From: a virus
Taxonomy: Duplodnaviria > Heunggongvirae > Uroviricota > Caudoviricetes
Virus record (IMG/VR): IMGVR_UViG_3300034157_000063
DNA length: 64,000 bases
Direction: 5' to 3' (one strand)
In this document: in pieces, positions 1-64,000 of the stretch
Position numbering within the stretch: position 1 is the first letter of the stretch
How the letters are laid out: each line of letters starts with the position of its first letter
The notes under the pieces: generated by a model
Database searches by the model: none
The model's input: the letters and a program-made list of their open reading frames with translations, nothing else
Told to the model about the DNA's origin: nothing
Program-made: the position numbers and the translations under genes

Positions 1-278
1 CTTTTAACAGTTTTAACCATACACTCAATGTGTATACAAGCCGCTTGAAAACTGAACGTCTTGATCTATTATCGCATGTTAACAAATTGCTCGACATTCA
101 GTTAAAGAATTTAGAAATTGAAACAAAAAATGTTAGTTTAAATGATAAACTCGATCTATTAGCAATGGTCATGATATAGATATTGTTTTTAAATAGTAAT
201 CATAATCATTTAAAAAAGACTTGTATCCTATTGTGGTTCTTGTTATGATTGCTCTACATTTTAATGAGGACTTAAGAC

Positions 279-611
279 ATGACAAAAAAACCACTTTTTA
301 TGTTATTTCATGGAAATTTCAATGATGATTTTTGTTTACAGACATTTTACAATAATGGACACTCACCGTATTATTTAGATCCAGAACATGTAATTGATAT
401 TGTTTCTGGCTATTATGTCATACATATTGATTCTGTTCTTGCTACGCTTCATTCAAAAAGTAAATCCATTGAAGTTGAAAATAAAGTTTGGAATTTGCAG
501 GATGGTGAATCTTGTATTTTGTACAGCACATCCCGAAAAAGTAATATGATTGCTTATCGTGTCAGTGAGAAAGATATTGCCTTTTTGCATAACGTTAAAG
601 CTATGGCGTAA
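279..611 (+). CDS. hypothetical protein
   Basis: 110-aa ORF with GAGG SD upstream, TATGAT -10-like box and a terminator-like hairpin downstream. Confidence 0.6.
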   Translation: MTKKPLFMLFHGNFNDDFCLQTFYNNGHSPYYLDPEHVIDIVSGYYVIHIDSVLATLHSKSKSIEVENKVWNLQDGESCILYSTSRKSNMIAYRVSEKDIAFLHNVKAMA

Positions 612-732
612 TTCAGATTAACACTTGAAATCAAAGCGTTTTAGGACGCTTTTTTCATTGTTTTTTTTGCTAAATTCCTTTACTTTTTTGGTTGTATTTG
701 GTATAATAGATCAATGAAAAGAGGGCTTAATA

Positions 733-2043
733 GTGATAAAAGATAGAGAATTTACTTTTGAAGAACGTATTGACATTGCTAACCGCTTGTCTATGCATCA
801 TGTCATCTTTCAAACTTTTTGGGCTATCGGTAAGCCTTTATTCACCCACAGCATTAAAACGGCTGCAGTAGGTTTTGACCGCAGTGGTCATGTCCTTTAC
901 CTTATTCTTAACCCCGATTTTTGGGACGCTCTTGATATGAATAACAAAGCCTTTGTGATTGCTCACGAATGCCTTCACGTCATTCTTAATCATGGTAAAC
1001 GTGGACTTGATAATACTGATCATGAAAGTGTCAACATTGCACAAGACATCGTTATCAATGAGATGTTGGTAAACAGTTTTGGTTTCAACAAATTTGATAT
1101 TGTCGATTGGGATAAATTTTGTTTCGTGGGGACAGTCTTTGATCAGGCTGAAATTATTGAGCATGGTATTCACACCCGTGGTTCATTCCATTACTATCTT
1201 GATTTGATGGGTAAGACGAATAAACAAAATGAACAATCAACCGTTGACCAGCACGCTCGTGGCAATGGACTCGAAGGTCTTGACCCGGCTATTCAGGATT
1301 TGATGGATCAGGCTCAACAATCTGGCTCAGAAGCCGCACAAGCACTACAAGAAGAAATCAACCCAAGATTGAGTGATAAAGAAAAGTATGACTTGGCAAA
1401 AGAGCTTGAAGCTGAAATTAAAGATGCGGCAGGTAGTCCAGCAGGTAAAATTCCATTAGGGGCTTATATCAGTATTGATCCAAACCCACCTAAGAAGAAA
1501 AAGAAGTGGGAAGAAATCGTTAAGCATCACTTGAAGTCTGGCATTCGTTATGACACTGTTGAAAAGCCTTCTTGGATCTCACGAGATCGTCGCACAATGT
1601 GCCTTGATGATGATATTCTCATTCAAGGTCACTGGAACGAAGAAGTGCCTTCAAAAGAGCGTTATAGAGTGGTGTTCTTTCTTGATACTTCTGGCTCATG
1701 TTATTCGTATGCAAAACGGTTTGTTAAGATGTTGCAAACAATTCCAGAAGATAAATTTGAAATTGAAGCGTATGCGTTTGACTGTTATCTTTATCCAATT
1801 GATTTGAAAACAGGTCATGTTCGTGGTGGCGGCGGCACTTATTTCCATATTTTGGATCAGAAAATTCGTGAAATTACCGCTAAAAGAAAACATCCTGACG
1901 CGGTATTTGTTCTTTCTGATGGTGATGGCAATGCTTTTAATCCAGAACGTCCAAAAATGTGGCACTGGATTTTGACACCGCATCACAATACACGTTTAAT
2001 TCCAAAAGATTCACCTAAACATGATATGAAAAACTTTGAGTAA
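733..2043 (+). CDS. DUF2201-type putative metallopeptidase with C-terminal VWA domain (paralog 1)
   Basis: HExxH motif (IAHECLHVILNH), NIAQDIVIN helix, MIDAS DxSxS (FLDTSGSC), GGGT and LSDG motifs. Confidence 0.85.
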   Translation: MIKDREFTFEERIDIANRLSMHHVIFQTFWAIGKPLFTHSIKTAAVGFDRSGHVLYLILNPDFWDALDMNNKAFVIAHECLHVILNHGKRGLDNTDHESVNIAQDIVINEMLVNSFGFNKFDIVDWDKFCFVGTVFDQAEIIEHGIHTRGSFHYYLDLMGKTNKQNEQSTVDQHARGNGLEGLDPAIQDLMDQAQQSGSEAAQALQEEINPRLSDKEKYDLAKELEAEIKDAAGSPAGKIPLGAYISIDPNPPKKKKKWEEIVKHHLKSGIRYDTVEKPSWISRDRRTMCLDDDILIQGHWNEEVPSKERYRVVFFLDTSGSCYSYAKRFVKMLQTIPEDKFEIEAYAFDCYLYPIDLKTGHVRGGGGTYFHILDQKIREITAKRKHPDAVFVLSDGDGNAFNPERPKMWHWILTPHHNTRLIPKDSPKHDMKNFE

Positions 2044-2067
2044 AGGCTTCGGCCTTTCTCTTTTTTT
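2042..2067 (+). terminator. intrinsic terminator with UUCG loop
   Basis: AAAGGC-TTCG-GCCTTT followed by a T-rich tract right after the stop codon. Confidence 0.75.
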
Positions 2068-2137
2068 AATAAATAAGGTGACAGTGTTTCACCTTTTTGT
2101 TATAATCTAAGCTTAACTTGATAATTTGGAGAAATGA

Positions 2138-2461
2138 ATGATTAATAAAATGCTGGCTATTGTCTTTATGATGTTTGTATCGGTCACTGCTTTTGGTGCA
2201 AGTTCAACTGACATTACACCCGAATATGTATTGCCTAAAGAAATGAAAGGTTGTCAGATTTTCTATCTTCGTGGTGGAGGTTTTACTTATGCCAGCATCT
2301 ATGTAACTCATTGTCCTAATGCCATGACTGACACCAGTTTCCAGTCAGGTAAAACTGTGCAACATGTAGTCAGCGGTCGAAAAAGTATTATTGATGACTC
2401 AATTCAAGAACCAGAAGTTGTCGAAATTAATGGTTCTAAGTATGTAAAAGTTCCAGATTGA
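2138..2461 (+). CDS. exported small protein (signal peptide, two Cys)
   Basis: N-terminal basic-hydrophobic segment ending TAFG/A; GGAG SD. Confidence 0.7.
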   Translation: MINKMLAIVFMMFVSVTAFGASSTDITPEYVLPKEMKGCQIFYLRGGGFTYASIYVTHCPNAMTDTSFQSGKTVQHVVSGRKSIIDDSIQEPEVVEINGSKYVKVPD

Positions 2462-2513
2462 TGTGAAAGAGGCTTCGGCCTCTTGTTGCTGCACCTTATA
2501 TGTTGGAGACATT

Positions 2514-3149
2514 ATGGATTATTTTGAAAAACGTAAATTATTTAAACAGTCTTTCATTAACTTTCTTGAAGGGACTGAACTGACACCTAAACAAACTCAT
2601 TTTAGTCCTCACTTTGTTCTTAGGGAAAACAATAAGCTAGGCGAAGCTGTCTCAACTGGAAATCTCGATAGTGCCGAAGAATTAAAGGATTTCTTCTTAC
2701 AGCATGTTAAACAATTTAAGCATACAGCTTTCATTAAAAAAATGAAAAAAATTATTTTAAAGTATTCAAAACTATTAAATTTGGATATTGAATTTTTTGA
2801 TATGTCAATTTCCACTGATATTGAACTGAATCTTGATTATAAAAGCCTTCTAGACATTGATAGTATTTCATTTGTGTTGCGAGGAAAAGGCGGTAAAACA
2901 GGATATACGACTTTTCATTTTTGTGCCTACTTATCTGCTGTTGAAGCTTCCTATGAAATTGCTGAATTAGATGGTCGTAATTTTGAACATCAGTCCATGA
3001 TTGTCATTTGTGTGAATCATAAAAAAGTGGATGACATGATTCTTCCTATGTTAAATTCTTACAAGGACATTATCTCTCAATTAGTGGGATATGAAGTCAC
3101 GCATGTTGATGAAGATATTATTACTGTCTTAGACATGATTAAAATATAA
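2514..3149 (+). CDS. hypothetical protein with shared C-terminal motif (..TVLDMIKI)
   Basis: Start moved to ATG 2514 after GGAG, because the ORF-track start overlaps a UUCG hairpin. Confidence 0.7.
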   Translation: MDYFEKRKLFKQSFINFLEGTELTPKQTHFSPHFVLRENNKLGEAVSTGNLDSAEELKDFFLQHVKQFKHTAFIKKMKKIILKYSKLLNLDIEFFDMSISTDIELNLDYKSLLDIDSISFVLRGKGGKTGYTTFHFCAYLSAVEASYEIAELDGRNFEHQSMIVICVNHKKVDDMILPMLNSYKDIISQLVGYEVTHVDEDIITVLDMIKI

Positions 3150-3184
3150 CTGACGATTTATACATAAAAATATAACAAATAATA

Positions 3185-3207
3185 AGAAGCTTCGGCTTCT
3201 TTTTTTT
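3185..3207 (+). terminator. intrinsic terminator with UUCG loop
   Basis: AGAAGC-TTCG-GCTTCT plus T-run. Confidence 0.8.
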
Positions 3208-3723
3208 GTTTCTATTATATAGTTTTTTTTATGACTTATTAGTCAAAATATGTTCAATTATTTAAAATTTAATTTCGTAAATTTTTATTTTATAAAAATA
3301 GCATTAAAGTAATATTACTTAACCTACATCAACAAACCAAGAAATGTCAATTTATTCATATTTTAATGATTTTTTTAAATTTATTTTTATTTTTTTTTAA
3401 AAAACTTTTAAGCCTCTAAATACCTCTAAAAACGCCTATTTACATTCAATGGTAAATTGATTTTTTAATTAATCTTGTTAGTTTTTATATTTTTGTAAGT
3501 TATTGATACTGCTCAAGAATATATCACAAATGATATGTTAAAATCATGTCTTTCCATTTAAACCTCTATGCTAATATTTAATTTTTTATATATCTAAAAC
3601 CGACAGAAAAAACGTAAGTTCCTCTAAATAAAGGCTTTTTTTAAATGTTTTTTGAAAATTATCATCTTGACATAGTTTTTAAATGTGTTAATTTCGTAAT
3701 AATTAGATCAAGGGGAGACTAAT

Positions 3724-5025
3724 ATGTTTACTAAAAACAAAGAAAGAATTGCAAGCTTAACTTTTGAAATAGAAGCTATGAAGTCGGTTCAAGAACATAT
3801 CAGTCTCTCAACTGGTATTATTCATTTCGACTCAAACGGAACAGTTGAACATGTTAATACTAAAATGCTATCATTGTTGGGTTACGATATTCAAGATCTT
3901 AAAGGTCGTAATAACTCTGTTCTGCTTTCCAAAGATTATTTGAATAGCACAGAGTATAAAGATTTATGGAGTGACCTTAGAAAAGGCATTTCAGTTAATC
4001 AAACCATCATGTTTGTGAATAAGCATAACCACTCAATGTGGTTTGATTGTGTTTATACTCCAATTGTTGATTCAACTAAAAGAGTGTTAGAGATTATTGG
4101 TGTATTTACTAACATCAATGAGTTAGTGGGGTCAAAAATAGAAGTTGATCATAAATTAAAAGCAATCAACCTTTCAATGGCTATCATTGAATTCAGTCCT
4201 GATGGCGTCATTTTAGATGCTAATGAAAACTTCTTAAAAACGGTTAAGTATGCAAAAAAAGAAATTGTGGGTCAACACCATTCTATTTTTTGTGATAATG
4301 ACTATAAAAAGAGTCCTGACTATCGCCAGTTTTGGGATTCATTGAAAAAAGGCACTTTCTTTTCTGATAAATTTAAGCGTGTCGATAAGCATGGTCGTGA
4401 ACTTTGGTTAGAGGCTTCTTACAATCCTGTATTTGATGAAAATGGTTGTGTGTATAAAGTGATTAAGATTGCCAGTGATACTACCAAATTCATAGAGCAA
4501 TATAACAATCAAAAAGACATTTCTGATTTAGCTCTATCACTCTCAGATAAAAGTGTCATCTTATCTAACAGTGGTGTAGACTACATTCAGCAAACAACTA
4601 AAGAAATGCTCAACATTAAAGAACATGTAGATATCACCAATGGTCATTTGAATTCATTGCATAACCAGTCTAATAAAATCAACTCTATTGTTGATACTAT
4701 TAACAAGATTTCAGTTCAAACAAACTTGTTGGCATTGAATGCGGCCATTGAAGCAGCAAGAGCCGGTGATGCTGGTCGTGGATTCTCAGTGGTAGCACAG
4801 GAAGTTAGAAATTTATCTCAAAACACTGAAAGTGCTGTGAAAGAGATCTTTGAAGTGATTAGCAATATTCAAGAAGAAATCAACTTGTCATTGAAGCATA
4901 TTAACAATGTGATTAATGATACAGAGAATAGTCGTAATCTTGCTGCGAAGTTAGAAGAGGTTATGATGAATCTGCAGTCAGTCATTGTGGACAGCACAAC
5001 AGTGATACGAAATAAAACTGTTTAA
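3724..5025 (+). CDS. soluble methyl-accepting chemotaxis protein with two PAS domains (BdlA-like)
   Basis: Two PAS/PAC repeats ([27 protein letters not shown]), MCP signalling hairpin [30 protein letters not shown], no transmembrane segment. Confidence 0.9.
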
Positions 5026-5036
5026 AAAAAGAGCCT

Positions 5037-5420
5037 TCATTGAAGGCTTTCTTTTTGTAGTTTTTTGAAGATGTATATTTTACCCAATTCTAATGCAACA
5101 ACAAGGATTGATAAACTGATAATAAAGATGCTCTTTGTTATGATGGCTGTTACTAATATAGCCATCAATACAATCCAAAATTCAATCTTTACCAGCTTCT
5201 CTCTGGTTGTTTTCTTTTTAGCTTTAAATTCTAGTTGCTCTTTGAGCAATGATTCTAATCTTTTGGGATTGCCAATCAAATTTTTGTAGATAACAATGCT
5301 CATTGCTAATTGAATAAATACTAATCCTAAAAAGAGACAAGTGAGGATAATATGGTTAGCGTGCATTAGCATTCCTATCAACACAATAAGTATCAATTCC
5401 AAACGGTATTTCAATAACAT
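5037..5420 (-). CDS. integral membrane protein (about 4 TM)
   Basis: Four hydrophobic segments; GGAGG SD upstream of ATG 5420. Confidence 0.7.
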   Translation of the reverse strand: MLLKYRLELILIVLIGMLMHANHIILTCLFLGLVFIQLAMSIVIYKNLIGNPKRLESLLKEQLEFKAKKKTTREKLVKIEFWIVLMAILVTAIITKSIFIISLSILVVALELGKIYIFKKLQKESLQ

Positions 5421-5513
5421 TTTTTTTATTCCTCCAATTGACGAAAAACGCATAAAACTGTTGATTTTATTATATTCTATTATATACTATACATAGTTTA
5501 TAGGAGAAGTAAA

Positions 5514-5744
5514 ATGACGACAAATTTAGTATTAGAAAATGATGATGTTTTTTGTGGTGACACGTTTGTAATGACGATAGATCGCTTCGATGATATAGAC
5601 ATCAGTGTGAAAGAGGGGCGATTGTTTATTAATAATACTTTTGTAAAGAACTTCGATCATAATGAAGAAGCTAAGAAGGCGATTACAGGTTTTTTAGAAA
5701 CTCTGGAACATGAAGAAGTGGGTTTTGATTTGTATATTTCTTAA
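5514..5744 (+). CDS. small acidic hypothetical protein
   Basis: AGGAG SD and TATACT -10 box. Confidence 0.65.
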   Translation: MTTNLVLENDDVFCGDTFVMTIDRFDDIDISVKEGRLFINNTFVKNFDHNEEAKKAITGFLETLEHEEVGFDLYIS

Positions 5745-5753
5745 TTGGTATTT

Positions 5754-6170
5754 TTAGAACTTAGCAGCATTTGAATTAATCCATTTAAGTGCTGTTTCAT
5801 TATCGTTTTGACATTGCTGTTTTGACATTAGAAAATCTTTAATTTGACACACTTGCAATGCCATCTTGACTTTAAACTCTTCGCAACTGGATAAAAATTC
5901 CACTTTCACTTCATAACCTCTGTTAACTTTTCGACAACTGGTCACTACCGCATTGCCACTAAACATCATATCGTCTAGTTTTATATCTATTCTGACTTTT
6001 TTATTTTGTTGAAGATAACTCGTATAATTAAATATGAGGCCATGACAGGTTTCATGACTAATTGGGGAGATATCATCCTGTTCAGCTAATTCTTCTACGA
6101 TTATCTGGATGCTTTCTGGGTGTTTCACGAACTTTCTTTCCGGCATTTCAAGCTTTTGATTACCTAACAT
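5754..6170 (-). CDS. PilZ-domain-like protein with degenerate c-di-GMP motifs
   Basis: ERKFVKHP ... HGLIF ... GNAVVTSCRK..YEVKVEF beta-barrel pattern, plus C-terminal helices (KMALQVCQI..ALKWINSNAAKF) like stand-alone gammaproteobacterial PilZ proteins; GGAG SD. Confidence 0.65.
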   Translation of the reverse strand: MLGNQKLEMPERKFVKHPESIQIIVEELAEQDDISPISHETCHGLIFNYTSYLQQNKKVRIDIKLDDMMFSGNAVVTSCRKVNRGYEVKVEFLSSCEEFKVKMALQVCQIKDFLMSKQQCQNDNETALKWINSNAAKF

Positions 6171-6218
6171 ACCAATCTCCTTATCCTCAGTATTATTATA
6201 CCAAATTAAAATCTAGAA

Positions 6219-6443
6219 TCAAACCGCCACGGCTAGTTCTAGAATATCTTCCTTGATTTCAACATATGTCGATCCAACAACAGACTCAAGACAACTCTTG
6301 TATTCTGATTTAAGGGTTTTGCAACATTTCTTACATCCAGCATCAATGTTGTTCTCAGCAATAATATCCTTGACGGTTTTATTGTTGGCAACATCTCTTT
6401 CCAAATCCGATGTTTTGTAACCACTACATAAACAGATGTACAT
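6219..6443 (-). CDS. bfd: bacterioferritin-associated ferredoxin-like [2Fe-2S] protein
   Basis: MYICLC-x30-CKKC matches the Bfd C-x-C...C-x2-C pattern; GGAG SD before ATG 6443. Confidence 0.75.
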   Translation of the reverse strand: MYICLCSGYKTSDLERDVANNKTVKDIIAENNIDAGCKKCCKTLKSEYKSCLESVVGSTYVEIKEDILELAVAV

Positions 6444-6599
6444 GTGCAACTCCTTTTAATCTTACAGAATTTCTTCCATGGTACATGAAAGCAGAATAGA
6501 AATCAAGACCATAAAAACAGATAAAATTGAAAATAATTGTAGACTTATTTTTCACTTTCTGTTAATCTGGCGTAATGATTTGAAATAGGAGGGTTTATC

Positions 6600-7076
6600 A
6601 TGAAATCTAAAAGATACAGTATTCTCAATTTCTATATTCGTGGCAGCAATGTCACACCACAGGTTTGTCACGGACTTAATCGTTTGTGGGCAAACAAATC
6701 AACAATGACACCAGAAGCCGATTCTCTTTTTTCTGAATGGGTTAATACATCAGAAACAGAAGTAATTTTGCAAGGTGGCAATCACAAAGATCTGGAAGAA
6801 CTCTATTTGGCTCTTTCTTCTATTACTACTTTGCCGTCAGCTAAGTTTAATGAAGGGCAGGATGATTTGTGTGGCTCTTGCACTGTTGTTACGTTTGTAG
6901 CCAGTGATCGCATTGTGGCGGCTGGTGATTATTTGCGTAGTAACCGTATTACACCATCAGATGCTTTTGATGTATTAACGAAAACCTCTATCCTATTAAA
7001 TGAACAGCCTATTGTTCTGAATAGTTTTGAAGCGTTTGTTTCCAGTAAAATTGCTTATCTTCCTTTAGTAGCTTAA
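6600..7076 (+). CDS. peptidyl-tRNA hydrolase 2 (PTH2)-like protein
   Basis: QVCHG..W..ETEVILQGG..LEEL..FNE..DL.GSCTVV pattern, resembling phage PTH2-like proteins. Confidence 0.55.
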   Translation: MKSKRYSILNFYIRGSNVTPQVCHGLNRLWANKSTMTPEADSLFSEWVNTSETEVILQGGNHKDLEELYLALSSITTLPSAKFNEGQDDLCGSCTVVTFVASDRIVAAGDYLRSNRITPSDAFDVLTKTSILLNEQPIVLNSFEAFVSSKIAYLPLVA

Positions 7077-7154
7077 TCTGGTTGGGCATTTCGGTGCCCT
7101 AATCAGTGCTGAATGGTTTCAGCTAAAAAGTTTTAAAATAATTGAAATTAGTGC

Positions 7155-7463
7155 TTGACCTAATGACCACATTTAGCATATACTAGCCACCTTGAAACGA
7201 TGAACAGCTTAGAAAACAAAGTTGAACAGAGTTTAAAATAAAGCTTGCACCGAATGACGAAATGAGTTAAGATTACACATCGAAAGCGACGAACAACTTG
7301 AAAGAAATTAAAGTTGAACGAAATGAAAAAAAAGCTTGACGATGGGTAGCCAGATAGACTATAATAGACACACAAACGAGAGAGACGGATTAGAAGTAAA
7401 GTCCGACTTAATCAAGAAAAAACGAAAAAAATTGTTGTAAAAAGAAATAAACTTTGTTATACT
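7155..7463 (+). promoter_or_regulatory. array of four tandem sigma70-type promoters
   Basis: TTGACC-18-TATACT (7155), TTGCAC-17-TAAGAT (7245), TTGACG-18-TATAAT (7336), TTGTAA-17-TATACT (7435), with A-rich UP-like flanks. Confidence 0.75.
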
Positions 7464-7494
7464 AACCAAACACACTCGATAGGAGATTCACAGA

Positions 7495-8829
7495 ATGACT
7501 ACTAACAGCACAATGATTAAAGTTTCCCCAAAAGCACTGCGTAAACATGCACTGAACTGCATCCACTCTCAGACGCCATTCTTCGTTTGGGGTAATCCGG
7601 GTATCGGTAAGTCTCGCATCCTGCAAGCTCTTGTTGAGAAAATGGGTTTCCACTTTGAAGACATTCGCTTGTCTCAAATCGAAAGCGTTGACCTTCGTGG
7701 TCTGCCAGCAAAAGACGAAAAAGTCAAACTCATTGCTGTAATGGATGAGAATGGCAAGCCAAAAATGGACGCAAAAGGTGAAGCAGTTTACATCAACGAA
7801 AAAGAAACTACCGTAACTTGGGCAATGCCTGACTTCCTTCGCCGTGCGAAAGAACAATGGGATAAATACAAGAAGCCAACGGCTTACTTCTTCGACGAAT
7901 TGAACTCCGGTTCACCTGCGACAATGGCTGCTGCTTACCAGTTCATTAACGACCGTCGCATCGGTTGCTTCGAACTCGGTTCTCAGGACGTAGTTTTCGC
8001 GGCTGGTAACTTGGAATCCGATGGTGGTGTGACTAACTCCATGCCGTTGCCTTTGGCTAACCGTTTCCGCCACTACTTGATGGACGTGAACACTGAACAA
8101 TGGTTGAACTTCGCCTCTGAGGCTGGTATGCACCCTTACGTGTTGGCTTACCTTTCAATCGGTGCGAACGGTAGCAAGTTGCAAGACTTTAACGTTGACC
8201 GCCTGTTGGCTTCCGACGAGAAAGCGTTCGCAACCCCACGTTCATGGGAAATGTTGAGCAAGGCTTTGTTCGCGGCTTACGGTGAGCATCAAGCGATTGC
8301 TGCACACAAAACGCTTGCAGAAGAAAGCGAAGAATTTAACGTCTACGAAGAAGACGATAAAATCAACGAAAACGACATTTCTGTAATCGCTGCATCTTGT
8401 GTCGGTAGCGGTATTGCGGTAGAGTTTGCTGGTTTCGTGAAGGAAGGTATGGACTTGCCAAAAGCCCGCGACATTCTTGATGGTAAGAAGTTGACTGTTG
8501 CGAACATGAAGGCTAAGACTTCCGCACAATACTTCATTGCGAACGATTGCTCTCACGCACTGAAAGAAATGAAAACGAAGTTGGAAGAAGTTAAGAAAGA
8601 AAGCGGTGATAAGACTGCCGAGTATGACAAAGTGTTGAAATCCTATGTCAAAAGCATGGAGAACTACATCTTGTTTGCAAAAGAACACTTTGCTCGTGAG
8701 TTGTTTGTCTTCGGTATCATCACCGTGATGTTGAAGCGTTACAAGGTCATGCCAATGCCTAACCACATGGACAAGAAAGTGTTTGACCTTGTGGCTACGG
8801 AGTTCAACGCGGCTCGCCTTAAAAACTAA
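7495..8829 (+). CDS. MoxR-like AAA+ ATPase
   Basis: Walker A GNPGIGKS, Walker B FFDELN, AAAYQFI, sensor AAGN, PLANRF arginine finger, TPRSWE; AGGAG SD. Confidence 0.9.
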   Translation: MTTNSTMIKVSPKALRKHALNCIHSQTPFFVWGNPGIGKSRILQALVEKMGFHFEDIRLSQIESVDLRGLPAKDEKVKLIAVMDENGKPKMDAKGEAVYINEKETTVTWAMPDFLRRAKEQWDKYKKPTAYFFDELNSGSPATMAAAYQFINDRRIGCFELGSQDVVFAAGNLESDGGVTNSMPLPLANRFRHYLMDVNTEQWLNFASEAGMHPYVLAYLSIGANGSKLQDFNVDRLLASDEKAFATPRSWEMLSKALFAAYGEHQAIAAHKTLAEESEEFNVYEEDDKINENDISVIAASCVGSGIAVEFAGFVKEGMDLPKARDILDGKKLTVANMKAKTSAQYFIANDCSHALKEMKTKLEEVKKESGDKTAEYDKVLKSYVKSMENYILFAKEHFARELFVFGIITVMLKRYKVMPMPNHMDKKVFDLVATEFNAARLKN

Positions 8830-8858
8830 CACAGTCGAGTGTGTAACTGGCGAAAGCC

Positions 8859-8883
8859 AAAGCCCCGAAAGGGGCTTTTTTTT
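8859..8883 (+). terminator. intrinsic terminator with GAAA loop
   Basis: AAAGCCCC-GAAA-GGGGCTTT plus T-run. Confidence 0.85.
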
Positions 8884-8964
8884 GCTTACTATTTAAATTT
8901 TGTTATCATTTTAATTTTAGTTGTGGTATAATACAGTTCATTTAAAGAGTGGAGAAAATAGATT

Positions 8965-9447
8965 ATGAGTCTTTCTGTTAGCGATTCTTACAAAGGGTTG
9001 GGTAGCTATGCTGAGCCTTCGATGAATGTGGCTCTGCTTAATCTCACTATTGAGCATTATGTTGATAGTCGCGTTAGTAACAAAGATTTAGCACTTATCC
9101 TGAAAGGTTATGGAAGACGTATTGATACATCTAGTTTCCCGGCTTCATTCGTTAGGCTTTTTGCCGATGAACTTAAAGCTTATAATCGTCAATTTAGGGA
9201 TTCGCATGTTAATGTTAAAAAAGATTCTGCTGTTTTTCAGGCTAGCATTCGTCATTACATGCATTTCATTAAAGCTAATTTTTCTGATATTCTCTTTTTT
9301 GAGGCTATCATTATTTGCATGACTAAGTATGCGAGAATTGTTCAAATTGTACCGCATTGTAGTGATGAGGTTTATTTGTTGTCAGATTCTCTTAATAAGT
9401 ATAAACATCTTTATTCTACTACTTATAAAGAATATTCTGTTTTATGA
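8965..9447 (+). CDS. hypothetical protein
   Basis: 160-aa ORF with GGAG SD and TGGTATAAT extended -10 upstream. Confidence 0.65.
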   Translation: MSLSVSDSYKGLGSYAEPSMNVALLNLTIEHYVDSRVSNKDLALILKGYGRRIDTSSFPASFVRLFADELKAYNRQFRDSHVNVKKDSAVFQASIRHYMHFIKANFSDILFFEAIIICMTKYARIVQIVPHCSDEVYLLSDSLNKYKHLYSTTYKEYSVL

Positions 9448-9497
9448 ACAGATGGTAGACAGTTGCAAAAATAGTTACGATATTCGTGAAAAATAGA

Positions 9498-9526
9498 TTG
9501 CTCTCAAGATATTTTTTTGGTATAAT
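9498..9526 (+). promoter_or_regulatory. sigma70-type promoter (example of many TGGTATAAT promoters in the window)
   Basis: TTGCTC-17-TATAAT with extended TG. Confidence 0.7.
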
Positions 9527-9561
9527 AGTCTCACTAAAACAGAACATGAGGAAATAAATAT

Positions 9562-11046
9562 ATGTCAATTCTCAAAGGTAAAAAGAAAGATGAAGTCAGC
9601 GAAAAGGGTGAAGAACTGTCACCAATTTTGCAGGCTGTAAAAGAACGTACCAAGCCTTATACGCCAGAAGAAATTGCAATTGTTGAAGACAAAATCTATC
9701 AGGCTCGTTCAAACTTTCTTATGCGTCAACCGTTCTTCGGCATCATGGCGATGAACCTTGAGCTTGTGGATGCGTCCAAATGGCTTGTAACGGCTGCTAC
9801 CGATGGTAAACACTTCTACTACAACGTAGGTTTCTTCCTCTTGCTTGAACCAGAAGAAATTCAGTTCGTGTATGGTCACGAAATCCTTCACGTTGCTTAC
9901 GACCACTTTGGCCGTGCCATTGCGACCGTGAACGACTACGACCACTACGTTGAAAACGATATGACGTTTGACGAAAAAATTCGCCTTCATGCGAAGTTGG
10001 CTAACATTGCCGCAGACTTCTGTGTAAACCGCGACTTGGTGACTTGCAAAGTGGGTACCCTTATCCGTAAAGAAGTTATCAAATTGTTCTACGATAAAAA
10101 GTATGACGATATGAGCATGGAAGAAATTTACAAAGAATTGTTGAAAGACCCTAACGCGGGCCAGAACGGCACTACGCTTGATGACCACTCGGTTGGTACG
10201 GGTATTCAGCAAGAAGGTAACGAAAAACGTAAAGCTGACCCTAATGGCGAAGGTGAAGGCGAAGGCGAAGGTGAAGGCGGTGAAAAAAGCGAAGGTGGTG
10301 CTGACTTCAAACCTCGTGACTTGACACCAGAAGAACGTGAAGAAATTATGCGTGACTTCAAAGATCGTATGATTAACGCCTACGACCAACAGAAGGACAA
10401 CGAAGAAGCTCGCCGTTCATCCGGTGGTTCTGACGCGGGTTCCTTGCCTGCTGACTTGGAGCGTTTGATTGAACGTATGCGTCGTCCAGAGATTAACTGG
10501 CGTCAATACATCCGCACTCGCATTACTTCATTGTTCCGCGAGAGTGACGATTGGAGCCGTCCGTCACGCCGTTCTTTCGATGGCGAATTCATTATGCCGG
10601 GTTTCCGTCAAATTGAAAAAGTGGACATTCACATTGCAATCGACTGTTCCGGTTCCATTGGTGAAGTTGAAATGGCAGACTTCTTGTCAGAGATTGCCGG
10701 TATTACTCAGCAATACAAACGCGACTTTAAACTTCGCATTTGGACATTTGATGGTAAAGTGTATCCACAAAGCTTGAAAGAATACACACCTTCAAACATT
10801 CGTAGTTTGCCTAAATACGAGTTCTTTGGTGGTGGTGGCACATCTTTCCTTGCTAACTGGGCGTTCATGCGTGAAAAGCGTATCAAACCTAAGCTTTTCA
10901 TCATGTTCACTGACGGTTACACTGGTGATGGTTTTGGCGTGCCGAACTTCTGTGATACCATTTATGTGGTTAACACCGAAGTGATTATTCCAAAAGAATA
11001 CGGTGCAACAATTCGCTACAAACCGCGTTCACAACAAGCCTACTAA
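9562..11046 (+). CDS. DUF2201-type putative metallopeptidase with C-terminal VWA domain (paralog 2)
   Basis: TAATDG, HExxH (GHEILHVAYDH), NIAADFCVN, G/E-rich linker, INWRQYI, MIDAS IDCSGSI, GGGT, FTDG. Confidence 0.9.
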   Translation: MSILKGKKKDEVSEKGEELSPILQAVKERTKPYTPEEIAIVEDKIYQARSNFLMRQPFFGIMAMNLELVDASKWLVTAATDGKHFYYNVGFFLLLEPEEIQFVYGHEILHVAYDHFGRAIATVNDYDHYVENDMTFDEKIRLHAKLANIAADFCVNRDLVTCKVGTLIRKEVIKLFYDKKYDDMSMEEIYKELLKDPNAGQNGTTLDDHSVGTGIQQEGNEKRKADPNGEGEGEGEGEGGEKSEGGADFKPRDLTPEEREEIMRDFKDRMINAYDQQKDNEEARRSSGGSDAGSLPADLERLIERMRRPEINWRQYIRTRITSLFRESDDWSRPSRRSFDGEFIMPGFRQIEKVDIHIAIDCSGSIGEVEMADFLSEIAGITQQYKRDFKLRIWTFDGKVYPQSLKEYTPSNIRSLPKYEFFGGGGTSFLANWAFMREKRIKPKLFIMFTDGYTGDGFGVPNFCDTIYVVNTEVIIPKEYGATIRYKPRSQQAY

Positions 11047-11151
11047 GGTTTGAGTTACAGAAAAGGTCGCTTTCGAGCGACTTTTTTATTGCCTATGAAA
11101 AAGTATTATGGTATAATCCTACCATCTAAAATGATAGTGAAAGGTGCATTG

Positions 11152-11808
11152 ATGAAAGAGATTAGCAAGATTGACAAGTCCACACAAAAGAAAATCGGTG
11201 ATTTTCTGATGACCAACTATGGCTATGAAAAAATTGGCTACACACAAGGCAAAGCGAAATCTTACTTCATGTGTGGTTCTGATTTGTTGGAAGTGTCTCG
11301 CCGTCCTTTGATTGGTGCTGGTAAAGACGTATTCCACTATTCAATTTCATCCAATAGCCAGAGCTTGACAAAGAACTTCATTAAAAACCAGAAGGTTGTT
11401 GATTTTATCTTTAATGCCATTCGTGACATTAACGGTCTGAAGTATGATGTTGTGAGTAATGATAACCAAACTATTTCTCGTATCAAGGTCATTGATTTTG
11501 TTATTCATGCTTTTGAAGGCCGTCTAGAAGACTTCCAGAGTGAGTATAAGCCAAGTGTAGGCTTTTGGGTGTCCACCACAGGGAGTGAACGACTATCGTA
11601 TGTTATCGTTCATGCTGATGGCCGTGTGAACTATGCAGGTGCTGAAATCACAGCTAAGCAGTTTGGTGAATACTTGATTAATGATTATGCCGCTTACATT
11701 GCAAAGATTGATGAATTTTTTGAGCATGATGGTCAACACAAGACGTTTGATGAACGTGTCGATGACTTAAAGAATACAATGATGACAAAAGAAATGTTTG
11801 CAATTTGA
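11152..11808 (+). CDS. hypothetical protein (weak C-terminal motif ..TKEMFAI)
   Basis: Start moved to ATG 11152 after AAAGGTG, because the ORF-track start overlaps a terminator hairpin. Confidence 0.7.
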   Translation: MKEISKIDKSTQKKIGDFLMTNYGYEKIGYTQGKAKSYFMCGSDLLEVSRRPLIGAGKDVFHYSISSNSQSLTKNFIKNQKVVDFIFNAIRDINGLKYDVVSNDNQTISRIKVIDFVIHAFEGRLEDFQSEYKPSVGFWVSTTGSERLSYVIVHADGRVNYAGAEITAKQFGEYLINDYAAYIAKIDEFFEHDGQHKTFDERVDDLKNTMMTKEMFAI

Positions 11809-11835
11809 TAATTTTCAATATGTATCTTTTACAAT

Positions 11836-12468
11836 TTATTTATTTGAAAAATAGTTAAAATATCTATATTTTTTATATAGAGGATAATTTGATTCTAAAG
11901 TTTTTTCACAAAACCCGAATAGTTTAGTCGTGCCTATGCTAACATGTGCTTCGGAAACTTCTATAAGTGTTATATTGTTTTTCAGATCTCTCAATCCTTG
12001 AACTTGTGGCTCATCTGTTCTTTTAAAATAATTTTTTGCATACATGGTATATTGGGATTTGATCTCTCCATTTTCATTTTTTTCCCAGTAATAACATGGA
12101 TCATCATTTGTCATATTATTATAAGTAATACATTGTTTATCTTTTTTGTCATCTGTGGCATATACAGTATAAATATTTTCTTCGAATTTTACTTCAATAA
12201 AATCATGTTGACCAACTATAAATGGTATAATTGGACATTTTGATTTTCTACAATCCATTTGTTCGTCAAAATCTAATAAATAACTTTTTATTTTTTTATC
12301 TTTTTTAAGTTGTTCATATTCATTTAATTTTTGTTCGTTAACTGTAAAATAAGTATTGTCTTTTGTGCAATCCCTAGTTATTATTTCGTCAATGGGTGGA
12401 ATTTGAGCATTGGCATTGGCATATGCTGTAACCATTAATGTAAATGATAGTAAAGAGATTTTTTTCAT
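11836..12468 (-). CDS. exported Cys-containing protein
   Basis: Signal peptide MKKISLLSFTLMVTAYA; several Cys residues. Confidence 0.65.
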   Translation of the reverse strand: MKKISLLSFTLMVTAYANANAQIPPIDEIITRDCTKDNTYFTVNEQKLNEYEQLKKDKKIKSYLLDFDEQMDCRKSKCPIIPFIVGQHDFIEVKFEENIYTVYATDDKKDKQCITYNNMTNDDPCYYWEKNENGEIKSQYTMYAKNYFKRTDEPQVQGLRDLKNNITLIEVSEAHVSIGTTKLFGFCEKTLESNYPLYKKYRYFNYFSNK

Positions 12469-12598
12469 AATAAAGTTGATGTTTATATCACCAATATAAT
12501 AAATAAAAAAAGAAATTCAAGTAAATATATTTTTTTATAATCTCTTTTATTTTATAGTTATAATGTTAGTATGAATGTAACAACAATATTTTAATGGA

Positions 12599-12982
12599 AT
12601 GAAAAATATAATCGGCGGATCTATCTTAGTCTTATTGGCTGGTTGTTCAAGTAATCAGGTCAACACCACTATGTATAATTTACATTCAATAAAAGGTAAG
12701 GAAGTTATTTGTTACCAACAAGAAGAAGCTACAAGGCTTGTAAAAATGGGATTTACTGCCAGTGGTAAAGGTGATCAAGCTTTGATATTAGGTAATTCTA
12801 TTAAGCAGTCAAAGTGTAAAATTGTTGAAAGAGAACATGTAAGGAAAACAGGTGACCTTGTTATATTCCCTATCACTGACGAATTCCCTGAATCATTCAG
12901 AGGCGTTAAAAAAGCCGTTTACAAAGTTAATTATGAAAACAGCAGTTACTGGCTCGTGCCTACTGGTGGATCTAGAAATTGA
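12599..12982 (+). CDS. putative lipoprotein
   Basis: Lipobox LAGC after a hydrophobic leader. Confidence 0.7.
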   Translation: MKNIIGGSILVLLAGCSSNQVNTTMYNLHSIKGKEVICYQQEEATRLVKMGFTASGKGDQALILGNSIKQSKCKIVEREHVRKTGDLVIFPITDEFPESFRGVKKAVYKVNYENSSYWLVPTGGSRN

Positions 12983-13041
12983 TTGTAATCAACACCTATC
13001 TATGTTAAAATAAGCCATCTTTACAAAGAGGCTTTTTTATT

Positions 13042-13662
13042 ATGTCACTATTCTTATTTGTTGTGTTTGCCTGCATTGCTATTCCAATGCAATTCCTATT
13101 GAATTACAAATTGACTCCCGATTTTTCAAATTCCTATTTGATTAAAAGTCTTATACCAACTGTTGCGTTGGCAATTGCTGCAATAATTGAATACACCTAT
13201 TTTACTAGTACAGTGTTTGCTTTGCTCTTTGCTTTTTCAATGGGCTATATCTTTCTTAAATTATTGATGTTTGCAGCCATCACATCATATGTTATTTTGA
13301 CTGATAAAATTGAGAGTGATAGCCTTCCATCCATGAAGTTGTTTTTAAAGAACCTTAAAGTGAGAAGCTTTTATTTTTCGAAAGGCAACTCTAATATTTA
13401 TTTTCTCAACAACGATGGTGTGAATATTTACTTCGACAAATACAGTTCTGAATTTGATACGCTTTCAAATGCTCATGTGACGTATTTTGCTAACTCTCTT
13501 GTTGATGATAGCTATAAGAAAATAGAACTTAATAAATTTGTCATCCTTAATGTTAAGGAACGGTTCATGTCTGTTTCGTCAGAAGAACTAAAAACGCTTG
13601 ATGTCCCCATTGAGAAAATCACCAAAGAACATTTTGATTTGTTGCAGATGATGAAAATTTAA
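13042..13662 (+). CDS. membrane protein, tandem paralog 1 of 3
   Basis: About 3 N-terminal TM segments, shared NIYF..NGVNIYFD motif, C-terminus DLLQMMKI. Confidence 0.8.
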   Translation: MSLFLFVVFACIAIPMQFLLNYKLTPDFSNSYLIKSLIPTVALAIAAIIEYTYFTSTVFALLFAFSMGYIFLKLLMFAAITSYVILTDKIESDSLPSMKLFLKNLKVRSFYFSKGNSNIYFLNNDGVNIYFDKYSSEFDTLSNAHVTYFANSLVDDSYKKIELNKFVILNVKERFMSVSSEELKTLDVPIEKITKEHFDLLQMMKI

Positions 13663-13681
13663 CATTAGCTTAGAGGTTATT

Positions 13682-14296
13682 ATGTCACTTGAAATATTTC
13701 TGATTGTTCTCTTTGTCGGTCTACCAGCTTATATATTCTGTAATTATAAATTTGCGTCTCAATTTACTAATGCTTACTTATATAGAAAGTTGGCTGGACA
13801 AGCTATTCTTGTGGTATTGTCATTTGCTGAATATTTATATTTTAACTCATTGGTGATGGGTATCATATTTACATGTTTCATTGCATGGGAGTTATTACAA
13901 GTTATTGGTGTTTTAAGTATTATTGCTTTCATTACATTTACAGGAAAAGTAGATAAAAGAGAGTCTAAAATTTTTACCTTATTCTTTACTCGTTTAAAAA
14001 TGAGAAGCCTTTTTAAAGTGAACTCTAATATTTATTTTTTCAAGAATAACGGGGTTAACATCTATTTTGACAGTGCCAGTGATAATTATCAGTCGTTGTC
14101 AGAATATTCTCTTAGGCTATTTAAAGACAGTCTCAAAGAAGAAAAGTCGAAAAACATTTCATTTGATGATTTCTTAGTATTGAATTATGATGACAACTAT
14201 ATTTCGGTGTCTTCTGCTGATTTGCAACTCATTGATGTGGATATATTCAATATGGATAGAAGTCATTTTGATGTGTTAAGTATGTTAAAAATATGA
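13682..14296 (+). CDS. membrane protein, tandem paralog 2 of 3
   Basis: Aligns by eye with 13042; C-terminus DVLSMLKI. Confidence 0.8.
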   Translation: MSLEIFLIVLFVGLPAYIFCNYKFASQFTNAYLYRKLAGQAILVVLSFAEYLYFNSLVMGIIFTCFIAWELLQVIGVLSIIAFITFTGKVDKRESKIFTLFFTRLKMRSLFKVNSNIYFFKNNGVNIYFDSASDNYQSLSEYSLRLFKDSLKEEKSKNISFDDFLVLNYDDNYISVSSADLQLIDVDIFNMDRSHFDVLSMLKI

Positions 14297-14361
14297 TATT
14301 TTAATACTGGTGTATATGGCTGATATTTGTTATAATAAAGCCACTTATCTTAGAGGGGATT

Positions 14362-14988
14362 TTGATGACATTTTCATTTGTGGCAGCCATTACAGTCATT
14401 GTCCAATTTCTAGTTGGTGTTTTGGAATACAAATATCCGAAGTCGTTGACACATGGACTAATGATAAAAAGGCTTATACCACTGGCGTTTGTCTCTGTTT
14501 TGGCATTGATGGAATATGTATTGACTGGGTACCATTATTTTACTTACTTCTTGGGTGCGTGTCTTGGCTTTATGTTTCTTGCTACGCTTGGTGATGTGTG
14601 TAAATATTTTTATATTCTTAAGGCTAAACGAAAAGCTGATTTCAATGAGAATACAACAGACGCACTATTCTACTTGAATTGGAAGATTAAAAATTTCTGT
14701 TCAACCGACCAAGTGTCTAGAACGTTTTTCTTCAAACAAGATGGTCTTACTGTTTTTTTTGGAGAACCAGATTCTTCATTTGAAGCAATGGATAAGACAA
14801 AATTGCAATTGTTTAAAGACAGTCTTACACAATCAACGATGGGTCACATTAAATTTGGTGGATTTTTAGTTATCAAAAATAAAGATGATTATATCTCATT
14901 GTCGTCTGATGAATTTCAACTGTTCAACGTGCCAATTACAAAAATTAATCAAGATACTTTTAAAGCAATTGAAATGATTAAAATTTGA
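14362..14988 (+). CDS. membrane protein, tandem paralog 3 of 3
   Basis: LQLFKDSL..F..FLV....YISLSS motif shared with both neighbours; C-terminus AIEMIKI. Confidence 0.8.
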   Translation: MMTFSFVAAITVIVQFLVGVLEYKYPKSLTHGLMIKRLIPLAFVSVLALMEYVLTGYHYFTYFLGACLGFMFLATLGDVCKYFYILKAKRKADFNENTTDALFYLNWKIKNFCSTDQVSRTFFFKQDGLTVFFGEPDSSFEAMDKTKLQLFKDSLTQSTMGHIKFGGFLVIKNKDDYISLSSDEFQLFNVPITKINQDTFKAIEMIKI

Positions 14989-15062
14989 GTTTATTTTCAA
15001 AATAACCTTCAGTTTTGCATTTAATTATGGTATAATATTAAGATTAACTTTTGGGGTGTATT

Positions 15063-15623
15063 ATGTTTGAAGCAGAAGAAATAGGCGAAAAAATCATGCT
15101 CGAAAAAGCTTCAGAGATCTCCGAAATTCGTGGGTTTTCTGGTGATTTTAGGTGGTTGTCTAACTTTTTCCCTATTGAACCCTTTGAATACGATGGACTT
15201 ACATACTTCACCACTGAAAACTATTATCAAGCGATGAAGACCAAAGATAAGGAAGAACGTAAACTTATTGCTGCTATGACGCCCAACAAATCAAAACGTT
15301 ATGCATCTTCTCACAACTTGAAGTTTGTGGTTCGTGATGATTGGGATTACATTAAGCTTGAAGTGATGGAATTCGCCCTTCGTCGTAAGTTCTCACAACC
15401 TAAGTTTAAAGAATTCTTGCTCGCTACTCGTGATATCTTCATTGAAGAAACGAACAGTTGGGGTGATGTTTTCTGGGGTGCTTTACCATCCGGGGAAGGC
15501 TTTAACAACCTTGGGCTTATCATTATGAAACTAAGGCAAGAACTCCGCGATGGAAAAGACTTGCTTGATTACAAACCAGAGATCGCTAAGCTGTTAAAAA
15601 AAAAGTCAAAATCCCAACCATAG
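15063..15623 (+). CDS. NADAR family protein (YbiA/Scy-like)
   Basis: WLSNFF, ENYYQAMK, DWDYIKLEVM..KF, LLAT..IEE..D.FWG..G.N.LG..IMKLR. Confidence 0.9.
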   Translation: MFEAEEIGEKIMLEKASEISEIRGFSGDFRWLSNFFPIEPFEYDGLTYFTTENYYQAMKTKDKEERKLIAAMTPNKSKRYASSHNLKFVVRDDWDYIKLEVMEFALRRKFSQPKFKEFLLATRDIFIEETNSWGDVFWGALPSGEGFNNLGLIIMKLRQELRDGKDLLDYKPEIAKLLKKKSKSQP

Positions 15624-15625
15624 CA

Positions 15626-15931
15626 GTGAATAAAAAGCTTGAACCCTTTGATGTCTATATTGGACGTGGATCTAAATTTGGAAACCCATTCAGTATTTAT
15701 ACAGGTGAGTATACGCTTGAACAATCTATGTTTACATTTGAATACGAAATATCCAAAAAGCTTATTCTTGATAAAGAATTTCGAGCTGATGTTTTAGCCT
15801 TACGTGGTAAAAGACTAGGCTGCACTTGTAAAAAATGCCGTTCCGACCAAGACGCTTTTGCGACAGATTTAACGGATTGTCATGGTGAGTTCTATGCCAA
15901 CTTTCTTAATTCTCTTGAAGGTCTTGTTTGA
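15626..15931 (+). CDS. DUF4326-like protein
   Basis: VYIGRGSKFGNPF, LRGKRLGC.C and CHG motifs. Confidence 0.8.
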   Translation: MNKKLEPFDVYIGRGSKFGNPFSIYTGEYTLEQSMFTFEYEISKKLILDKEFRADVLALRGKRLGCTCKKCRSDQDAFATDLTDCHGEFYANFLNSLEGLV

Positions 15932-15942
15932 ATACAGTTATA

Positions 15943-15971
15943 TTGACAACAATCCTCGCTTTTGATATCAT
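15943..15971 (+). promoter_or_regulatory. sigma70-type promoter
   Basis: TTGACA-17-TATCAT. Confidence 0.75.
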
Positions 15972-16055
15972 AACCATTCGGAATGTAACTCAACTCTTCA
16001 TCATCTGGTATTGATAGTAGTCGATTGACACATTCCCACTTATTTTGGAGATATT

Positions 16056-16802
16056 ATGTCAGATCGCAACTTAGAATACCTTGTTAACTACATTGGCCCC
16101 GTTATTTTTGTCAAAAAGAAAAGCATTAAATACAAAGATAATAAGCGTGAAATCAATACATGTCCTAATAAGAAATGCACTGAGCATGGCAAAGAAGAAT
16201 CATCATTACACAGCAATTATTGTGTGAAATGTGGACATGAAATAGACTATATCATGACTAATACTGGCAAACAATATGAAATTTATCCTCTCAGTCTGGA
16301 CAATTCATTCGATGAATACTATGTGCCTATAACAAATAACCATTCTAATGGTGTTCATGCTTTTAATGAAGGCATTCAGTTGGCGAGTGATGAAGACGTT
16401 TATGTTCCCTATTTCAAAGAAGATGAGTATAATTATGGTATTATGGCTCATGTTGAACTCGGTAAGTATTGTCAAAATAAAGCATGTGAAGAGTTTGACG
16501 AATGTGTTCCATTTGAGCATGTCTACTGTGGCGAATGTGGCAAAAAGAATAAAGCACACAATGACAAAGATATTTACAGTGTTTTCGACAAGAAAAAAGC
16601 TAAGAAAATTCTTAAAGAATATGATCTTAAAACAAACTTATCGACTTGTGCATTTATTGCTAATTCTGATTTTGATGAATTTGTTCAAAAATTCCAAGAA
16701 TCAAAACAATGTAAAAAAGGTATTAAAACTATTGAAAAAGCCTATGGTGAAGGTTCAGCCATTGTGCGATTAGCTTATGTTCAATATCACCAAAATTATT
16801 AA
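16056..16802 (+). CDS. hypothetical protein with two double-zinc-ribbon-like Cys clusters
   Basis: CPNKKC..YCVKCG and YCQNKAC..YCGECG. Confidence 0.7.
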   Translation: MSDRNLEYLVNYIGPVIFVKKKSIKYKDNKREINTCPNKKCTEHGKEESSLHSNYCVKCGHEIDYIMTNTGKQYEIYPLSLDNSFDEYYVPITNNHSNGVHAFNEGIQLASDEDVYVPYFKEDEYNYGIMAHVELGKYCQNKACEEFDECVPFEHVYCGECGKKNKAHNDKDIYSVFDKKKAKKILKEYDLKTNLSTCAFIANSDFDEFVQKFQESKQCKKGIKTIEKAYGEGSAIVRLAYVQYHQNY

Positions 16803-16901
16803 ATAAAACAGTATTCAACACTAGAATATTATTAAAAAAGTATTGATATTCTAGTATTAAATGTTATAATACTCGGCTATAAACATAACAAAGGAGTTTA
16901 T

Positions 16902-17138
16902 ATGCAGCAACCAATTCTAATTCAAGAAGTATCTTATACAGGCTCCGTTGCTGATGGGGACGAAGCACCACAATACAAGGTAGATAATTTTGTCAACATT
17001 TACCTTGTAGAACGTGTTCGCCCCACTAAACGTCAAGAAGTGATGGCCGTTACTGTTACTGGTAAGGTTTCTTATGTTCTTCGTAAGGATATCGAACATT
17101 ATTTTCCAGATGAACAGGATACACCTGTTAAAATTTAA
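16902..17138 (+). CDS. small hypothetical protein
   Basis: AAGGAG SD and a promoter upstream. Confidence 0.7.
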   Translation: MQQPILIQEVSYTGSVADGDEAPQYKVDNFVNIYLVERVRPTKRQEVMAVTVTGKVSYVLRKDIEHYFPDEQDTPVKI

Positions 17139-17213
17139 GCAGACAGTTTAAATCTTTCATATTTTTATTGTTTGTGTTATAATGCCTGTATAAGATATAG
17201 AAGGTTAAATTTA

Positions 17214-18221
17214 ATGTTATTATATAGGCTAGACGCAATTAGAAACTACGTTGTTTCTAAATACAATAAACCCTACATTACTACGGAAGCTAGGAAAGAA
17301 GTCTCTGACTTCTTTTCTCCTAGTTACATGGTTGATCGTTATGAAATGAAAGAAATGCTTTTCGAAAATCATTACATGACCTCATTCCTTGTCAATGAAG
17401 ATGACATGATGAAACACGTCTTGAACTTTAACCTTAAATTTAATCAAAATGTTGCTGCTCATAAAGTCATGAAGTTTGCTGATGAATTTCAGCCTGAACA
17501 ATATCATGTCTATAAAGTAGATAGCTATCCTGTCAACTACAACGAAATTGTTGAAAATCATTACATGAATGAAAGCATTCAACATTTGATTACGTTGAAA
17601 AAAGAAGCGGTGCGTATTGATAAAGAACGTAAAACTTATTTCAATTCGATTATGATGGAAGACTTCCCAACAGATATTAAAACCAGTAAAGTTCTTTCAT
17701 TGGACTTTGAGTATGATCAAGACCAGATTTATGAGCTTGGACTCAGTGTATCTGACAATGGGGTTATTTTTGATAAGTATCTGATTACGAACCTTAAAAC
17801 AGGTAGCCGTGATAATCAGTTCCAATTTCAATTTGGTGAAACGAATATTGTGCCTATCCATACAATGGTGAATACACTTACACAATATCTATCTCAGGCT
17901 GATTACTTGCTTCTTCATGGTGGCTATAATGATATTGCTCTCTTAAATCGTTTTAATATTAAACTGGAAGATTTTCCAAATATTAAAGTGTTGGATACTT
18001 ATCATTTCTATCCTAAGTATTTCAATAACAACAGCCAAGACAATTCTACCTTGTTGGATATCTTAAATCGTTTCAGTGTTGATTATAAGCATTTGCATAA
18101 TGCGGGTAATGACGCTCATTATACGTTAGAACTTTTAATGAAGATGGATCATGCTATTGAAAATGGATTAACTGTCTCAAATCATCGAATTAAAAAGGTT
18201 AAAAGCTCAAATCAAATGTAA
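17214..18221 (+). CDS. DEDDh 3'-5' exonuclease family protein (paralog 1)
   Basis: ExoI SLDFEY, ExoII HGGYND, VLDT, ExoIII LHNAGNDAHYT. Confidence 0.85.
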   Translation: MLLYRLDAIRNYVVSKYNKPYITTEARKEVSDFFSPSYMVDRYEMKEMLFENHYMTSFLVNEDDMMKHVLNFNLKFNQNVAAHKVMKFADEFQPEQYHVYKVDSYPVNYNEIVENHYMNESIQHLITLKKEAVRIDKERKTYFNSIMMEDFPTDIKTSKVLSLDFEYDQDQIYELGLSVSDNGVIFDKYLITNLKTGSRDNQFQFQFGETNIVPIHTMVNTLTQYLSQADYLLLHGGYNDIALLNRFNIKLEDFPNIKVLDTYHFYPKYFNNNSQDNSTLLDILNRFSVDYKHLHNAGNDAHYTLELLMKMDHAIENGLTVSNHRIKKVKSSNQM

Positions 18222-18286
18222 ATTAAGGTTGTAATTAATTGATAATTTTAGTATAATAATACTATCCAGTTTAAGAAAAATTAATT

Positions 18287-19264
18287 ATGAACCTATATCG
18301 AATTTACTCAATCAAAGATGTCTTTATGAAGCAGTTCTCTCCTGATCTTAGGAAAATTGCTGCTCCATTTTTTCATCTGCAAAGTCTCTTCTCAAATCTT
18401 CACATTGAAAATTTGTATATGAGTACACACCACATCAATTCTATTTTGATTGACGAAGATGGCTTGTCAAAAATTCAGTTGTTTTCTAAAATGAAATTTG
18501 GCAAACATACAAGTCTTGCTGAGATTTCAAAAGAAGCTTGTGTCTATAATGAAGATGAATTCACAAAATTCAAAATCAATAACCCGCACGATGTGACGGC
18601 TATCATTAAAGATCATATGCGTCAGGATCATATTCAGAAAATTATTCGATTGAAAAAAGAATCGCTTCGGGAAGCTGCAGTTAAAAAAGAAATCTTGCGT
18701 TCACGTATTCATAATGATTATGACAAAAGCTTTCATAAAAAGAAAACAGTGTCTATTGATTTTGAATACATCAACCTTGATATTTTTGAGATAGGTATTT
18801 CCGTCTATGAGAATGGTCAACAATCAAGCTATCATTATTTGATTAAAGAAAACTATGTCAAAAAGAAAACTAAACCAGAATTGCAATTTATGTTTAATTT
18901 TGGAGACACTACTATTATTCCAGAAGCTTCTATTGCTTCCGTGATTAAAGAGCATCTGGTTGAAGCTGATTATCTTTTGCTTCATGGTCACAGTAATGAT
19001 TATTTAATTCTCAGAAAATACGGTCTGGATATGGAAAAAGAAGAAAAGATGAAAATCATGGATACTATTCTCTATTACAAGAAGTTCTTTAATCCAGAAC
19101 AAGGTGACGCTCTTACGTTGAAACGCATGTTGCATGTTTTTGATATTGAACCATCCAATATGCATAACAGTGGTAATGACGCAGACTTCACATTAAAACT
19201 GTTTGCTGAAATGCATAATCGTTGCGACAAAAGGATGAAGATGCTAATGAAATCTGTTGCTTAA
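18287..19264 (+). CDS. DEDDh 3'-5' exonuclease family protein (paralog 2)
   Basis: SIDFEY, HGHSND, IMDT, MHNSGNDADFT. Confidence 0.85.
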   Translation: MNLYRIYSIKDVFMKQFSPDLRKIAAPFFHLQSLFSNLHIENLYMSTHHINSILIDEDGLSKIQLFSKMKFGKHTSLAEISKEACVYNEDEFTKFKINNPHDVTAIIKDHMRQDHIQKIIRLKKESLREAAVKKEILRSRIHNDYDKSFHKKKTVSIDFEYINLDIFEIGISVYENGQQSSYHYLIKENYVKKKTKPELQFMFNFGDTTIIPEASIASVIKEHLVEADYLLLHGHSNDYLILRKYGLDMEKEEKMKIMDTILYYKKFFNPEQGDALTLKRMLHVFDIEPSNMHNSGNDADFTLKLFAEMHNRCDKRMKMLMKSVA

Positions 19265-19313
19265 ATAGTCTAATTTTGATATAATACTAACACAAATTTT
19301 GGAGATTAGTATT

Positions 19314-19706
19314 ATGTCAATTTTAAAAGATTCACTTAAAACCGCACTATTTAGTAAGTCTATGGCAATTCTTCTTGTCATGATACTTATCTTCCTTGGA
19401 GCTGTGGGCTATTTTATTGGATATCTTGCAACTTATAAAGAAACCCTTGTTTCAACTACGCCTGTTGAACTTAATATTATTAAAGTAACGAAGCAAAACG
19501 TTGATGGTAAATATAATGTTTACTATCGTTATAAAGACAATGAAACTACTTACGCACTTAAATTATCATCTTGTGTGATCAAACCAAAACTTGACGGCAC
19601 TGTTGTAAAGGCTGAAAACATTCAATACACTTATTCTACTGTCTTTAATGATGGTGCTGACAGTCGTTTATCTAAGCCTAGTCAACTCTTTTGCGTGCAG
19701 AAGTAA
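19314..19706 (+). CDS. membrane-anchored hypothetical protein
   Basis: One N-terminal TM segment; GGAG SD. Confidence 0.65.
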   Translation: MSILKDSLKTALFSKSMAILLVMILIFLGAVGYFIGYLATYKETLVSTTPVELNIIKVTKQNVDGKYNVYYRYKDNETTYALKLSSCVIKPKLDGTVVKAENIQYTYSTVFNDGADSRLSKPSQLFCVQK

Positions 19707-19716
19707 GGATAATTAT

Positions 19717-20199
19717 ATGATTTATCAATTCCCTGATTTTAAAGTCATTGCTCAACACAGAAATCTATTGAAAAATTCAACAGTGATTGGCAATCGTATT
19801 AAAATGTTTGAAGAACATGCAGACCGCACTATTTTTTCATCTTGTCACTCTAATGATGGCTCCAAACTATCAGCCGAAAAGCGTAAAGACATCTTGGCCT
19901 ATCTCAATGATCCTACTTACGAGAAATGGGATAAAATTTATAAATATCAAATGTTCCCCAATAAATCACTGTGGGACAGTTGGAATAAAGTATCGACTGA
20001 TGTAGTGAGTTTCGTTGTAGATATTGACAATCCACATGCTAAATGGCGAAGAATTCCAACACCAGAAGAACTTGTTTTAGGTATTGCCACCATTAAGAAA
20101 AATGAACGTGAAAAGCTTCTTAATATCAAAGTTGCACTTGACAATAATACTCTTGATTTAGAGTTCAAATTCAGGAATTATCTGTTGAAATATGCTTGA
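19717..20199 (+). CDS. hypothetical protein
   Basis: AAGGA SD before ATG 19717. Confidence 0.65.
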   Translation: MIYQFPDFKVIAQHRNLLKNSTVIGNRIKMFEEHADRTIFSSCHSNDGSKLSAEKRKDILAYLNDPTYEKWDKIYKYQMFPNKSLWDSWNKVSTDVVSFVVDIDNPHAKWRRIPTPEELVLGIATIKKNEREKLLNIKVALDNNTLDLEFKFRNYLLKYA

Positions 20200-20247
20200 T
20201 TTTTAGTGTACTTTATGGTATTATTTGTGAAATCTTGGAGAAACAAC

Positions 20248-20775
20248 ATGAAGCAAACTCTTATATTTTTAATCGCTATTTTTTCAGGCTTTTCATATGC
20301 AAATCCTGTTATGACTGATGCTGAAAAACTGGGTGGTGTTAAATATTTGGTCAATGATGGCACGTTAGTTGCTGAGTTTGATTATGTTAATGCAGAACAG
20401 TTAAAAGTCTTTGAAGACTATGACTTCACAGTGGAAAGTGCCCCTTGCACTGTCTTGGGTGATTACTACTCACCGGCTGATGACAATAATACCGTATACA
20501 CTGTTAAAGTAGAAAGTAAAGATTTTAGGTTCATGTGCCGTTCGGTTGTAGGCATGAAGGATAATGAGCGTAGACTTTACATGGTCGGTTCTGTGTATGA
20601 CTGTATGAGTCGTCCTTTTGATTTTAGTCAATCAACGCTTGAAGACTACAAACATTTTGGTTCTATGTGTGAAGACTCTAACCGTTCAAAATATATCAAG
20701 ACAGTGGACTATTCATATCTTGAACTATTCCATCCTGACAAATACTTTAAAATAATCGCTTTTAACACAAAATAA
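20248..20775 (+). CDS. exported protein
   Basis: Signal peptide MKQTLIFLIAIFSGFSYA; GGAG SD. Confidence 0.7.
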   Translation: MKQTLIFLIAIFSGFSYANPVMTDAEKLGGVKYLVNDGTLVAEFDYVNAEQLKVFEDYDFTVESAPCTVLGDYYSPADDNNTVYTVKVESKDFRFMCRSVVGMKDNERRLYMVGSVYDCMSRPFDFSQSTLEDYKHFGSMCEDSNRSKYIKTVDYSYLELFHPDKYFKIIAFNTK

Positions 20776-20900
20776 AACCTGCATTGCAGGTTTTGTTGCA
20801 TTTCCTTTCACAAAATTTACAAAAACCTTTCACTTCCTATACTTCCGTTTGTCTTTTTTTCTGATACTATAACTAATAAGACAATTTAGGAGTTATATTT

Positions 20901-21284
20901 ATGAAAAAATTAACATTATCAATTATCATCGCTTCATTACTTCCGTTCTCTATGGCAATGGCAGGAACACCAGAAGTTAAAAAAGAAGGTGGTTTTGATA
21001 GAGCCGAAATGAGAGCTAAGCACGAAGCAAAATTTGCAGAAGAACTTGGTTTGACTGATGCTCAAAAAGCTAAGTTGGCTGACATAAAAGCAAAAGGAAA
21101 GGCTAACAGAGAAGCCGAAAAAGCAGAATTTAACGCAGTCTTGACACCAGAACAAAAAGCTAAGATGGAAACGATGAAAAAGCATCATGAAGGTTTTAAA
21201 GGTCGTAAGGGTGGAATTGAAGGTCATCCACAACCAGCAACAGACAAAGTTGTTCCAGCCGTGCCAGTCGAACAAGTTAAGTAA
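20901..21284 (+). CDS. Spy/CpxP-like periplasmic protein (LTxxQ motifs)
   Basis: Signal peptide plus two LTxxQ motifs (LGLTDAQK, VLTPEQK). Confidence 0.8.
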   Translation: MKKLTLSIIIASLLPFSMAMAGTPEVKKEGGFDRAEMRAKHEAKFAEELGLTDAQKAKLADIKAKGKANREAEKAEFNAVLTPEQKAKMETMKKHHEGFKGRKGGIEGHPQPATDKVVPAVPVEQVK

Positions 21285-21305
21285 GCAATAAAATTGTTAT
21301 ATTAA

Positions 21306-21327
21306 AATAGCCTTCGGGCTATTTTTT
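21306..21327 (+). terminator. intrinsic terminator with UUCG loop
   Basis: AATAGCC-TTCG-GGCTATT plus T-run. Confidence 0.8.
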
Positions 21328-21379
21328 GTTGCTTCAACTTTTTAAATGTAGTATACTCTTCAAATTATTAGGAGCCTCA

Positions 21380-22039
21380 ATGCACATTCTTTTTAAGAAA
21401 TTCTTTAACCTTGATGACACGGTTCAGTTTCCTGATGACATGGAAACTGGCTTTCAGTCTCTTGCTGGATTCGGTTCTATCAAAAAGAAGACCGCTAGCG
21501 ACTCATTCATTATTAAAAAGTGCGAAGATCCTTTAATCATTCGTCTTCATAATGAAGCGGTTGAAAGTTATCATCAATTTGTGACCGCTTTTAATAATAA
21601 TTTCACTAATGGCTATACTCATCACAAGACTTTTAAATTGTTAAGGTCAAAAATTGATTTAGTTCGTGAGGAAATTGAATTTCAGTTTATTAACAAAAAT
21701 AAGATTTTTGTTCTTTATTCAAACCATTTTGAATTTAAAGGTAAGAATGGACAAAAAGAAGTGGTGAGCATTTGTTACCGTATTCCTATTGATGAAAGAG
21801 AACCATCAGAATGCACTGTTAAATTTGATTTAATTAAAGTGCCTTGTAACTATAACTATTATTCAGAGTCGGCTCTTGATTTCAAATACACAGGTAAGTA
21901 TTATCCAACTAATTTGTTGACTATTGTTTTTATTTGGAAAAACTTCCGCACACAGATTGAAGAACAGTTTGAGAGCATTGATAAATTTGTTGAGAACTTT
22001 GATGATAATATTAAAATACTTACTATGCTGGTGTTCTAG
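21380..22039 (+). CDS. hypothetical protein with shared C-terminal motif (..KILTMLVF)
   Basis: AGGAG SD before ATG 21380. Confidence 0.7.
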   Translation: MHILFKKFFNLDDTVQFPDDMETGFQSLAGFGSIKKKTASDSFIIKKCEDPLIIRLHNEAVESYHQFVTAFNNNFTNGYTHHKTFKLLRSKIDLVREEIEFQFINKNKIFVLYSNHFEFKGKNGQKEVVSICYRIPIDEREPSECTVKFDLIKVPCNYNYYSESALDFKYTGKYYPTNLLTIVFIWKNFRTQIEEQFESIDKFVENFDDNIKILTMLVF

Positions 22040-22196
22040 GTTGATGAGTATGGATATTATGTTGTTGGTGGTTTAAACTTCGTGTAGTTGCTAGTTTAAA
22101 AACGATTAAAATCATTCCATATATTCAAGATTATTCGTTGACCATCATGCTCAACTTGTAGTATAATACTGCTATTAAACCTACTGAGAGTATACG

Positions 22197-22748
22197 ATGA
22201 ACACACAAATTGCAGCTATTGCTAAGTATTTTGGGGTAACTGAATATACGATTGATAACTATTGTGGTCTTATTGGTGATTTACGAGTTAAGCTAGCTCG
22301 ATATGAAGATTCAGTGGTTGTTTTTAAATATTCACAAAAACTTAATCCTTTCAAGAAACAAGTTGCTGAGCATCAAGAAGCTATTTTGAACACTCTTGAT
22401 GGCTTGTTTGCTTTCAATAAAAAAACATTTTTGCAACAATACAGCATTACTCATTATATTGCTGTTGATAAAAAAAATGATGATAAGGTTTCTTTTTACA
22501 CCACTTACACAAAAAATAATAGAGGTCATTTTCCACTGGATATCAAAGTTTTTGGTAAAAATGAATTTTATGAGGTGAACTTTACTATTGTTTCTTGTGA
22601 TGACGAATTTTATATTACAGGTTTTGGTGACAAACGTATTGATAATCTTAAAGAGTATTTCTTGTTAAAAAACTGTCAGTATGATATTAAAAGAATGTTC
22701 GGTGAAGAAGAGTTTAATAAAGACTTGATTGATATGTGCTTCATTTAA
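22197..22748 (+). CDS. hypothetical protein with shared C-terminal motif (..DLIDMCFI)
   Basis: ORF with upstream TATAAT box. Confidence 0.7.
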   Translation: MNTQIAAIAKYFGVTEYTIDNYCGLIGDLRVKLARYEDSVVVFKYSQKLNPFKKQVAEHQEAILNTLDGLFAFNKKTFLQQYSITHYIAVDKKNDDKVSFYTTYTKNNRGHFPLDIKVFGKNEFYEVNFTIVSCDDEFYITGFGDKRIDNLKEYFLLKNCQYDIKRMFGEEEFNKDLIDMCFI

Positions 22749-22815
22749 TAGTTGATTTGCACAGTCTTTAATGTTATAATTATCACATTAACTAATAAAC
22801 AATAGGAGATTTAAT

Positions 22816-23016
22816 ATGATTGGCGAAAACCCTAAGATGACTCATAAATTGGGAAATGGTGACTTGGTAGCAAGTCTTGATTTCGTTGGTAAAATTTGTT
22901 GCCGTTATTTTGATGAAGGCAAGCCGATGTATGTGGCTCGTTCACTTGATGGCAAAGACCAACGTACCTTTGGTGATAAGTCGTCTTTCCGTCGCACATC
23001 CGTAGGTTCCGCATAA
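22816..23016 (+). CDS. small hypothetical protein
   Basis: AGGAG SD; first gene of a small operon. Confidence 0.65.
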   Translation: MIGENPKMTHKLGNGDLVASLDFVGKICCRYFDEGKPMYVARSLDGKDQRTFGDKSSFRRTSVGSA

Positions 23017-23025
23017 GGAGACGTT

Positions 23026-23253
23026 ATGCTTTATTCGGTTAAGGTTAAACACCGTCGATTTCTTGATGGTAAAGAAGCGGCGAAGTTGAAAGGTTTTGGT
23101 GTGAAGGTTGTTGAGAACAATCATGTTTATGATGAGCATTCCTCCCATTTTATCTCGCAAGTTGAAATGGATGATGCTAAGCTTCAAGAACTTGAAAGCA
23201 CGTTCAAATGCACTGTTGATGGCGATGCAATCACAATTGATATGGAGAAATAA
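23026..23253 (+). CDS. small hypothetical protein
   Basis: AAGGAG SD. Confidence 0.7.
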   Translation: MLYSVKVKHRRFLDGKEAAKLKGFGVKVVENNHVYDEHSSHFISQVEMDDAKLQELESTFKCTVDGDAITIDMEK

Positions 23254-23255
23254 GT

Positions 23256-23516
23256 ATGTTGATGAAAGAAGGCGAAGATTATTCTATTCATGGTATTCAT
23301 ATTGATAACGCGAAAGAACTTGTGGTTGTTAGTGACTTTCTGAGTTATTCGAAAACTTGGCCGACAACACTTGATTACGAAGGTAAAACTTATTCTTTCA
23401 ACGGTATTTCACCACTTCCACAGTGTTATGTTGGTCATTATTTTTCAATGGCTCTGTATCTTGAAAAAGAAGCAGTTGCTGTAAATTCCACGGACACTGT
23501 ATATGGAAAGCATTGA
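23256..23516 (+). CDS. small hypothetical protein
   Basis: GGAG SD; closely coupled to the upstream gene. Confidence 0.65.
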   Translation: MLMKEGEDYSIHGIHIDNAKELVVVSDFLSYSKTWPTTLDYEGKTYSFNGISPLPQCYVGHYFSMALYLEKEAVAVNSTDTVYGKH

Positions 23517-24201
23517 CCTACTGAACTTAGCCTATAAACGTAATAGAGCACTCCATAGTCGATTAAAGAGAACTTACCAAGTCTTGGGATCTGGTAAGTT
23601 TCTTACCTCTTACTATGATGAAAAGAATGATGTGGTCATCAAAGCTTTTAAACTCTCTGTCATGAAAGATAAGAAGCATTCTTTACTGATTGGTGAAGAG
23701 GCAGAAGAGTTGTTCTATCAAGTCTTTAATGACATATTAGATGACCCAGAACAGGTTAAAGCTGCATTAACTGAGTATATTTTTAAGACTAATCTTGATT
23801 GGGCTTATTATTGTTTAGAGAACTGCAGTAAGAATAAACACTTACCGAAAGTCTATGAAGTCACTATCGACCCAGAACATTTTTCTTATATTATAAAATG
23901 TGAGCGTTTATTTCATCTTAATAGACTTAATGATTATCGAATATATGAGTTCACAAGTGAACTCTGTATCAATATTCATTCACATATGAAGTCTAATATT
24001 AGTTATGACCACGAAGATGAGCTTGCAGATACCCCTTCTGAGATGTTTTCTGACTTTATCGAATATAACTTGCTCAAAGAGTTAATAGCCGATATTTCCA
24101 CTAAGTTTGCTTATTATACTTTAGACTTACATTCTAAGAATATTATGTTTAGGTTGGATGGGGCTAATGTTAATTTGATATTAAATGATCCATTCTATTA
24201 A
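23503..24201 (+). CDS. putative Ser/Thr protein kinase-fold protein (paralog 1)
   Basis: Gly-loop LGSGKF, VVIK lysine, LPKVYE, catalytic DLHSKNIM, NDP. Confidence 0.7.
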   Translation: MESIDLLNLAYKRNRALHSRLKRTYQVLGSGKFLTSYYDEKNDVVIKAFKLSVMKDKKHSLLIGEEAEELFYQVFNDILDDPEQVKAALTEYIFKTNLDWAYYCLENCSKNKHLPKVYEVTIDPEHFSYIIKCERLFHLNRLNDYRIYEFTSELCINIHSHMKSNISYDHEDELADTPSEMFSDFIEYNLLKELIADISTKFAYYTLDLHSKNIMFRLDGANVNLILNDPFY

Positions 24202-24268
24202 ATAATGATGTTAAAGATTGTGGGAATATGGTATAATCGTTATTATTAATTAGAAAGGAAATACATAA

Positions 24269-24889
24269 TTGGACATAACAGAAGTAATTGTGAATGGCAT
24301 TGAGCCTAGTTCTTACTTTTTGAGAAATAACCCTGAATGGCGACATGTTAATCAGGGAATTTGCTTTAATGTGTTTGAAGATATTGGGACTAATCATATT
24401 TTCAAAGTTCAATCACTCAGTTGTGGCAGTGAACAAATTAAAGAAATCAAATATTGGACACGTTATTGTCTTGACCATCAACATTTTAATTACCTTCCAC
24501 AATTAAATTCCTGTAAGCTTTATAAATTCGATAAAAAATCCTTGTTCTGCATTGACTCTGAAAAGCTTGTTGATGTGGGTGTTGAATTAATCTCCGAAAT
24601 TAAATCTATTTTTGATGGTTATATTGCTAAGGCATTCATCGAATTGAGTGATCACGATATTTCTATTATTTTGGGTCGAATTTCTCAATCTACTCACTTT
24701 TGTAAGCGTATTGGTGCCGACTTTGAGGATTTCTTTGTGACATTGCTTAAAGATTTGCGTAAAATTGCTCGGCAACAAGGTGACACAATATTTAGTTTGG
24801 ATCTCCATTTTAACAATTTCATGATTAGGCCAAGCACAGGACAACTGGTGATTGTGGACGCTTTTAGCTGCTCAATGTATAATGAATAA
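24269..24889 (+). CDS. putative Ser/Thr protein kinase-fold protein (paralog 2)
   Basis: NQG..NVF, IFKV, LPQL, DLHFNNFM, VIVDAF. Confidence 0.65.
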   Translation: MDITEVIVNGIEPSSYFLRNNPEWRHVNQGICFNVFEDIGTNHIFKVQSLSCGSEQIKEIKYWTRYCLDHQHFNYLPQLNSCKLYKFDKKSLFCIDSEKLVDVGVELISEIKSIFDGYIAKAFIELSDHDISIILGRISQSTHFCKRIGADFEDFFVTLLKDLRKIARQQGDTIFSLDLHFNNFMIRPSTGQLVIVDAFSCSMYNE

Positions 24890-24964
24890 TATTATAATAA
24901 CATTGATTTTCTTTTCTTTTACGCTAAACTGACTTCATCATTTAAACAAACAAAGGAGAATGAG

Positions 24965-25159
24965 ATGTTAGACCCGCTAAGCATTATGAAACTTGTACCA
25001 AAAGCAAAAATGTTGGTTGCATTGTTAACAGAAACCATGAAAGAATATGATGAAAACGTTAAGAAATACAACATGAAGCCAAACGATACAAAAGAATACA
25101 ACAAATTAAAAGCTGAAATTGAAGTGATAATGGAAAAAGACAGCAAGTCCAAAAAATAA
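24965..25159 (+). CDS. small basic helical hypothetical protein
   Basis: AAGGAG SD. Confidence 0.6.
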   Translation: MLDPLSIMKLVPKAKMLVALLTETMKEYDENVKKYNMKPNDTKEYNKLKAEIEVIMEKDSKSKK

Positions 25160-25231
25160 GGTTAAAACCTTATTTTTTATTGCTTTATAGTCGTAATAGT
25201 TGTATAATTAAAAAAAATAAACAGGTGATTT

Positions 25232-25708
25232 ATGAAAAAGTTTCTAAAACAAATGGCTGGATTTTTTAATGAGGAAGCTAAAAACTCATTGAAATATGAA
25301 CAATTTAAAAAAGACAATGAATTACTTGTTAACTCTTTCAATAACACCGTTCATGAACAAGCTTCTTCTGATACTCATGTTCGTGACTTCACTTATAAAA
25401 CATTAGGTTCAAGAGTTAAGAATTGTTATAAAAAGAATTGTTCGTTTGAAATTTCTTGTCCGTTCTTTAAAGATAGTGAAGAACTAGGTCGTGCTAATAT
25501 CGTATTTGTGACATCATCCCCATCAAAAAGCATTGAAAAGTTATATGATAACAAAACTCGTATTCTAGGTCTTTACTTTGAAAACGGTTATATTGGTGGA
25601 CTGTATGAAACTAAGAAAGGCACTGTTGATTACTTCTATGACAAGGCTGTTCTGGAAATTGTTTCATTAAAAGACGTTACGGTTGAGCTATCCTTCTTAA
25701 AGATTTAA
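25232..25708 (+). CDS. hypothetical protein
   Basis: 158-aa ORF between a promoter and a terminator. Confidence 0.65.
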   Translation: MKKFLKQMAGFFNEEAKNSLKYEQFKKDNELLVNSFNNTVHEQASSDTHVRDFTYKTLGSRVKNCYKKNCSFEISCPFFKDSEELGRANIVFVTSSPSKSIEKLYDNKTRILGLYFENGYIGGLYETKKGTVDYFYDKAVLEIVSLKDVTVELSFLKI

Positions 25709-25834
25709 AGTTTTTTACCACAAAAAAAACACTGAATCTTTCGGTGTTTTTTCATTTCTGTTTTCCGTCTAAAAGTTGTTGTAAAAACCTCGATATTTTG
25801 CTATAATGGATTTATCAATTTGCAGAGGTTTCCT

Positions 25835-26158
25835 ATGAAAATAACCCCATATACCATTGTTCAATTAAAAGATGGCAATTATTTTTTTGTTCACTCCGTT
25901 GGCAACCGACAGGTTGAAGTAGGAGCACTAAAAGACAAGGTTGTTCGTGGAATCCTGATTAAAAAAAGTAAAGTGGTATTAGAAGGTAAAACGTCCAAAG
26001 ATGTTTTGAATGTAAAGGAAGCGACATTCAAACAGATTGAACAGTTCTTCTTTGACCAAGACCTTTATGAACAGGATTGGGAATATGTCGAGGAAATCTC
26101 GAAAATCGTAAAAAGAAAAAACATTGAGTTCAATATCCCAGATATTGAGTTCATTTAA
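25835..26158 (+). CDS. hypothetical protein
   Basis: GAGG SD before ATG 25835. Confidence 0.6.
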   Translation: MKITPYTIVQLKDGNYFFVHSVGNRQVEVGALKDKVVRGILIKKSKVVLEGKTSKDVLNVKEATFKQIEQFFFDQDLYEQDWEYVEEISKIVKRKNIEFNIPDIEFI

Positions 26159-26174
26159 AAAAAAGGACATTATT

Positions 26175-26606
26175 ATGAAAGAATTAACGTATGCAGTATT
26201 CATTGTTAAAGTGATCAACGGTGTAAAACACTTATTTATGGCTCACTCAACTGGCAATAACTTTTGGGATGTTCCAAAAGGTGGTGCAGAAGATGATGAA
26301 ACCCCAGTTCAGTCAGCCATTCGTGAGCTGAAAGAAGAAGCGGGTGTTGATTTTGTAGCTGAAGATCTCAAAGATTTGGGTGTATTTGTCTACAATAATC
26401 GTAAAAACATGCACGTTTTCCTTTATACTGGCAGTGATTATCCGTTGCCATCGGCGTGTGAATGTGTTTCTACCTTCACTTGTCCATATACAAAAAGAGA
26501 AAAACCAGAAGTTGACGATTTTAAATATGTTGCTTTTGATGACGTTCCAACTCATTGTGCTAAAAGTTTCAACAAAGTTTTTGAAGCTTTTACAAATTTA
26601 AATTAA
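26175..26606 (+). CDS. Nudix hydrolase
   Basis: Nudix box G-x5-E-x7-RE-x-x-EE-x-G (PKGGAEDDETPVQSAIRELKEEAG); resembles T4-like NudE. Confidence 0.9.
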   Translation: MKELTYAVFIVKVINGVKHLFMAHSTGNNFWDVPKGGAEDDETPVQSAIRELKEEAGVDFVAEDLKDLGVFVYNNRKNMHVFLYTGSDYPLPSACECVSTFTCPYTKREKPEVDDFKYVAFDDVPTHCAKSFNKVFEAFTNLN

Positions 26607-26618
26607 GAGGTATATAAT

Positions 26619-26816
26619 ATGCGTAACACTTTTGATAGCATACTCAATGCGAGTGCTGATATTACTGGTTGGTCTGACGCCGATAAACTATCAATTTTGT
26701 TAACTTATCTTGACTCTCATTGCAGCGATAAGATTGAGCATTTTATGATGTTTACTGACGCAGTGATTGACACAGAAGTTGATGAAAAAGAAGTTGACGA
26801 ACTCACGGTCAGCTAA
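26619..26816 (+). CDS. small acidic hypothetical protein
   Basis: GAGG SD. Confidence 0.65.
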   Translation: MRNTFDSILNASADITGWSDADKLSILLTYLDSHCSDKIEHFMMFTDAVIDTEVDEKEVDELTVS

Positions 26817-26913
26817 TCTATTAGAAATACAAAGACTGGCTCCGGCCAGTTTTTTTATTTCTTTTTTTTATTTCTTTGTGCTAAACTATAAGAGTAAACC
26901 AAGAGAATTTTAG

Positions 26914-27921
26914 ATGAAATATTATGCACTCAATATGATTAAAGGTCATATGAATGAAGTCTTCTTTAAAAACCAAACGTCAAAAGAAGAAAAAAAGCAT
27001 TTCAATGAATTAATAAGCATTGTTCACTTAAATGAAGTCTTAGGATTTAATAAAATTCATATCGGAGCTGGATTGGATGTTAGAAACCTTTTTGACGAAG
27101 ATCAAATCGAAAAAATTAACCTCTATCTCATGATGAAAAACAAAGCATTTCAAATACCAGATAAGGTTCTTAAAAAAGCTAACTACTCACAAGATAACAT
27201 TATGACCTTTGATTACCAATCCGTAGAAGATATCACAAAAGCCAGAATGGTTGCAATGGAATCACCTGCTTATGTTCTTCAAAAGTTAAAAGATGCACAT
27301 GAAATGGCTGTTAAGAAAGCCTTAATGTCTAGTTATGGCGATGTGAGTGAGGTTGATTTTGATAAAAAAACTTATTTAGCCATTGATTTTGAGTTTAATC
27401 CCACAGGTAAAGATAAATTTCACCTCAGTCAGATTACAGAAATTGGATTGAGTTATATCAATGGTAAAAATATTACGACTGAACATTATATTGTAACCGA
27501 ACATAGAGAAACCAAATCAGAATCTAAGAAGCTACTTCAAGATTCATTTAATTTTGGTATCAGTCAATTTATTAGCAGTCAAGACGTTAGAGCTATTCTG
27601 GAAAATGCTTTAACTAAATCTAATATACTTGTTTTTCATGAGCAATCTTGTGATGTTAGATACTTTGAACACAATAAAATTAATTTAGATAATCATAAGA
27701 TATATGATACACAAATGGTTTATCGTAAGAACCTTGTTCCAGAAGGTGAAGCAGATACAGGCAAAAAATTAAAAACATTCTTAGATGATAATATGATTAT
27801 TTCTAAGAACAGACATAATGCAGGTAATGACGCTCACTATACAGCGATGGTATTCAAAGCTCAGGTAAAAGAAGTCTTCGCATTAGAACGCAGAAAAACC
27901 TACGCTCCAAAATTTAAATAA
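26914..27921 (+). CDS. DEDDh 3'-5' exonuclease family protein (paralog 3)
   Basis: AIDFEF, HEQSCD, IYDT, RHNAGNDAHYT. Confidence 0.85.
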   Translation: MKYYALNMIKGHMNEVFFKNQTSKEEKKHFNELISIVHLNEVLGFNKIHIGAGLDVRNLFDEDQIEKINLYLMMKNKAFQIPDKVLKKANYSQDNIMTFDYQSVEDITKARMVAMESPAYVLQKLKDAHEMAVKKALMSSYGDVSEVDFDKKTYLAIDFEFNPTGKDKFHLSQITEIGLSYINGKNITTEHYIVTEHRETKSESKKLLQDSFNFGISQFISSQDVRAILENALTKSNILVFHEQSCDVRYFEHNKINLDNHKIYDTQMVYRKNLVPEGEADTGKKLKTFLDDNMIISKNRHNAGNDAHYTAMVFKAQVKEVFALERRKTYAPKFK

Positions 27922-27931
27922 GAAAAGCCTA

Positions 27932-28693
27932 CTAGATCAAGTAGGCAAAATAAAGGTCAAGGTGACTTTGTTCAAAACTTTCGTATTCATATTCATTATT
28001 TGAGAAGAAGATCTGCAGTTCCTTTCTCCAGCAAAAATGAAAAATAACTTTTTCGAAATACATTCTAATAAATTCACTGGCTTCTTCTATGCTATTGAAT
28101 TCATCTTTTAATACTGTTTTTGATCGAGCATGGGGATCGGTTGTAAATACTACAACTTTGTCACCTTTTAGATGATAAGCTACTGTAAATTTATGTTTTT
28201 GAATTTCTTGAACAATTGAATTAACAATAGTAAATTCATTTTCATTCATATAAAAGTATTTGAAAATTCTCATTGGTTTGTTGTAATAAGACTTCCCAGT
28301 TGTTTTTGTTTTAAGTTGATAGACATCATTATCAACAAAATGACTACTGAGCATAATATCACTCTTGTAAAAATCAATCTCAGCTTGACTATGTTTAATC
28401 AATCCCATTTTAATATACGTGTTAAAAACAACATCAATAATTTTTTGTTCCATCTCTTTGGGCATCAGTGTAATTTGATCGTTAAGTCTACTGATGATGT
28501 GACGATACTTCTGGTTGCTGTCGGCTGGAAATGCTGCAGATTTCTTTGCTGTAATTGTATACATTTCATTTTTGTCACTGACTGGGAACACTGCATAGTG
28601 TTTTAACATTTCAAAATTATCAAAAATGTTTAGAAAGTCTTTATTTTTGAGCATGGATCTACCATGTTTTGCAAACAGTTCGTTGACACTCAT
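27932..28693 (-). CDS. hypothetical protein with variant C-terminal motif (..DLYFAYLI)
   Basis: AAGGAG SD before ATG 28693. Confidence 0.7.
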   Translation of the reverse strand: MSVNELFAKHGRSMLKNKDFLNIFDNFEMLKHYAVFPVSDKNEMYTITAKKSAAFPADSNQKYRHIISRLNDQITLMPKEMEQKIIDVVFNTYIKMGLIKHSQAEIDFYKSDIMLSSHFVDNDVYQLKTKTTGKSYYNKPMRIFKYFYMNENEFTIVNSIVQEIQKHKFTVAYHLKGDKVVVFTTDPHARSKTVLKDEFNSIEEASEFIRMYFEKVIFHFCWRKELQIFFSNNEYEYESFEQSHLDLYFAYLI

Positions 28694-28814
28694 TTCTAGC
28701 TCCTTTAAATAACCACAGATAATTATAACATTAAGCAACACTATTTTCAAATATATTTTTCAATAGGGCTTTCAATTACTGCTTTATCTTGGTATTATAT
28801 ACACAACATACTTA

Positions 28815-29066
28815 ATGGAGGTTGTTATGGTTATTCTATTCGTTTTACTCGCATTTTTAGCTGGTGTTCCATTGTATTTGGATTATAAGAAGAATCCAAC
28901 TAACAACATTATTACAAGGTACACTGAAAAAGCCGCCAGCCATCCAGCATTGTCTGGTGTGTTGTCAAAGATTGAGCCGCATACAAAGCAATATGGTATT
29001 CACCCTGTTTACGCATTAGGTGGTGGTATCCTTGTTCTGTTGTTCTTGATTATTCTCATTCTTTAA
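28815..29066 (+). CDS. small two-TM membrane protein
   Basis: Hydrophobic N- and C-terminal segments. Confidence 0.7.
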   Translation: MEVVMVILFVLLAFLAGVPLYLDYKKNPTNNIITRYTEKAASHPALSGVLSKIEPHTKQYGIHPVYALGGGILVLLFLIILIL

Positions 29067-29175
29067 ATCTGTTCGCTATTTTAAAAGGCATCTATTCGTA
29101 GGTGCTTTTTTATTGCTTAAATTTTAAGATTATGCTATAATCAAGGTTCATTAAAGAACCGATGAGGTATAGTGT

Positions 29176-29544
29176 ATGAGCCGAGTGACTGATATTTTCG
29201 GAGAAGTGTATACCAACGCTACCGAAGAACTTCAAAAACATCCAGAACAAGATGTTGAATACTCTTGTGTTGAATATTTTGGAATAAATCCAAAAGTTCG
29301 CAATGGTGATTTTTGTAAGTTTGTGGTTGATCTCTTCAATGTTGCCAGCATGAGAGCACCTGATACGATTAAAGAGTTCTTCAAAAATAAAGAAACTGTT
29401 GTTCTGGACTACGACAAAGAAGATAAAGGAGCGGTGCTTTATATTTTGGCGAAAGGTCGTTTTGGGGAATTTAATTACCTTGTGAAAGCAACATCTGCTA
29501 ATAAATATCATAAAGAGTTATATATTTTAGAAGCCGTAGATTGA
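29176..29544 (+). CDS. hypothetical protein
   Basis: GAGG SD. Confidence 0.7.
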   Translation: MSRVTDIFGEVYTNATEELQKHPEQDVEYSCVEYFGINPKVRNGDFCKFVVDLFNVASMRAPDTIKEFFKNKETVVLDYDKEDKGAVLYILAKGRFGEFNYLVKATSANKYHKELYILEAVD

Positions 29545-29572
29545 AAAAAGAGCACTTCGGTGCTCTTTTTTT
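29544..29572. terminator. bidirectional intrinsic terminator
   Basis: A-run, GAGCAC-TTCG-GTGCTC, T-run, between convergent genes. Confidence 0.85.
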
Positions 29573-29575
29573 ACT

Positions 29576-30736
29576 TTAAGGTTTTGACTTTTTAGTTTTT
29601 TTCTTTTCTACTTTCTCTACGGGTTTAACTTTATTTAGCTCATCAACTAACTCATTTTTAAGGTTTAATCGCCCTTTCATAAAATCGTTTAATGTGTAAG
29701 CAATTTGATACATACTCTTATCAGAGCTGGCGGCTTTTAATACGTTATGCAACTCAACACCACGGGTTACTTTTGCTTCGTTAATAGCCCCTTTTGAAAG
29801 TTCTTCTACAATAATTTCAAAAGCATTTTTATCAGATGTTTGTTGGCGAGCTTTACTGAATGTGAAACCTTTCATGATAGGATTCTTTGCAATAAATCTT
29901 TGTGTTAGTTTATCTTCTAGTGGTGCAATTTCATGGTCAAACTTAGTAGCCTCAATAGTATCAACGTCTTTGTACTTAGCTCTAACAATATCAGCAATTG
30001 CTTTTTCACTAAATCCTTTGGATTGCATAGAGTATTGACTATCAAATGCAAATGAAGTCTCTACATCATAATATCCAGATGGAGTGATTATCTTTTTAGC
30101 TATTTGACCGATAGCAAATCTCATACTGACACTGTGGTCATTGATTACTGAGAAATCAAAACCATTTCTATCAGCAGTTTTCAATGCAATATCATAGATA
30201 TCATCAACTAATGTTTTCAATTCAACACCATTTGATTGCTTGAATTTGTCAGCATTCACAATTTGTGATAAAAAGTTAACCATTTCAGCTTTATAGTTCT
30301 TACTAAAATCTTTTTTCAATATTTTATTATGGTAAGTTTCTAAGTCCTTCTCATAGTTTCTCATTTTGGAGAGTTGTTCTATTTTATCAGCTTTCAATTC
30401 TGCATTCACCACTTCTGACAAGCCGAAGTTATACGCAGCCGCATCAATGCACTTATTATAGTAATCTTTTTCAGTGTCGGGAATGTATTTATAATTTTTG
30501 GTGCTGTATTCATTAATTTTTTCTTTTAATGAGTCCATTTTAGTTTTATTAAGTTCTTGTGAGACAAAAGCTCCATTTCCAAGATTTTCAAACTTATAGT
30601 CTTTAAACGTCTTTATGAAGTCATCCACAAGTTTACTGTCTTTTTTGAATACAACAAACATCACTTTATTGGATAAGTCATCGACTGACTCGTATCTCTC
30701 AGTTATTTCTTGTAGTAATTTTTTTACTTCTGTCAT
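29576..30736 (-). CDS. hypothetical protein with Lys-rich tail
   Basis: 386-aa ORF. Confidence 0.75.
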   Translation of the reverse strand: MTEVKKLLQEITERYESVDDLSNKVMFVVFKKDSKLVDDFIKTFKDYKFENLGNGAFVSQELNKTKMDSLKEKINEYSTKNYKYIPDTEKDYYNKCIDAAAYNFGLSEVVNAELKADKIEQLSKMRNYEKDLETYHNKILKKDFSKNYKAEMVNFLSQIVNADKFKQSNGVELKTLVDDIYDIALKTADRNGFDFSVINDHSVSMRFAIGQIAKKIITPSGYYDVETSFAFDSQYSMQSKGFSEKAIADIVRAKYKDVDTIEATKFDHEIAPLEDKLTQRFIAKNPIMKGFTFSKARQQTSDKNAFEIIVEELSKGAINEAKVTRGVELHNVLKAASSDKSMYQIAYTLNDFMKGRLNLKNELVDELNKVKPVEKVEKKKTKKSKP

Positions 30737-30888
30737 AAATTCACCATTTGTTTATTCATTCCTTCATTATAGCATTTTTTATCTTTTTTAAAAGGCTTAT
30801 TTTTCACCTTTAATCAGCTATATTTTTACGTTGAATTGTTTTGTTTTTTGTGATAAAATAACATAATTATTAACATAGGTGCGACCCA

Positions 30889-31533
30889 GTGAATATCAAT
30901 GAATACTTAGAAGCTAACTTACATTTACCGGAACCTTTGAGAACCCAAGAAGCTCAATTGCAGTTTACATCGTTCTTTTATAAAACGAACAATAAAGATA
31001 TGGCATACCTTTTTGAAAATGTTAGCTTAATTGATTTTGCTTACTTCACATTTGAAGTTTACTTTAAAGAAATGTTTATGCATGGTTACCGATTGTCACC
31101 TGTACGATTGAAAAGTGGCTTCACTGCATTGCCTTTGGATATCATCGTTGAACGCCTCATTCAACATGACTATGTTAAGATTGCCTATCGAGGATCAACT
31201 CTTGACGACTATGATATGATTGCGGATGGCTTGGTGTATAGTCGTAATTTAGACAAATATCGTAAAGACTGTATGTACTTACCCGAAGTAATGAGAGATT
31301 TTCATTTTCAAAAATCAATGTTTAAAATGTTACATGATAAATATAGATTGACAGTTGGAAATCTTTCATGGGTGGGTGCTCATGTATTTATTACTGACTT
31401 TATTCATCATTATTTAGCGTATTCTGGCTTGGTCTTAAGGCGGGCAAGGCATAAGTTTGAGTTTAATGATTTAGAAGACGAAATAAGCTCATTTGAAAGT
31501 GTTCTTCGTAACAAACCTTTTCCGTTAAATTGA
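30889..31533 (+). CDS. conserved phage hypothetical protein with internal duplication
   Basis: Two LPE.(L/M)R repeats (LPEPLRTQ; LPEVMRDFHFQK..SWVGAHVF). Confidence 0.6.
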   Translation: MNINEYLEANLHLPEPLRTQEAQLQFTSFFYKTNNKDMAYLFENVSLIDFAYFTFEVYFKEMFMHGYRLSPVRLKSGFTALPLDIIVERLIQHDYVKIAYRGSTLDDYDMIADGLVYSRNLDKYRKDCMYLPEVMRDFHFQKSMFKMLHDKYRLTVGNLSWVGAHVFITDFIHHYLAYSGLVLRRARHKFEFNDLEDEISSFESVLRNKPFPLN

Positions 31534-31588
31534 TTAAACAAAAAAAGCCCTTAATGGGCTTTTTTGTTTTACTCTGTATGACTTTTTA

Positions 31589-32497
31589 TTATTTAACCAA
31601 GTCGATTTTAATGTCATAGTTTTCAGCAATAACTGCAGCCGTATTACCAGATGAAATCATTGCTGTGTAAGCATCAATCAATGGCTTATTTGTTTTGTTA
31701 GTGAAGTTAACAACCAATGTTGATTTATCAGTTTTGTAGAAATCTAATACTTTTGCCTGAGCACCACCCACTTCTGGAACGTTCTGTTTAATCTGAGCTT
31801 CAACGTATTCATTCATTCTTTTAACAAGTTCACCATCATTCATGGTTGGGTCTTGTGACTTAGCAGATTCCATTAATGTGCTTTTAAGGAAACGATCATT
31901 ATTAACTTTCAATGTCAACGTATCAAGTTTAGCCGCACTCACTTTACCAATGTAAGCCATTGGGTTTTCTGGTGGTGTATTATGCACTAAGGATCTTGAA
32001 AGATCTTTGGTAAGTGTTTCATACAAATCACCTACACCACTGATGTCAGCGTTATATTCTTGTGAAATATTTCCTTGTGTTTCTGAACCAACAAAAGCAG
32101 ATGTGGCTTGAAGAGCAATTTTACCTTCACCTGTCTTTGAAATTCCGAATGAGTTATTTGATGTATATTTCTGATCAGCCGTTGATTTGTAATCGTTTAA
32201 AGTGATTTCAACTTTATCAGAAAATACGTTTTCTTTGTTGTAGAACTTCAAACCTTTAACAGCCAAATTACCTTCTTGGGTCACTTCACCTGCTTTGATC
32301 TTCATATTATCTATTCTCAAAGTTCCTAACACAATGTTAGTGGATACATTACCTTCAACTTTGGTGCCGTAACTTGATTCGTTTGCTTTTTTAATTGAAG
32401 CATTCAACTCATTTTCTACTTTTAGGTTAGCATAGTATAAACCACCACCCACAGCAATTGCCAATCCAGCTACAACGTATATAACTTTTTTCATCAA
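31589..32497 (-). CDS. membrane-anchored or exported hypothetical protein
   Basis: N-terminal MKKVIYVVAGLAIAVGGGLYY anchor; GAGG SD. Confidence 0.7.
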   Translation of the reverse strand: MMKKVIYVVAGLAIAVGGGLYYANLKVENELNASIKKANESSYGTKVEGNVSTNIVLGTLRIDNMKIKAGEVTQEGNLAVKGLKFYNKENVFSDKVEITLNDYKSTADQKYTSNNSFGISKTGEGKIALQATSAFVGSETQGNISQEYNADISGVGDLYETLTKDLSRSLVHNTPPENPMAYIGKVSAAKLDTLTLKVNNDRFLKSTLMESAKSQDPTMNDGELVKRMNEYVEAQIKQNVPEVGGAQAKVLDFYKTDKSTLVVNFTNKTNKPLIDAYTAMISSGNTAAVIAENYDIKIDLVK

Positions 32498-32634
32498 ATA
32501 TCCTCTTTTTTAAATTAATAACTTCTATTATGACCATTTTTTATAAAAAAATCAAGATAGTAAAGCAATAATATTTCATCGACATAGATTGAGGATTGTG
32601 GTATAATGGTTTTATTCATTAGTGGAGCCGAACA

Positions 32635-33840
32635 ATGGACTTAAAAGATAAAATTAAGCAGCTAACAGAACGTTTAGACGCTGAAAAGCCTCAACCTGCT
32701 GTTGTTGCAAAAGAACAACCAAAACCTGTTGAACGGGAATATTTTGTTACATTATCGTTTGATAAGCGAAATGAGCTAATGCAAGGCATGTTGCCAGATA
32801 TGGTTGCTTTGGGTTTTCAGTTGGTTAATGAAACAGAAAAAACGCTACGTTATCATACAGCTCCACTTAAAAAAGATGATGCTGATGAACTGTTAAAATT
32901 TATGGAAAAAGTGAAAAAACAATCCTCTGATGTCTTTTATGATGTTGCTTTTGGCCGTTTACCCGATCATCCAGTGACGTATGCTGATGTTTGTAAATCT
33001 GGTGTTAGTCATGTTTATTCTTCTAAATATGTAACGGGTGAAGAAGCTAAGAATATTAGCGATCACATTAGAACAGAAGAATACCAACAAAGTCTTTTTG
33101 CTTTTGAAGCCAAATTGATTTCACCTAACTTTAAGTCTGAATTTTGTGATGCACTGATTGTCACTATTAAAGATTCTGTCGATTTGGGCAACATGACATC
33201 CGCCTTCCTTACAGAAGACCCTGTTCGTTCGATGGTGTATGAAGCTTTTGATTTTACGTTGAAGATTGGTCATAACGCTATGATGAACTTTCATTCAGAG
33301 CATTACCCACATATGTATAGTGTTGATACTGCTGTTGATAGAAGTGATACCTATGCTCGTGAAGTTAAAGACTCTCTTCGTGAAGTTAAAGTGAATGATT
33401 ACCATGAAGCTGTGGGTAAAATACTGGATGAACGTTACTTGTTTTGTGATACCATGAAAGCGTTGAAAACGTTTAAAGAAATGAAACCATTTCCAAAAGA
33501 ACTGGACACCGAACAAACCTCAGATGATGGATTTAGTGCTCATTACTTTTTAAGCACTGATCATATGGATCGTGGTTATGGAAATGTAAAAGATGAAGTG
33601 TGTAGAATTGTTGTAAAAACAGCTCTTGATTACATTAAAATGAATAAAGCTCATGAACTTCATATGAAAATGAACGCTATTAATGCTGGCAGTCGTGAAA
33701 TGGCCGATATCATGATAGACTCTTTCAAAGATCGGGCTAATGTGAGAGAATGGCAAACCATTGTGGGTAATCCTATTCAAGCTCCATCGGAACCCGATGC
33801 TTATGTTATGAAGCGTGTTAAAAAGTTTAAGCCTAGTTAA
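32635..33840 (+). CDS. hypothetical protein
   Basis: 401-aa ORF with GGAG SD and TGGTATAAT promoter. Confidence 0.75.
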   Translation: MDLKDKIKQLTERLDAEKPQPAVVAKEQPKPVEREYFVTLSFDKRNELMQGMLPDMVALGFQLVNETEKTLRYHTAPLKKDDADELLKFMEKVKKQSSDVFYDVAFGRLPDHPVTYADVCKSGVSHVYSSKYVTGEEAKNISDHIRTEEYQQSLFAFEAKLISPNFKSEFCDALIVTIKDSVDLGNMTSAFLTEDPVRSMVYEAFDFTLKIGHNAMMNFHSEHYPHMYSVDTAVDRSDTYAREVKDSLREVKVNDYHEAVGKILDERYLFCDTMKALKTFKEMKPFPKELDTEQTSDDGFSAHYFLSTDHMDRGYGNVKDEVCRIVVKTALDYIKMNKAHELHMKMNAINAGSREMADIMIDSFKDRANVREWQTIVGNPIQAPSEPDAYVMKRVKKFKPS

Positions 33841-33913
33841 GATGGCGATGTAAACGCATTAAAATGGAAGCCTGTAGAGGGCTTCTTTTGATCAAACTAC
33901 TTGGAGATTAATT

Positions 33914-34765
33914 ATGATTGGTGGAATTATTGGTGACATTATCGGTTCAGTCTACGAAGGTAAGCAATGGGATAAACGCGATCTTCCTTTGTTTCAAGAA
34001 TTTCCCTTTACTGATGTCTCCGATGTGTTGAAAAATACCAAATGGGTTCGCACTACGCCGGGATGGACAGATGACAGCTTGTGTACACTTGCCCTTTTCT
34101 CAGCCTATATTAATAAAAGAAGTCCAGTAGATGAGTTAGTTCGTTTATGTAAGAAATACGCCACAGAAGCGACTGGTTTTGGGGGCAACTTTACAAAGTG
34201 GTTAGATAATCCTGTGCCTTATGGATCTTATGCGAACGGTTCCATCATGCGTATTGGTTTCATTAACCATCTTGATCTGCCACTTCAAGATAAACTCGAT
34301 TTGGCTTACGATTACACTGTTATTTCTCACAACCACGAAGACAGCACATCAGCAGTTCTTGATTTTGTTCTGTTGGTTGAAAACTTGAAGTTTCTTGAAA
34401 TTGAAGAAAAAAAGAATGTGATTGCTGCTTATCTTGAAAAAGCGGGATGGACTGAAACAGTTGAAACGCTTCATGCTAAGAAAACATTTGATATGAATGC
34501 TTTAGTGACATTTAAGCAAGCTTTGACAATTGTATTAGAAAGTAATTCTTTTGAAGAAGTCATGAAGCTTTGTTGTTATGTAGGTGGTGATACCGATACG
34601 ATTGCTTGTGTCGCTGGTAATATTGCTGAACATCTATGGGCTATTCCAACGGATTTGTTTAATTACATGTTTGATACCTTTTATACAAATAAGGTTGATG
34701 AAATGGAATTGTTTGCCTTGATTAATTTATTTGTATTAAAACATTCAGTGTCTGTTGTTAAATAG
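33914..34765 (+). CDS. ADP-ribosylglycohydrolase (ARH/DraG family)
   Basis: GGIIGDIIGS, WTDDS, SYANGSIMR, SHNH, GGDTDTIACVAG. Confidence 0.9.
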   Translation: MIGGIIGDIIGSVYEGKQWDKRDLPLFQEFPFTDVSDVLKNTKWVRTTPGWTDDSLCTLALFSAYINKRSPVDELVRLCKKYATEATGFGGNFTKWLDNPVPYGSYANGSIMRIGFINHLDLPLQDKLDLAYDYTVISHNHEDSTSAVLDFVLLVENLKFLEIEEKKNVIAAYLEKAGWTETVETLHAKKTFDMNALVTFKQALTIVLESNSFEEVMKLCCYVGGDTDTIACVAGNIAEHLWAIPTDLFNYMFDTFYTNKVDEMELFALINLFVLKHSVSVVK

Positions 34766-34778
34766 GAGCAGTATTACA

Positions 34779-35471
34779 ATGTCAAACTATCAAATTATAG
34801 TTAAAAGTCGTGATGAGTTGAATAAGTATATGAATGATCCTGCTAAATTTACCAGCATCATGCGACATGATTTGCCGTGGATTAAAGAGCTTGGGTTTAT
34901 TGAATGTTCTATGTATCAAGAAGAACACGAATATTCAAGGAACTATTATAAAATATTTGGTGATGAGATCCTGATGTTACACCTAAGAACTCAGAATTTA
35001 GCAGAAGGGAAATTTGATATTCGAAAAAAAATGAGACTTATTAATAATGAAGAAGTCATTAAACATATTAATTTACCGGCTAATTTTATAAATGCCCCTT
35101 ATGGCATTGATGTTGAAGATTATTTTGTAAAAAGTGATGATATTAATATGCCTAGTATTCTATCTTACTTAACTATTCGTATTGAAAGCTTTTATTATGA
35201 TATTAGTGGTGATTACAAGAAAATTAGCAAATATATCAATATTGATAAAATTGAATTCAATCAATACAGTAAATCTGATTTTTATCTTTCTTGCGTAGAG
35301 TTCATGGATGGTAATCTTTCAAAAATTGAAGTCACTACTGATGACATCAAAAGATCAGGCTATTCACTGGGTGAATTTATTCCTAAAATGCCTGATGTTA
35401 CTGATTTTTTTGACTATGATAAACAGTTTACACAGAATATGAAATTCATTTACTCTGCATTGGTGATTTAA
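34779..35471 (+). CDS. hypothetical protein, tandem paralog A (C-terminus ..FIYSALVI)
   Basis: LRTQN..EGKFDIRKK and MPSILSYL shared with the next gene. Confidence 0.75.
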   Translation: MSNYQIIVKSRDELNKYMNDPAKFTSIMRHDLPWIKELGFIECSMYQEEHEYSRNYYKIFGDEILMLHLRTQNLAEGKFDIRKKMRLINNEEVIKHINLPANFINAPYGIDVEDYFVKSDDINMPSILSYLTIRIESFYYDISGDYKKISKYINIDKIEFNQYSKSDFYLSCVEFMDGNLSKIEVTTDDIKRSGYSLGEFIPKMPDVTDFFDYDKQFTQNMKFIYSALVI

Positions 35472-35529
35472 ACTGATGTTTTTAGTTTACGTGACAATTT
35501 AAAATTATACTTTGGAGGTTATCAATCAT

Positions 35530-36222
35530 ATGAGTCAATATACAGCCACAGCACAATCAGCTTCTGATCTGAAACGATACCTTTACCAAAATGAAGTATT
35601 CATTAGTGTTCATCAAAACAACATGGGATGGCTTCAAGAAATAGGTTTCAGACCTTATACGCCGTCTGAAATGAAAGTGTTTAGTCAAAATCCTAAGTTC
35701 TATAAGATTGAAGATGATCATATTTTCTTTATTTTGTTTAGAACACAAGATCCTAATGCTGGTAAGTATGATGTTCGTGAAAAATACAAACTATTAAAAA
35801 GTGATAAGCTTATTCAGAAGCTTAAAATGAATGACGACATCTTTGATGATTTTTTACAATACATGACGCCATCTGTTGATATTAAAATCCCTAGCATGAT
35901 TATGTATATGTCGATTGAGCGTAATTATATTTACTACGATGAGAATAGGAATAAAAAGAAGTTATCTTATTTTGTCAATGTCGATAGAATTGTATTGAAG
36001 ACTGATTCTGATCGTGATTTTTATATTTCTACCATTCACTTTGAGAATGGCAAGCTGCATTATATAGAAGTCATGATTGATGGTGTTATTAAATCTGGCG
36101 AACCGTTAAAAAGTGTTTGGAATGAATTATCCGTATTGACGCCGACATTGGAAGAGTTCTTTAATTTTGAAGTTGACTTAACAGATGAGATGAAGTTTTT
36201 GTTTGAAGCTGTGGCTATTTAA
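35530..36222 (+). CDS. hypothetical protein, tandem paralog B (C-terminus ..FLFEAVAI)
   Basis: FRTQD..AGKYDVREK and IPSMIMYM; GGAGG SD. Confidence 0.75.
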   Translation: MSQYTATAQSASDLKRYLYQNEVFISVHQNNMGWLQEIGFRPYTPSEMKVFSQNPKFYKIEDDHIFFILFRTQDPNAGKYDVREKYKLLKSDKLIQKLKMNDDIFDDFLQYMTPSVDIKIPSMIMYMSIERNYIYYDENRNKKKLSYFVNVDRIVLKTDSDRDFYISTIHFENGKLHYIEVMIDGVIKSGEPLKSVWNELSVLTPTLEEFFNFEVDLTDEMKFLFEAVAI

Positions 36223-36235
36223 TGATTTTACCAAG

Positions 36236-36423
36236 AATCCGTTATACTACATACAAAGGCAAAATATAGTTCTGTTTTTACTTGTTTGTTCTATTTCATT
36301 AAAAAAATGGAATGTAATAATCCGTTATATCTATATATCGACCATTTGTAAAAATCCGTTTTAGCCAAGACAATTCGCCATGTCTTGGTTTTTTTTTGTA
36401 ATATTTTGACATAAATCCGTTAT
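36236..36423. repeat. four dispersed copies of AATCCGTT(A/T)T
   Basis: Copies at 36236, 36319, 36353 and 36414. Confidence 0.7.
36365..36397 (+). terminator. intrinsic terminator
   Basis: CCAAGACA-N8-TGTCTTGG plus T9. Confidence 0.8.
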
Positions 36424-36453
36424 AATAAAATACAAACTGGCAATTGTAGACTC

Positions 36454-36481
36454 TTGACAACTTAAAAAAAAAATATATACT
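36454..36481 (+). promoter_or_regulatory. sigma70-type promoter for dnaK
   Basis: TTGACA-16-TATACT. Confidence 0.65.
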
Positions 36482-36553
36482 TATTGATTGAAGAATGTCT
36501 TCGGAGTTCTTCACAATAAACTAAACTAAATCTGCCGAATGGGGGTATTAAAA

Positions 36554-38458
36554 ATGAGTAAAGTAATTGGTATTGACTTAGGTACAACAAATTCTTGTGT
36601 ATCTATATTTGAAAATGGTAAACAAAAAGTAATTGAGAACGCTGAAGGAGCAAGAACTACTCCATCTATCGTCTCTTATAGCAAAGAAGGTGAAACTTTG
36701 GTTGGGCAACCAGCAAAAAGACAATCTATCACCAACCCAACACAAACGTTCCACGCCATCAAACGACTTATTGGTCGTAAATTTGATGAAGAGGCTGTAC
36801 AAAAAGACATCAAGCTTGTCCCTTACAAAATTGTAAAGGCTGACAATGGTGATGCATGGGTAGAAGTTAAAGGTAAGAAGACTTCACCACAACAAATCTC
36901 AGCCGAAATTTTGATGAAAATGAAGAAAACTGCAGAAGACTACTTGGGTGAACCAGTGACAGAAGCTGTTATTACTGTGCCTGCTTACTTCAATGATAGT
37001 CAGAGACAAGCCACTAAGGATGCTGGTCGTATCGCTGGTTTGGACGTAAAACGTATTATTAACGAACCAACAGCGGCTGCATTGGCTTATGGCATGGACA
37101 AGTTGAAAAAAGATAGCACCATTATTGTTTATGACTTGGGTGGTGGTACTTTTGACGTGTCCGTTATTGAGATTGCAGAAGTTGATGGTGAGTCTCAGTT
37201 TGAAGTGCTTGCAACCAATGGTGATACATTCCTTGGTGGTGAAGACTTTGACAACTTACTTATTGAATACATTGTCAATGAGTTTAAGAAAGAAAGTGGT
37301 ATTGATATTAAACAAGACCCACTCGCTATGCAACGTATCAGAGATGCGGCTGAGAAAGCTAAAATTGAGTTGTCTTCAACTCAACAAACTGATGTGAACT
37401 TGCCTTATGTAACGGCTGATAGTTCTGGTCCTAAACACTTGAACGTTATTATCACCAGAGCTAAGTTCGAAGGTTTGGTAGAAGAATTGGTTGAAAGAAC
37501 TATTCTTCCATGCAAAACAGCTCTAAAAGATGCGGGTATTGAATTGTCAGCTATTGATGAAGTTATCTTGGTTGGTGGTCAGACTCGTATGCCACTTGTG
37601 CAAAAACGTGTTACCGAATTTTTTGGTAAGGAACCACGTAAAGATGTAAACCCTGATGAAGCTGTGGCTATTGGTGCAGCTATTCAAGCAGGTGTTATCA
37701 CAGGTGCTGTGACTGACGTATTGTTGTTAGACGTAACGCCATTGACGTTAGGTATTGAAACAATGGGTGGTGTATTTACTCCATTGATTCCTAAGAACAC
37801 TACTATTCCAACGAAGAAGACAGAAATGTGTTCAACAGCGGACGATAATCAAACTGCAGTAACTGTTCATGTGTTGCAAGGTGAACGTAAACAAGCGTCT
37901 GGTAACAAATCATTGGGTCGTTTTGATTTGAGAGACATTGCACCAGCACCAAAAGGCCAACCTCAAATTGAGATTACTTTTGATATTGATGCGAACGGTA
38001 TTTTGAATGTGTCTGCTAAGGACAAGAATACTGGTAAGTCTCAATCTGTTGTGATTAAAGCCAACTCTGGTTTGAGTGAAGCTGAAATTCAACAAATGAT
38101 TAATGACGCTGAAAAGAACAAATCAGATGATGAGAAGTTTGCTGCATTAGCTGATAGCCGTAACAAGGCTGACCATTTGGTTCACGAAGCTCGTAAAGTA
38201 ATGAATGAACCAAACTTGGATAGCACTGATAGATTGAATCTTGAAAACGCTATTTCCGATTTAGCTGGTTTGATTAAATCTGGATCTAAGACAGAACTTG
38301 ATTCTCGCTATGCCAGCCTTGAAAAAGTTCTTCATGGTATTACTTCTAAGCAATACCAGCCTGATCAAGCTCAACAGGCACAACAGCAACAAGGTCAGAA
38401 TCAAGGCACTAGTCAAGATGATGATTATATTGATGCTGAGTTTGAAGAACACAAGTAA
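36554..38458 (+). CDS. dnaK: Hsp70 chaperone DnaK
   Basis: [62 protein letters not shown]-terminal DAEFEE. Confidence 0.98.
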
Positions 38459-38471
38459 TTTGATGGAAATG

Positions 38472-38500
38472 AAAGCAGCCTCTTCGGAGGCTGTTTTTTT
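38472..38500 (+). terminator. intrinsic terminator after dnaK
   Basis: GCAGCCTC-TTCG-GAGGCTGT plus T-run. Confidence 0.85.
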
Positions 38501-38595
38501 GTCTGCTGTTTAAGTGTTAAAAAATCATTATTCTGTAGACTTTTAAACTGTCTTCATTGATAGTCATGACAATAAAAATGGATCTAGTTTATTAA

Positions 38596-39708
38596 TCATA
38601 TATGTAACATCTCATATACTTTAATGTGGCTTAATGTAATATTGTTATCACCATTACCAATAGTTTGATTAATTTCATCTCTAATGGTGCCTAATAAATA
38701 ATTGTAAACATCGTGAAGACTTTCTGATGTTTTTGTATTTAATTGTGATGTATAGCTATATGTATGATCATTTTTACCTATCGAGAGATCTATTAGATTA
38801 TCGAAGGTGTAGACATAAAAAATATTACTTAAATTGTTTGTTTTGTCGATATAATCATAACAATATCGGCACTCAAAAAATATCATAGGATTTTCGGACT
38901 TCATCTTGAAATAAAACATTATTAAATTCATTAATTGTTTCATTATAGCCCATTCATTTTTATCTTTCATGATCTCATTAAAGATGGTTAATACTGTTTC
39001 ATTGTGATCTTGATCAATTGAAACCATACCTGCATTGATAACAGTATTTTTTAAATTCTTTTGAATGGCGTTTTTAAGTTCTTCACTGTCTTTATAATTA
39101 TATTTTTTATTTATAAACTGTTCATTTCTTATTTCTTTTATACTTTTGCTCATGAAACTTATAAATTCACAGGAATCTAACTGATCAAATGAGAAGCCCG
39201 CTTTTAACATAATTATTTCTTTCAACTCATTTAAGACATTATCTAAATTTACATTGAGTTGACTATAATTTGATGGTTTTGTAGTCCAATTATTTTCATT
39301 GTTAATCACAGAAAGTGTCATAAGATCATCCGCTGATATATTAAGCTTTACTGATGAATTCCAGCGAAACTCTATATCATTAATGATTTTTGTATCTTTC
39401 TTGTATTTTATTGTTATTTGATTACGAGTTGACTTATATGTATGTCCATATAATAGTTGACAACAAAAAATTTTAAAGCTTTCAAATGTATTTTTTTGTT
39501 CTTCTGTTTTAAATAGAATATCATCCAAGAAATGAATATCATTATGTTTTATTTCAATATAATGCGAATGATGTCCTTTATGGTAGTAGTTAGAAAATCC
39601 ACTCTCCATCTCTCGAAAAGATTTATAGGATGTGTATTTATTTTGGATGTTTTTAGAATCAACATAGTCATCGACAGATTCAAGTATTTTATTAATAAGA
39701 GTAATCAT
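38596..39708 (-). CDS. hypothetical protein with shared C-terminal motif (..KVYEMLHI)
   Basis: 370-aa AT-rich ORF; AAGGA SD. Confidence 0.7.
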   Translation of the reverse strand: MITLINKILESVDDYVDSKNIQNKYTSYKSFREMESGFSNYYHKGHHSHYIEIKHNDIHFLDDILFKTEEQKNTFESFKIFCCQLLYGHTYKSTRNQITIKYKKDTKIINDIEFRWNSSVKLNISADDLMTLSVINNENNWTTKPSNYSQLNVNLDNVLNELKEIIMLKAGFSFDQLDSCEFISFMSKSIKEIRNEQFINKKYNYKDSEELKNAIQKNLKNTVINAGMVSIDQDHNETVLTIFNEIMKDKNEWAIMKQLMNLIMFYFKMKSENPMIFFECRYCYDYIDKTNNLSNIFYVYTFDNLIDLSIGKNDHTYSYTSQLNTKTSESLHDVYNYLLGTIRDEINQTIGNGDNNITLSHIKVYEMLHI

Positions 39709-39818
39709 TTAATATCCTTAAAATAGAATTTTTAAATTAAGCATTATTATAACATATTCAGCTAAATAATAAATAAAAAAAGACACCTGAGTGCCTTTTT
39801 TATTTTGTTGCTTGTTAC

Positions 39819-40385
39819 TTACAGTTTTGCAAGGTTAGCGTTGTAATACTTATCAATACCCGTCACTTCTTTTCCCGCCCACTCTGGGATTTCAATAACT
39901 TCACCCGGAGTTTCATATTCAACTTCGGCAATAGGTTCAAGATGAGCATGTTTGCCGGTGAAAACATCGACTTCGTAAACGTAGTCACCTACTTTCACAT
40001 AGCTACGAATTTTTGAAATGAAACTATCGCATAATGGCAATAACATCTCATATTCTTCTTTCGATAGGCTTGGCTCTACTTCAACTTTGCTGTCTACAAC
40101 ACCAATATCAATTTTTAGCGTAATCTTAAATTTGCCAGATTTATCTCTGATACGCAGCACTTTTTCTGGCTTGTCTAAGTGTTCCATCAATTGGGCAGTA
40201 TCTTCCGGTGTAATGGGTTTACGCAGGATAGTAAAACCAAAGTCTAAGATAAGCCAGTTAGGTTTGACAGAGATTGTAACTTTACTCAGATCAATATAGC
40301 CTTGATGAATGTCATCTTTATTAGAGACACCTTTTTTCCAGTTATCATTCTTTAATAAGAACTTTCTTTCGTTTTCAAAAGCCAT
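39819..40385 (-). CDS. CYTH domain protein (triphosphate tunnel metalloenzyme)
   Basis: ENERKFLL (ExExKF), QGY, LRIR, KITLK, YEVDVF, IAEVE, EWAGKEVTG..Y.NANLA. Confidence 0.9.
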   Translation of the reverse strand: MAFENERKFLLKNDNWKKGVSNKDDIHQGYIDLSKVTISVKPNWLILDFGFTILRKPITPEDTAQLMEHLDKPEKVLRIRDKSGKFKITLKIDIGVVDSKVEVEPSLSKEEYEMLLPLCDSFISKIRSYVKVGDYVYEVDVFTGKHAHLEPIAEVEYETPGEVIEIPEWAGKEVTGIDKYYNANLAKL

Positions 40386-40445
40386 AAAATATCTCCTAAT
40401 TGGTATACATCTATTATAACCTATCCACAAAAATTAAACAAGAAA

Positions 40446-41045
40446 TCATTTTCCAATTAAATCTTTATACACATCTTTGTGTTCAATAGACATCTTATTA
40501 AGTATTTCTGAGCGATTTTTATTCACTTGCTCAGTGAATTTTGGAGCCGTAAATGTTAACAAAATAGCTGATTCTGTGCTATTCTTAAGATATTGAGTTT
40601 GATAGTTATCTAGTGTAACAAAAACATTCATTTTTTCGAAATATCGAACTGTCTTGTTAAGTTTATCAGTAGTCATTACAAAGCCATTTGCTGTCAAACT
40701 GTCCGCTATACCCGTTGCAATGGCAAGTTTTTCATACTTATCTTCCATTGACCATCTTGGCTTATCATAAGAACCAACTCGCACTTCAACTGAATAAAGA
40801 ATATTATTAAAAATAGTGTATCTGTAGTCCAATTTAGAATTAAGTTCTTTATAATCAATAGTTTTAACTACCTTGTCTGCCTTTTTTTCTTGTTGGTCTA
40901 AGTTTAAAATCCACTCAGGTACTGGCCCGCCTATGTAGGGCATAAAATCATACATAACTTTGGGATTAATATTTTCGACATCACTTGCTGCCGACATCAG
41001 TGGCACAAGTAATAGCAGGGCTACCAAATATTTTTTAATGTTCAT
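40446..41045 (-). CDS. exported hypothetical protein
   Basis: Signal peptide MNIKKYLVALLLLVPLMSAA. Confidence 0.7.
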   Translation of the reverse strand: MNIKKYLVALLLLVPLMSAASDVENINPKVMYDFMPYIGGPVPEWILNLDQQEKKADKVVKTIDYKELNSKLDYRYTIFNNILYSVEVRVGSYDKPRWSMEDKYEKLAIATGIADSLTANGFVMTTDKLNKTVRYFEKMNVFVTLDNYQTQYLKNSTESAILLTFTAPKFTEQVNKNRSEILNKMSIEHKDVYKDLIGK

Positions 41046-41062
41046 TTTTTTTACTTCTCCTT

Positions 41063-41890
41063 TTAATTTACGATTCGAGTACGGATTGCTTTTGGGTAAT
41101 CCAGTAGTTTTTTGTTTAACTGCATGGACAGGTCGAATTTTTTCGATTGCAGCGTTTCATCAGCCTTCTTTTTTGCCTTTTCTTTAATAGACACTTCTTC
41201 TTGCTTATTCAGTAATACTTTTTTGTTGGTCAACACTTTGTCCAAACGTGCTAGACGCTCTAACAACTCTTCACGTTCTTTGTAAGCTTCGGACGCTTTC
41301 AAAGCGGCATCAACATTAGCAGTAGCAGTTGAATATGACTCACGAGTCAACTTCGAAACATCTTCAGCTAACTTAATATCAAGTTCAGCAGTTTTTTCAG
41401 CAACGAATTGTTTTATTTCTGCACTTGCCTTTTCAATATCATCGGCCAAACTAAAGGTCGTTTGCAAGAATACTTCACTGAACACGTTGATGATTTCGTC
41501 ATAGCTTTTGTTATCAATAGTTGTTAGCTTTTTGTTTAATGAATTCAAAGACTCCTTGAATTTTTCAAGGGGCATAGGTTCACCATAACGAGTTTGATCA
41601 AGCTCATCACCAAATTTAACAGAACCACAGACCAGTTGTTCGTCTTGTTCTTTGTCCATATAAGTAAAGGTCAAAGCAAATGAGAACCCTTTATTTTCTA
41701 AGGATTCGAAGATCATGATGAAGTCACATTCGACGCCTTTTGTTTCGTATTTGTCACTGCGTGCAAAAACCCACGGAATTCTTCTTGATTCCGCTTTGTT
41801 TAAGGTGAACTCATGAGAATGTCCACGAACTTGCGAACGCAAGTTATCAATGGCTGTTTTATAACGCTTCATTGGAGTAAGCTTTTTCAT
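41063..41890 (-). CDS. hypothetical protein with coiled-coil C-terminal half
   Basis: GAGG SD; K/E/A-rich helical region. Confidence 0.75.
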   Translation of the reverse strand: MKKLTPMKRYKTAIDNLRSQVRGHSHEFTLNKAESRRIPWVFARSDKYETKGVECDFIMIFESLENKGFSFALTFTYMDKEQDEQLVCGSVKFGDELDQTRYGEPMPLEKFKESLNSLNKKLTTIDNKSYDEIINVFSEVFLQTTFSLADDIEKASAEIKQFVAEKTAELDIKLAEDVSKLTRESYSTATANVDAALKASEAYKEREELLERLARLDKVLTNKKVLLNKQEEVSIKEKAKKKADETLQSKKFDLSMQLNKKLLDYPKAIRTRIVN

Positions 41891-42082
41891 GGCAGACCTC
41901 TTTATTTAATGTTCATTATTATATCATCTTTTTTATGATTTGGGAACAACGATATTTAACTTTCACCTCTATAAAAGCAAAACAGTACACAATATTATTT
42001 AAAAATATTTCAAAATTACTATATTTTTTGTTTTATTAACTGATACGATAATATTATATAAACCAGTAAAGAAGTATCAAAA

Positions 42083-43015
42083 ATGAAAAAAAATATGTTA
42101 GCACTCTTTATTGTCTCAACATTTGGTATTTCTTTTGCTGATTATCGCATAGTTTTTCCAATGGAAGTAACCAATGGTGGAGCACTACAAAATGGTAGTA
42201 TTACCTTTACAGGTGGGACACCTCCTGTTGTAGAGCAACCTGTCACTCCACCTGCAGCCAAAGATGAATGTATGCCTGCATCAGTTGGTGTCTATGGTTG
42301 GCGTATAAATAGAACGAGTGGAGTAGGAGCTGTTCTTTGGAATGGTTCAACTGTAGGCACTTTCTCATCAGGTGTCACATCATTGGCTGGGCCTAATGGA
42401 ATCGTTTACACAAAAGATGCATCAACGTCTTCATTGACACAAGGACCAAATAACTTATTTGGTATTTGTAGAAATATACCGGGTAATTTTAATGGTGGTG
42501 CTTGGGTCAGTATTGCTCCTGTTGTGACTGCATGGACAAACTCAGGATCTGCTTATAATTGTACATGGACTCCCGATTCAAACAATTATCTACCAAGTCA
42601 GTCAGTAGATCAAACAGGTATTAATTGTAAACAAAAACAGGTAAGCACATCACAAGCAAGAGAGCAAAATGATTCGACGTTAGCTATTAGAAATGTTGGT
42701 TCACTTACTAATCTAAATAGAGATATTGATAGCGATGAAAACCCAACAAGAACAATTGCAGGCACAGATACAACCACTGATCTAGAAACGTGTGGTTATG
42801 ATAGATTGGCTGGTTGGTATTGGGAAGTTAGTTTATCTGACAATGAAACTTCTTACATTTCTTGGAAAGGAAATAAAGTTTTTTATTATCAAGAATCTCC
42901 ACATGTAGGTAATGTGACACAATTGACGGTTAATGGTATTACTTACAAACGTTCAACTTTCAAAAATGGCGATGCAAATGTCAGCAATTATGCACTTTGT
43001 CGTGTTAATAACTAA
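42083..43015 (+). CDS. exported protein with two Cys-bounded beta modules
   Basis: Signal peptide; modules C..W..WNG..Y..CR and C.YDRL.G.YW..SW.G..NGITYKR..CRV. Confidence 0.75.
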   Translation: MKKNMLALFIVSTFGISFADYRIVFPMEVTNGGALQNGSITFTGGTPPVVEQPVTPPAAKDECMPASVGVYGWRINRTSGVGAVLWNGSTVGTFSSGVTSLAGPNGIVYTKDASTSSLTQGPNNLFGICRNIPGNFNGGAWVSIAPVVTAWTNSGSAYNCTWTPDSNNYLPSQSVDQTGINCKQKQVSTSQAREQNDSTLAIRNVGSLTNLNRDIDSDENPTRTIAGTDTTTDLETCGYDRLAGWYWEVSLSDNETSYISWKGNKVFYYQESPHVGNVTQLTVNGITYKRSTFKNGDANVSNYALCRVNN

Positions 43016-43200
43016 TTAAAAGTTTAATAAAAAGCTTAACTTCGGTTAAGTTTTTTTATTTATAAGAAAACATATAATTATTTATATTTTACAACCAAGA
43101 CAAATGCTAATTAAACAGTGTTATTTATTGTTATATGTCTATTTCTTATTTTTTAAAATATGCTAATATTTTAATATAAACAAACCACTTTGAGACAATT

Positions 43201-43605
43201 ATGAAAAAAATAGCTTTGATATTACTCACAACCAGTTTTTTTTCGTTAACGCAAGCTGAATTTATTTTAACATCTCCACTTACTGGCCCACGCGGGATAA
43301 TGGAGGAAAGTTCTATTATTATGAAGGCTGCACCTATTGAAAACGTTCCAGCCGCTGCTCCTGTTTCAGACACTTGCGATTATGATCGTTTAAATGGCCT
43401 TTACTGGATGGTTGTTACTAATGAGGGACCAAGACAAGTTGCTCATGTAAGTTGGAACGGAACAACGCTTTATGATTATAATGGTCAAGCCCATATCAAT
43501 GATGCTACACAAGTGATCTTTAACGGGATTACTTATAAGCGTGGAGAACAGAAGATGGTTGATTACTATTCTGTCACTTATGGTGTTTGTCGCGTCAACA
43601 GTTAA
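43201..43605 (+). CDS. exported protein with one Cys-bounded beta module (paralog of 42083)
   Basis: Signal peptide; CDYDRLNGLYW..SWNG..NGITYKRG..CRVNS. Confidence 0.75.
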   Translation: MKKIALILLTTSFFSLTQAEFILTSPLTGPRGIMEESSIIMKAAPIENVPAAAPVSDTCDYDRLNGLYWMVVTNEGPRQVAHVSWNGTTLYDYNGQAHINDATQVIFNGITYKRGEQKMVDYYSVTYGVCRVNS

Positions 43606-43712
43606 GCTATAAACACTTTAAAATTTTGTTATTTAACTCATGTTATTTTGTTGGTATTAATGACTCAATTATGCTATAATATTAGCATTAAATTTAAATC
43701 TTGGAGTGGATA

Positions 43713-44657
43713 ATGCTTACAATTGATGAGGTTAAAGATTACTTAAACATGCCAGAACTCCCTATTCTACACACGAATAGTGAACGAAATTTTTATGTGA
43801 AAAAAATCTATGATGATTATTATTGTTCAAATCACGATCAATCTATCATTATTCGAGCCTTTGACGATTTTGAACCCATTAGTGTTTCAACGTCTCGCTA
43901 TTTTTCTGTCTACGTTAATGATTTTGTCGTTTTGACGTATGTAGGTGATCACTCTTATAATTCAGACATCTTCAAGATTTTTGATGGATTGCCCTTCATG
44001 ACATTAACACCAGAACATTTTTATTTTTTTATTACTGAAATCAATACAAAAGGCAAAGATTGTATTGTCTATTTCGATAGACTGTCTGAAAAAGTTATTG
44101 ATTATAATGGTGATCAGAATATCAATATCGTGTATGTTTGTTTGAAAGAACAAAAATATAAGGATAAATCTTTTTATAAAATTGTGAATGGTGAAATCTT
44201 GTTTGCTTTTGGTTTATACACTAATCAATATTTTGGCAGTGATGAATATAAAAAATATTTTGATAAAATAGCTTATTTGAGAAAATATTACAACTTATAC
44301 ACCTTTATAATCTATCAGTCTATTAATGCGGACACTGTTCGTTTGTTGGTGAGTACTTATGATTTTGAAATCGTGTTGAATAATTCAGTGACTCATAAAC
44401 ATCTGTTTGAAGAATCTAATCATTCAGCGGCTTATATTTACGAAAAAAATAAGCGTACAACTCCGATCACTATTAATACCATTGAGAGTGGTGATGCAGT
44501 CGGTGACTTAATTGAAAAAATTATTGATGGAGTGTTGAAAGAATATCCATGTTCATATTTCGATCTGTTTTTATCCGATGGAGGTGTGCGTTACACATCT
44601 TTAGATGATAAAGAAATGGATGACTATGTTAAATTATTCAGGATGAGCACGATCTAG
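43713..44657 (+). CDS. hypothetical protein with shared C-terminal motif (..KLFRMSTI)
   Basis: GGAG SD and promoter upstream. Confidence 0.7.
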   Translation: MLTIDEVKDYLNMPELPILHTNSERNFYVKKIYDDYYCSNHDQSIIIRAFDDFEPISVSTSRYFSVYVNDFVVLTYVGDHSYNSDIFKIFDGLPFMTLTPEHFYFFITEINTKGKDCIVYFDRLSEKVIDYNGDQNINIVYVCLKEQKYKDKSFYKIVNGEILFAFGLYTNQYFGSDEYKKYFDKIAYLRKYYNLYTFIIYQSINADTVRLLVSTYDFEIVLNNSVTHKHLFEESNHSAAYIYEKNKRTTPITINTIESGDAVGDLIEKIIDGVLKEYPCSYFDLFLSDGGVRYTSLDDKEMDDYVKLFRMSTI

Positions 44658-44682
44658 TTTAAAGTGCTTTTATTTTAGCTAT

Positions 44683-44860
44683 AAAAAAAGACCTGACATT
44701 GCTGTTAGGTCTTTTTAGTTTAAGGGAAGCGATCAGGTATATCAGCCAATAGAGTTAGAAGGAACCGTAATCATAGCCTTGAATAAGTAGATATGGAAAG
44801 CGAACAGGTAGATCGTCATTTAAAGAATGTTTAGAAGGAACCTAATTCATAGCCTTATCT
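44683..44860 (-). ncRNA. candidate tandem-pseudoknot small RNA, locus 1
   Basis: Minus-strand promoter TTGACT(44895)-16-TG-extended TAATAT; two copies of RAGGCTA-N7-GGTTCCTTCTAA (44831-44856, 44755-44780); GCAA-loop terminator with U7; no ORF. Confidence 0.7.
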
Positions 44861-44981
44861 AAGTACAATATTAGCAGATTATTTTTAAAAGTCAACAGTT
44901 TTGTTTGTTTTTTCTTTTAAATTATGTTAAAATCATTTCAATTGAAAACCTCATTAGATTTAACAGATAGGAGTATTTTTT

Positions 44982-45377
44982 TTGAGTGACTATGCAGAAT
45001 TTGAGATTGCAGCGGTATTAAATAATGTTATGATTATTGATAAATTATTCAAAGCTAATGGAAATATTCATAAGATTTGTTCACATTTGCAAACTGAAAA
45101 TGAAAGGTATCACGAGGAATCTGTAACGGGTTTAGATGTGGTTCGGGATTCTGATGATTATAGTTTTATGATTTATGCCAAAGATTTTAGATTTCGCATT
45201 AAAGAAAACATGATTTCTATTTTTTATGGTGAGTTTGGGATTAACGTTAACACTAGAACAGGAGATTCAATAGAAAATTTTAAACTATTATTTCTGACTC
45301 TGGTTAATATTCATTCCGACCAAAAATTTGAGAATGTTGAGCAATTCGTTGATCTGTATAACATGATTCATATTTAA
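44982..45377 (+). CDS. tandem-array family member (half-length), C-terminus ..DLYNMIHI
   Basis: NNVMIIDKLFKANG motif shared with the array. Confidence 0.7.
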   Translation: MSDYAEFEIAAVLNNVMIIDKLFKANGNIHKICSHLQTENERYHEESVTGLDVVRDSDDYSFMIYAKDFRFRIKENMISIFYGEFGINVNTRTGDSIENFKLLFLTLVNIHSDQKFENVEQFVDLYNMIHI

Positions 45378-45473
45378 GTCTTTGGAGTGTCCTATGCTTT
45401 TAAAAAATGATTCAACCTTACTTGATTCAATTTAAAAATTAGAGATCTCACTTTATTGTTACAGGAGAAAAAA

Positions 45474-45914
45474 ATGATTACCGTTGAAAACGAAATTAAA
45501 AGATTAGTGTTTAATAACATTTTAATTGTTGATGAACTCTTTAAAGCTAATGGGAAGATTTATGACGCTTGTCTTTCTTTACAAAATGAAAATAAATATG
45601 CTCATACTGAACGTATTAATGGGATGCAATTTACAAGATATCTAGGCAACAAAGCGTCTGACAACTATAATTTTACTGTTTATATTGATTCTCTTATGTT
45701 TTCTATCGAACTAGATCTTATTGTTTTTAAATATGGAGAGCTATCTATCCGTGTCGATTTTAAAGTTGGTCCAGATGAAGATACCCCTGATATACGGCTT
45801 GAAAAAATTAAAACATTTAAAGCTCTCTTTCTTTCTTTAATAAACATTAAAGCGGATCAAACATTTGAAAATATCGATCAATTCGTTGATCTCTATAACA
45901 TGGTTCATATTTAA
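45474..45914 (+). CDS. tandem-array family member (half-length), C-terminus ..DLYNMVHI
   Basis: Close paralog of 44982 (NNILIVDELFKANG). Confidence 0.75.
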   Translation: MITVENEIKRLVFNNILIVDELFKANGKIYDACLSLQNENKYAHTERINGMQFTRYLGNKASDNYNFTVYIDSLMFSIELDLIVFKYGELSIRVDFKVGPDEDTPDIRLEKIKTFKALFLSLINIKADQTFENIDQFVDLYNMVHI

Positions 45915-45930
45915 GTATTAGGAGTAACCT

Positions 45931-46701
45931 ATGTTGTTAAAAAATGATTCACGATTACTTGAAGTTTATTTTAACATTAGTGATTTGGCTCAATTTGAGG
46001 TTGATACGACATTCGCCAGTGAATTAATATCGCCCAGCGAAAAACGGTTTTTAATGAACGCTGTTCGTGCTTTAGCAAACGACATATTATCAGTTTCAGG
46101 CGACTTTAAAACCAGTATTAATTTTTATATTCGTCAATCAGGTTTATTGATTGAAATGGACTCTTCTTATCCATTTTTAATGCAATCATCTTTTAATTTT
46201 GAATTGTCTGAACCTTTAATTAAAGATAAGTCTCTAGATCATTATGTGAGCGATTTAATTTATCAAAATGATCGATATCGAACGTATGGGAGTTATTTAA
46301 CTCTTGTTGATTTTAGGTCTTTCTTTGAAAACATTAGATTTATTGACAACTTATTTGAATTTGATGGTAAATTTTATTCTTTTTATAAAGACATTGATTT
46401 TACAATGGGGGCACGCGAATTTAAATTTGATTCATTTAATTCTTTCGTACATTGTGGTGAACACCCCTTGTTAAAAATTCAATTTGGAGATCTTCTGGTC
46501 ACCATTTCCCCTGATGAGTTTTCTTTTGCTATTATGGGTGGTTCCGCTATTTTGACCATATCTAAGCAGAGTAGAAGGAATTATCATCAGAAAAAAGATA
46601 ACTTAGCAAAGCTTATTATAGATATGTATAATATGGAGTTGATGCTAGAAGTTGATACCATGAAAAATTTACTGCTATTGATTAGAATGAAGGCTATTTA
46701 G
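45931..46701 (+). CDS. tandem-array family member, C-terminus ..LLIRMKAI
   Basis: ALANDIL, SYPF and ENIRFIDNLFEFDG motifs. Confidence 0.75.
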   Translation: MLLKNDSRLLEVYFNISDLAQFEVDTTFASELISPSEKRFLMNAVRALANDILSVSGDFKTSINFYIRQSGLLIEMDSSYPFLMQSSFNFELSEPLIKDKSLDHYVSDLIYQNDRYRTYGSYLTLVDFRSFFENIRFIDNLFEFDGKFYSFYKDIDFTMGAREFKFDSFNSFVHCGEHPLLKIQFGDLLVTISPDEFSFAIMGGSAILTISKQSRRNYHQKKDNLAKLIIDMYNMELMLEVDTMKNLLLLIRMKAI

Positions 46702-46731
46702 TCTTCATTTTTTTGTTGCTTTATTTTAGGC

Positions 46732-46917
46732 AAAAAAAAACCTGTATCGCTACAAGTTTGTTTTATTTGAGGGAATTGACAAGGTTTAATCAGTTTAATA
46801 TTTACAAGTTAAGTTAGAAGGAACCTTAATGCTAGCCTCGGTGAAATAGTTGGTATGGAAATCGAAATGGTGAATCTTAGAATGAGTTAGAAGGAACCAA
46901 CTTCATAGCCTTACCGT
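46732..46917 (-). ncRNA. candidate tandem-pseudoknot small RNA, locus 2
   Basis: Minus-strand promoter TTGACT(46952)-17-TACTAT; motif copies 46887-46912 and 46814-46839; GCGA-loop terminator with U9; no ORF. Confidence 0.75.
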
Positions 46918-47015
46918 TTGTATATAGTATGATATTCGAACTAAAAAGTCAAGCGTTTTTTTTCTTGATTTAATGATTTTAAACTGTTAAAGTGTTTACA
47001 TAATGGAGAGGTTCG

Positions 47016-47858
47016 ATGTTTGATGAAAGTCTGCCTTATCAGTTAAAAACTGGTAGGCAATTAATAAAGTTGTCAGATTTAAAAAATGCGGAAATCATAG
47101 GCGTTCAGGATGAACACAATTTAAAAATTTCTCGTTTTTTAAACATTCTTGCTGATGATATTCTGTGTATGCGTGATGATGTAAAAAGTTATGTTTTTAT
47201 AGATATTGTTGATGACGTATTTTCTATATGTATAGACCATTCATATCCTTTTTTGGAATTTTTAAACAGTTCTAATCCCGTTAAAATAAATGAAGCATTG
47301 AATGGCGTTGATTTTCTTTTAAATCTAAATCTATCAATAGATTTAATTACTCCGGCCTTGTTGGCGATATTTCTTGATGAATTAAAAGCTGATGGTTGGT
47401 ATAAATTTAATGATGATGATGAGCGAGAATCGGAAACTGGTTTAATGGAACAGTTCATTCACATCAATGCATTGGATACTTTTTATGTGTTTGATATCAT
47501 CGATCAGGCATTAGGCTATGATGGAACACTATCCAAACGGGTTAAAAATAATATTTACCATGTAATGCCATTCTCAGAAGAAGATGAGTTCTCAATGTTT
47601 GAATTTAGAAACTTTAATTCAAATAATATTGAGATGACACTCACCAACCATGATTTCTATATTAAAGTTATCAATAACACTATTAGATTTGAATATTTAT
47701 ATGATTCGATGGAGTTTAATTTAAATAAAAAACATCCAGTGGCCTTTAATATTAAAAAGTTTACTCAATTCTTTTTAAGTTTTTACAATATTCAACATGA
47801 TACAGACCATGATGACTTACCCCGCTGGATTAAACTGCAGGAAATGATAGCCATATAA
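47016..47858 (+). CDS. tandem-array family member, C-terminus ..KLQEMIAI
   Basis: ILADDIL, SYPF and IIDQALGYDG motifs. Confidence 0.75.
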   Translation: MFDESLPYQLKTGRQLIKLSDLKNAEIIGVQDEHNLKISRFLNILADDILCMRDDVKSYVFIDIVDDVFSICIDHSYPFLEFLNSSNPVKINEALNGVDFLLNLNLSIDLITPALLAIFLDELKADGWYKFNDDDERESETGLMEQFIHINALDTFYVFDIIDQALGYDGTLSKRVKNNIYHVMPFSEEDEFSMFEFRNFNSNNIEMTLTNHDFYIKVINNTIRFEYLYDSMEFNLNKKHPVAFNIKKFTQFFLSFYNIQHDTDHDDLPRWIKLQEMIAI

Positions 47859-47986
47859 CTGATATTATTGTTGCCATTCATTATACTTTATTTTTTACCA
47901 TTAAAATTTTATAATTTCATTAAAAATGAAGTATATTTAATGGTTTTAATATGTTATAATAATCCATTATTTTAGAGGCTCTGCAC

Positions 47987-48826
47987 ATGGCTAAATCAAA
48001 AAAAGATAACGAAATTATTATGCTTTCCAATAATGACAACCATACTGTTATGTTAACCGATTTACGTCGAGTAAACATTGAAGGAATCAGTAAGCAAAAA
48101 AATAATAGAATGTTAGCCTACTTTGACCTACTTGTTGACGATCTTTTAATTTATAACGGCGATTTTGAGTTAGATGTCGAAATTTCAATGAGTGCTGATA
48201 ACATGTTTATGAGTATCATGTTAGAAAAATCATATCCTTATTACTACGATTGTATTTTTCTTTGTTTTGATCTGAAAGAAAAAGCAAGTATTCAAAGTTT
48301 ATCGAGAGCACTTACTAATGTTGACAGTGAGGAACGCAATGATTGGGATGACAAAGATGATATTGTGAAATTTATTGACTGCAGTATTGGTTACGATCAT
48401 GAATTGATGTTGAGTGATTACCCACCTATGTTTATTGAGTATGGGTGTGGATTGATGAGTAATGTTCGCCTTGTTGATAAAGCACTCTATTTTGACAATC
48501 AACTGGTTAAGACTTTTCATGATAATAACATATACACAGGTAATGATATAAGAATTGATTCGTCATCATTTACGTTTACTATGCAGGGAACAAGAGAGCC
48601 TGATCTTTTTGTTAATTCCACTTACCTTGATATTAGAATTGAAAATGATGGTGTGAAGTTTACGTTTGATAAGGATAATACGTTTACCTTTACAACAACG
48701 ACTAATTTTGAACGTGACTTTAATATGCTGCAGATGTTCATTAAAATGTTTATTGAAAAAAAGAAAGATCACGATATTCATGATTTGAAAAGTGAGCTTT
48801 TGTTGATTGAAATGGAAACTATTTGA
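47987..48826 (+). CDS. tandem-array family member, C-terminus ..LLIEMETI
   Basis: LLVDDLL, SYPY and NVRLVDKALYFD motifs. Confidence 0.75.
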   Translation: MAKSKKDNEIIMLSNNDNHTVMLTDLRRVNIEGISKQKNNRMLAYFDLLVDDLLIYNGDFELDVEISMSADNMFMSIMLEKSYPYYYDCIFLCFDLKEKASIQSLSRALTNVDSEERNDWDDKDDIVKFIDCSIGYDHELMLSDYPPMFIEYGCGLMSNVRLVDKALYFDNQLVKTFHDNNIYTGNDIRIDSSSFTFTMQGTREPDLFVNSTYLDIRIENDGVKFTFDKDNTFTFTTTTNFERDFNMLQMFIKMFIEKKKDHDIHDLKSELLLIEMETI

Positions 48827-48827
48827 A

Positions 48828-49152
48828 ATGAATGAATATAAATATTTACTTAATGCCGATAATTTTTACATGTCTTCCATGACAGACTTAAAAACAACAA
48901 CATTTAAAAAATTAAAAGATGAACATAAACGAACATTATTAAATAGGTATTTAAGCCTGTTAGTTGATGATGCCTTATCTAACAATAAACCTGACTTCAA
49001 AATAGAATTTCACATGGCTACGTACTGACTGTATGGATCATGATACATTAATGGTTAATCAATTTTTTATTATTTATCTTGAAAAATGGCTTGGTCATAA
49101 GATTACAGATTTAAAAATAGAAATACAATTACTTGAGATGGAGTGCATTTAA
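48828..49152 (+). pseudogene. internally deleted, frameshifted tandem-array member
   Basis: N-terminal fragment 48828-49028 (LLVDDAL) and, in another frame, C-terminal fragment 49033-49152 ending KITDLKIEIQLLEMECI*. Confidence 0.6.
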
Positions 49153-49941
49153 ATGAAAAATGAAGAATGGGAATTTGATGTAGATTCAGACTCCGATTAT
49201 TATTCTGTCTTAATTTCAAGTGGTCACTCATACCATATGTTACTGAGTTCATTAAAGAATATTACAATTATTGATAGTAATCACACGCCCACTGATCATG
49301 TTAATATGCAAAAATATCTCACCTTGATTGTAGACGATGTTTTATTGTTTGGTTATAATGTTGAAGTTAGTTTTAGCCTCTCTATCAATAACCACATTAT
49401 GTTGTTAGAAGTTGAAAAGCTATATCCCTTTGTAAAAGATAATATTGATTTTAGGATCGATCTTACACAAGATGTCGATATTAAGCATGTGGTGGCAATA
49501 TTGGATGACACCGTTGCTCGTGATGAAGCTAATAATAATCATATTCATTACACTGATCTTAAAAATCGGAACACTTTAAAAAACGTTGATATTGTTGATA
49601 ATGCATTATTTTATGATGGAACATTGAAAGAGAGTTTCTTAAACAATTTAATTAAAAGTGACTCCTTTAAATTTTCTTTTTTCGATATGTCTATTCTGAA
49701 CAATGGCGTTTCTGGTATTGAACTTCGCTCTGAAATTTATGACATGTCTATTTTTATTAATCAAGTTAAGGTTACTTTCAGATTAGCGGATGATTCATAT
49801 AGCTGGAACTTTACAGATGATACCGAATTTGATATTTTGTCTATTCGTCAATTATTTACATTATATCTAAGCAAACTTTTAAATAAAAAAATAACTGATT
49901 TAAAGCGTGAGATACAATTAATTGAAATGGAGTCTATTTAA
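49153..49941 (+). CDS. tandem-array family member, C-terminus ..QLIEMESI
   Basis: LIVDDVL, LYPF and NVDIVDNALFYDG motifs. Confidence 0.8.
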   Translation: MKNEEWEFDVDSDSDYYSVLISSGHSYHMLLSSLKNITIIDSNHTPTDHVNMQKYLTLIVDDVLLFGYNVEVSFSLSINNHIMLLEVEKLYPFVKDNIDFRIDLTQDVDIKHVVAILDDTVARDEANNNHIHYTDLKNRNTLKNVDIVDNALFYDGTLKESFLNNLIKSDSFKFSFFDMSILNNGVSGIELRSEIYDMSIFINQVKVTFRLADDSYSWNFTDDTEFDILSIRQLFTLYLSKLLNKKITDLKREIQLIEMESI

Positions 49942-50702
49942 TGTCAAATACCTATTTTAAAAAAATTGAGATTGAAAGTGGTAGCACTTACGCATTGTTT
50001 GTAAGTGAATTAAAATATATTTCTATAATTGATATTCCATATACTTCTTTTGAACATTTACAGATGATTAAATACATTGATATGATTGTTGATGATGTGA
50101 TGGTTTATGGAGTTGATTTTAAAGTTGAATTTAGTATTTATATTGATCATCAAACAATGAATTTTGAATGCAATTATCTTTATCCATTCATTAACGGTCT
50201 AGTCATATTTATTATCGATCTGAGTCGAGATGTTAGCGTTCAACGTGTTTCTAAAACACTGGATCATATGATTGATATCAATATCATGCATGATCAGCAG
50301 ATTAATTATACAGATCTCAGTCAGCATACTATGTTTGGTAACATTGATATCGTTGATCAAGCCTTATTTTATGATGGTAAATTAAAAGAAGTATTTTCTA
50401 AGCGTTCACTTTTTGAAGAAAGTATTAAATTTTCCTTCTTTGACTTAAATTTTTTAAATAATGGGGCGACGGAAATTCAACTTCTTTCTCTCAGTGCTGG
50501 TGTATCTATTTGGATTGATATTAATAAGGTTTCATTTAGATTTGATGGTAAAGATTCATCTAGTTGGTATTTTACTGATGAGGCTTCATTTGATATGTTA
50601 TCAATACGTCAATTATTTGTACTCTACCTTGGCAAAAAATTGAATAAGCCCATTATAGACGTTCGAAGAGAAATCCAATTGATTGAAATGCAAACTATTT
50701 AG
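49941..50702 (+). CDS. tandem-array family member, C-terminus ..QLIEMQTI
   Basis: Close paralog of 49153; TAATG stop-start coupling. Confidence 0.8.
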   Translation: MSNTYFKKIEIESGSTYALFVSELKYISIIDIPYTSFEHLQMIKYIDMIVDDVMVYGVDFKVEFSIYIDHQTMNFECNYLYPFINGLVIFIIDLSRDVSVQRVSKTLDHMIDINIMHDQQINYTDLSQHTMFGNIDIVDQALFYDGKLKEVFSKRSLFEESIKFSFFDLNFLNNGATEIQLLSLSAGVSIWIDINKVSFRFDGKDSSSWYFTDEASFDMLSIRQLFVLYLGKKLNKPIIDVRREIQLIEMQTI

Positions 50703-50732
50703 TAGACAACAAAAAAGTCCCGAAGGACTTTT

Positions 50733-52007
50733 TTATTGTTTCTTTTTTAATCTAATATTATCAATGTTATGATCAGTAAAGTATTTCTCTTGTATTTTTT
50801 TACTAACAATTAAATTTAATACTTTTTGAATTTTAACCGATCTATCAAAGCCATAAGGACTTTTCACTCGACCTAATTCTAAAACCGCTAATACGCCAGT
50901 GCTATTGCCAAAAATAGCTTCTATACTGCCATTAACATAATTATGCACCCAAATATCTTTAAGCCCCTTGGATTCAAGGTGAACAACTACTTCTTTGATT
51001 TTTTTATGATGTTCATTAACTACAAATTCATATTTATCAAGTCTTTCTTTGATTTCATGATTTTTAGGTTCTTGTTTAATAGCATATTGCACACCATTGT
51101 AAGGTAGTGCATACATGTTTTTTGTAAGATCACATTTACCCTTCAGAGCGACTAGTTTAGCTCCAAATTCTTTATAGTGAATATTTAGTTCATCCATTGT
51201 TAATCCATCATTTAAAAAATAATCAATTTTATATAGCAAGAACATTACTTCATTAATTCTACCTTTGTATTCGTCAACGGCATTATTTAAATAAGCACTC
51301 ACCAGTGTACGTTCTTTTTTAGCTAGTTTTTTCAAATTAGAAGTATAAGCCAAAACCTCATCAGATGTTGTTGCTTTTTTTAATTTATGTTCTTTCATGA
51401 AACTTTCTTCAGTTCTGATAAAGGAAAATTCATGTTCCATTGGAATAAATGGGTCAGATTTCGATGTAGATTCTTTGAATAGTTTATTCGATGTGGGCAC
51501 TTCAAAAAAACGAACATCAACAATATCAAGTGTTTTCGATCTGTCTTTTAAGTTTGAGTAGTAACCCGCAAAATCACTGGATGTTCGTTCCATTGAGTGA
51601 GATTGTCCAGCCGCTTGATAAATACTCTTTAAATTCGCAGCAAATTCTTTCGCTCTCTCTACTAACTCATTAACAACTTTTAAAGGTGGATTTTCATCAA
51701 AGAAAAAAACTATAGAATTATAGCTCGTATGACAGCGATATAAGAAATCCGTTGGTAATTCTGCATAGGGTCTTTGAAAAATGTCAGAATAGGTAAATCT
51801 CGTGACATCATCATACCGCACCATTTTTTCAACAAAATGTTTATGAAGCCATTCTTGATGTTTAACTTTACCATGAGCCTGCTTTGCAAATGCATACCCC
51901 CTATAAGAATCAACAACCTTTCCGGTTACATAAGCTGACATTTCACGATGAAAGTTACCTGTGTATTGTGTCGTATCAATGGCTAATGCATAATGTTTTT
52001 CTTTCAT
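50733..52007 (-). CDS. hypothetical protein (phage-type IDT..Y.GNF.REM.AY.TG N-terminus)
   Basis: 424-aa ORF; GAGG SD. Confidence 0.7.
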   Translation of the reverse strand: MKEKHYALAIDTTQYTGNFHREMSAYVTGKVVDSYRGYAFAKQAHGKVKHQEWLHKHFVEKMVRYDDVTRFTYSDIFQRPYAELPTDFLYRCHTSYNSIVFFFDENPPLKVVNELVERAKEFAANLKSIYQAAGQSHSMERTSSDFAGYYSNLKDRSKTLDIVDVRFFEVPTSNKLFKESTSKSDPFIPMEHEFSFIRTEESFMKEHKLKKATTSDEVLAYTSNLKKLAKKERTLVSAYLNNAVDEYKGRINEVMFLLYKIDYFLNDGLTMDELNIHYKEFGAKLVALKGKCDLTKNMYALPYNGVQYAIKQEPKNHEIKERLDKYEFVVNEHHKKIKEVVVHLESKGLKDIWVHNYVNGSIEAIFGNSTGVLAVLELGRVKSPYGFDRSVKIQKVLNLIVSKKIQEKYFTDHNIDNIRLKKKQ

Positions 52008-52093
52008 GTTATGGCCTCTTAATTATCATGAGACTTTATCATATTGTAATGTTTTTATCAATAATTTTTTTCATTAACATAATAAAAAACCCC

Positions 52094-52738
52094 TTACTTG
52101 GGGTTTTCTTTTTGAGCGTTTTTTGCTACTGTTCGCCTAACAGGAGCTTTTCTTGGTGTTTTTGGCACCATATTAGCTTCGGCTTCTTTTTTTTGTGCTT
52201 CTACAATTGATTTAATCTTTAGTAAATTCAATTTAGGCTTATTGATGTCAGCCATCGGACAATGAGGAAACTCTTCTGTATGATCAGGATTCTTGTCTTC
52301 TGGTAACAATTGTTTTAGTTTCTTCTCTTTGATTTTCTTAATCTTGTTAGTTTCAACTAATGAGATAAGATTTCCGTTAATATCATCGGCTATGATACCA
52401 ATAGAATCTTTGTCCATGATTAGGCATCGCACCTTCCATTCGTTCTCACTCATCTTATCAAAGATCTTTGATGGTTCATTTAACGATAGCTTGATTTTAA
52501 TGGCACCATCATTGGTATCGCTCTCATAATAAAAGCCTCTGAGTATAAAAGATTTTTCTTTGTCTTTTACTTTCTCTATTTTTGTACCATGAAAAGAATA
52601 TTCAAAGTTATGGGGCAACTTGATTTTAACAATGTCATCCAGTTTTGAAAGATCTTTTTCTTTCTTGAAAAATGCTGCAACGCCTCGGCCATTATTCTTT
52701 TTTATCAAATCTAATAATTTTTTAATTTTTGTCTTCAT
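52094..52738 (-). CDS. Lys-rich hypothetical protein
   Basis: 214-aa ORF with AGGTG SD. Confidence 0.7.
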   Translation of the reverse strand: MKTKIKKLLDLIKKNNGRGVAAFFKKEKDLSKLDDIVKIKLPHNFEYSFHGTKIEKVKDKEKSFILRGFYYESDTNDGAIKIKLSLNEPSKIFDKMSENEWKVRCLIMDKDSIGIIADDINGNLISLVETNKIKKIKEKKLKQLLPEDKNPDHTEEFPHCPMADINKPKLNLLKIKSIVEAQKKEAEANMVPKTPRKAPVRRTVAKNAQKENPK

Positions 52739-52778
52739 AATTCACCTGTCGTATAATTTATTTATTTATAAAAAAAAC

Positions 52779-55181
52779 TCACTTAAGCAGTGAGTTGATT
52801 TCAATCTTTTCGTAACTGTTTTCTGTATTCCTACTAGTAAACACATAAGCACTATCAGTCGTAATCGCTACATCTGTATCGTCATTTAATATCGGGGTTT
52901 CACCGACCTTAACACTTTCAAACAAATCAAACACTGATGGTAATGTGTTCAAATACTCAACAAATGCTGGCATTCTCTCAGACAGCAAAGTACCGTTTGT
53001 TTCTGCTGAATGAACATGACCATACAAGTTAGCATCCATATAAACCACTTTCCTTTCAACCAAGTCGAGGTAAGCCACATACTTGGTCAAATTCTTACCT
53101 TTCACTTCAAAGACAAATTGAGCACGGCTTGGTTCGTAAAGATTGCCTTCTTCAGCATTCTCACCCATTTGCAATGTGCCGACTAAATCATCAGCCGCAT
53201 CGAATGGTTGACTGTTGAACGACAAGATATTCCAGACCGCATAACGCACACCAGAATTAACCAATTTGTCGATATACAAATCAATCATTTGGCAACCACG
53301 ACCCGCAGTGTCTTGACTAATCACTGGATCTCCTGAGAATACTGCACCAGCATTTGTATTTCTATCCAAGAAATGATCTTCACTTGTCGTTGAGTAAACG
53401 GCATTCCAGCAACAAGCCCCTTTTGAACCCCAGTTTTCATCAAAGAAGTTCCAGCTATTATCAAACCAGATGTTACCAGAATCCTTCATCTGCCAGTAAC
53501 TTGCACTGCGAATGAAATTGATATTTTCAGGCATATCAAACACGGTACCACGACCATAATTAGCCGCAAGGTTTTGATCATTGGTTTGAAGCTTAATCTT
53601 GCTTGTAGCTTTATCCAGCATAACGCCTTTTGGAAAGAGAACTTCCATACGTTTAGCAATCTCTGTATTGACAGCAGTTACGATAGTTTCTACAGATTCA
53701 GCAGACAACATGACTTTGCCATTTTTAATTGGCTTGTAGACTTTTTTCTCAGGTGCTACATAACGTTGATACACAGGCTTTGGTGAAGGAACAAACATAG
53801 GCTCAGGAGCAGGCTCAAGATTACCTTTGAACTTTTCAATCAACATCGCTAAGGCGTCACTGGATGGAATGCCAGATTTAACTTCTGTAATAGCCGGTTG
53901 CTCAACCTCAGTTTTTACCACTTCGACAATGGCAGGTTCCACAATATCAACGGCTTTTACTTTTTGTTTCTTCTCTGCTTTCACAGGTGCTACGAATTCT
54001 TTTTCCACTGAGGCGTCTTTTTCAACACGTTGAATAAAGTGGGCACTTGTCCAGTTACCTTTTGGTGCATAGATGAAGTGCTGACGATCATTAATAGTGG
54101 TCACATACTTTTTCAACTTCAACAGTTGTAACGTATCAAATTGATCAATCTTAGCCACAATCGCATCCACAGCTTTTTCACCAAACACTTCGTAAAGCTT
54201 ATGGAAACGACGCATCAAGTCACCTTGACGGTTTGAAAGCATATTAAACACTGTATCATCTTTGGTCAAGACTTTGTTTTCAACCTTGGCGTTGAAGCTT
54301 TTAAGCTCGCCATTGCACAAAGTGCCATAGACAGCCGTTACTTTCGGGAAGTTGTAATCTTTTGGGTGAAGCTGGAACATAAATTTCTTCCAGTCTTGTT
54401 GACGCATAGCCACGTCATCAGCCAAATTATTAGACTTGTTCAACAAAGACAACAAAGCCTTACGCTCTTTACGAGTGAATTTTTTGAATTTTACTTTGGT
54501 GCGAAGTGAAACATCCGCATCGGACATTGCTGCAGCCAAACGCATTACATCGGTAGCGTCTTTAATAGTGAAATTAAGACCGCTTTCAATCGCTTGCTTG
54601 ATAATTACGATACCGTTCTCTTTGAAGCCGAAATCGCTCAAATTGATAGTTTCTTGTGTATGGTTAGTAAATAGCTGGCTGGCGAAATCCTTTTGTTGAT
54701 CATTCCAACGGTTTTTAGATTGAACAAGTGTCGCCCTGATAGTATTCAAGGTGTCTTCTTTTTCAAGATGAAGGACTTTCAAGTTCTTTTGATCTTTGAG
54801 AGCTGGACGTTCTACTTTATCATCAGCGAAATAGTCTGGGCTAAAACCAACATACATCAAAATCTGGCAGAACCAGTATTCAGCTTCAGATTTATCAAGC
54901 ACTTCTTTTGGGAAGTTTTTGTAAACAACAGCCGAATCCATATCACGATCAGAAGCTGTCACCTCTTTGAAAGCAGGTTCCACCGCCAACCAGAATGACT
55001 CTAAATCTTGTGCTGTATAGGTTTGAAGTTGTTCGATGACTTCACGAGATGGAGTCCAGCCATAGTGAACCATGTTGGCAAATACAGTAGACAGTTCTTC
55101 TTTGGTCGCAGGTGTGCCGGAAACAACGCGAGTTGCTTGCACAAAATTGTTTGCCAAAAGAATTGTGTTTGTATTTATCAT
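52779..55181 (-). CDS. large protein with C-terminal TerD-like domain
   Basis: VYKNFP, RQGDLMRRF, YAPKGN, YGRGT, FSGDP..GCQMIDLY..GVRYAVWNILSF motifs; GGAG SD before ATG 55181. Confidence 0.6.
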   Translation of the reverse strand: MINTNTILLANNFVQATRVVSGTPATKEELSTVFANMVHYGWTPSREVIEQLQTYTAQDLESFWLAVEPAFKEVTASDRDMDSAVVYKNFPKEVLDKSEAEYWFCQILMYVGFSPDYFADDKVERPALKDQKNLKVLHLEKEDTLNTIRATLVQSKNRWNDQQKDFASQLFTNHTQETINLSDFGFKENGIVIIKQAIESGLNFTIKDATDVMRLAAAMSDADVSLRTKVKFKKFTRKERKALLSLLNKSNNLADDVAMRQQDWKKFMFQLHPKDYNFPKVTAVYGTLCNGELKSFNAKVENKVLTKDDTVFNMLSNRQGDLMRRFHKLYEVFGEKAVDAIVAKIDQFDTLQLLKLKKYVTTINDRQHFIYAPKGNWTSAHFIQRVEKDASVEKEFVAPVKAEKKQKVKAVDIVEPAIVEVVKTEVEQPAITEVKSGIPSSDALAMLIEKFKGNLEPAPEPMFVPSPKPVYQRYVAPEKKVYKPIKNGKVMLSAESVETIVTAVNTEIAKRMEVLFPKGVMLDKATSKIKLQTNDQNLAANYGRGTVFDMPENINFIRSASYWQMKDSGNIWFDNSWNFFDENWGSKGACCWNAVYSTTSEDHFLDRNTNAGAVFSGDPVISQDTAGRGCQMIDLYIDKLVNSGVRYAVWNILSFNSQPFDAADDLVGTLQMGENAEEGNLYEPSRAQFVFEVKGKNLTKYVAYLDLVERKVVYMDANLYGHVHSAETNGTLLSERMPAFVEYLNTLPSVFDLFESVKVGETPILNDDTDVAITTDSAYVFTSRNTENSYEKIEINSLLK

Positions 55182-55336
55182 GTTCAATATTTCTCCTAAT
55201 TGATTTAATGTAACATCAAATAATACGCTCATAAAGCACTTAAGTCAAGCACCTTTATGCTTTTTTTTGTGATTTTTTGATAGCATATCTTCTTATCATG
55301 TGATATCATTAGGCACCAATAATGTGGAGAATATTT

Positions 55337-56041
55337 ATGGCGTTTTTAAATTTTACAACCCGAGAAGAATTCATGGCAATTGTCTATGCTGACAAGGATA
55401 CTGTTCGATTGACCAATTCCAAAGATGCTCCGTCAGAACTAGCTCTTATTGAATCTTTTGGTTTTAAAAGAATAGAGCGTGGCAGTATTGAACACGCTAT
55501 TAGTTTGCATGGCATTACCTATCGTTTTATTGATGAGGCGACTGACACCACCATTTATGTATCATTCAGTAATCCAGTGAAGTTGGGTACTGGTATCTCG
55601 TATATGCTCAATAAACATTTTTTCTCTACGTCCAAGAAAGTGTATCACAGAGAAAATAGCCAGCCAGCGTTTATTAGTTATCATGGGAGTGGTAAGCCAC
55701 ATATTGAAAACTATGCAATCAATGGACAAACACCAGCACTTACCATTATTGATGGAAAAGAATACGCTTATCTGACTACTATCAAATCGACCAGAACAAC
55801 TAAAGATTATCTGTTCAAAAAACAAAAATGGCACGCTACTCAATATCGACTCAACAATAAAACAATGACGCCATTACAAGTTACCTATTACAATGATAAA
55901 TTTCCAACAAGCTTTATTGAATTCCATGCTTTAAAACGACTGTATCCTGATTTGGCTCGACTGGTTGGTTATGAACGTATCAATTTAAATAAGAGTTTGA
56001 CACCCGAAGAAATCACGCTGCTTGAAATGATGATGTTTTAA
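55337..56041 (+). CDS. hypothetical protein with shared C-terminal motif (..TLLEMMMF)
   Basis: GGAG SD. Confidence 0.7.
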   Translation: MAFLNFTTREEFMAIVYADKDTVRLTNSKDAPSELALIESFGFKRIERGSIEHAISLHGITYRFIDEATDTTIYVSFSNPVKLGTGISYMLNKHFFSTSKKVYHRENSQPAFISYHGSGKPHIENYAINGQTPALTIIDGKEYAYLTTIKSTRTTKDYLFKKQKWHATQYRLNNKTMTPLQVTYYNDKFPTSFIEFHALKRLYPDLARLVGYERINLNKSLTPEEITLLEMMMF

Positions 56042-56127
56042 ATAACGAATTTCTTTATTGAATGTCATATTCGTTGACCTAATCATCTTTTTTTGATATA
56101 ATATGAAAATAAATTAAGGAGTTAAAC

Positions 56128-57312
56128 ATGTATCCAGTTATCAAACACGGCTCAGAAGATTCTTTGGACATTGATGCGTATATCATCATTCCAGAACCAC
56201 TTACTATGCAAGAAGCCAAGAAGCTTTGCGATTCTTACAAAGAAGTAAACGGCAACCTTTTGAGCGTTAAAGACGGTGTTGTTAACTGGTGCTACAAAGG
56301 TACCGTGGATGAGTGTAACAACTCTATCCTTGCAACCTATGCTCTGCACAAACAAGAAGCAGCCAACCCGATTACTGCATCTTTGCCACGTTCGTATGCT
56401 TTGAAAATGATTCGCACTGTTCGTGGGTTGCTCTCTTATCATTCTCGCACTGAAAAGCGTGAAGAAGTCAAAAAAGCATTGCAATCTGCGGATATGTTGT
56501 TCAAGTTGGATGTGTTGACTGGCATTGATTTGCGTGATGTGGCTGACTATCAAAAATCGTCGCTGGTAGAAACCTACAAGTTCTTTGCCTTTCAGTTAGG
56601 TCAAACTATGGCACTGTTAAAAGATAATGTGGAACTGTTTACTAAAAGCTCAGTGGCTGAATACTACCCTGAGTTGACTGGCTACTTGCAGCGTAAAGAA
56701 GGTGAACCTGTAGACGCATTGCAAAAAATGTGGGCTGACTTTGGTGTTTACTTGAAAGAAACTGTTCGTAAAGTTGAAAAGCATGAATTGTATGCCACTG
56801 ATTATCAGGGTGTTCGTGAAGTGTTCGATTGTAAGAAAGAAATTATCTTACCACCAGTGGTTGTATTTGACATTGATGGTACTTTGCTGGATGAAAAACA
56901 TCGTGCTCAATACCGTGATGTGAAAGATTGGGATAACTATTTTGACTTGTGTCACTTGGATACACCTATTCAACACATTATTGATTTGACCAAAGAATAT
57001 CGGGCAAAAGGTTTCGAAATTTGGTTGATGAGTGGGCGAGTGGATCGAATCATGGATAAAACCATTAAATCTATGGAAGATTATGGTGTTTGTTATGACC
57101 GTATCAAATTGCGTAGCCCAGAAAACCGAGTACCTGATTTTGTGATCAAGCCTGCTTGGATTTCAAAATACATCGGATTGGAACGTGTTGTAGCTGTTTA
57201 TGATGATACTGACCGTGTTATCGAAGGTTTTCGTAAAAAGGGGTTGAACGTCATTGATGTTAAATTGATGGGCGTTCCAGCTCAGGTTAAAAAGCCAAAA
57301 ATGAAGCCTTAA
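56128..57312 (+). CDS. putative nucleotidyltransferase fused to a HAD phosphatase (PNKP 3'-phosphatase-like)
   Basis: N-terminal HGSEDSLDIDAY (hGS..DhD); C-terminal VFDIDGTL, LMSGR, K, YDD HAD motifs. Confidence 0.7.
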   Translation: MYPVIKHGSEDSLDIDAYIIIPEPLTMQEAKKLCDSYKEVNGNLLSVKDGVVNWCYKGTVDECNNSILATYALHKQEAANPITASLPRSYALKMIRTVRGLLSYHSRTEKREEVKKALQSADMLFKLDVLTGIDLRDVADYQKSSLVETYKFFAFQLGQTMALLKDNVELFTKSSVAEYYPELTGYLQRKEGEPVDALQKMWADFGVYLKETVRKVEKHELYATDYQGVREVFDCKKEIILPPVVVFDIDGTLLDEKHRAQYRDVKDWDNYFDLCHLDTPIQHIIDLTKEYRAKGFEIWLMSGRVDRIMDKTIKSMEDYGVCYDRIKLRSPENRVPDFVIKPAWISKYIGLERVVAVYDDTDRVIEGFRKKGLNVIDVKLMGVPAQVKKPKMKP

Positions 57313-57421
57313 TGTTAATTTAAAAGCCTTTATCCATGAAGCCAGCTATAGCGATATAGTTGGCTTTTTTATACCAATTATGTTAAAATAAGGTTGTTTT
57401 CTTAGATTGGAGAAATTTTAA

Positions 57422-58465
57422 GTGATACGACATTATGATTTACTTTTATCAGAGATAAAAACCTTTTATGATTTAGATAATTGCCCTGTTATTCAAGGCA
57501 GTCGATGCAATGTTTATTTACTTGATAGAAGTCCAAGAGATTATCAATTTATGGTGAATCTCTTCAGACCTGAGAATGCCAATCATAACATTTCAAAAAT
57601 TAAACAAATGTCATCGTTGTATGATTTACTTCATCACGTTGATTCTGAATATTCCACCATTAGTAACAAACAGTTAAGGATTGAGATTCAACATGTTTCT
57701 GAATCCAATGATAGAGGTCTTGTTCAAGTTTCTTTTGGACATGTCCTTCATTTTTCAATAGAAAAAAAGGCGAAAACGATTCCAGAAGAAATTCGGTGTT
57801 GTTCGTTAGTTGTCAAGGATGGCTCACGTATTGACAATGAACAGTTTGAAGTAAATTATTCTGAATTACTGGCAAAACTTGCTCAATTTATTGATAAAAA
57901 TATGACCATTCAGGAATTTAATGAGCGAGATAAAAAAACGCTAGATGAGATAAGAACCGAGAATTTGAACAACAAAGATCTTACTTATTGCAGTAAAGCA
58001 GATTGTGCTACCTATTTCTATAGTTTTCCACGACCACCAGAAGATTTTTTTGTGCCATTAACAAGAGTTTTTAGTAAAAATCTTATGCACCAAGTTAAAA
58101 CGATTGAAGCATTACTTCGTTTTGAATCGGATCTTCATCATAATCGATCTGTTTATGAGTTGGTATTTAACCATAATCTTTCTGATTTTAAATTTATACT
58201 TCCAAATCTCTTGTATTCTATCACTTTTGAGTATGAACAGGATTTAAATTTAAGTGTAACACTTTACTTTCAATTTAAAACGGATGTGCTTCGGTATCTT
58301 GAAATTGATCATTATACACACAAGAAGGTTGATATATTGGGGTATGAAGCGATCTACGACTATATTTCAAATCGTATTAAAAAGTTTATCACTTCCAATC
58401 TTGGGGTGTCACAGGAAGAGATAACAAACGAATCAATTTTGCTTTATAGAATGATGGCAATATGA
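57422..58465 (+). CDS. hypothetical protein with shared C-terminal motif (..LLYRMMAI)
   Basis: 347-aa ORF; GGAG SD; GTG start. Confidence 0.7.
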   Translation: MIRHYDLLLSEIKTFYDLDNCPVIQGSRCNVYLLDRSPRDYQFMVNLFRPENANHNISKIKQMSSLYDLLHHVDSEYSTISNKQLRIEIQHVSESNDRGLVQVSFGHVLHFSIEKKAKTIPEEIRCCSLVVKDGSRIDNEQFEVNYSELLAKLAQFIDKNMTIQEFNERDKKTLDEIRTENLNNKDLTYCSKADCATYFYSFPRPPEDFFVPLTRVFSKNLMHQVKTIEALLRFESDLHHNRSVYELVFNHNLSDFKFILPNLLYSITFEYEQDLNLSVTLYFQFKTDVLRYLEIDHYTHKKVDILGYEAIYDYISNRIKKFITSNLGVSQEEITNESILLYRMMAI

Positions 58466-58510
58466 CTAACAAAAAAAGACCTTCTCAGGTCTTTTTGTTT
58501 ATTTCAATTA

Positions 58511-59347
58511 TTATTTTTTAGCTTGTGTTTCTGCCACAACTTCGCCATCACCCAGTTTAACTCTTAACTGATTGATAATATCTTGTAGTTGTTCTTTACT
58601 GGCAGCTTGCATTAAGACCAGTGTATTGTCGTCATTTTGATTACTGGTTGGCATAAAGATAAAGGCAGGTGTTCCATGTATTCCAATCTTCTTAGACAGT
58701 TCCATATTCTTATCAATCTTGTCTTTGTATTCATTAGGTTTTAATTTTGGGTCTACACCAACAAGTTTTGCTGCCTTTTCAACATCCGCCACTGTCAATT
58801 CACCTTCAAAATGTTTTGTTGCATAAATAGCATCATGGTATTTAAGGTAGGCTTCATTTCCTTTTTCTTGAAATACTTTGTTGGCTAATTGTGCAGCTAA
58901 TTTAGAAGTTGGGAAGTTATCTTCAAAAATAGGCATCTCTTTAAATACGAATTTTATATCAGGGTTGTTTTTCATAATCACTTTTAATTCTGGTGCAACT
59001 CTTGAACAATACACACAGTTATAGTCGAAAAATTCAACGATGGCTATTTTTGCATTTTCAGGGCCAATAAATGGGGTGTCTTTATCGTTTAATACTTGAT
59101 CTTGTAATTCAATAGCGAGTTGAGCGGCATCTTTCAATTGAGACACCTGTGCTTGTTCTTGTTTTGCTTTTAAACCATTTGACATTTCAATCAATACTTC
59201 TGGGTTAGCTACCATGTAGTCTCGTGCTATTTTACCTATTTCTTCTTTGTCTTGTGCGGTTAATTTTGAGAAGTCGATTGATTCTGCCTGTGCGTTAAAT
59301 GTTAAGGCACCTAATAATGCCATACCTAATACTAATTTCTTTTTCAT
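58511..59347 (-). CDS. DsbA/Com1-like periplasmic thiol-disulfide oxidoreductase
   Basis: Signal peptide, NPEVL helix, EFFDYNCVYC (CxxC), KEMPI, GIHGTP cis-Pro loop. Confidence 0.9.
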   Translation of the reverse strand: MKKKLVLGMALLGALTFNAQAESIDFSKLTAQDKEEIGKIARDYMVANPEVLIEMSNGLKAKQEQAQVSQLKDAAQLAIELQDQVLNDKDTPFIGPENAKIAIVEFFDYNCVYCSRVAPELKVIMKNNPDIKFVFKEMPIFEDNFPTSKLAAQLANKVFQEKGNEAYLKYHDAIYATKHFEGELTVADVEKAAKLVGVDPKLKPNEYKDKIDKNMELSKKIGIHGTPAFIFMPTSNQNDDNTLVLMQAASKEQLQDIINQLRVKLGDGEVVAETQAKK

Positions 59348-59428
59348 TGATAAACCCCTGATGTTAATTCGTATTACTATAACACCAAGTAGTTTTTTAT
59401 CAAGGAGAGCACTTAAAAATAATATTTA

Positions 59429-60217
59429 TCATTTTAATTTTTCTAGCAGTAATTCCATTTCAGTGACGATCTTATTCACATCAGACTTATACAAACCAGC
59501 CGAACTAATGTTATTCACTTCAATGATTTTCGGACCTTTATCAGTTAAAGCAATGTCTATAACAAATGCTTGGCTTGGCGACCACAATTCAACCATTTTC
59601 TGTGCAAATACCAAGGCTTCTTTGTCAATCGAATCCGAAGTGATAAGTTGTCCACGTATTTTATATAAGCTACCTGTTACTATCTTTCCATCAATAACAA
59701 AGAATCGGTATTCAGCTAATATGGTTTTCTTCTCAGAAATGATTAAGAACTTATCTTTATGGGCATCAGTTATTTTAGTCGCAAGGGCCATCAATAAGTC
59801 TTCTTTCTTAAATAATCCACCTGTGATTAATTTATCATCTTCCAACGGACGAGCAAATACAGAATCCCATTCTTCTGGTATTTGTATGTCTGTAACCTTT
59901 TGTTTAAGGTATTCACCATTTAACATGTGCTCTTTTGTCCAGTTTTGTGTCCAACTGGCATAGTTAAAGTGGTCATTTGAAAATGAACCGGGCGAGAAAC
60001 CTCTTTCAGAGGCCATTCTGGATACGCGATAAGATCCTAATACAAATATATTTTTTGTGTCTGTAGGTTCAAATTTATCAAAAGTGTCTTTGAGATACAT
60101 ATTTTCATCATTTTTATAAATATCAATTTCAACTAACTCAACATTGTTAGATTTCAATATGTTTTTTATATTATCAATACCCACTTCAAAGTTTAAATTA
60201 TTTTGAACAATCCACAT
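59429..60217 (-). CDS. ATP-grasp domain protein (DUF4343/R2K-like)
   Basis: FARP..DDKLITG, EYRFFVIDGKIVTGSLY, FVIDIA..KIIEVN..SAGLY. Confidence 0.75.
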   Translation of the reverse strand: MWIVQNNLNFEVGIDNIKNILKSNNVELVEIDIYKNDENMYLKDTFDKFEPTDTKNIFVLGSYRVSRMASERGFSPGSFSNDHFNYASWTQNWTKEHMLNGEYLKQKVTDIQIPEEWDSVFARPLEDDKLITGGLFKKEDLLMALATKITDAHKDKFLIISEKKTILAEYRFFVIDGKIVTGSLYKIRGQLITSDSIDKEALVFAQKMVELWSPSQAFVIDIALTDKGPKIIEVNNISSAGLYKSDVNKIVTEMELLLEKLK

Positions 60218-60317
60218 TTTAGCACCTCACTTAATCTTTAAATTATACATTAAATTATTTTTTATTCAATTATTTTTTTTGCTATTGACTTTTATTTTAT
60301 TATATCTATATTGATAT

Positions 60318-60451
60318 TAGTGGTATACAAAAAAAAGCATAGTGGCAGTTTCTCATATCGACTGAATCCGCGAACTTATACCACATTACAGAAAAATTCA
60401 TTTGGACATTGTTCAAATTGGAAACTATCCCCACCACTTGGTGGGTTTTTT
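60318..60451 (+). ncRNA. candidate structured small RNA
   Basis: TTGACT-16-TATATT upstream; 8-bp stem GTGGTATA/TATACCAC; internal hairpins; terminator CCCACC-ACTT-GGTGGG-T6; no ORF. Confidence 0.5.
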
Positions 60452-60897
60452 ACGTCTTCAATTTAATATTAATCACCTTAGATAATGAAATTTAGATGTC
60501 TTCATATTATAGTAATATCAAAAATATACATTAAATAGCATTTTTTAAGTTGTATTCTATTTTTTTTGATGTTATTTATAAAATAACTATTTATATTTTA
60601 ACGGAAATTTGTATATAAATGACCAGAATAACGTGTGTTTAAAGGTTACAAATTTTAAATAATTATATAAAAATATATATATCATTTTAATGGATTTTTT
60701 ATTAAAAACCTCTAATAAAAGGGGGCATATAACATTGACCATTCACCTTAACTTTAAATTATGTCATGATGTTGTCACATATTGAATAAAAATATTTTTT
60801 ATGTGATTTTTCCTTTTTAATGTGCATTTTAAAGTTTTCAAGAAGCTATTATTCTTACGATCATTATGTTATAATAGCTATAAATATGGAGTGTATC

Positions 60898-61344
60898 ATG
60901 ACAATAAATGACGAAAGTTTAATCTTTGAAAAAAAATTGAAATATCTCTCTGATGTTCTCGGATATCTAGTGGCGGGAATTTACACTGGCTCAGCTTTCC
61001 TCTACTTCTTGAATGACTACCATTTGGCTCGTTGTGTTTACCTTATTATGACTGTTTATTTTTTATTCATGTCTTCGCTCGTTATTTATCGCATGTTGAC
61101 AATAGACAGTGCAACAGCAAGGGTAAAACAGGCAATGTATTCAGCTATTCCAGAAGCTTTTAATATTAACTTTAGCTTTTTGTTCTATCACTGGTTGTTG
61201 ATTATTGGCTTAGTGCTTCCGTTTGTTATGCCGCAGGCAGGTTCGTTGTCACAGGCATTCGCAGTCATTATAGGTTTGCTTGAAGTCATTATGTTAGCCA
61301 CTGCAAAAACACTTCATAATAAGATAAAAAAAGAGCAACCTTAG
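60898..61344 (+). CDS. integral membrane protein (about 4 TM)
   Basis: Hydrophobic segments; GGAG SD before ATG 60898. Confidence 0.7.
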   Translation: MTINDESLIFEKKLKYLSDVLGYLVAGIYTGSAFLYFLNDYHLARCVYLIMTVYFLFMSSLVIYRMLTIDSATARVKQAMYSAIPEAFNINFSFLFYHWLLIIGLVLPFVMPQAGSLSQAFAVIIGLLEVIMLATAKTLHNKIKKEQP

Positions 61345-61357
61345 TTGCTCTTATCTT

Positions 61358-62461
61358 TTAATACTCTCTTGGTTTTGGTTCTTCATCCAGTAAACAACCA
61401 CGTAGACGACGATCTTTTACAGGATCTTCATCTATCACACCAATCATAATATTGCTTTTATCCACTAGACTGGTGATGTATTCCCACTCTTGTCCTTCTC
61501 GTTCATAGTGTTGACCAATAGAACTGAATGCACCATCAGCGACTTTCACTTCCATTCTTTTTTCACCATTTTCATCAAGTTCTTCTTCATCATCGTCATT
61601 ATTGACAAGTTCACCATCGGAAGCAACAACTTTTAGTTTTGGTTTTGCGTCTTCAATTTCTTGGGCTTTCTTATCATCTTCACGTTGAGCATCGAGTTCA
61701 TCCATTGAAGCAAGAATCATTTCTTTTTGAATCTCGGCACTTTGTGGAGAATAACTCCATAGTCCATCACTGAATACAGCTTGCATGATTTCAAGGAGCG
61801 TTACGCTGTCTTCTTTTGAACTTTCAACATAGTTAATGTAATCGTAATGATTAACGCCAACCGTTTCTTTGTTGATGACTAAACCTTTATCTTCGGCATT
61901 ACGGCTTTCAAACTCTATGAATACAATGGATCTGTTAAGAATAAGTGGAACGTTTTTAAGTTCATCAACGCTAGTCATAGACATTGAGTAATTGCTTGGA
62001 TCGCCATCATTATAACCATTAATGTCAAAAGATGATTCCATTTCGAAGAAATTAAGAAACTCAGGTTCTTTTGGGGTGTTAAGCCACTCAATAAAATCCA
62101 TACCTTCTGGCATTTTGCCATAATCAACTTCACGACTAATAGACATGTTACGTCTGACTTCAATTCGATCAAAGGCATTTTTGGCTGTTGATAGTTTACG
62201 AGCTTCTTTGATATACGCTTCTACGTTCATATCGAGAATATCACCAGCCGCTTCTGCCCAAGGCTCTAAGCAAATCATGAATGAACCCAACGTTGTGCCT
62301 TTTTCGAGTAGAATGAGTTTCTTTACATTCTGGATAAAGAACTTATATCCATCCAGTCCTAGTGCTTTTTGAATAGCGAGCATAGGCACAAGACGTTTTT
62401 GGTCAACGTCTGATTGAAACCTTAGTATTCCATCTTTACAAAAAACTATTTTTCCATCCAT
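61358..62461 (-). CDS. acidic hypothetical protein
   Basis: Long ORF with GAGG SD. Confidence 0.75.
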   Translation of the reverse strand: MDGKIVFCKDGILRFQSDVDQKRLVPMLAIQKALGLDGYKFFIQNVKKLILLEKGTTLGSFMICLEPWAEAAGDILDMNVEAYIKEARKLSTAKNAFDRIEVRRNMSISREVDYGKMPEGMDFIEWLNTPKEPEFLNFFEMESSFDINGYNDGDPSNYSMSMTSVDELKNVPLILNRSIVFIEFESRNAEDKGLVINKETVGVNHYDYINYVESSKEDSVTLLEIMQAVFSDGLWSYSPQSAEIQKEMILASMDELDAQREDDKKAQEIEDAKPKLKVVASDGELVNNDDDEEELDENGEKRMEVKVADGAFSSIGQHYEREGQEWEYITSLVDKSNIMIGVIDEDPVKDRRLRGCLLDEEPKPREY

Positions 62462-62600
62462 AATACGCCTCATAATTAAGATTTATAAAATACAACATTC
62501 TTCAATGATAGTCAATCTTTTTTAAAAAACTCTTTAAATCTAGGTTGTCTTGTGTTATTATAGTGTCTACATATTAATAACCAGATGGAGTTTTAAAATT

Positions 62601-62765
62601 ATGAACAAATCATTGATGGCTGACATTGCTGAATCTTCTGTGACCGAAGCAGAAATTGAAGATCTTGATTATGATGTAAAGGAAGCTACTTTACCTCGTG
62701 ATGGCTGGGTCGAACTTGAAGTACCCTGCTCAGGTGCCTTAAAGAATCCTACTGATGTTGCCTAA
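62601..62765 (+). CDS. small acidic hypothetical protein
   Basis: GGAG SD before ATG 62601. Confidence 0.5.
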   Translation: MNKSLMADIAESSVTEAEIEDLDYDVKEATLPRDGWVELEVPCSGALKNPTDVA

Positions 62766-63438
62766 TCTATTGTTACCTATGAATGAGAATTATTTGCCCA
62801 ATAATATGATTACAGATCATAGGGCATTTATTCCTTCGTTGGACTCTTTATTGAGTGCCGATAGATTAGTGAATAACAATCTTCTTTTTCATATGGATAA
62901 AGAAGCATTTTGTTCATTTATGGAAATGCATGGATATCATTTCGATAAGACAATCATGCCCGCAAAAAGCACTACATTAAAATTCACCAACAAAACGATG
63001 ACTGTCCTTTTTCAAAAGGTAACCGTAGAGAATAAACGTCTGTTTACTGTTTTAATGATCTCTTACAAAGAAGGTGATGTGGCCTCTGTTGTTTTTAATT
63101 ATGATGGAAGCTTTTATGAAATCACTTATAGAAGTAATAAAGATTTTCATATCGTTAAGAAAACTTCATTATCGCGTTATAATGATGGTAGCATCTACTA
63201 TCAATTTATTGTTCATAATAGCCTTCACTTAAAATGCTATTTATCTTCTTTTTGCTTGAATAAAGGAGTTATTCAAGATGTTTTGTATTTTGTACACAAC
63301 AAATGCTATCCATTGAATAAACTATTAAATGCATTAGGTAGACCAGAAATAGAAGTCAGTGCTGTGAGTAATTACTTGGATTTGGTTAATTTATTTACCA
63401 ATGATGAAGCGATCATTATTGAAATGGCTCTATGTTAA
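62755..63438 (+). CDS. hypothetical protein with variant C-terminal motif (..IIIEMALC)
   Basis: 227-aa ORF. Confidence 0.65.
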   Translation: MLPNLLLPMNENYLPNNMITDHRAFIPSLDSLLSADRLVNNNLLFHMDKEAFCSFMEMHGYHFDKTIMPAKSTTLKFTNKTMTVLFQKVTVENKRLFTVLMISYKEGDVASVVFNYDGSFYEITYRSNKDFHIVKKTSLSRYNDGSIYYQFIVHNSLHLKCYLSSFCLNKGVIQDVLYFVHNKCYPLNKLLNALGRPEIEVSAVSNYLDLVNLFTNDEAIIIEMALC

Positions 63439-63462
63439 TATTGCCACATCGGAGAATTAAAC

Positions 63463-64000
63463 ATGAAACTTGAACAAGTATTTAAGACCGAAGACTATAT
63501 TAAAAAAACGTTAAGTGAATTTGTATTTACTCAGGAGATTGCAGATACCTTTACTGAGTCTATGTTTTTGGATATCTTTAAATTAGACTATTTTTTTATG
63601 GTTTTTCTTTTCCCCATTGCTGATATTGATAAATTTCTTGCTAAGGTAGGTTTTAAAAGACAAGAAAGAGCTTTTTACAAAAACAGTGAGGACTATACAT
63701 TAACGCTGTCCATCTGTACATCCGCACGACATAAAGCAGGTTACTATCTGTCTAACCTACAGTATCCAGAAGCTTCTAAAAGAATGTCTTTTGATCTTGA
63801 ACATTTTAACAGGATTGATGTGTTCTACAAAAGTAAAGATGAACGGTATTCAGAGGGAACATTCCCTATAGACTTTGGATGTATTGTTACCTTAGATAAG
63901 GATACTCCTACTATTAAATCCATTCATCATTCGACAGGTCTTTTTAATTTAAATCATATTGAACTGCATACAGTAAACAATCTTAAAACATTTGCACACA
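63463..64000 (+). CDS. hypothetical protein, truncated by the window end
   Basis: GGAG SD, ATG 63463 (MKLEQVFKTEDY...), frame open to the end of the window. Confidence 0.65.
   Translation, partial: MKLEQVFKTEDYIKKTLSEFVFTQEIADTFTESMFLDIFKLDYFFMVFLFPIADIDKFLAKVGFKRQERAFYKNSEDYTLTLSICTSARHKAGYYLSNLQYPEASKRMSFDLEHFNRIDVFYKSKDERYSEGTFPIDFGCIVTLDKDTPTIKSIHHSTGLFNLNHIELHTVNNLKTFAH

Follow-up and report, generated by a model that had tools for sequence, protein, structure and literature searches.

Cargo is marked by encapsulation peptides in bacterial microcompartments and by cargo-loading peptides in encapsulins; in both cases the tag is read by one shell protein. In the ankyrin/PRANC (F-box-like) multigene families of poxviruses, a variable body is joined to a constant C-terminal adaptor module. 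In the type VII C-terminal signal of EsxB (CFP-10), which is helical, Leu94, Met98 and the terminal Phe/Ile enter a pocket of EccC ATPase3 (PMC6954902). It follows the pattern LxxxMxF-COOH or LxxxMxI-COOH and fits into a hydrophobic pocket on a P-loop ATPase (PMC6954902, citing Champion et al. 2006 and Rosenberg et al. 2015). By analogy, the EsxB signal helix is the nearest precedent, in form only, for a C-terminal tail carried by about one quarter of the genes in the window, the 64,000-nucleotide stretch analysed here, which is part of a 1.9-million-base, phage-like, uncultivated genome and has 33% G+C.

A fresh ORF call on the window with a 60-aa minimum gave 81 non-overlapping ORFs, and the strict tail was defined as [LIVMFYA][LIVMFYQ]xMxx[IFC]-stop. 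The strict tail is found on 18 ORFs, a variant with Ala in place of Met-4 on three and a weak form on one; a 5'-cut ORF and a decayed remnant are additional. The carriers occur on both strands, are 131-370 aa long with alpha+beta character, and are all ORFans. Their last 13-15 residues are predicted to form a short amphipathic helix with the consensus phi-[T/D/S]-x-x-[E/D]-phi-x-L-phi-x-M-x-x-I and a free carboxylate. In the family-weighted profile, information peaks at Met-4 with 4.3 bits and 11 of 13 groups, followed by Ile-1 (3.0 bits) and then Leu/Ile/Val-7 (1.9 bits), and a helix N-cap lies near -13/-11. Conservation spans ~15 residues and is lowest at -2 and -3, and the hydrophobic face is wide, with -1, -4 and -7 plus -6 and -9. 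Several tails finish in -AI or -KI, and the last residue is non-polar.

The window tails resemble the EsxB signal in being a ~16-residue helix at the extreme C-terminus with Leu at -7 (Leu, Ile or Val in the window), a Met and a last Phe/Ile, which are the recognition residues of EsxB and would be those of the window tails. However, the Met is at -3 in EsxB compared to -4 in the window. EsxB substrates are WXG100 helical hairpins with YxxxD/E, whereas the window bodies are alpha/beta proteins and a membrane family; an EsxB-type substrate class was rejected because no carrier has a WXG100 Pfam match (E up to 0.1) and the models are alpha/beta and membrane. Type VII systems are found in Actinomycetota and Bacillota, whereas the promoters and DnaK of the window look proteobacterial. 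With respect to an EccC counterpart, the only AAA+ gene in the window is MoxR-like. Like the compartment cargo tags, the tail is a short terminal amphipathic peptide on unrelated proteins and separable from the fold. Those tags, however, come with flexible linkers and recognisable enzymes, whereas the window carriers have a short linker that was modelled as ordered, and include a membrane-anchored family but no recognisable enzyme. Screening of 31 window proteins revealed no shell-protein family. A microcompartment or encapsulin tag, for which enzyme cargo is expected, was rejected since the tail is on none of the 14 window proteins with a Pfam domain (Fisher p 0.009), in line with the initial annotation, which had found it missing from recognisable enzymes. 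The poxvirus families resemble the carriers in their many fast-evolving paralogs, in the giant viral-type genome and in a short C-terminal element leading, as proposed here, into one machine. The PRANC module, however, is a Pfam-detected domain of ~30-40 residues on ankyrin repeats only, compared to 15 residues on many body types. A PRANC/F-box module was rejected because at E up to 0.1 the 22 carriers have no Pfam family in common, and the 15-residue element itself has no Pfam or PHROG match.

Every carrier listed in the initial annotation was reproduced by our independent ORF call with its tail at the given end. Several of the listed starts were not: the longest ORFs begin at 2463, 21326, 34755, 35512, 43701, 45456 and 11050 instead of 2514, 21380, 34779, 35530, 43713, 45474 and 11152, respectively. 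After removal of the tail, the bodies form 12-13 groups without mutual similarity (BLASTP, phmmer, hhalign and a 45-sequence family C HMM), and relationships were detected within three paralogous groups only. Body-to-body matches were no better than matches to non-carriers or to non-carriers with a grafted tail, and beyond the tail no profile similarity between groups was found, these controls included.

Family A comprises three paralogs at 13042..13662 (+, 206 aa, TKEHFDLLQMMKI), 13682..14296 (+, 204 aa, DRSHFDVLSMLKI) and 14362..14988 (+, 208 aa, NQDTFKAIEMIKI). The family has three N-terminal transmembrane helices, followed in the first paralog by a small alpha/beta domain. The tail is on both soluble and membrane proteins, as had been claimed. 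A Lys/Arg-rich stretch follows the last membrane helix of family A, and by the positive-inside rule the tail would face the cytoplasm. Family B consists of two paralogs with the Ala variant, at 34755..35471 (+, 238 aa, TQNMKFIYSALVI) and 35512..36222 (+, 236 aa, TDEMKFLFEAVAI); the third Ala variant is the group I gene at 27932..28750 (-, 272 aa, QSHLDLYFAYLI). Family C includes two half-size paralogs, at 44982..45377 (+, 131 aa, VEQFVDLYNMIHI), which equals the C-terminal domain, and at 45456..45914 (+, 152 aa, IDQFVDLYNMVHI). Its longer members lie at 45931..46701 (+, 256 aa, TMKNLLLLIRMKAI), 47016..47858 (+, 280 aa, DLPRWIKLQEMIAI), 47987..48826 (+, 279 aa, DLKSELLLIEMETI), 49153..49941 (+, 262 aa, DLKREIQLIEMESI) and 49941..50702 (+, 253 aa, DVRREIQLIEMQTI). 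A decayed family C gene at 48807..49152 (+) is split between two frames, the first holding a 73-aa N-terminal piece and the second a 48-aa piece that ends in LLEMECI; its counterpart in a relative is intact with 347 aa (L002:348-1391).

The remaining groups have one carrier each in the window. On the plus strand these are group F at 2463..3149 (228 aa, soluble and acidic, DEDIITVLDMIKI), which has no relative among the other carriers; group G at 21326..22039 (237 aa or a shorter start, DDNIKILTMLVF), with an ortholog in the relative L013; group H at 22197..22748 (183 aa, NKDLIDMCFI), with 11 orthologs of 57-85% identity; group E at 43701..44657 (318 aa, very acidic, MDDYVKLFRMSTI); group J at 55322..56041 (239 aa, basic, TPEEITLLEMMMF); group K at 57422..58465 (347 aa or a shorter start, TNESILLYRMMAI); and group L at 62755..63438 (227 aa or a shorter start, TNDEAIIIEMALC). 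Group D is at 38596..39708 (-, 370 aa, ITLSHIKVYEMLHI), and its tail is kept in orthologs down to 44% identity. The weak carrier, group M at 11050..11808 (+, 252 aa, DDLKNTMMTKEMFAI), retains M-4 and I-1 of the consensus and nothing else, and its L013 ortholog is 96% identical; the start of this gene overlaps the stop of a DUF2201/VWA gene. The gene broken by the window start was found by the six-frame scan, and its 3' end (3..179, +) reads LDLLAMVMI-stop.

AlphaFold2 models were made for two of the 12-13 body groups, families A and C, the former at moderate confidence. The family C protein (49941..50702) was modelled as a soluble two-domain alpha/beta protein (pLDDT 89.4) with the tail helix at residues 241-252. 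The T3SS-chaperone/frataxin-like sandwich, for which two layers in the order helix, antiparallel sheet, helix and a clear structural match are expected, was considered for its C-terminal domain; matches of this domain to known alpha+beta sandwiches mostly stop at 232-238, before the tail helix. The family A model (pLDDT 70) shows a three-helix membrane bundle and a small beta-beta-alpha-beta-beta domain. The tail helix ends both models, and the architectures otherwise differ. The initial description of the bodies as mostly unrelated holds in sequence and, within the scope of these two models, in architecture. A SUKH (SMI1-KNR4) immunity-type identity, considered in view of the alpha+beta bodies and of the viral multigene precedent, was rejected because no carrier has a SUKH Pfam match. 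In a distant relative, a true SUKH_5 protein does occur within a family C cluster, but it is without the tail.

Among 93 homologs from four families, Met is exactly at -4 in 80, and only two extend past the last Ile, by one residue each. In family A, M-4 and I-1 are retained in 30 of 30 homologs, down to 22% identity. In none of the nine carrier pairs compared with a relative was the tail less conserved than the body; for the two fastest orthologs the values were 0.73 vs. 0.43 and 0.67 vs. 0.46. The group H tail is identical in 10 of the 11 orthologs, and the eleventh has LVDMCFI, with Ile to Val at -6. A tandem paralog of group D in L002, 27% identical, ends in LELYKMVKI, and family C members are mutually 14-20% identical. 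In the distant relative L012, whose family A protein is 49% identical, ~10 of 29 ORFs have the tail, most of them on bodies unrelated to the window carriers, and 40 pooled carriers gave 20 body clusters. In another distant region (L011), the tail is confined to family C members, which speaks against the docking helix favored below. The tail is common to at least 12 unrelated body groups and has stayed the same in distant relatives. Within family C, 5 of 45 representative clusters are tail-less and terminate at the penultimate helix; their length is stable over as many as 16 members and 29 contigs, and one of them is on the 1.85 Mb relative. Such conserved members indicate that the family C fold does not need the tail.

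The enrichment of the tail is real, far beyond chance and independent of paralogy. Met was found at -4 in 21 of 81 ORFs vs. 2.05 expected (binomial p 9.5e-16) and Ile at -1 in 22 of 81 vs. 6.1 expected (p 8.7e-8). The strict pattern stands at 18 ORF ends, compared to 0.04 predicted from its internal rate in proteins (p 1.5e-42), and when each sequence family was counted once, the tail was on 10 of ~68 families (p 3e-22). The pattern might be suspected to arise from AT-rich composition, or from a signal in DNA or RNA at the ends of genes: the window has 33% G+C, and Ile, Lys and Met-Ile-Lys strings are AT-rich. As a six-frame control, the strict pattern was sought in the 1655 stop-to-stop segments with 20 aa or more. 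The 23 matches were the 18 genes, the 5'-cut ORF ending at 179, the 48-aa remnant ending at 49152 and only three in non-coding frames, which supplied ~1570 segments. The tails use synonymous codons (ATT, ATA and ATC for Ile; TTA, TTG, CTG, CTT and CTA for Leu) and are followed by all three stop codons. Because the codons and stops vary, selection acts on the peptide, and the motif is a peptide motif rather than a DNA motif. Relatives at 22-50% identity also keep the tail. Codon variety, the internal-rate null and the six-frame control refute an origin from composition or from a nucleic acid signal, to which we assign practically no probability. The initial reading as a selected peptide element at constant distance from the free C-terminus is borne out.

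Descent of all carriers from a single ancient, hyper-diverged family, whose shared alpha/beta domain would end in the tail helix and pack it intramolecularly, is an unlikely explanation; the tail may then serve as a cap or autoinhibitory latch without any common partner in trans. The family C model sets the tail helix firmly against the body, like an intramolecular element, although a latch that opens is also compatible with it. In family C, pLDDT is 89-95 over the loop and tail helix, and no part of family A was modelled better than its tail. Both models close with a beta-sheet, then a helix, a loop and the tail helix, and by eye a penultimate amphipathic helix and a loop of 5-8 residues precede the tail in many carriers. 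Divergence has been fast enough to erase similarity, as the group D tandem paralog and family C illustrate, and as similar-sized alpha+beta ORFans that include no recognisable enzyme, the carriers fit one hyper-diverged lineage as well as a portable tag. Against a common descent stand the natural tail-less family C members, the unlike architectures of families A and C, and the absence of profile similarity outside the tail. In addition, the helix almost never extends beyond Ile, where ragged ends would be expected of a purely structural element, and a near-invariant Met instead of interchangeable Leu/Ile/Val is odd for a core position amid general change. A shared degron, by which a host or element AAA+ protease would read the hydrophobic end for joint or cued turnover, seems improbable. 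ClpX recognises C-terminal tags such as ssrA (…LAA) and MuA (…KKAI), and the fixed position at the free C-terminus, the non-polar last residue and the -AI or -KI endings would suit such a role. However, the last 2-5 residues suffice in known C-terminal degrons, whereas ~15 are conserved here with helix capping, and -2 and -3, which are important in ssrA-type tags, are the least conserved. It is rather more doubtful still that the tails bind one another and that the carriers co-assemble as a C-terminal helix bundle. Homotypic constraint would force the same helix on all members and explain its concerted conservation without a separate partner, and the wide hydrophobic face is consistent with this; but 12 residues are few for a stable helix bundle, neither the fixed free end nor the Met preference is explained, and no positive evidence was found.

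The tail has the appearance of an address tag or docking handle common to its carriers. We favor, with a probability of about 0.5, a constant C-terminal docking helix which ties a fast-evolving cytoplasmic protein repertoire to one putative partner. The dispensability of the tail for at least one body fold, that of family C, is as expected of a separable docking or targeting module, and the initial reading as a docking or targeting system is partly supported; the carriers might form an 'anti-defence library', as first suggested. For the docking helix, we postulate that the tail is read in trans, with recognition via Leu-7, Met-4, Ile-1 and the terminal carboxylate, while the bodies would provide target specificity. 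The gene for the putative partner would lie in another part of the 1.9 Mb element or in the host, and the reader could belong to a loading, export or import route as its ATPase or receptor, or could be a protease adaptor or a host hub. The candidates named in the initial annotation, among them MoxR/VWA, DnaK, a protease, capsid loading and compartment import, are conjectural. The carriers would form a large repertoire, turning over fast, of mostly acidic cytoplasmic 'variable' proteins which the tail links to a common partner.

Every C-terminal tail listed in the initial annotation was reproduced in our own call of 81 non-overlapping ORFs, and the enrichment of the tail over chance was confirmed against both the rate of the pattern inside proteins and a six-frame control. 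The tail is a 15-residue C-terminal helix ending in L-x-x-M-x-x-I directly before the stop codon. ORFs that end in it are called carriers and are named by their start, a carrier minus its tail is called the body, and tail positions are counted from the C-terminus. The strict pattern closes 18 ORFs, whereas its internal occurrence in these proteins predicts 0.04, and Met at -4 is found in 21 of the 81 ORFs versus 2 expected (p 9.5e-16). When each sequence family was counted once, the tail was present in 10 of about 68 families (p 3e-22). Among 1655 stop-to-stop segments of the six-frame control, 3 non-gene hits were found, besides two extra true hits: a gene truncated at the window start, which ends at 179, and a remnant of 48 aa that stops at 49152. 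The codons of the tail are synonymously variable and all three stop codons are used, thus the constraint acts on the peptide. That the ending merely reflects composition or a DNA signal is refuted by this variation of codons and stop codons, by the excess of strict endings and by the small number of non-gene hits. Carriers make up about 29% of the coded residues in the window.

In a family-weighted profile, Met-4 holds 4.3 bits of information, Ile-1 3.0 bits and Leu/Ile/Val-7 1.9 bits. Met-4 is found in 11 of 13 groups, and the other two have Ala. Position -6 is aromatic or aliphatic, -5 acidic and -9 hydrophobic; Thr/Asp/Ser plus an acid near -13 and -11 resemble a helix N-cap. The tail forms a helix of 11-12 residues in both AlphaFold models described below. 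Genome-specific "dialects" of the tail were considered and rejected, because the same tail occurs in distant relatives and the variant endings of family C are subfamily features.

Other recurrent C-terminal endings were also observed. A Lys-rich stretch closing with Pro ends four non-carriers, among them the NADAR and PNKP-HAD enzymes: 15051-15623 (…KKKSKSQP), 29576-30736 on the minus strand (…KKTKKSKP), 32635-33840 (…KRVKKFKPS) and 56128-57312 (…KKPKMKP). These 4 compare with 0.09 expected (p 2e-6). Looser versions occur at 52094 (minus strand) and 60820, and in relatives as …KRTMKP and …KHKIKP. The paralogs 42083-43015 and 43201-43605 have a fixed common ending, …C-R-V-N-[N/S], which a relative keeps as …CRVNH/S.

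The carriers had been proposed to have mostly unrelated bodies. We cut the last 16 residues and compared the bodies by BLASTP, phmmer, all-against-all hhalign, and an HMM and a profile built from 45 family C representatives. Three groups alone were linked: family A, a membrane family (13042, 13682 and 14362); family B (34755 and 35512); and family C (45931, 47016, 47987, 49153 and 49941, with the half-size 44982 and 45456 matching the C-terminal half of the others). Nine or ten carriers had no body relative by BLASTP, phmmer, hhalign or the family C HMM and profile. Carrier-carrier body matches were no better than those between carriers and non-carriers, and carriers outside family C matched the family C profile no better than non-carriers with grafted real tails (p 0.21). 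The same tail is present on at least 11 further groups, one of them a membrane family, that cannot be linked by sequence to family C.

The family C model (49941; 48-sequence alignment) has a pLDDT of 89.4 and contains two alpha/beta domains. In the second, two helices and six strands are followed by a long helix (215-234), a loop and the tail helix (241-252). The family A model (13042; 32 sequences) has a pLDDT of 69.7 and runs through three transmembrane helices, helix, hairpin, helix, hairpin and short helix to the tail helix. The modelled architectures of these two groups are thus different. Because both end in sheet, helix, loop and tail helix, and because just two groups were modelled, the carriers may still share an ancient C-terminal domain. 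The proposal of mostly unrelated bodies therefore holds by sequence and for two predicted architectures, short of such a domain. Searches of 22 carriers against Pfam and PHROGs gave scattered hits only, never in more than one member of a family and at best E-values of 0.003-0.09; the profiles of families C and A had no match in PDB sequence searches. The ESM Atlas model of 38596 was poor (pLDDT 0.35), and 57422 and 22197 had no model or usable hits there. A fold search with the family A model was dominated by its transmembrane bundle and is uninformative on the soluble domain.

The tail could be a separable module or the intramolecular last helix of one ancient family. The family C model speaks for the latter, since its loop and tail have pLDDT values of 89-95 and the tail packs on the body. 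However, 5 of the 45 family C representative clusters (228-241 aa) stop at or just past the penultimate helix and lack the tail helix. They are length-stable, with clusters of up to 16 members and on up to 29 contigs, and one member lies on the 1.85 Mb close relative beside tailed paralogs. Thus, the family C fold exists without the tail, which is dispensable for it. A structural terminal helix normally tolerates ragged ends, and a buried position is expected to drift among Leu, Ile and Val. Of 93 homologs drawn from families A and C, 38596 and 22197, 80 have Met exactly at -4, and the tail end is extended in two only, by one residue each. Every one of 30 family A homologs retains Met-4, at identities as low as 22%. 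The tail-less clusters, the fixed end and the retained Met favour a separable module and make an intramolecular helix unlikely. We speculate that a latch packing back on the body when unbound would reconcile the packing with separability. The interpretation in the initial annotation is therefore partly supported: the tail is favoured as a separable peptide module, and the bodies may have separate origins.

For such a module, our main reading is a docking handle bound in trans by one partner, or reader, with a probability of about 0.5. The tail is then a terminal address or docking peptide, a class already known. Candidate partners suggested in the initial annotation are MoxR/VWA, DnaK, proteases, a capsid-loading route and a compartment-import receptor. 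That it is a shared degron is improbable, and assembly through tail-tail contacts is slightly more so; a predicted complex of the unrelated carriers 44982 and 22197 scored 0.00, which is evidence neither way. The nearest precedent in form is the signal of EsxB, a C-terminal helix whose Leu94 (-7), Met98 (-3) and terminal Phe/Ile insert into the EccC ATPase3 pocket, and in which losing any one of these residues abolishes binding (PMC6954902). The substrates of that system are WXG100 proteins but the carriers are not, nor is this element known to encode an EccC, and we do not claim membership.

In family A, a Lys/Arg-rich segment follows the last membrane helix. By the positive-inside rule, we read the soluble domain and tail as probably facing the cytoplasm. 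No signal peptide or membrane segment was found in carriers outside family A. A putative reader is thus expected in the cytoplasm or on the inner membrane face, and a membrane-anchored carrier argues against simple capsid loading.

The window has 33% G+C and short, tightly packed genes with bacterial-type signals. Its few recognisable genes are typical of the accessory set of very large phages: a soluble PAS-PAS chemoreceptor, a MoxR-like AAA+ gene with DUF2201/VWA genes, NADAR, three DEDDh exonucleases, ADP-ribosylglycohydrolase, CYTH, a PNKP-type HAD phosphatase, a DsbA/ScsC-like protein, an R2K ATP-grasp protein and DnaK. The DnaK gene (36539-38458; about 75% identity to proteobacterial DnaK) stands alone with no adjoining grpE or dnaJ, and is among the region's most conserved genes (98% identity in the close relative, 80% in a distant one). 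Of the 81 ORFs, 26 are preceded at 20-60 bases by an extended -10 promoter, TGnTAnAAT (mostly TGTTATAAT or TGGTATAAT), which suggests transcription by a sigma-70-type host polymerase. A separate carrier regulon was rejected, because these boxes do not distinguish carriers from non-carriers (Fisher p 0.42). The weak carrier 11050-11808 starts with a TTG at 11050, within 4 bases of the DUF2201/VWA stop (11046) and downstream of the MoxR-like AAA+ gene. Among tail-like proteins it alone is apparently co-translated with a candidate machine, which we regard as no more than a lead.

Searches of INPHARED by DNA, and of IMG/VR, a metagenome contig collection and GTDB genomes, gave no relatives; these were reached solely by exact-protein look-ups, which place the window's proteins on a 1,917,244-bp contig and relatives on 1.85 and 1.84 Mb contigs. 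In comparison with L002 and L013, two loci of the 1.85 Mb relative, neighbouring proteins are mostly 90-98% identical and carriers range from 96% down to 44%, with the tail no less conserved than the body in all 9 carrier pairs compared. Body dN/dS is 0.14-0.40 in carriers versus 0.03-0.27 in non-carriers (Mann-Whitney p 0.007), which marks carriers as genuine genes whose selection is purifying, though relaxed. Against L002, dS reaches 1.0-1.2 at 38596-39708 (minus strand), 44982-45377 and 35512-36222 versus 0.2-0.35 in flanking genes, suggesting cassette-like replacement by divergent alleles or paralogs rather than divergence in place. L002 also has a tandem paralog of 38596 (27% identical). 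The stretch 48807-49152 is a decayed family C gene, with an internal deletion and a frame change relative to the intact 347-aa gene at L002:348-1391; the 48-aa remnant is its leftover, showing ongoing gene loss in the family C cluster. Non-carriers can be hypervariable too: beside neighbours at 95-98% identity in L013, the ortholog of 8965-9447 is 36% identical, and 11836-12468 (minus strand) is replaced by an unrelated 281-aa gene.

Met-4 is kept in the family C cluster of the distant relative with the 80% identical DnaK. A further distant relative, L012, in which family A is 49% identical, has the same tail on about 10 of 29 ORFs, most with bodies unmatched in the window; 40 pooled carriers form 20 body clusters. 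Distant relatives share the tail but not the body set. Family C has 50 representatives only among 1.84 billion proteins, and the tail system is confined to this clade. The family C cluster of the distant relative L011 encloses, at 10986-12832, a PheRS-alpha-like gene (tRNA-synt_2d) and a true SUKH_5/SMI1-KNR4 protein, both without the tail.

We propose, tentatively and with less confidence than for docking itself, that one universal address helix (L-phi-x-M-x-x-I-COOH) would operate across a clade of megabase-scale phage-like elements. It would deliver a hypervariable set of unrelated, effector-like proteins, dozens to hundreds in number and membrane proteins among them, to a single machine, and conflict with the host would drive a fast exchange of bodies through duplication, decay and allelic replacement. 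Such a helix would be comparable in logic to the peroxisomal PTS1 or a T7SS signal; we found nothing applicable in the literature on a phage C-terminal tag or a megabase phage. Even with a single origin of the bodies, a 15-residue end frozen amid change marks a functionally critical surface. If the tail is an address tag, a single peptide would mark a whole repertoire, about 29% of the window's coded residues, and would be a linear C-terminal signal common to many unrelated proteins, which is rare in the bacterial world. It might serve for loading or targeting foreign proteins, and would open a way into the biology of a 1.9 Mb element that is almost entirely unannotated.

What the first reader, a model, noticed from the sequence alone, without database searches (positions are those of the whole stretch)
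44683..44895. Minus-strand ncRNA gene made of two tandem putative H-type pseudoknots (locus 1)
Seen: an ORF-free interval with a minus-strand promoter (TTGACT-16-TGcTAATAT) and a GCAA-loop U7 terminator, defining an RNA of about 175 nt. It has two units 76 nt apart. Each unit has motif I, AAGGCUA-N7-GGUUCCUUCUAA (N7 length fixed, sequence variable), and motif II, UACCUG(U/A)UCGCUU(U)CC. AAGG pairs with CCUU (P1). The GGU inside the P1 loop pairs with the ACC of motif II (P2: UAGGU/ACCUG in unit 1, only GGU/ACC in unit 2), leaving a 1-nt L2, which is H-type pseudoknot topology. Established: type III toxin-antitoxin antitoxins (ToxI, AbiQ, CptI) are tandem pseudoknot RNA repeats, and phages can escape ToxIN with pseudo-ToxI repeats. 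Inference A: an RNA decoy or antitoxin mimic against a host RNase or abortive-infection system. Inference B: the unpaired UCCUUCU, UUCCAU and UUCCCU segments are complementary to ANGGA, so the RNA could pair with Shine-Dalgarno sites or with CsrB/RsmY/RsmZ-type RNAs.
Basis: partly seen in the sequence, partly recalled or inferred. Interest (0 to 1): 0.82.

Follow-up and report, generated by a model that had tools for sequence, protein, structure and literature searches.

The report
Phage small RNAs tied to TerD-domain protein
The two small RNA genes are real, but each unit is a long interrupted hairpin, not a pseudoknot, and belongs to a widespread, apparently undescribed RNA family that always occurs with one uncharacterised ~700-residue protein, much as Y RNAs occur with Ro60.

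Summary
On the minus strand, 44683-44895 holds a promoter, two ~70-nt units and a terminator, and a paralogous gene lies at 46732-46952. The proposed H-type pseudoknot is not supported. Across 121 related units, the "variable N7" plus GGU forms a covarying 10-bp helix with motif II. AAGG pairs with the 3' CCUU and its flanks, not with the loop CCUU.

The unit is not private to this genome. It occurs in more than 116 viral contigs, in the cultured phages XacN1 and Xoo-sp13, and in Planctomycetota and Coprococcus genomes, often in arrays beside tRNA genes. GGCUA(U), UUCCUUCUA and UUUCC are nearly invariant. Rfam 15 has no match and no paper was found.

In 32 of 33 non-redundant loci fetched by the RNA pattern alone, the units lie on the same strand as a ~705-aa protein with a helical N-domain and a C-terminal TerD fold. 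The window's copy is 52779-55232(-). In 121 Planctomycetota genomes, all 5 with the RNA have the protein. Some units carry a YrlA-like tRNA-mimic insert.

Best reading: partner RNAs of a Y-RNA-like ribonucleoprotein. Binding and function are inferred, and no expression data could be obtained. First readers of this scan noted the same arrays in two other genomes.

The parts
44868..44895 (-). Promoter of RNA gene 1: TTGACT, 16-nt spacer, TG-extended TAATAT, preceded by an A-rich tract
   Evidence: Sequence and scan. The promoter sits at the same place in the three paralogous or orthologous two-unit genes.
44790..44863 (-). Unit 1. P1 5' strand 44853-44860, CUA 44850-44852, P2 5' strand 44840-44849, loop starting UCCUUCUAA 44810-44839, P2 3' strand 44801-44809, CUUU 44797-44800, P1 3' strand 44789-44796
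   Evidence: Covariance model R1 scores it 57.9 bits, E 4.7e-11. The MFE fold gives the same helices.
44719..44787 (-). Unit 2. P1 5' strand 44777-44783 pairs with 44719-44725; P2 5' strand 44764-44773 pairs with 44730-44738; the loop starts UCCUUCUAA at 44763
   Evidence: R1 scores it 52.4 bits, E 8.4e-10. MFE fold.
44683..44716 (-). Intrinsic terminator: interrupted GC-rich hairpin with a GCAA loop, then U7. It is flanked by A5 upstream, so it could also stop the convergent + strand gene
   Evidence: The terminator stems of the four related genes differ in sequence but keep pairing.
46924..46952 (-). Promoter of paralogous RNA gene 2: TTGACT-17-TACTAT
46852..46919 (-). Unit 3 (first unit of gene 2)
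   Evidence: R1 59.5 bits, E 2e-11
46766..46846 (-). Unit 4 (second unit of gene 2), with GAGG/CCUC in place of AAGG/CCUU
   Evidence: R1 48.2 bits, E 7.9e-9
46732..46759 (-). Terminator of gene 2: 9-bp stem, GCGA loop, U9
52779..55232 (-). Gene of the inferred partner protein (817 aa): helical N-domain (about residues 9-400), disordered insert (about 412-501), C-terminal TerD-fold domain. It is on the same strand as the RNA genes, 5.9 and 7.9 kb upstream of them
   Evidence: tblastn with the protein that flanks unit arrays elsewhere. AlphaFold model with pLDDT 83. TerD structures matched at E 2.5e-5 to 2e-3.

Best explanation
Locus 1 (and locus 2) is a stand-alone gene for a dimeric small RNA. 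Each ~70-nt unit folds into a terminal stem P1, a conserved asymmetric internal loop (CUA opposite A/C-UUU), a 10-bp stem P2, and a large loop that begins with the invariant UUCCUUCUA and continues with a variable segment. The units belong to a widespread family found in large phages and some bacteria. This family most likely acts as the RNA partner of one conserved protein with a helical N-domain and a C-terminal TerD domain, encoded in the window at 52779-55232(-). By analogy with Y RNAs and Ro60, the conserved stem and internal loop with UUCCUUCUA would be the protein-binding module. The variable loop, which in some relatives is a tRNA-like YrlA-type module, would be an adaptor to other RNAs or proteins of the translation or RNA-processing machinery. 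Shown here: the fold (by covariation), the RNA strand, the family's spread, and the RNA-protein genomic linkage. Inferred: transcription in this genome, physical binding, and the adaptor role.
For: Fold: 37 hand-picked units give a covariation score of 0.666 against 0.20 in shuffles (0/500) and at most 0.197 when partners are slid. 121 non-redundant units give 0.765 against 0.197, with 15 of 17 pairs changing on both sides and 88.6% of cells paired. 153 of 2032 cells are G-U, so the pairing is RNA on this strand. Family: all four window units score 48-60 bits. The 147 fetched loci hold 217 hits. GGCUA-U, UUCCUUCUA and UUUCC are 90-100% conserved. Linkage: the only protein family shared by the loci is the ~705-aa protein, present in 32 of 33 non-redundant loci that were fetched by RNA pattern alone. 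All 101 units lie on the gene's strand, mostly 5-150 nt from its ends. Whole-record searches find units only near the gene: 2 in a 10.7-Mb Singulisphaera genome, 1 in a 3.1-Mb Coprococcus MAG, 5 in a 437-kb phage and 8 in a 186-kb phage. In an independent sample of 121 Planctomycetota genomes, 5 have the RNA and 8 have the protein. All 5 RNA genomes have the protein, with units upstream of it on the same strand (24-54 nt in three genomes, about 1.4 kb in a fourth), and none of the 113 protein-less genomes has the RNA. Cultured phages XacN1 and Xoo-sp13 carry 3 and 2 units in the gap upstream of their homologue. Trans-acting RNA: units also lie downstream of the gene, inside tRNA arrays with 0-20-nt gaps and always on the tRNA strand. 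In the window and its closest relative they have their own promoter and a covarying terminator. Y-RNA likeness: units in L119 and relatives enclose V arm, T arm, closed acceptor hairpin and D arm, in the order seen in YrlA (PMC4201824). They hit Rfam YrlA at 40 bits. The three Ro60 structures are the only long alignments to the N-domain model: 208-229 residues, Z 4.7-5.4.
Against: The Ro60 likeness is weak: the Z values lie within the noise range for helical repeats, there is no TROVE Pfam hit, and a profile comparison with a thin two-sequence TROVE alignment found nothing. In bacteria the units always sit in the 5' leader of the protein gene, which also fits a purely cis-regulatory role. The window's units lack any tRNA-like module, and they lie 6-8 kb from the protein gene, farther than in nearly all other genomes examined (one phage fragment has units 9.5 kb or more from its gene). 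The loci were ascertained through an exact conserved pattern, so the near-invariance of the boxes is partly built in. Additional units in the same loci and in XacN1 still keep UUCCUUCUA, however.
Confidence: 0.6

Rival explanations
1. The unit is a cis-regulatory leader element of the TerD-domain protein gene, either an autoregulatory operator or a riboswitch-like element whose 3' strand lies near the ribosome-binding site. Under this reading the window's detached copies are decoys or relics.
For: In Singulisphaera, Coprococcus and other Planctomycetota the units sit in the 5' leader. In many phages the last unit ends 12-40 nt before the start codon, with SD and ATG directly after it.
Against: Units also follow the gene, fill tRNA arrays kilobases away, and come in 2-8 copies. 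In the window and in L002 they have their own promoter and terminator and no downstream gene on that strand. Some units carry tRNA-like modules.
Confidence: 0.15
2. The RNA is a base-pairing regulator or sponge. The invariant pyrimidine tract UUCCUUCU pairs with purine-rich Shine-Dalgarno-like sequences, or mimics the 3' tail of 16S rRNA.
For: UUCCUUCUA is single-stranded in the model and invariant in 119-121 of 121 units, across phages of hosts from different phyla. From memory, it resembles the Bacillus-type 16S 3' end CCUCCUUUCUA. That is a lead, not a test.
Against: No target was identified. The strict linkage to one protein is not explained by pairing alone. The tract could equally be the protein's binding site.
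Confidence: 0.12
3. The unit is a processing element of tRNA operons: a self-cleaving ribozyme or nuclease landmark that punctuates polycistronic tRNA transcripts.
For: Units abut tRNA genes with gaps of -3 to 20 nt on the same strand. About 25 nucleotides are conserved in a small fold.
Against: Bacterial and many phage copies have no tRNA nearby. The window has none. No known ribozyme family matched. This reading does not explain the protein linkage.
Confidence: 0.07
4. The RNA is a type III antitoxin mimic or RNase decoy built from tandem pseudoknots.
For: It is a tandem structured RNA in a phage-like genome, with its own promoter and terminator.
Against: No toxin gene follows on the strand, and no PADLOC or Pfam hit was found in the neighbours. 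The units are ~70-nt hairpins and only two per gene. The proposed pseudoknot stem fails covariation. The family also occurs in bacterial chromosomes as the leader of a non-toxin-like gene.
Confidence: 0.03

Closest known systems
Ro60 (Rsr, TROVE) with Y RNAs, especially bacterial and phage YrlA (Rfam RF02553; Chen et al. 2014, PMC4201824)
   Same: These are small RNAs of 70-140 nt whose 5' and 3' ends form a long stem with conserved protein-site-like sequence. Several different copies occur per genome, encoded next to one large protein gene. They have a modular loop, which in a subset is a tRNA mimic in the order V, T arm, closed acceptor, D arm. The same phage and RNA-repair neighbourhoods appear: tRNA arrays, RtcB in Weasels2, and a PNKP-like phosphatase in the window.
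   Different: The partner protein has no TROVE or vWA signature and carries a TerD domain instead. The Ro-binding motif GNCGAAN0-1G is absent; the conserved boxes are GGCUAU, UUCCUUCUA and UUUCC. The window's units have no tRNA-like module and no Rfam hit. Singulisphaera has a true TROVE protein elsewhere in its genome.
Type III toxin-antitoxin antitoxin RNAs (ToxI, antiQ, CptI)
   Same: Tandem structured RNA repeats with a promoter and terminator, in a phage-related context.
   Different: There is no adjacent toxin, the units are twice as long, there are only two per gene, and the fold is a hairpin rather than a pseudoknot.
UG27 reverse-transcriptase ncRNA arrays of phages (bioRxiv 10.64898/2026.09.22.753630)
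   Same: Variable arrays of structurally conserved but sequence-diverse RNA units in phage genomes, tied to dedicated proteins. Each is a hairpin interrupted by an asymmetric internal loop with short conserved motifs.
   Different: UG27 units are ~150 nt with AUCN7UANAG and UUYA motifs, and they sit with a reverse transcriptase plus two accessory proteins. Here the only shared neighbour is the TerD-domain protein.
Stable non-tRNA RNAs and tRNA mimics in phage tRNA clusters (skipping-rope RNA RF02924; from memory, T4 species 1 and 2 RNAs)
   Same: tRNA-sized structured RNAs embedded in phage tRNA arrays. A skipping-rope RNA lies next to a unit array in L126.
   Different: Different sequence and fold, and no Rfam family matches the units.

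Membership tests
Unit family defined here (covariance model R1) | P1 stem, CUA / A-UUU internal loop, 10-bp P2 stem, loop starting UUCCUUCUA | tested here: met
   All four window units match end to end at 48-60 bits, E 2e-11 to 8e-9.
Unit family defined here (covariance model R1) | The same genome encodes the helical + TerD protein on the same strand | tested here: met
   Window 52779-55232(-) is a homologue: 31% identity over 373 aa by tblastn and a TerD fold. It lies farther away (6-8 kb) than in nearly all other genomes examined.
Type III TA antitoxin RNA (ToxI/antiQ/CptI) | A toxin endoribonuclease gene directly downstream on the same strand | tested here: not met
   Downstream on the minus strand is the 3' end of a convergent + strand ORF. 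No PADLOC or Pfam hit in the neighbours.
Type III TA antitoxin RNA (ToxI/antiQ/CptI) | Array of short (~34-36 nt) direct repeats, each folding as a pseudoknot | tested here: not met
   Two units of 69-74 nt. The proposed pseudoknot stem fails in relatives, while the nested stems covary.
Y RNA / YrlA (RF02553) | Match to the Rfam model at the gathering score | tested here: not met
   No hit in the window at the gathering score or at E<=10. Insert-bearing units elsewhere reach 40 bits against a cut-off of 69.
Y RNA / YrlA (RF02553) | Encoded next to a TROVE (Ro60) protein | tested here: inconclusive
   The partner has no TROVE Pfam hit, and HHalign against a thin TROVE alignment found nothing. 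Ro60 chains are nonetheless the only long structural alignments to its N-domain, at Z 4.7-5.4.
Y RNA / YrlA (RF02553) | Ro-binding motif GNCGAAN0-1G near the 5' end (PMC4201824) | tested here: not met
   The 5' conserved box is GGCUAU.
CsrB/RsmZ-type protein sponge | Multiple GGA motifs in hairpin loops | tested here: not met
   The conserved single-stranded tract is pyrimidine-rich (UUCCUUCUA), and the GG of AAGG is in a stem.
Independent sRNA gene | Own promoter and intrinsic terminator; a transcript detected | tested here: inconclusive
   The promoter and terminator are present and conserved in position in four related genes.

The most novel reading that the evidence does not exclude
The units and the helical + TerD protein form a previously unrecognised ribonucleoprotein class. 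It would be unrelated by descent to Ro60-Y RNA and spread across large phages and several bacterial phyla. Sets of adaptor RNAs would be matured alongside tRNAs, and their invariant UUCCUUCUA (16S-tail-like) and variable or tRNA-like loops would direct the protein to ribosomes, tRNAs or damaged RNAs during infection or stress.
Probability: 0.35. Interest if true: 0.9.

Novelty: new variant of a known kind. Interest (0 to 1): 0.8.

Why it matters
If the inferred pairing holds, it defines a new, abundant RNA family and assigns a first functional clue (RNA binding) to a large family of "hypothetical" phage and bacterial proteins, including relatives that NCBI names only as MXAN_6230/SCO0854-family RING proteins. 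It would be a second example, beside Ro60-Y RNA, of a protein served by a set of modular small RNAs, some of which mimic tRNA. It would also explain part of the unexplained non-tRNA content of phage tRNA islands. Cultured phages (Xanthomonas phages XacN1 and Xoo-sp13) and a cultured bacterium (Singulisphaera sp. GP187) carry the system, so it can be tested directly.

Tried and rejected
- Rfam 15 gave nothing relevant, either at the gathering score on the whole window or at E<=10 on 44600-47100.
- blastn of the locus against GenBank phages found no match.
- No whole genome is held for the window.
- H-type pseudoknot: rejected by pair counts.
- I first read the tRNA pieces inside some units (L036, L092) as a circularly permuted, intron-flanked tRNA. 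Folding and the YrlA hit show instead a closed-acceptor tRNA mimic of the YrlA type, so I dropped the splicing idea.
- I first took the genome contigs pattern hits for chance. L005, L006, L009 and L010 proved to be true members, with the protein gene alongside.
- Pfam found nothing for nine of the ten flanking ORFs (one sub-threshold GNVR hit) and PADLOC nothing for those scanned.
- The partner protein had no Pfam hit and no PDB sequence hit. Foldseek found nothing for the N-domain.
- HHalign against two TROVE sequences was negative, but it is a weak test.
- UG27 arrays were considered and excluded by motif and by neighbouring genes.
- Literature searches for the motif strings, for SCO0854/MXAN_6230 and for permuted phage tRNAs found nothing relevant.
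- Complex prediction was not used because it cannot take RNA.

Full report
**The observation.** There is an A-rich tract, TTGACT, a 16-nt spacer with TG, and TAATAT. Two copies of AAGGCUA-N7-GGUUCCUUCUAA follow, 76 nt apart, each followed by UACCUG(U/A)UCGCUU. A GC-rich hairpin with a U7 tail closes the interval. No ORF of 30 aa or more lies in 44658-44981. Motif I occurs four times in the window, all on the minus strand, against 0.02 expected. The other two copies form a second gene of the same build at 46732-46952. Both flanking genes are on the + strand. The RNA genes therefore lie antisense, in the gaps of a + strand gene array.

**The fold.** The MFE folds did not give the proposed pseudoknot. 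They gave a long interrupted hairpin per unit. Relatives settle the question. Earlier, narrower patterns had already found a 437-kb phage contig (L002) with five units.

In 86 of 131 distinct pattern matches, the 10 nt after AGGCUA (N9 plus the first U of UUCC) have a 9-10/10 complement downstream. That complement is always followed by A/C-UUUCC. I aligned 37 diverse units and imposed P1 (7 bp, formed by the 5' flank plus AGG with CCU plus the 3' flank) and P2 (10 bp). This gave 84.6% paired cells and a covariation score of 0.666, against 0.20 in shuffles (0 of 500) and at most 0.197 for slid partners.

With 121 non-redundant units aligned to the model, the score is 0.765 against 0.197. Fifteen of 17 pairs change on both sides, and 153 of 2032 cells are G-U. 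That marks pairing in RNA of this strand, not a DNA operator.

The "variable N7" is the rest of its 5' strand, and the U/A alternative in motif II is its covarying partner. The two bases before GG vary freely, while the loop UU they were meant to pair with never changes (52 and 28 of 119 unpaired). The same bases pair with the 3' end in 110 and 113 of 119 units, with four pair types. Unit 4 of the window (GAGG/CCUC) and the XacN1 units (CCGG/CCGG) are examples. A tertiary contact of the invariant loop cannot be excluded, because invariant columns carry no information.

**The family.** Model R1 finds exactly four units in the window, at 48-60 bits, and 217 hits in the 147 loci then held. Three boxes are nearly invariant: GGCUA-U, (C)UUCCUUCUA at the start of the loop, and UUUCC. 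The loop that follows is 11-90 nt and often carries an extra hairpin.

Units stand in arrays with gaps of 0-20 nt. Where tRNA genes are present, units lie on the tRNA strand and often abut the tRNA genes. Rfam 15 has no family for them. Searches of the paper library for the motif and for related terms found nothing. The UG27 ncRNA arrays recently described in phages are a different family.

**The protein.** Arrays repeatedly came in two blocks about 2.1 kb apart. The gap holds a ~705-aa ORF that is conserved from phages to the planctomycete Singulisphaera at 40% identity. tblastn finds it in 57 of the fetched loci and in the window. All-against-all clustering of ORFs shows it is the only protein family shared by the loci, in 32 of 33 non-redundant ones, although the loci were fetched by RNA pattern alone.

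All 101 units in those loci are on the gene's strand, mostly 5-150 nt from its start or stop. Four of five short "protein-less" loci have the gene elsewhere on the contig. Whole-record searches find units only near the gene.

In an independent sample of 121 Planctomycetota genomes, the RNA is in 5 and the protein in 8. All 5 RNA genomes have the protein. Units lie 24-54 nt upstream of it on the same strand in three of them and about 1.4 kb upstream in a fourth. None of the 113 protein-less genomes has the RNA. My own hypergeometric calculation gives a probability of about 3e-7.

Cultured phages carry the pair too. XacN1 has three units in the 496-nt gap before ORF396. Xoo-sp13 has two before gene 353. 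Rhodococcus phage Weasels2 has weak units after gp266, in a tRNA array with RtcB 3 kb away.

The window's copy is ORF 52779-55232(-), 817 aa. It has no Pfam, PADLOC or PDB sequence match. NCBIfam relates the family to "MXAN_6230/SCO0854 family RING domain-containing protein", below the cut-off, and PHROGs to an unknown-function family.

An AlphaFold model (pLDDT 83) shows a helical N-domain, a disordered insert and a C-terminal TerD fold. For the N-domain alone (pLDDT 87), Foldseek finds nothing. In the exhaustive structural search, the three Ro60 chains (phage phiLo, Deinococcus, Xenopus) are the only long alignments: 208-229 residues at Z 4.7-5.4, against ~70 residues for the other rows. That is suggestive but within noise for helical repeats. 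A profile comparison with a two-sequence TROVE alignment was negative. Singulisphaera also has a genuine TROVE protein elsewhere, so the two families are distinct.

**Likeness to Y RNA.** In one phage group (L036, L037, L119 and others) and in L092, the unit's loop holds tRNA pieces. I first read these as a permuted tRNA. Folding shows P1, P2, an anticodon-stem analogue, V region, T arm, an acceptor stem closed by a loop, and a D arm. This is the arrangement described for YrlA, the tRNA-mimicking Y RNA of bacteria and phages (PMC4201824). Rfam's YrlA model hits these units at 40 bits, below its cut-off of 69.

The family therefore shares with Y RNAs a terminal stem with conserved boxes, a modular loop, several versions per genome, and a gene next to one large protein. 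The boxes and the protein are different, however.

**The window's genes.** The two window genes and the two two-unit genes of L002 are colinear: A-tract, -35, -10, about 12 nt, a first unit whose P1 ends in CCAUA(C/U)C, a second unit whose P1 ends in CC(U/C)UNAA, and a terminator whose stem differs in sequence but keeps pairing. This supports independent transcription from the minus strand. No read data could be consulted.

Unlike nearly all other genomes examined, the window's RNA genes lie 5.9 and 7.9 kb from the protein gene. They are stand-alone and have no tRNA nearby. That argues for action in trans.

**Interpretation.** The most likely reading (0.6) is that these RNAs are partners of the TerD-domain protein in a Y-RNA-like ribonucleoprotein. 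The conserved stem, internal loop and UUCCUUCUA would be the protein site, and the variable loop an adaptor.

- A purely cis-regulatory role (0.15) fits the bacterial leaders but not the detached, multi-copy, tRNA-array copies.
- Base pairing through the pyrimidine tract (0.12) is compatible with the main reading and untested.
- A processing or ribozyme role (0.07) and the antitoxin-mimic idea (0.03) have little support.

Earlier AI notes of this scan describe the genome as a phage-like element of about 1.9 Mb, and they record the same arrays in two other genomes. I did not verify the genome size.

Noticed in passing
window 56128-57312 (+): ORF with a polynucleotide kinase-phosphatase (PNKP) type HAD phosphatase domain (Pfam HAD_PNKP, E 6e-17), about 900 bp from the TerD-domain protein gene. 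This is a possible RNA-repair context.
   Followed up: partly
window 59429-60217 (-): R2K-clade ATP-grasp protein (Pfam R2K_3 and R2K_2, E about 1e-18). L072 has a homologue near its unit array.
   Followed up: no
window 733-2043, 7495-8829, 9562-11046 (+): A weak AAA ATPase match and two DUF2201_N metallopeptidase proteins (9562-11046 also carries DUF2201/vWA-like domains). The window also holds a DnaK (36539-38458) and a soluble PAS-PAS-MCP protein (3724-5025), which is unusual cargo for a phage-like genome.
   Followed up: no
window 44982-50702 (+): The RNA genes sit in the gaps of a + strand array of paralogous ORFs with no Pfam match. L002 has a member too (2702-3538). An earlier first-reader note (e1-5437162) describes this array.
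   Followed up: no
L126 4740-4810 (+): A skipping-rope RNA (RF02924, 48 bits, above its cut-off) lies just before tRNA-Gln and a four-unit array, so different tRNA-sized structured RNAs cluster together in these phages.
   Followed up: no
L092 270-374 (+): A second YrlA-like match (40 bits) lies between two units, apart from the unit that encloses a tRNA-His-like module with G-1 and CCA.
   Followed up: partly
L149 (Rhodococcus phage Weasels2) 3721-3993 and 6085-6474: The partner gene gp266 sits at the end of a tRNA array. The 389-nt unannotated gap after it holds weak unit matches (16-22 bits). The small annotated ORF gp267 before it was not examined as possible RNA.
   Followed up: partly
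L064 7798-8154, L069 6028-6373: Phage-encoded tmRNA genes lie within a few kb of unit arrays.
   Followed up: no

What the first reader, a model, noticed from the sequence alone, without database searches (positions are those of the whole stretch)
46732..46952. Second paralogous tandem-pseudoknot ncRNA (locus 2), with compensatory changes and strand-specific G-U pairs
Seen: a near-consensus minus-strand promoter (TTGACT-17-TACTAT), motif I copies at 46887-46912 and 46814-46839 (73 nt apart), motif II equivalents (CACCAUUUCGAUUUCCAUA; AACCUUGUCAAUUCCCUC), and a GCGA-loop U9 terminator. The -10 box lies the same 12 nt from the first motif as at locus 1. P2 changes with the sequence: UGGU/ACCA here versus AGGU/ACCU at locus 1 (A-U to U-A), and UAAGGUU/AACCUUG in the last unit. 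P1 of the last unit is GAGG/CCUU. That pair and the terminator stem are G-U on the minus strand but would be A-C mismatches on the plus strand, which supports a functional minus-strand RNA. Inference: two diverged paralogues kept inside an expanding gene array suggests selection for multiple RNA specificities.
Basis: partly seen in the sequence, partly recalled or inferred. Interest (0 to 1): 0.75.

Follow-up and report, generated by a model that had tools for sequence, protein, structure and literature searches.

The report
Phage small RNA with protein partner
This is a real small RNA gene of a giant phage, made of two hairpins rather than pseudoknots. It belongs to a widespread RNA family, absent from Rfam 15, that almost always sits beside one uncharacterised protein, so the two probably form an RNA-protein particle.

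Summary
The sequence features are all present on the minus strand: promoter (TTGACT-17-TACTAT), two tandem units and a GCGA-loop U9 terminator. The fold is different from the one proposed. Each unit is one long interrupted hairpin, not an H-type pseudoknot.

A covariance model built from 10 units of this phage clade finds the RNA in phages and in bacteria of several phyla. It lies within 700 nt of one protein family in 48 of 51 loci that were fetched by the protein. About 89-90% of cells pair, against 39-51% in slid controls. In the reverse test, 30 of 32 model-confirmed RNA loci found by RNA motif alone carry the gene.

The window's copy of that protein (52779-55232, minus strand) has a helical N-domain and a C-terminal TerD fold. 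The N-domain resembles Ro60 only weakly. Here the protein gene and both RNA loci are separate transcription units 5.8 and 7.9 kb apart, which argues that the RNA acts in trans.

Rfam 15 and the papers I searched hold nothing on it. Binding and function are inferred, not shown. This scan has met the same RNA-protein pair before, at locus 1 of this window and on other DNA.

The parts
46924..46952 (-). Sigma-70-type promoter of RNA locus 2: -35 TTGACT (46952-46947), 17-nt spacer, -10 TACTAT (46929-46924), with an A-rich tract upstream.
   Evidence: Read and listed by the scan (9 of 12 matches). It aligns with the promoters of locus 1 and of two loci in relative L006. The transcription start is not mapped.
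46852..46915 (-). Unit 1: a long interrupted hairpin. Outer stem GGUA.GG / CC.UACC, internal loop CUAU / GAUUU, inner stem GAA(G)(U)UGGU / ACCA(U)UUC, and an apical loop that starts with UCCUUCU.
   Evidence: R1 70.9 bits and R2 58.7 bits. The MFE fold agrees.
46769..46839 (-). Unit 2: a diverged hairpin. Outer stem GAGG / CCUC, internal loop CUAG / AAUUC (this loop pair is unique among 152 units), inner stem AAGGU / ACCUU, and a 37-nt apical loop that starts with UCCUUCU.
   Evidence: R1 59.6 bits and R2 46.1 bits. Internal-loop census.
46732..46756 (-). Intrinsic terminator: CUUGUA-GCGA-UACAGG followed by U9.
   Evidence: Read. The MFE fold forms the hairpin. Terminator stems differ in sequence but keep pairing in all four aligned loci. 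The consensus scan did not list it because it has only 2 G-C pairs.
44683..44895 (-). Paralogous RNA locus 1: promoter, two units (44860-44789 and 44784-44718) and a terminator.
52779..55232 (-). Gene of the partner protein P0001: helical N-domain, low-complexity linker and C-terminal TerD-fold domain. The real start is probably M18 at 55181. Its own promoter is TTGACT 55248-55243 / TATTAT 55225-55220, and its own terminator lies just after the stop.
   Evidence: In 48 of 51 loci the homologous gene has this RNA within 700 nt.
46684..46711 (+). Intrinsic terminator of the plus-strand array gene 45931-46701, convergent with the RNA terminator.
   Evidence: It shows that the RNA gene fills a true intergenic gap.

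Best explanation
Locus 2 is an independently transcribed small RNA gene on the minus strand, about 185 nt long. It carries two tandem hairpin units of a conserved RNA family that is absent from Rfam 15.

Each unit has five elements:
- a variable outer stem closed by two invariant G:C pairs;
- a conserved asymmetric internal loop (5' C-Y-A-U, 3' R-M-U-U-Y);
- a variable inner stem, usually with a bulge or small internal loop, closed by U:A;
- an invariant single-stranded UCCUUCU at the start of the apical loop;
- a variable remainder of the apical loop.

The family is the dedicated partner of one protein family. The window's member is the 817-aa ORF at 52779-55232 on the same strand, with a helical N-domain and a TerD-fold C-domain.

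My reading of the mechanism is inferred. The protein recognises the invariant internal loop and/or the UCCUUCU, and forms an RNA-protein particle. The variable stems and apical loops differ between units. This plan resembles Ro60 with Y RNA.

In this phage the protein gene and the two RNA loci are three separate transcription units with similar promoters, so the RNA acts in trans.
For: Shown:
1. Promoter, two units and terminator are present and conserved in layout in four loci.
2. Hairpin covariation:
   - Alignment A4: 88.8% of cells pair against 45-51% in slid controls; 339 double-change cells against 53-91; covariation score 0.717 against 0.09-0.17.
   - Second set A7 (loci found by RNA motif, aligned with R2): 90.3% against 39-49%; 408 double-change cells.
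3. Invariant GG, C, A, UCCUUCU, UU and CC across phages, Actinomycetota, Myxococcota, cyanobacteria, Proteobacteria and Chloroflexota.
4. Link to the protein:
   - In 51 loci fetched by the protein alone, 42 have a unit within 700 nt with model R1, and 6 more with R2. The other 3 are a broken gene or short fragments.
   - 65 of 71 hits lie in the 11% of the DNA nearest the gene, and 67 of 71 are on the gene's strand.
5. Reverse test:
   - Of 32 model-confirmed loci found by RNA motif alone, 30 hold the gene. One has it elsewhere on the same 304-kb contig. One is a fragment estimated at 9% complete.
   - 44 pattern-only loci (419 kb) hold neither gene nor model hit.
6. No other neighbouring gene is conserved.
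7. The protein gene has its own promoter and terminator, and no unit is attached to it.

Suggestive: the C-domain has a TerD fold (E about 1e-4, TM by target 0.63-0.71). For the N-domain, the three longest alignments among the 50 listed are three Ro60 structures (Z 5.9, 5.7, 4.7 over 206-215 residues; one ribosomal-protein row of 204 residues has rmsd 13.3).
Against: No binding, expression or transcript ends have been observed.

The Ro60 resemblance is below the level the aligner's own notes call reliable for helical proteins (Z under 8). Foldseek, Pfam and a profile search of PDB sequences do not see it.

Here the RNA genes lie 5.8 and 7.9 kb from the protein gene, unlike almost all other loci.

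Unit 2 has an atypical internal loop and the lowest score of the four units.

Co-occurrence would also fit an RNA that regulates or inhibits the protein rather than building a working particle with it.
Confidence: 0.7

Rival explanations
1. One reading: each unit is an H-type pseudoknot. The 5' AAGG pairs with the CCUU of motif I (P1), interleaved with P2 (GGU with ACC).
For: In the window's four units, AAGG or GAGG can pair with CCUU. The two invariant G could pair with either CC, which cannot be told apart.
Against: The outer two P1 positions vary in homologues while CCUU never does. This gives uncompensated mismatches in 19/74 and 10/74 sequences. The same positions covary with the 3' strand after motif II. 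The nested hairpin is also the MFE fold and is supported by two alignments.
Confidence: 0.04
2. The element is a cis-acting or autoregulatory site on the protein's own mRNA (a leader or 3' UTR operator), not a trans-acting RNA.
For: In bacteria the unit lies 6-60 nt after the stop codon or 40-210 nt before the start, on the gene's strand. It is therefore probably co-transcribed.
Against: Its position switches between upstream and downstream. Phages carry up to 7 tandem units on one or both sides of the gene. In this window, both RNA loci have their own promoters and terminators kilobases from a gene that has its own promoter and terminator. In another phage a unit also lies away from the gene on a 304-kb contig.
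Confidence: 0.1
3. The RNA inhibits or neutralises the protein, as the repeat RNA of a type III toxin-antitoxin pair does, or acts as a decoy, rather than serving as a working cofactor.
For: Tandem RNA units sit next to a protein gene on the same strand, and some phage loci have a terminator between them. The pairing is strict and no third gene is involved.
Against: The protein matches no PADLOC model and shows no nuclease family. Units are diverged hairpins 57-66% identical, not near-identical direct repeats. Bacteria usually have one unit.
Confidence: 0.1
4. It is a base-pairing regulatory RNA. Its pyrimidine-rich UCCUUCU loop sequesters purine-rich ribosome-binding sites, and the protein link is secondary (for example a chaperone).
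For: UCCUUCU is invariant and single-stranded in the model. It is complementary to AGAAGGA-like Shine-Dalgarno regions. That complementarity rests on general knowledge and was not tested.
Against: The same heptamer is invariant from actinomycetes to phages of AT-rich hosts, together with an invariant internal loop. This fits a protein contact better than diverse mRNA targets. No target was sought or found.
Confidence: 0.06

Closest known systems
Ro60 (Rsr, TROVE + vWA) with Y RNAs, including bacterial and phage YrlA (Rfam RF02553; PMC4201824; Thermus phage phiLo Ro60, PMC12135203, PDB 9l5y)
   Same: A dedicated pair of one protein and small RNAs encoded next to it, in bacteria and large phages. 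The RNA 5' and 3' ends pair into a stem that carries a conserved internal loop or bulge, and the apical part is variable. Several RNA paralogues can occur per genome. The protein has a helical N-domain followed by a second globular domain. The N-domain's three longest structural alignments are to three Ro60 structures.
   Different: There is no TROVE or vWA match by sequence, and the second domain has a TerD fold instead of vWA. The fold match is weak (Z 4.7-5.9). The RNA matches no Y RNA or YrlA model and has its own invariants (CYAU / RMUUY loop, UCCUUCU). No tRNA-like module occurs in this window's units.
Type III toxin-antitoxin RNAs (ToxI, CptI, TenpI)
   Same: Tandem RNA units are encoded beside, and on the strand of, the gene of the protein they are presumed to bind.
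   Different: The units are diverged hairpins of 64-79 nt, not near-identical 34-36-nt repeats that form pseudoknots. The protein is about 700-800 aa and matches no defence model. Here the RNA genes are unlinked from the gene.
TerD family proteins (Pfam PF02342; PDB 2qz7, 3ibz, 2kxt)
   Same: The C-terminal domain of the partner protein has the TerD beta-sandwich fold and an SGDP motif.
   Different: It is not detected by the Pfam TerD model. It is fused to a 400-residue helical domain, no other ter genes are nearby, and it is tied to an RNA.
NCBIfam NF041916, MXAN_6230/SCO0854 family RING domain-containing protein
   Same: It shares the C-terminal half of the helical domain and the TerD-like region (154-216 bits). 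The ESM Atlas places it among the nearest shapes.
   Different: The score is far below that family's cut-off of 600 bits. P0001 matches only the later part of the profile (best stretch 487-729 of 842). Whether P0001 lacks the RING domain was not checked directly. Whether that family also has the RNA was not tested.

Membership tests
   Both units: GG/CC plus GGUA/UACC in unit 1, and GAGG/CCUC in unit 2.
   Unit 1 has CUAU / GAUUU, seen in 9 of 152 units. Unit 2 has CUAG / AAUUC and deviates at one position on each side, a pair unique among the 152.
   Present in both units. It is invariant in 74 of 75 (A4) and 75 of 77 (A7) distinct sequences.
   The gene is at 52779-55232 on the same strand, but 5.8 kb away. 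The distance is atypical.
Y RNA / YrlA with Ro60 | The RNA matches the Rfam Y RNA, YrlA or Yrn models. | tested here: not met
   No Rfam match at the units at gathering score (whole window) or at E up to 10 (44500-47100). No match at the units in 10 bacterial loci either.
Y RNA / YrlA with Ro60 | The partner protein has a TROVE domain by sequence. | tested here: not met
   Pfam at E up to 10 gives no TROVE. A profile of the N-domain against PDB sequences gives no match.
Y RNA / YrlA with Ro60 | The partner protein has the Ro60 helical ring fold. | tested here: inconclusive
   VIA-align: 9l5y_B Z 5.9 over 207 residues, 2nvo_A Z 5.7 over 206, 1yvp_A Z 4.7 over 215. These are the three longest alignments listed, but all are under Z 8. 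Foldseek finds nothing.
Y RNA / YrlA with Ro60 | A vWA domain with a MIDAS site follows the ring. | tested here: not met
   The C-domain matches TerD structures, not vWA.
   Uncompensated mismatches in 19/74 and 10/74 sequences at the two variable positions. Those positions covary with the 3' strand instead.
Type III toxin-antitoxin | A ToxN, AbiQ, CptN or TenpN type toxin, with near-identical short direct repeats. | tested here: not met
   No PADLOC match. Units are 57-66% identical between the window's two loci.
TerD domain (PF02342) | TerD beta-sandwich. | tested here: met
   Met by fold only: Foldseek 2qz7, 3ibz, 2kxt and 2qng, E 2e-4 to 4e-4, TM by target 0.67-0.71. The Pfam model does not match.

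The most novel reading that the evidence does not exclude
The hairpin RNA and the helical/TerD protein form a previously undescribed and widely distributed ribonucleoprotein that is not descended from Ro60. Large phages multiply and diversify the RNA units to give one protein several RNA-defined specificities, for example different RNA targets or tethered partners during infection. This window has two unlinked two-unit genes.
Probability: 0.3. Interest if true: 0.85.

Novelty: new variant of a known kind. Interest (0 to 1): 0.72.

Why it matters
If the pair binds as inferred, it adds a second bacterial and phage particle built on the plan of Ro60 with Y RNA. The protein family has more than 500 members detectable by sequence and no Pfam domain. 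The RNA family is absent from Rfam 15.

It occurs in cultivable bacteria such as Dactylosporangium, Mesorhizobium, Pararhizobium and Aquabacterium, so binding can be tested directly.

This window adds one specific point. The RNA genes are autonomous transcription units far from the protein gene, which argues for a trans-acting RNA rather than a UTR element.

Tried and rejected
- **Rfam:** a gathering-score search of the whole window, and an E-value search up to 10 on 44500-47100, gave nothing at the units. The only hits were terminator-driven noise such as ncr1015 and MicC.
- **Phage GenBank collection:** blastn of 44600-47100 gave no match.
- **Whole genome:** none is held for this window.
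- **Protein P0001 by sequence:** Pfam, PDB sequences and PADLOC gave no informative match.
- **N-domain by structure:** Foldseek found nothing at E up to 0.001. The ESM Atlas returned only uncharacterised relatives.
- **Conserved neighbours:** none besides the RNA. The recurring clusters were overlapping ORFs inside the gene itself, or local synteny in Dactylosporangium.
- **Loose motif scan:** a loose RNA motif scan pulled in 44 unrelated pyrimidine-rich phage sequences. I used them as a negative control.
- **tRNA mimicry:** considered and dropped for this window. ARAGORN finds nothing in 64 kb.
- **Literature:** searches for Ro60/TerD/TROVE, the heptamer, SCO0854/MXAN_6230 and TerD with RNA motifs found no description.

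Full report
**The observation.** Read on the minus strand, the region holds the following.
- An A-rich tract, then TTGACT (46952-46947), a 17-nt spacer and TACTAT (46929-46924).
- Twelve nucleotides later, unit 1 (46915-46852).
- A short spacer, then unit 2 (46839-46769).
- A hairpin with a GCGA loop followed by nine U (46756-46732).

Locus 1 at 44895-44683 has the same layout. No ORF of 40 aa or more lies in the gap between the plus-strand genes 45931-46701 and 47016-47858. The upstream gene has its own plus-strand terminator at 46684-46711. The exact 13-mer GGTTCCTTCTAAC, allowing two mismatches, occurs five times in the window, four of them in these two loci.

**The fold.** MFE folding of either locus gives each unit as one long interrupted hairpin. 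In it the 5' AAGG pairs with the CCUU or CCUC at the 3' end of motif II, not with the CCUU inside motif I. The energy alone is unremarkable: z = -1.58 for locus 2, and the plus strand folds about as well. So I looked for homologues.

A motif scan of viral contigs gave five loci. One is a 437-kb relative in which four units lie directly beside a homologue of the window's 817-aa ORF at 52779-55232. I built model R1 from ten units only (four from the window, five from that relative, one other), using the hairpin structure.

**Covariation.**

| Alignment | Source | Cells paired | Slid controls | Double-change cells | Slid controls | Covariation score | Slid controls |
|---|---|---|---|---|---|---|---|
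| A4, 75 distinct sequences | R1 matches | 88.8% | 45-51% | 339 | 53-91 | 0.717 | 0.09-0.17 |
| A7, 77 distinct sequences | loci found by RNA motif alone | 90.3% | 39-49% | 408 | 59-137 | 0.835 | 0.10-0.17 |

Both alignments were fitted to the model, which favours the structure. The slid controls and the number of pair types show real compensation all the same.

Invariant positions are the two closing G:C pairs, C-Y-A-U on the 5' side and R-M-U-U-Y on the 3' side of an internal loop, the U:A that closes the inner stem, and UCCUUCU at the start of the apical loop. The rest of the apical loop is 5-70 nt and variable. In GC-rich bacteria it often contains a small hairpin.

**The pseudoknot test.**
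- The two outer 5' positions vary across homologues, which leaves U-U or C-U in 19/74 and 10/74 sequences.
- The same two positions pair with the 3' strand in 71/74 and 68/74 sequences, with four pair types each.
- The two inner G could pair with either CC, so they decide nothing.

P2 is retained as the top of the inner stem, including the A-U to U-A swap between the loci.

**The protein link.** I fetched 51 loci using the protein alone: 16 viral contigs and 35 bacterial genomes. The bacteria include Dactylosporangium, Virgisporangium, Myxococcota, cyanobacteria, rhizobia, Aquabacterium and Chloroflexota.
- R1 finds a unit within 700 nt of the gene in 42 of the 51 loci.
- 65 of 71 hits fall in the 11% of DNA nearest the gene, and 67 of 71 lie on the gene's strand.
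- The broader model R2 adds six more loci. The last three are a broken gene or short fragments.

In the reverse direction, a motif scan blind to the protein returned 76 new loci, and R2 confirms 32 of them.
- 30 hold the gene in the same locus.
- One has the gene elsewhere on the same 304-kb contig.
- One is a fragment estimated at 9% complete.
- The other 44 loci (419 kb) are unrelated pyrimidine-rich sequence with neither gene nor model hit. They serve as a negative control.

No other neighbouring gene is conserved. Phage loci carry 1-7 units and bacterial loci mostly one. In several phages the units adjoin tRNA or tmRNA genes.

**The protein.** P0001 has no Pfam, PADLOC or PDB-sequence match. 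It has a strong match to PHROG 33734 (unknown function) and a sub-threshold match to NCBIfam NF041916, a RING-domain family. At least 530 homologues of about 700 aa exist.

AlphaFold2 models show a helical N-domain (pLDDT 83.9 when folded alone), a disordered linker and a beta-rich C-domain.
- The C-domain matches TerD structures (E 2e-4 to 4e-4, TM by target 0.67-0.71).
- For the N-domain, an exhaustive aligner lists three Ro60 structures (Thermus phage phiLo, Deinococcus Rsr, Xenopus Ro) among its top 31. They are the three longest alignments listed (206-215 residues).
- Their Z values are only 4.7-5.9, which the tool's notes call unreliable for helical proteins. Foldseek sees nothing.

So 'Ro60-like' is a resemblance in plan and possibly in fold. 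It is not membership.

**What this window adds.** With filters off, R2 finds only the four known units in 64 kb (46-64 bits; next best 13.8), so no unit adjoins the gene here.
- The gene has its own TTGACT-17-TATTAT promoter. That promoter overlaps the first ATG of the ORF, so translation probably starts at M18, where homologues begin to align.
- It also has its own terminator.
- In the 437-kb relative, two two-unit RNA loci follow the gene directly, and a fifth unit sits among three array paralogues.
- In the window, both two-unit loci lie inside the enlarged array on the opposite strand to the array genes, 5.8 and 7.9 kb from the protein gene.
- All four two-unit loci align from promoter to terminator, unit 1 with unit 1 and unit 2 with unit 2. 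The two-unit gene was therefore duplicated as a whole.
- Unit 2 of locus 2 is the most diverged. Its internal loop (CUAG / AAUUC) is unique among 152 units.

Three autonomous transcription units argue for a trans-acting RNA rather than a UTR element.

**Mechanism and its limits.**
- Shown: a conserved structured RNA, and strict co-occurrence with one protein family.
- Inferred: the protein binds the invariant loop and/or the heptamer, and the variable parts confer unit-specific properties.
- The adjacent PNKP-type HAD phosphatase gene hints at RNA end-healing, but it is conserved only in the close relative.
- Expression could not be examined.

**Prior knowledge.** Rfam 15 has no model for this RNA. 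The paper searches found no description.

Earlier notes of this scan had reached the same reading for locus 1 of this window and for other genomes. I used them as leads and re-derived the hairpin, the covariation and the protein link independently here.

Noticed in passing
window 55181-55248 (minus strand): The promoter-like TTGACT-17-TATTAT of the 817-aa gene overlaps the first ATG of the ORF (55232). Homologues align only from about residue 17-24, so the real start is probably M18 at 55181. The promoter style matches that of the two RNA loci.
   Followed up: partly
window 44982-50702 (plus strand): A tandem array of paralogous genes of 131-280 aa with no Pfam, PHROG or PADLOC match. All end in a shared C-terminal tail (for example LIEMETI, LYNMVHI). 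Three paralogues occur in the 437-kb relative (L006 10268-12884).
   Followed up: partly
window 42083-43015 and 43201-43605 (plus strand): Two ORFs with hydrophobic, signal-peptide-like N-termini (by eye) share a 78-residue C-terminal module (40% identity) that ends in CRVN.
   Followed up: no
L058, L061, L062, L064 and about 40 other viral loci (for example L058:3978-4049): A near-identical pyrimidine-rich stretch of 72 nt (and a second type of 45 nt) recurs in many 20-45-kb viral contigs, mostly from one dataset. It matched my loose RNA pattern but does not fold as the hairpin and has no partner gene. It is probably the antisense strand of a conserved coding region.
   Followed up: partly
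L007:5378-5795, L019:11713-12062, L014:5658-5812, L010:11331-13887, L001: In other large phages the RNA units and their gene lie next to tmRNA or tRNA genes. In L014 a unit starts 4 nt after tRNA-Pro, which suggests co-transcription and tRNA-type processing.
   Followed up: no
L069, L060/L119, L118: Some phages carry 5-7 or more tandem units. In L060, L069, L118 and L119 they fall in two clusters about 2.1-2.4 kb apart, presumably on both sides of the gene.
   Followed up: no
P0001 residues 241-258 (window about 54510-54457): A highly conserved basic segment (SLRTKVKFKKF.R.ERK in the family consensus) lies in the helical domain. It is a candidate RNA-contact patch.
   Followed up: no
NCBIfam NF041916 relatives, ESM Atlas rows 5-6: A related actinobacterial and myxobacterial family named for a RING domain shares the helical/TerD region. 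Whether it also has an RNA partner was not checked.
   Followed up: no
window 56128-57312 (plus strand): A PNKP-type HAD phosphatase domain fused to an unassigned N-terminal half lies two genes from the partner protein. It is 81% identical in the 437-kb relative, in the same position.
   Followed up: partly
L037:2324-4225: In one cyanobacterial MAG the partner gene is split into two adjacent frames, and no RNA unit was found. It may be a decaying copy.
   Followed up: no
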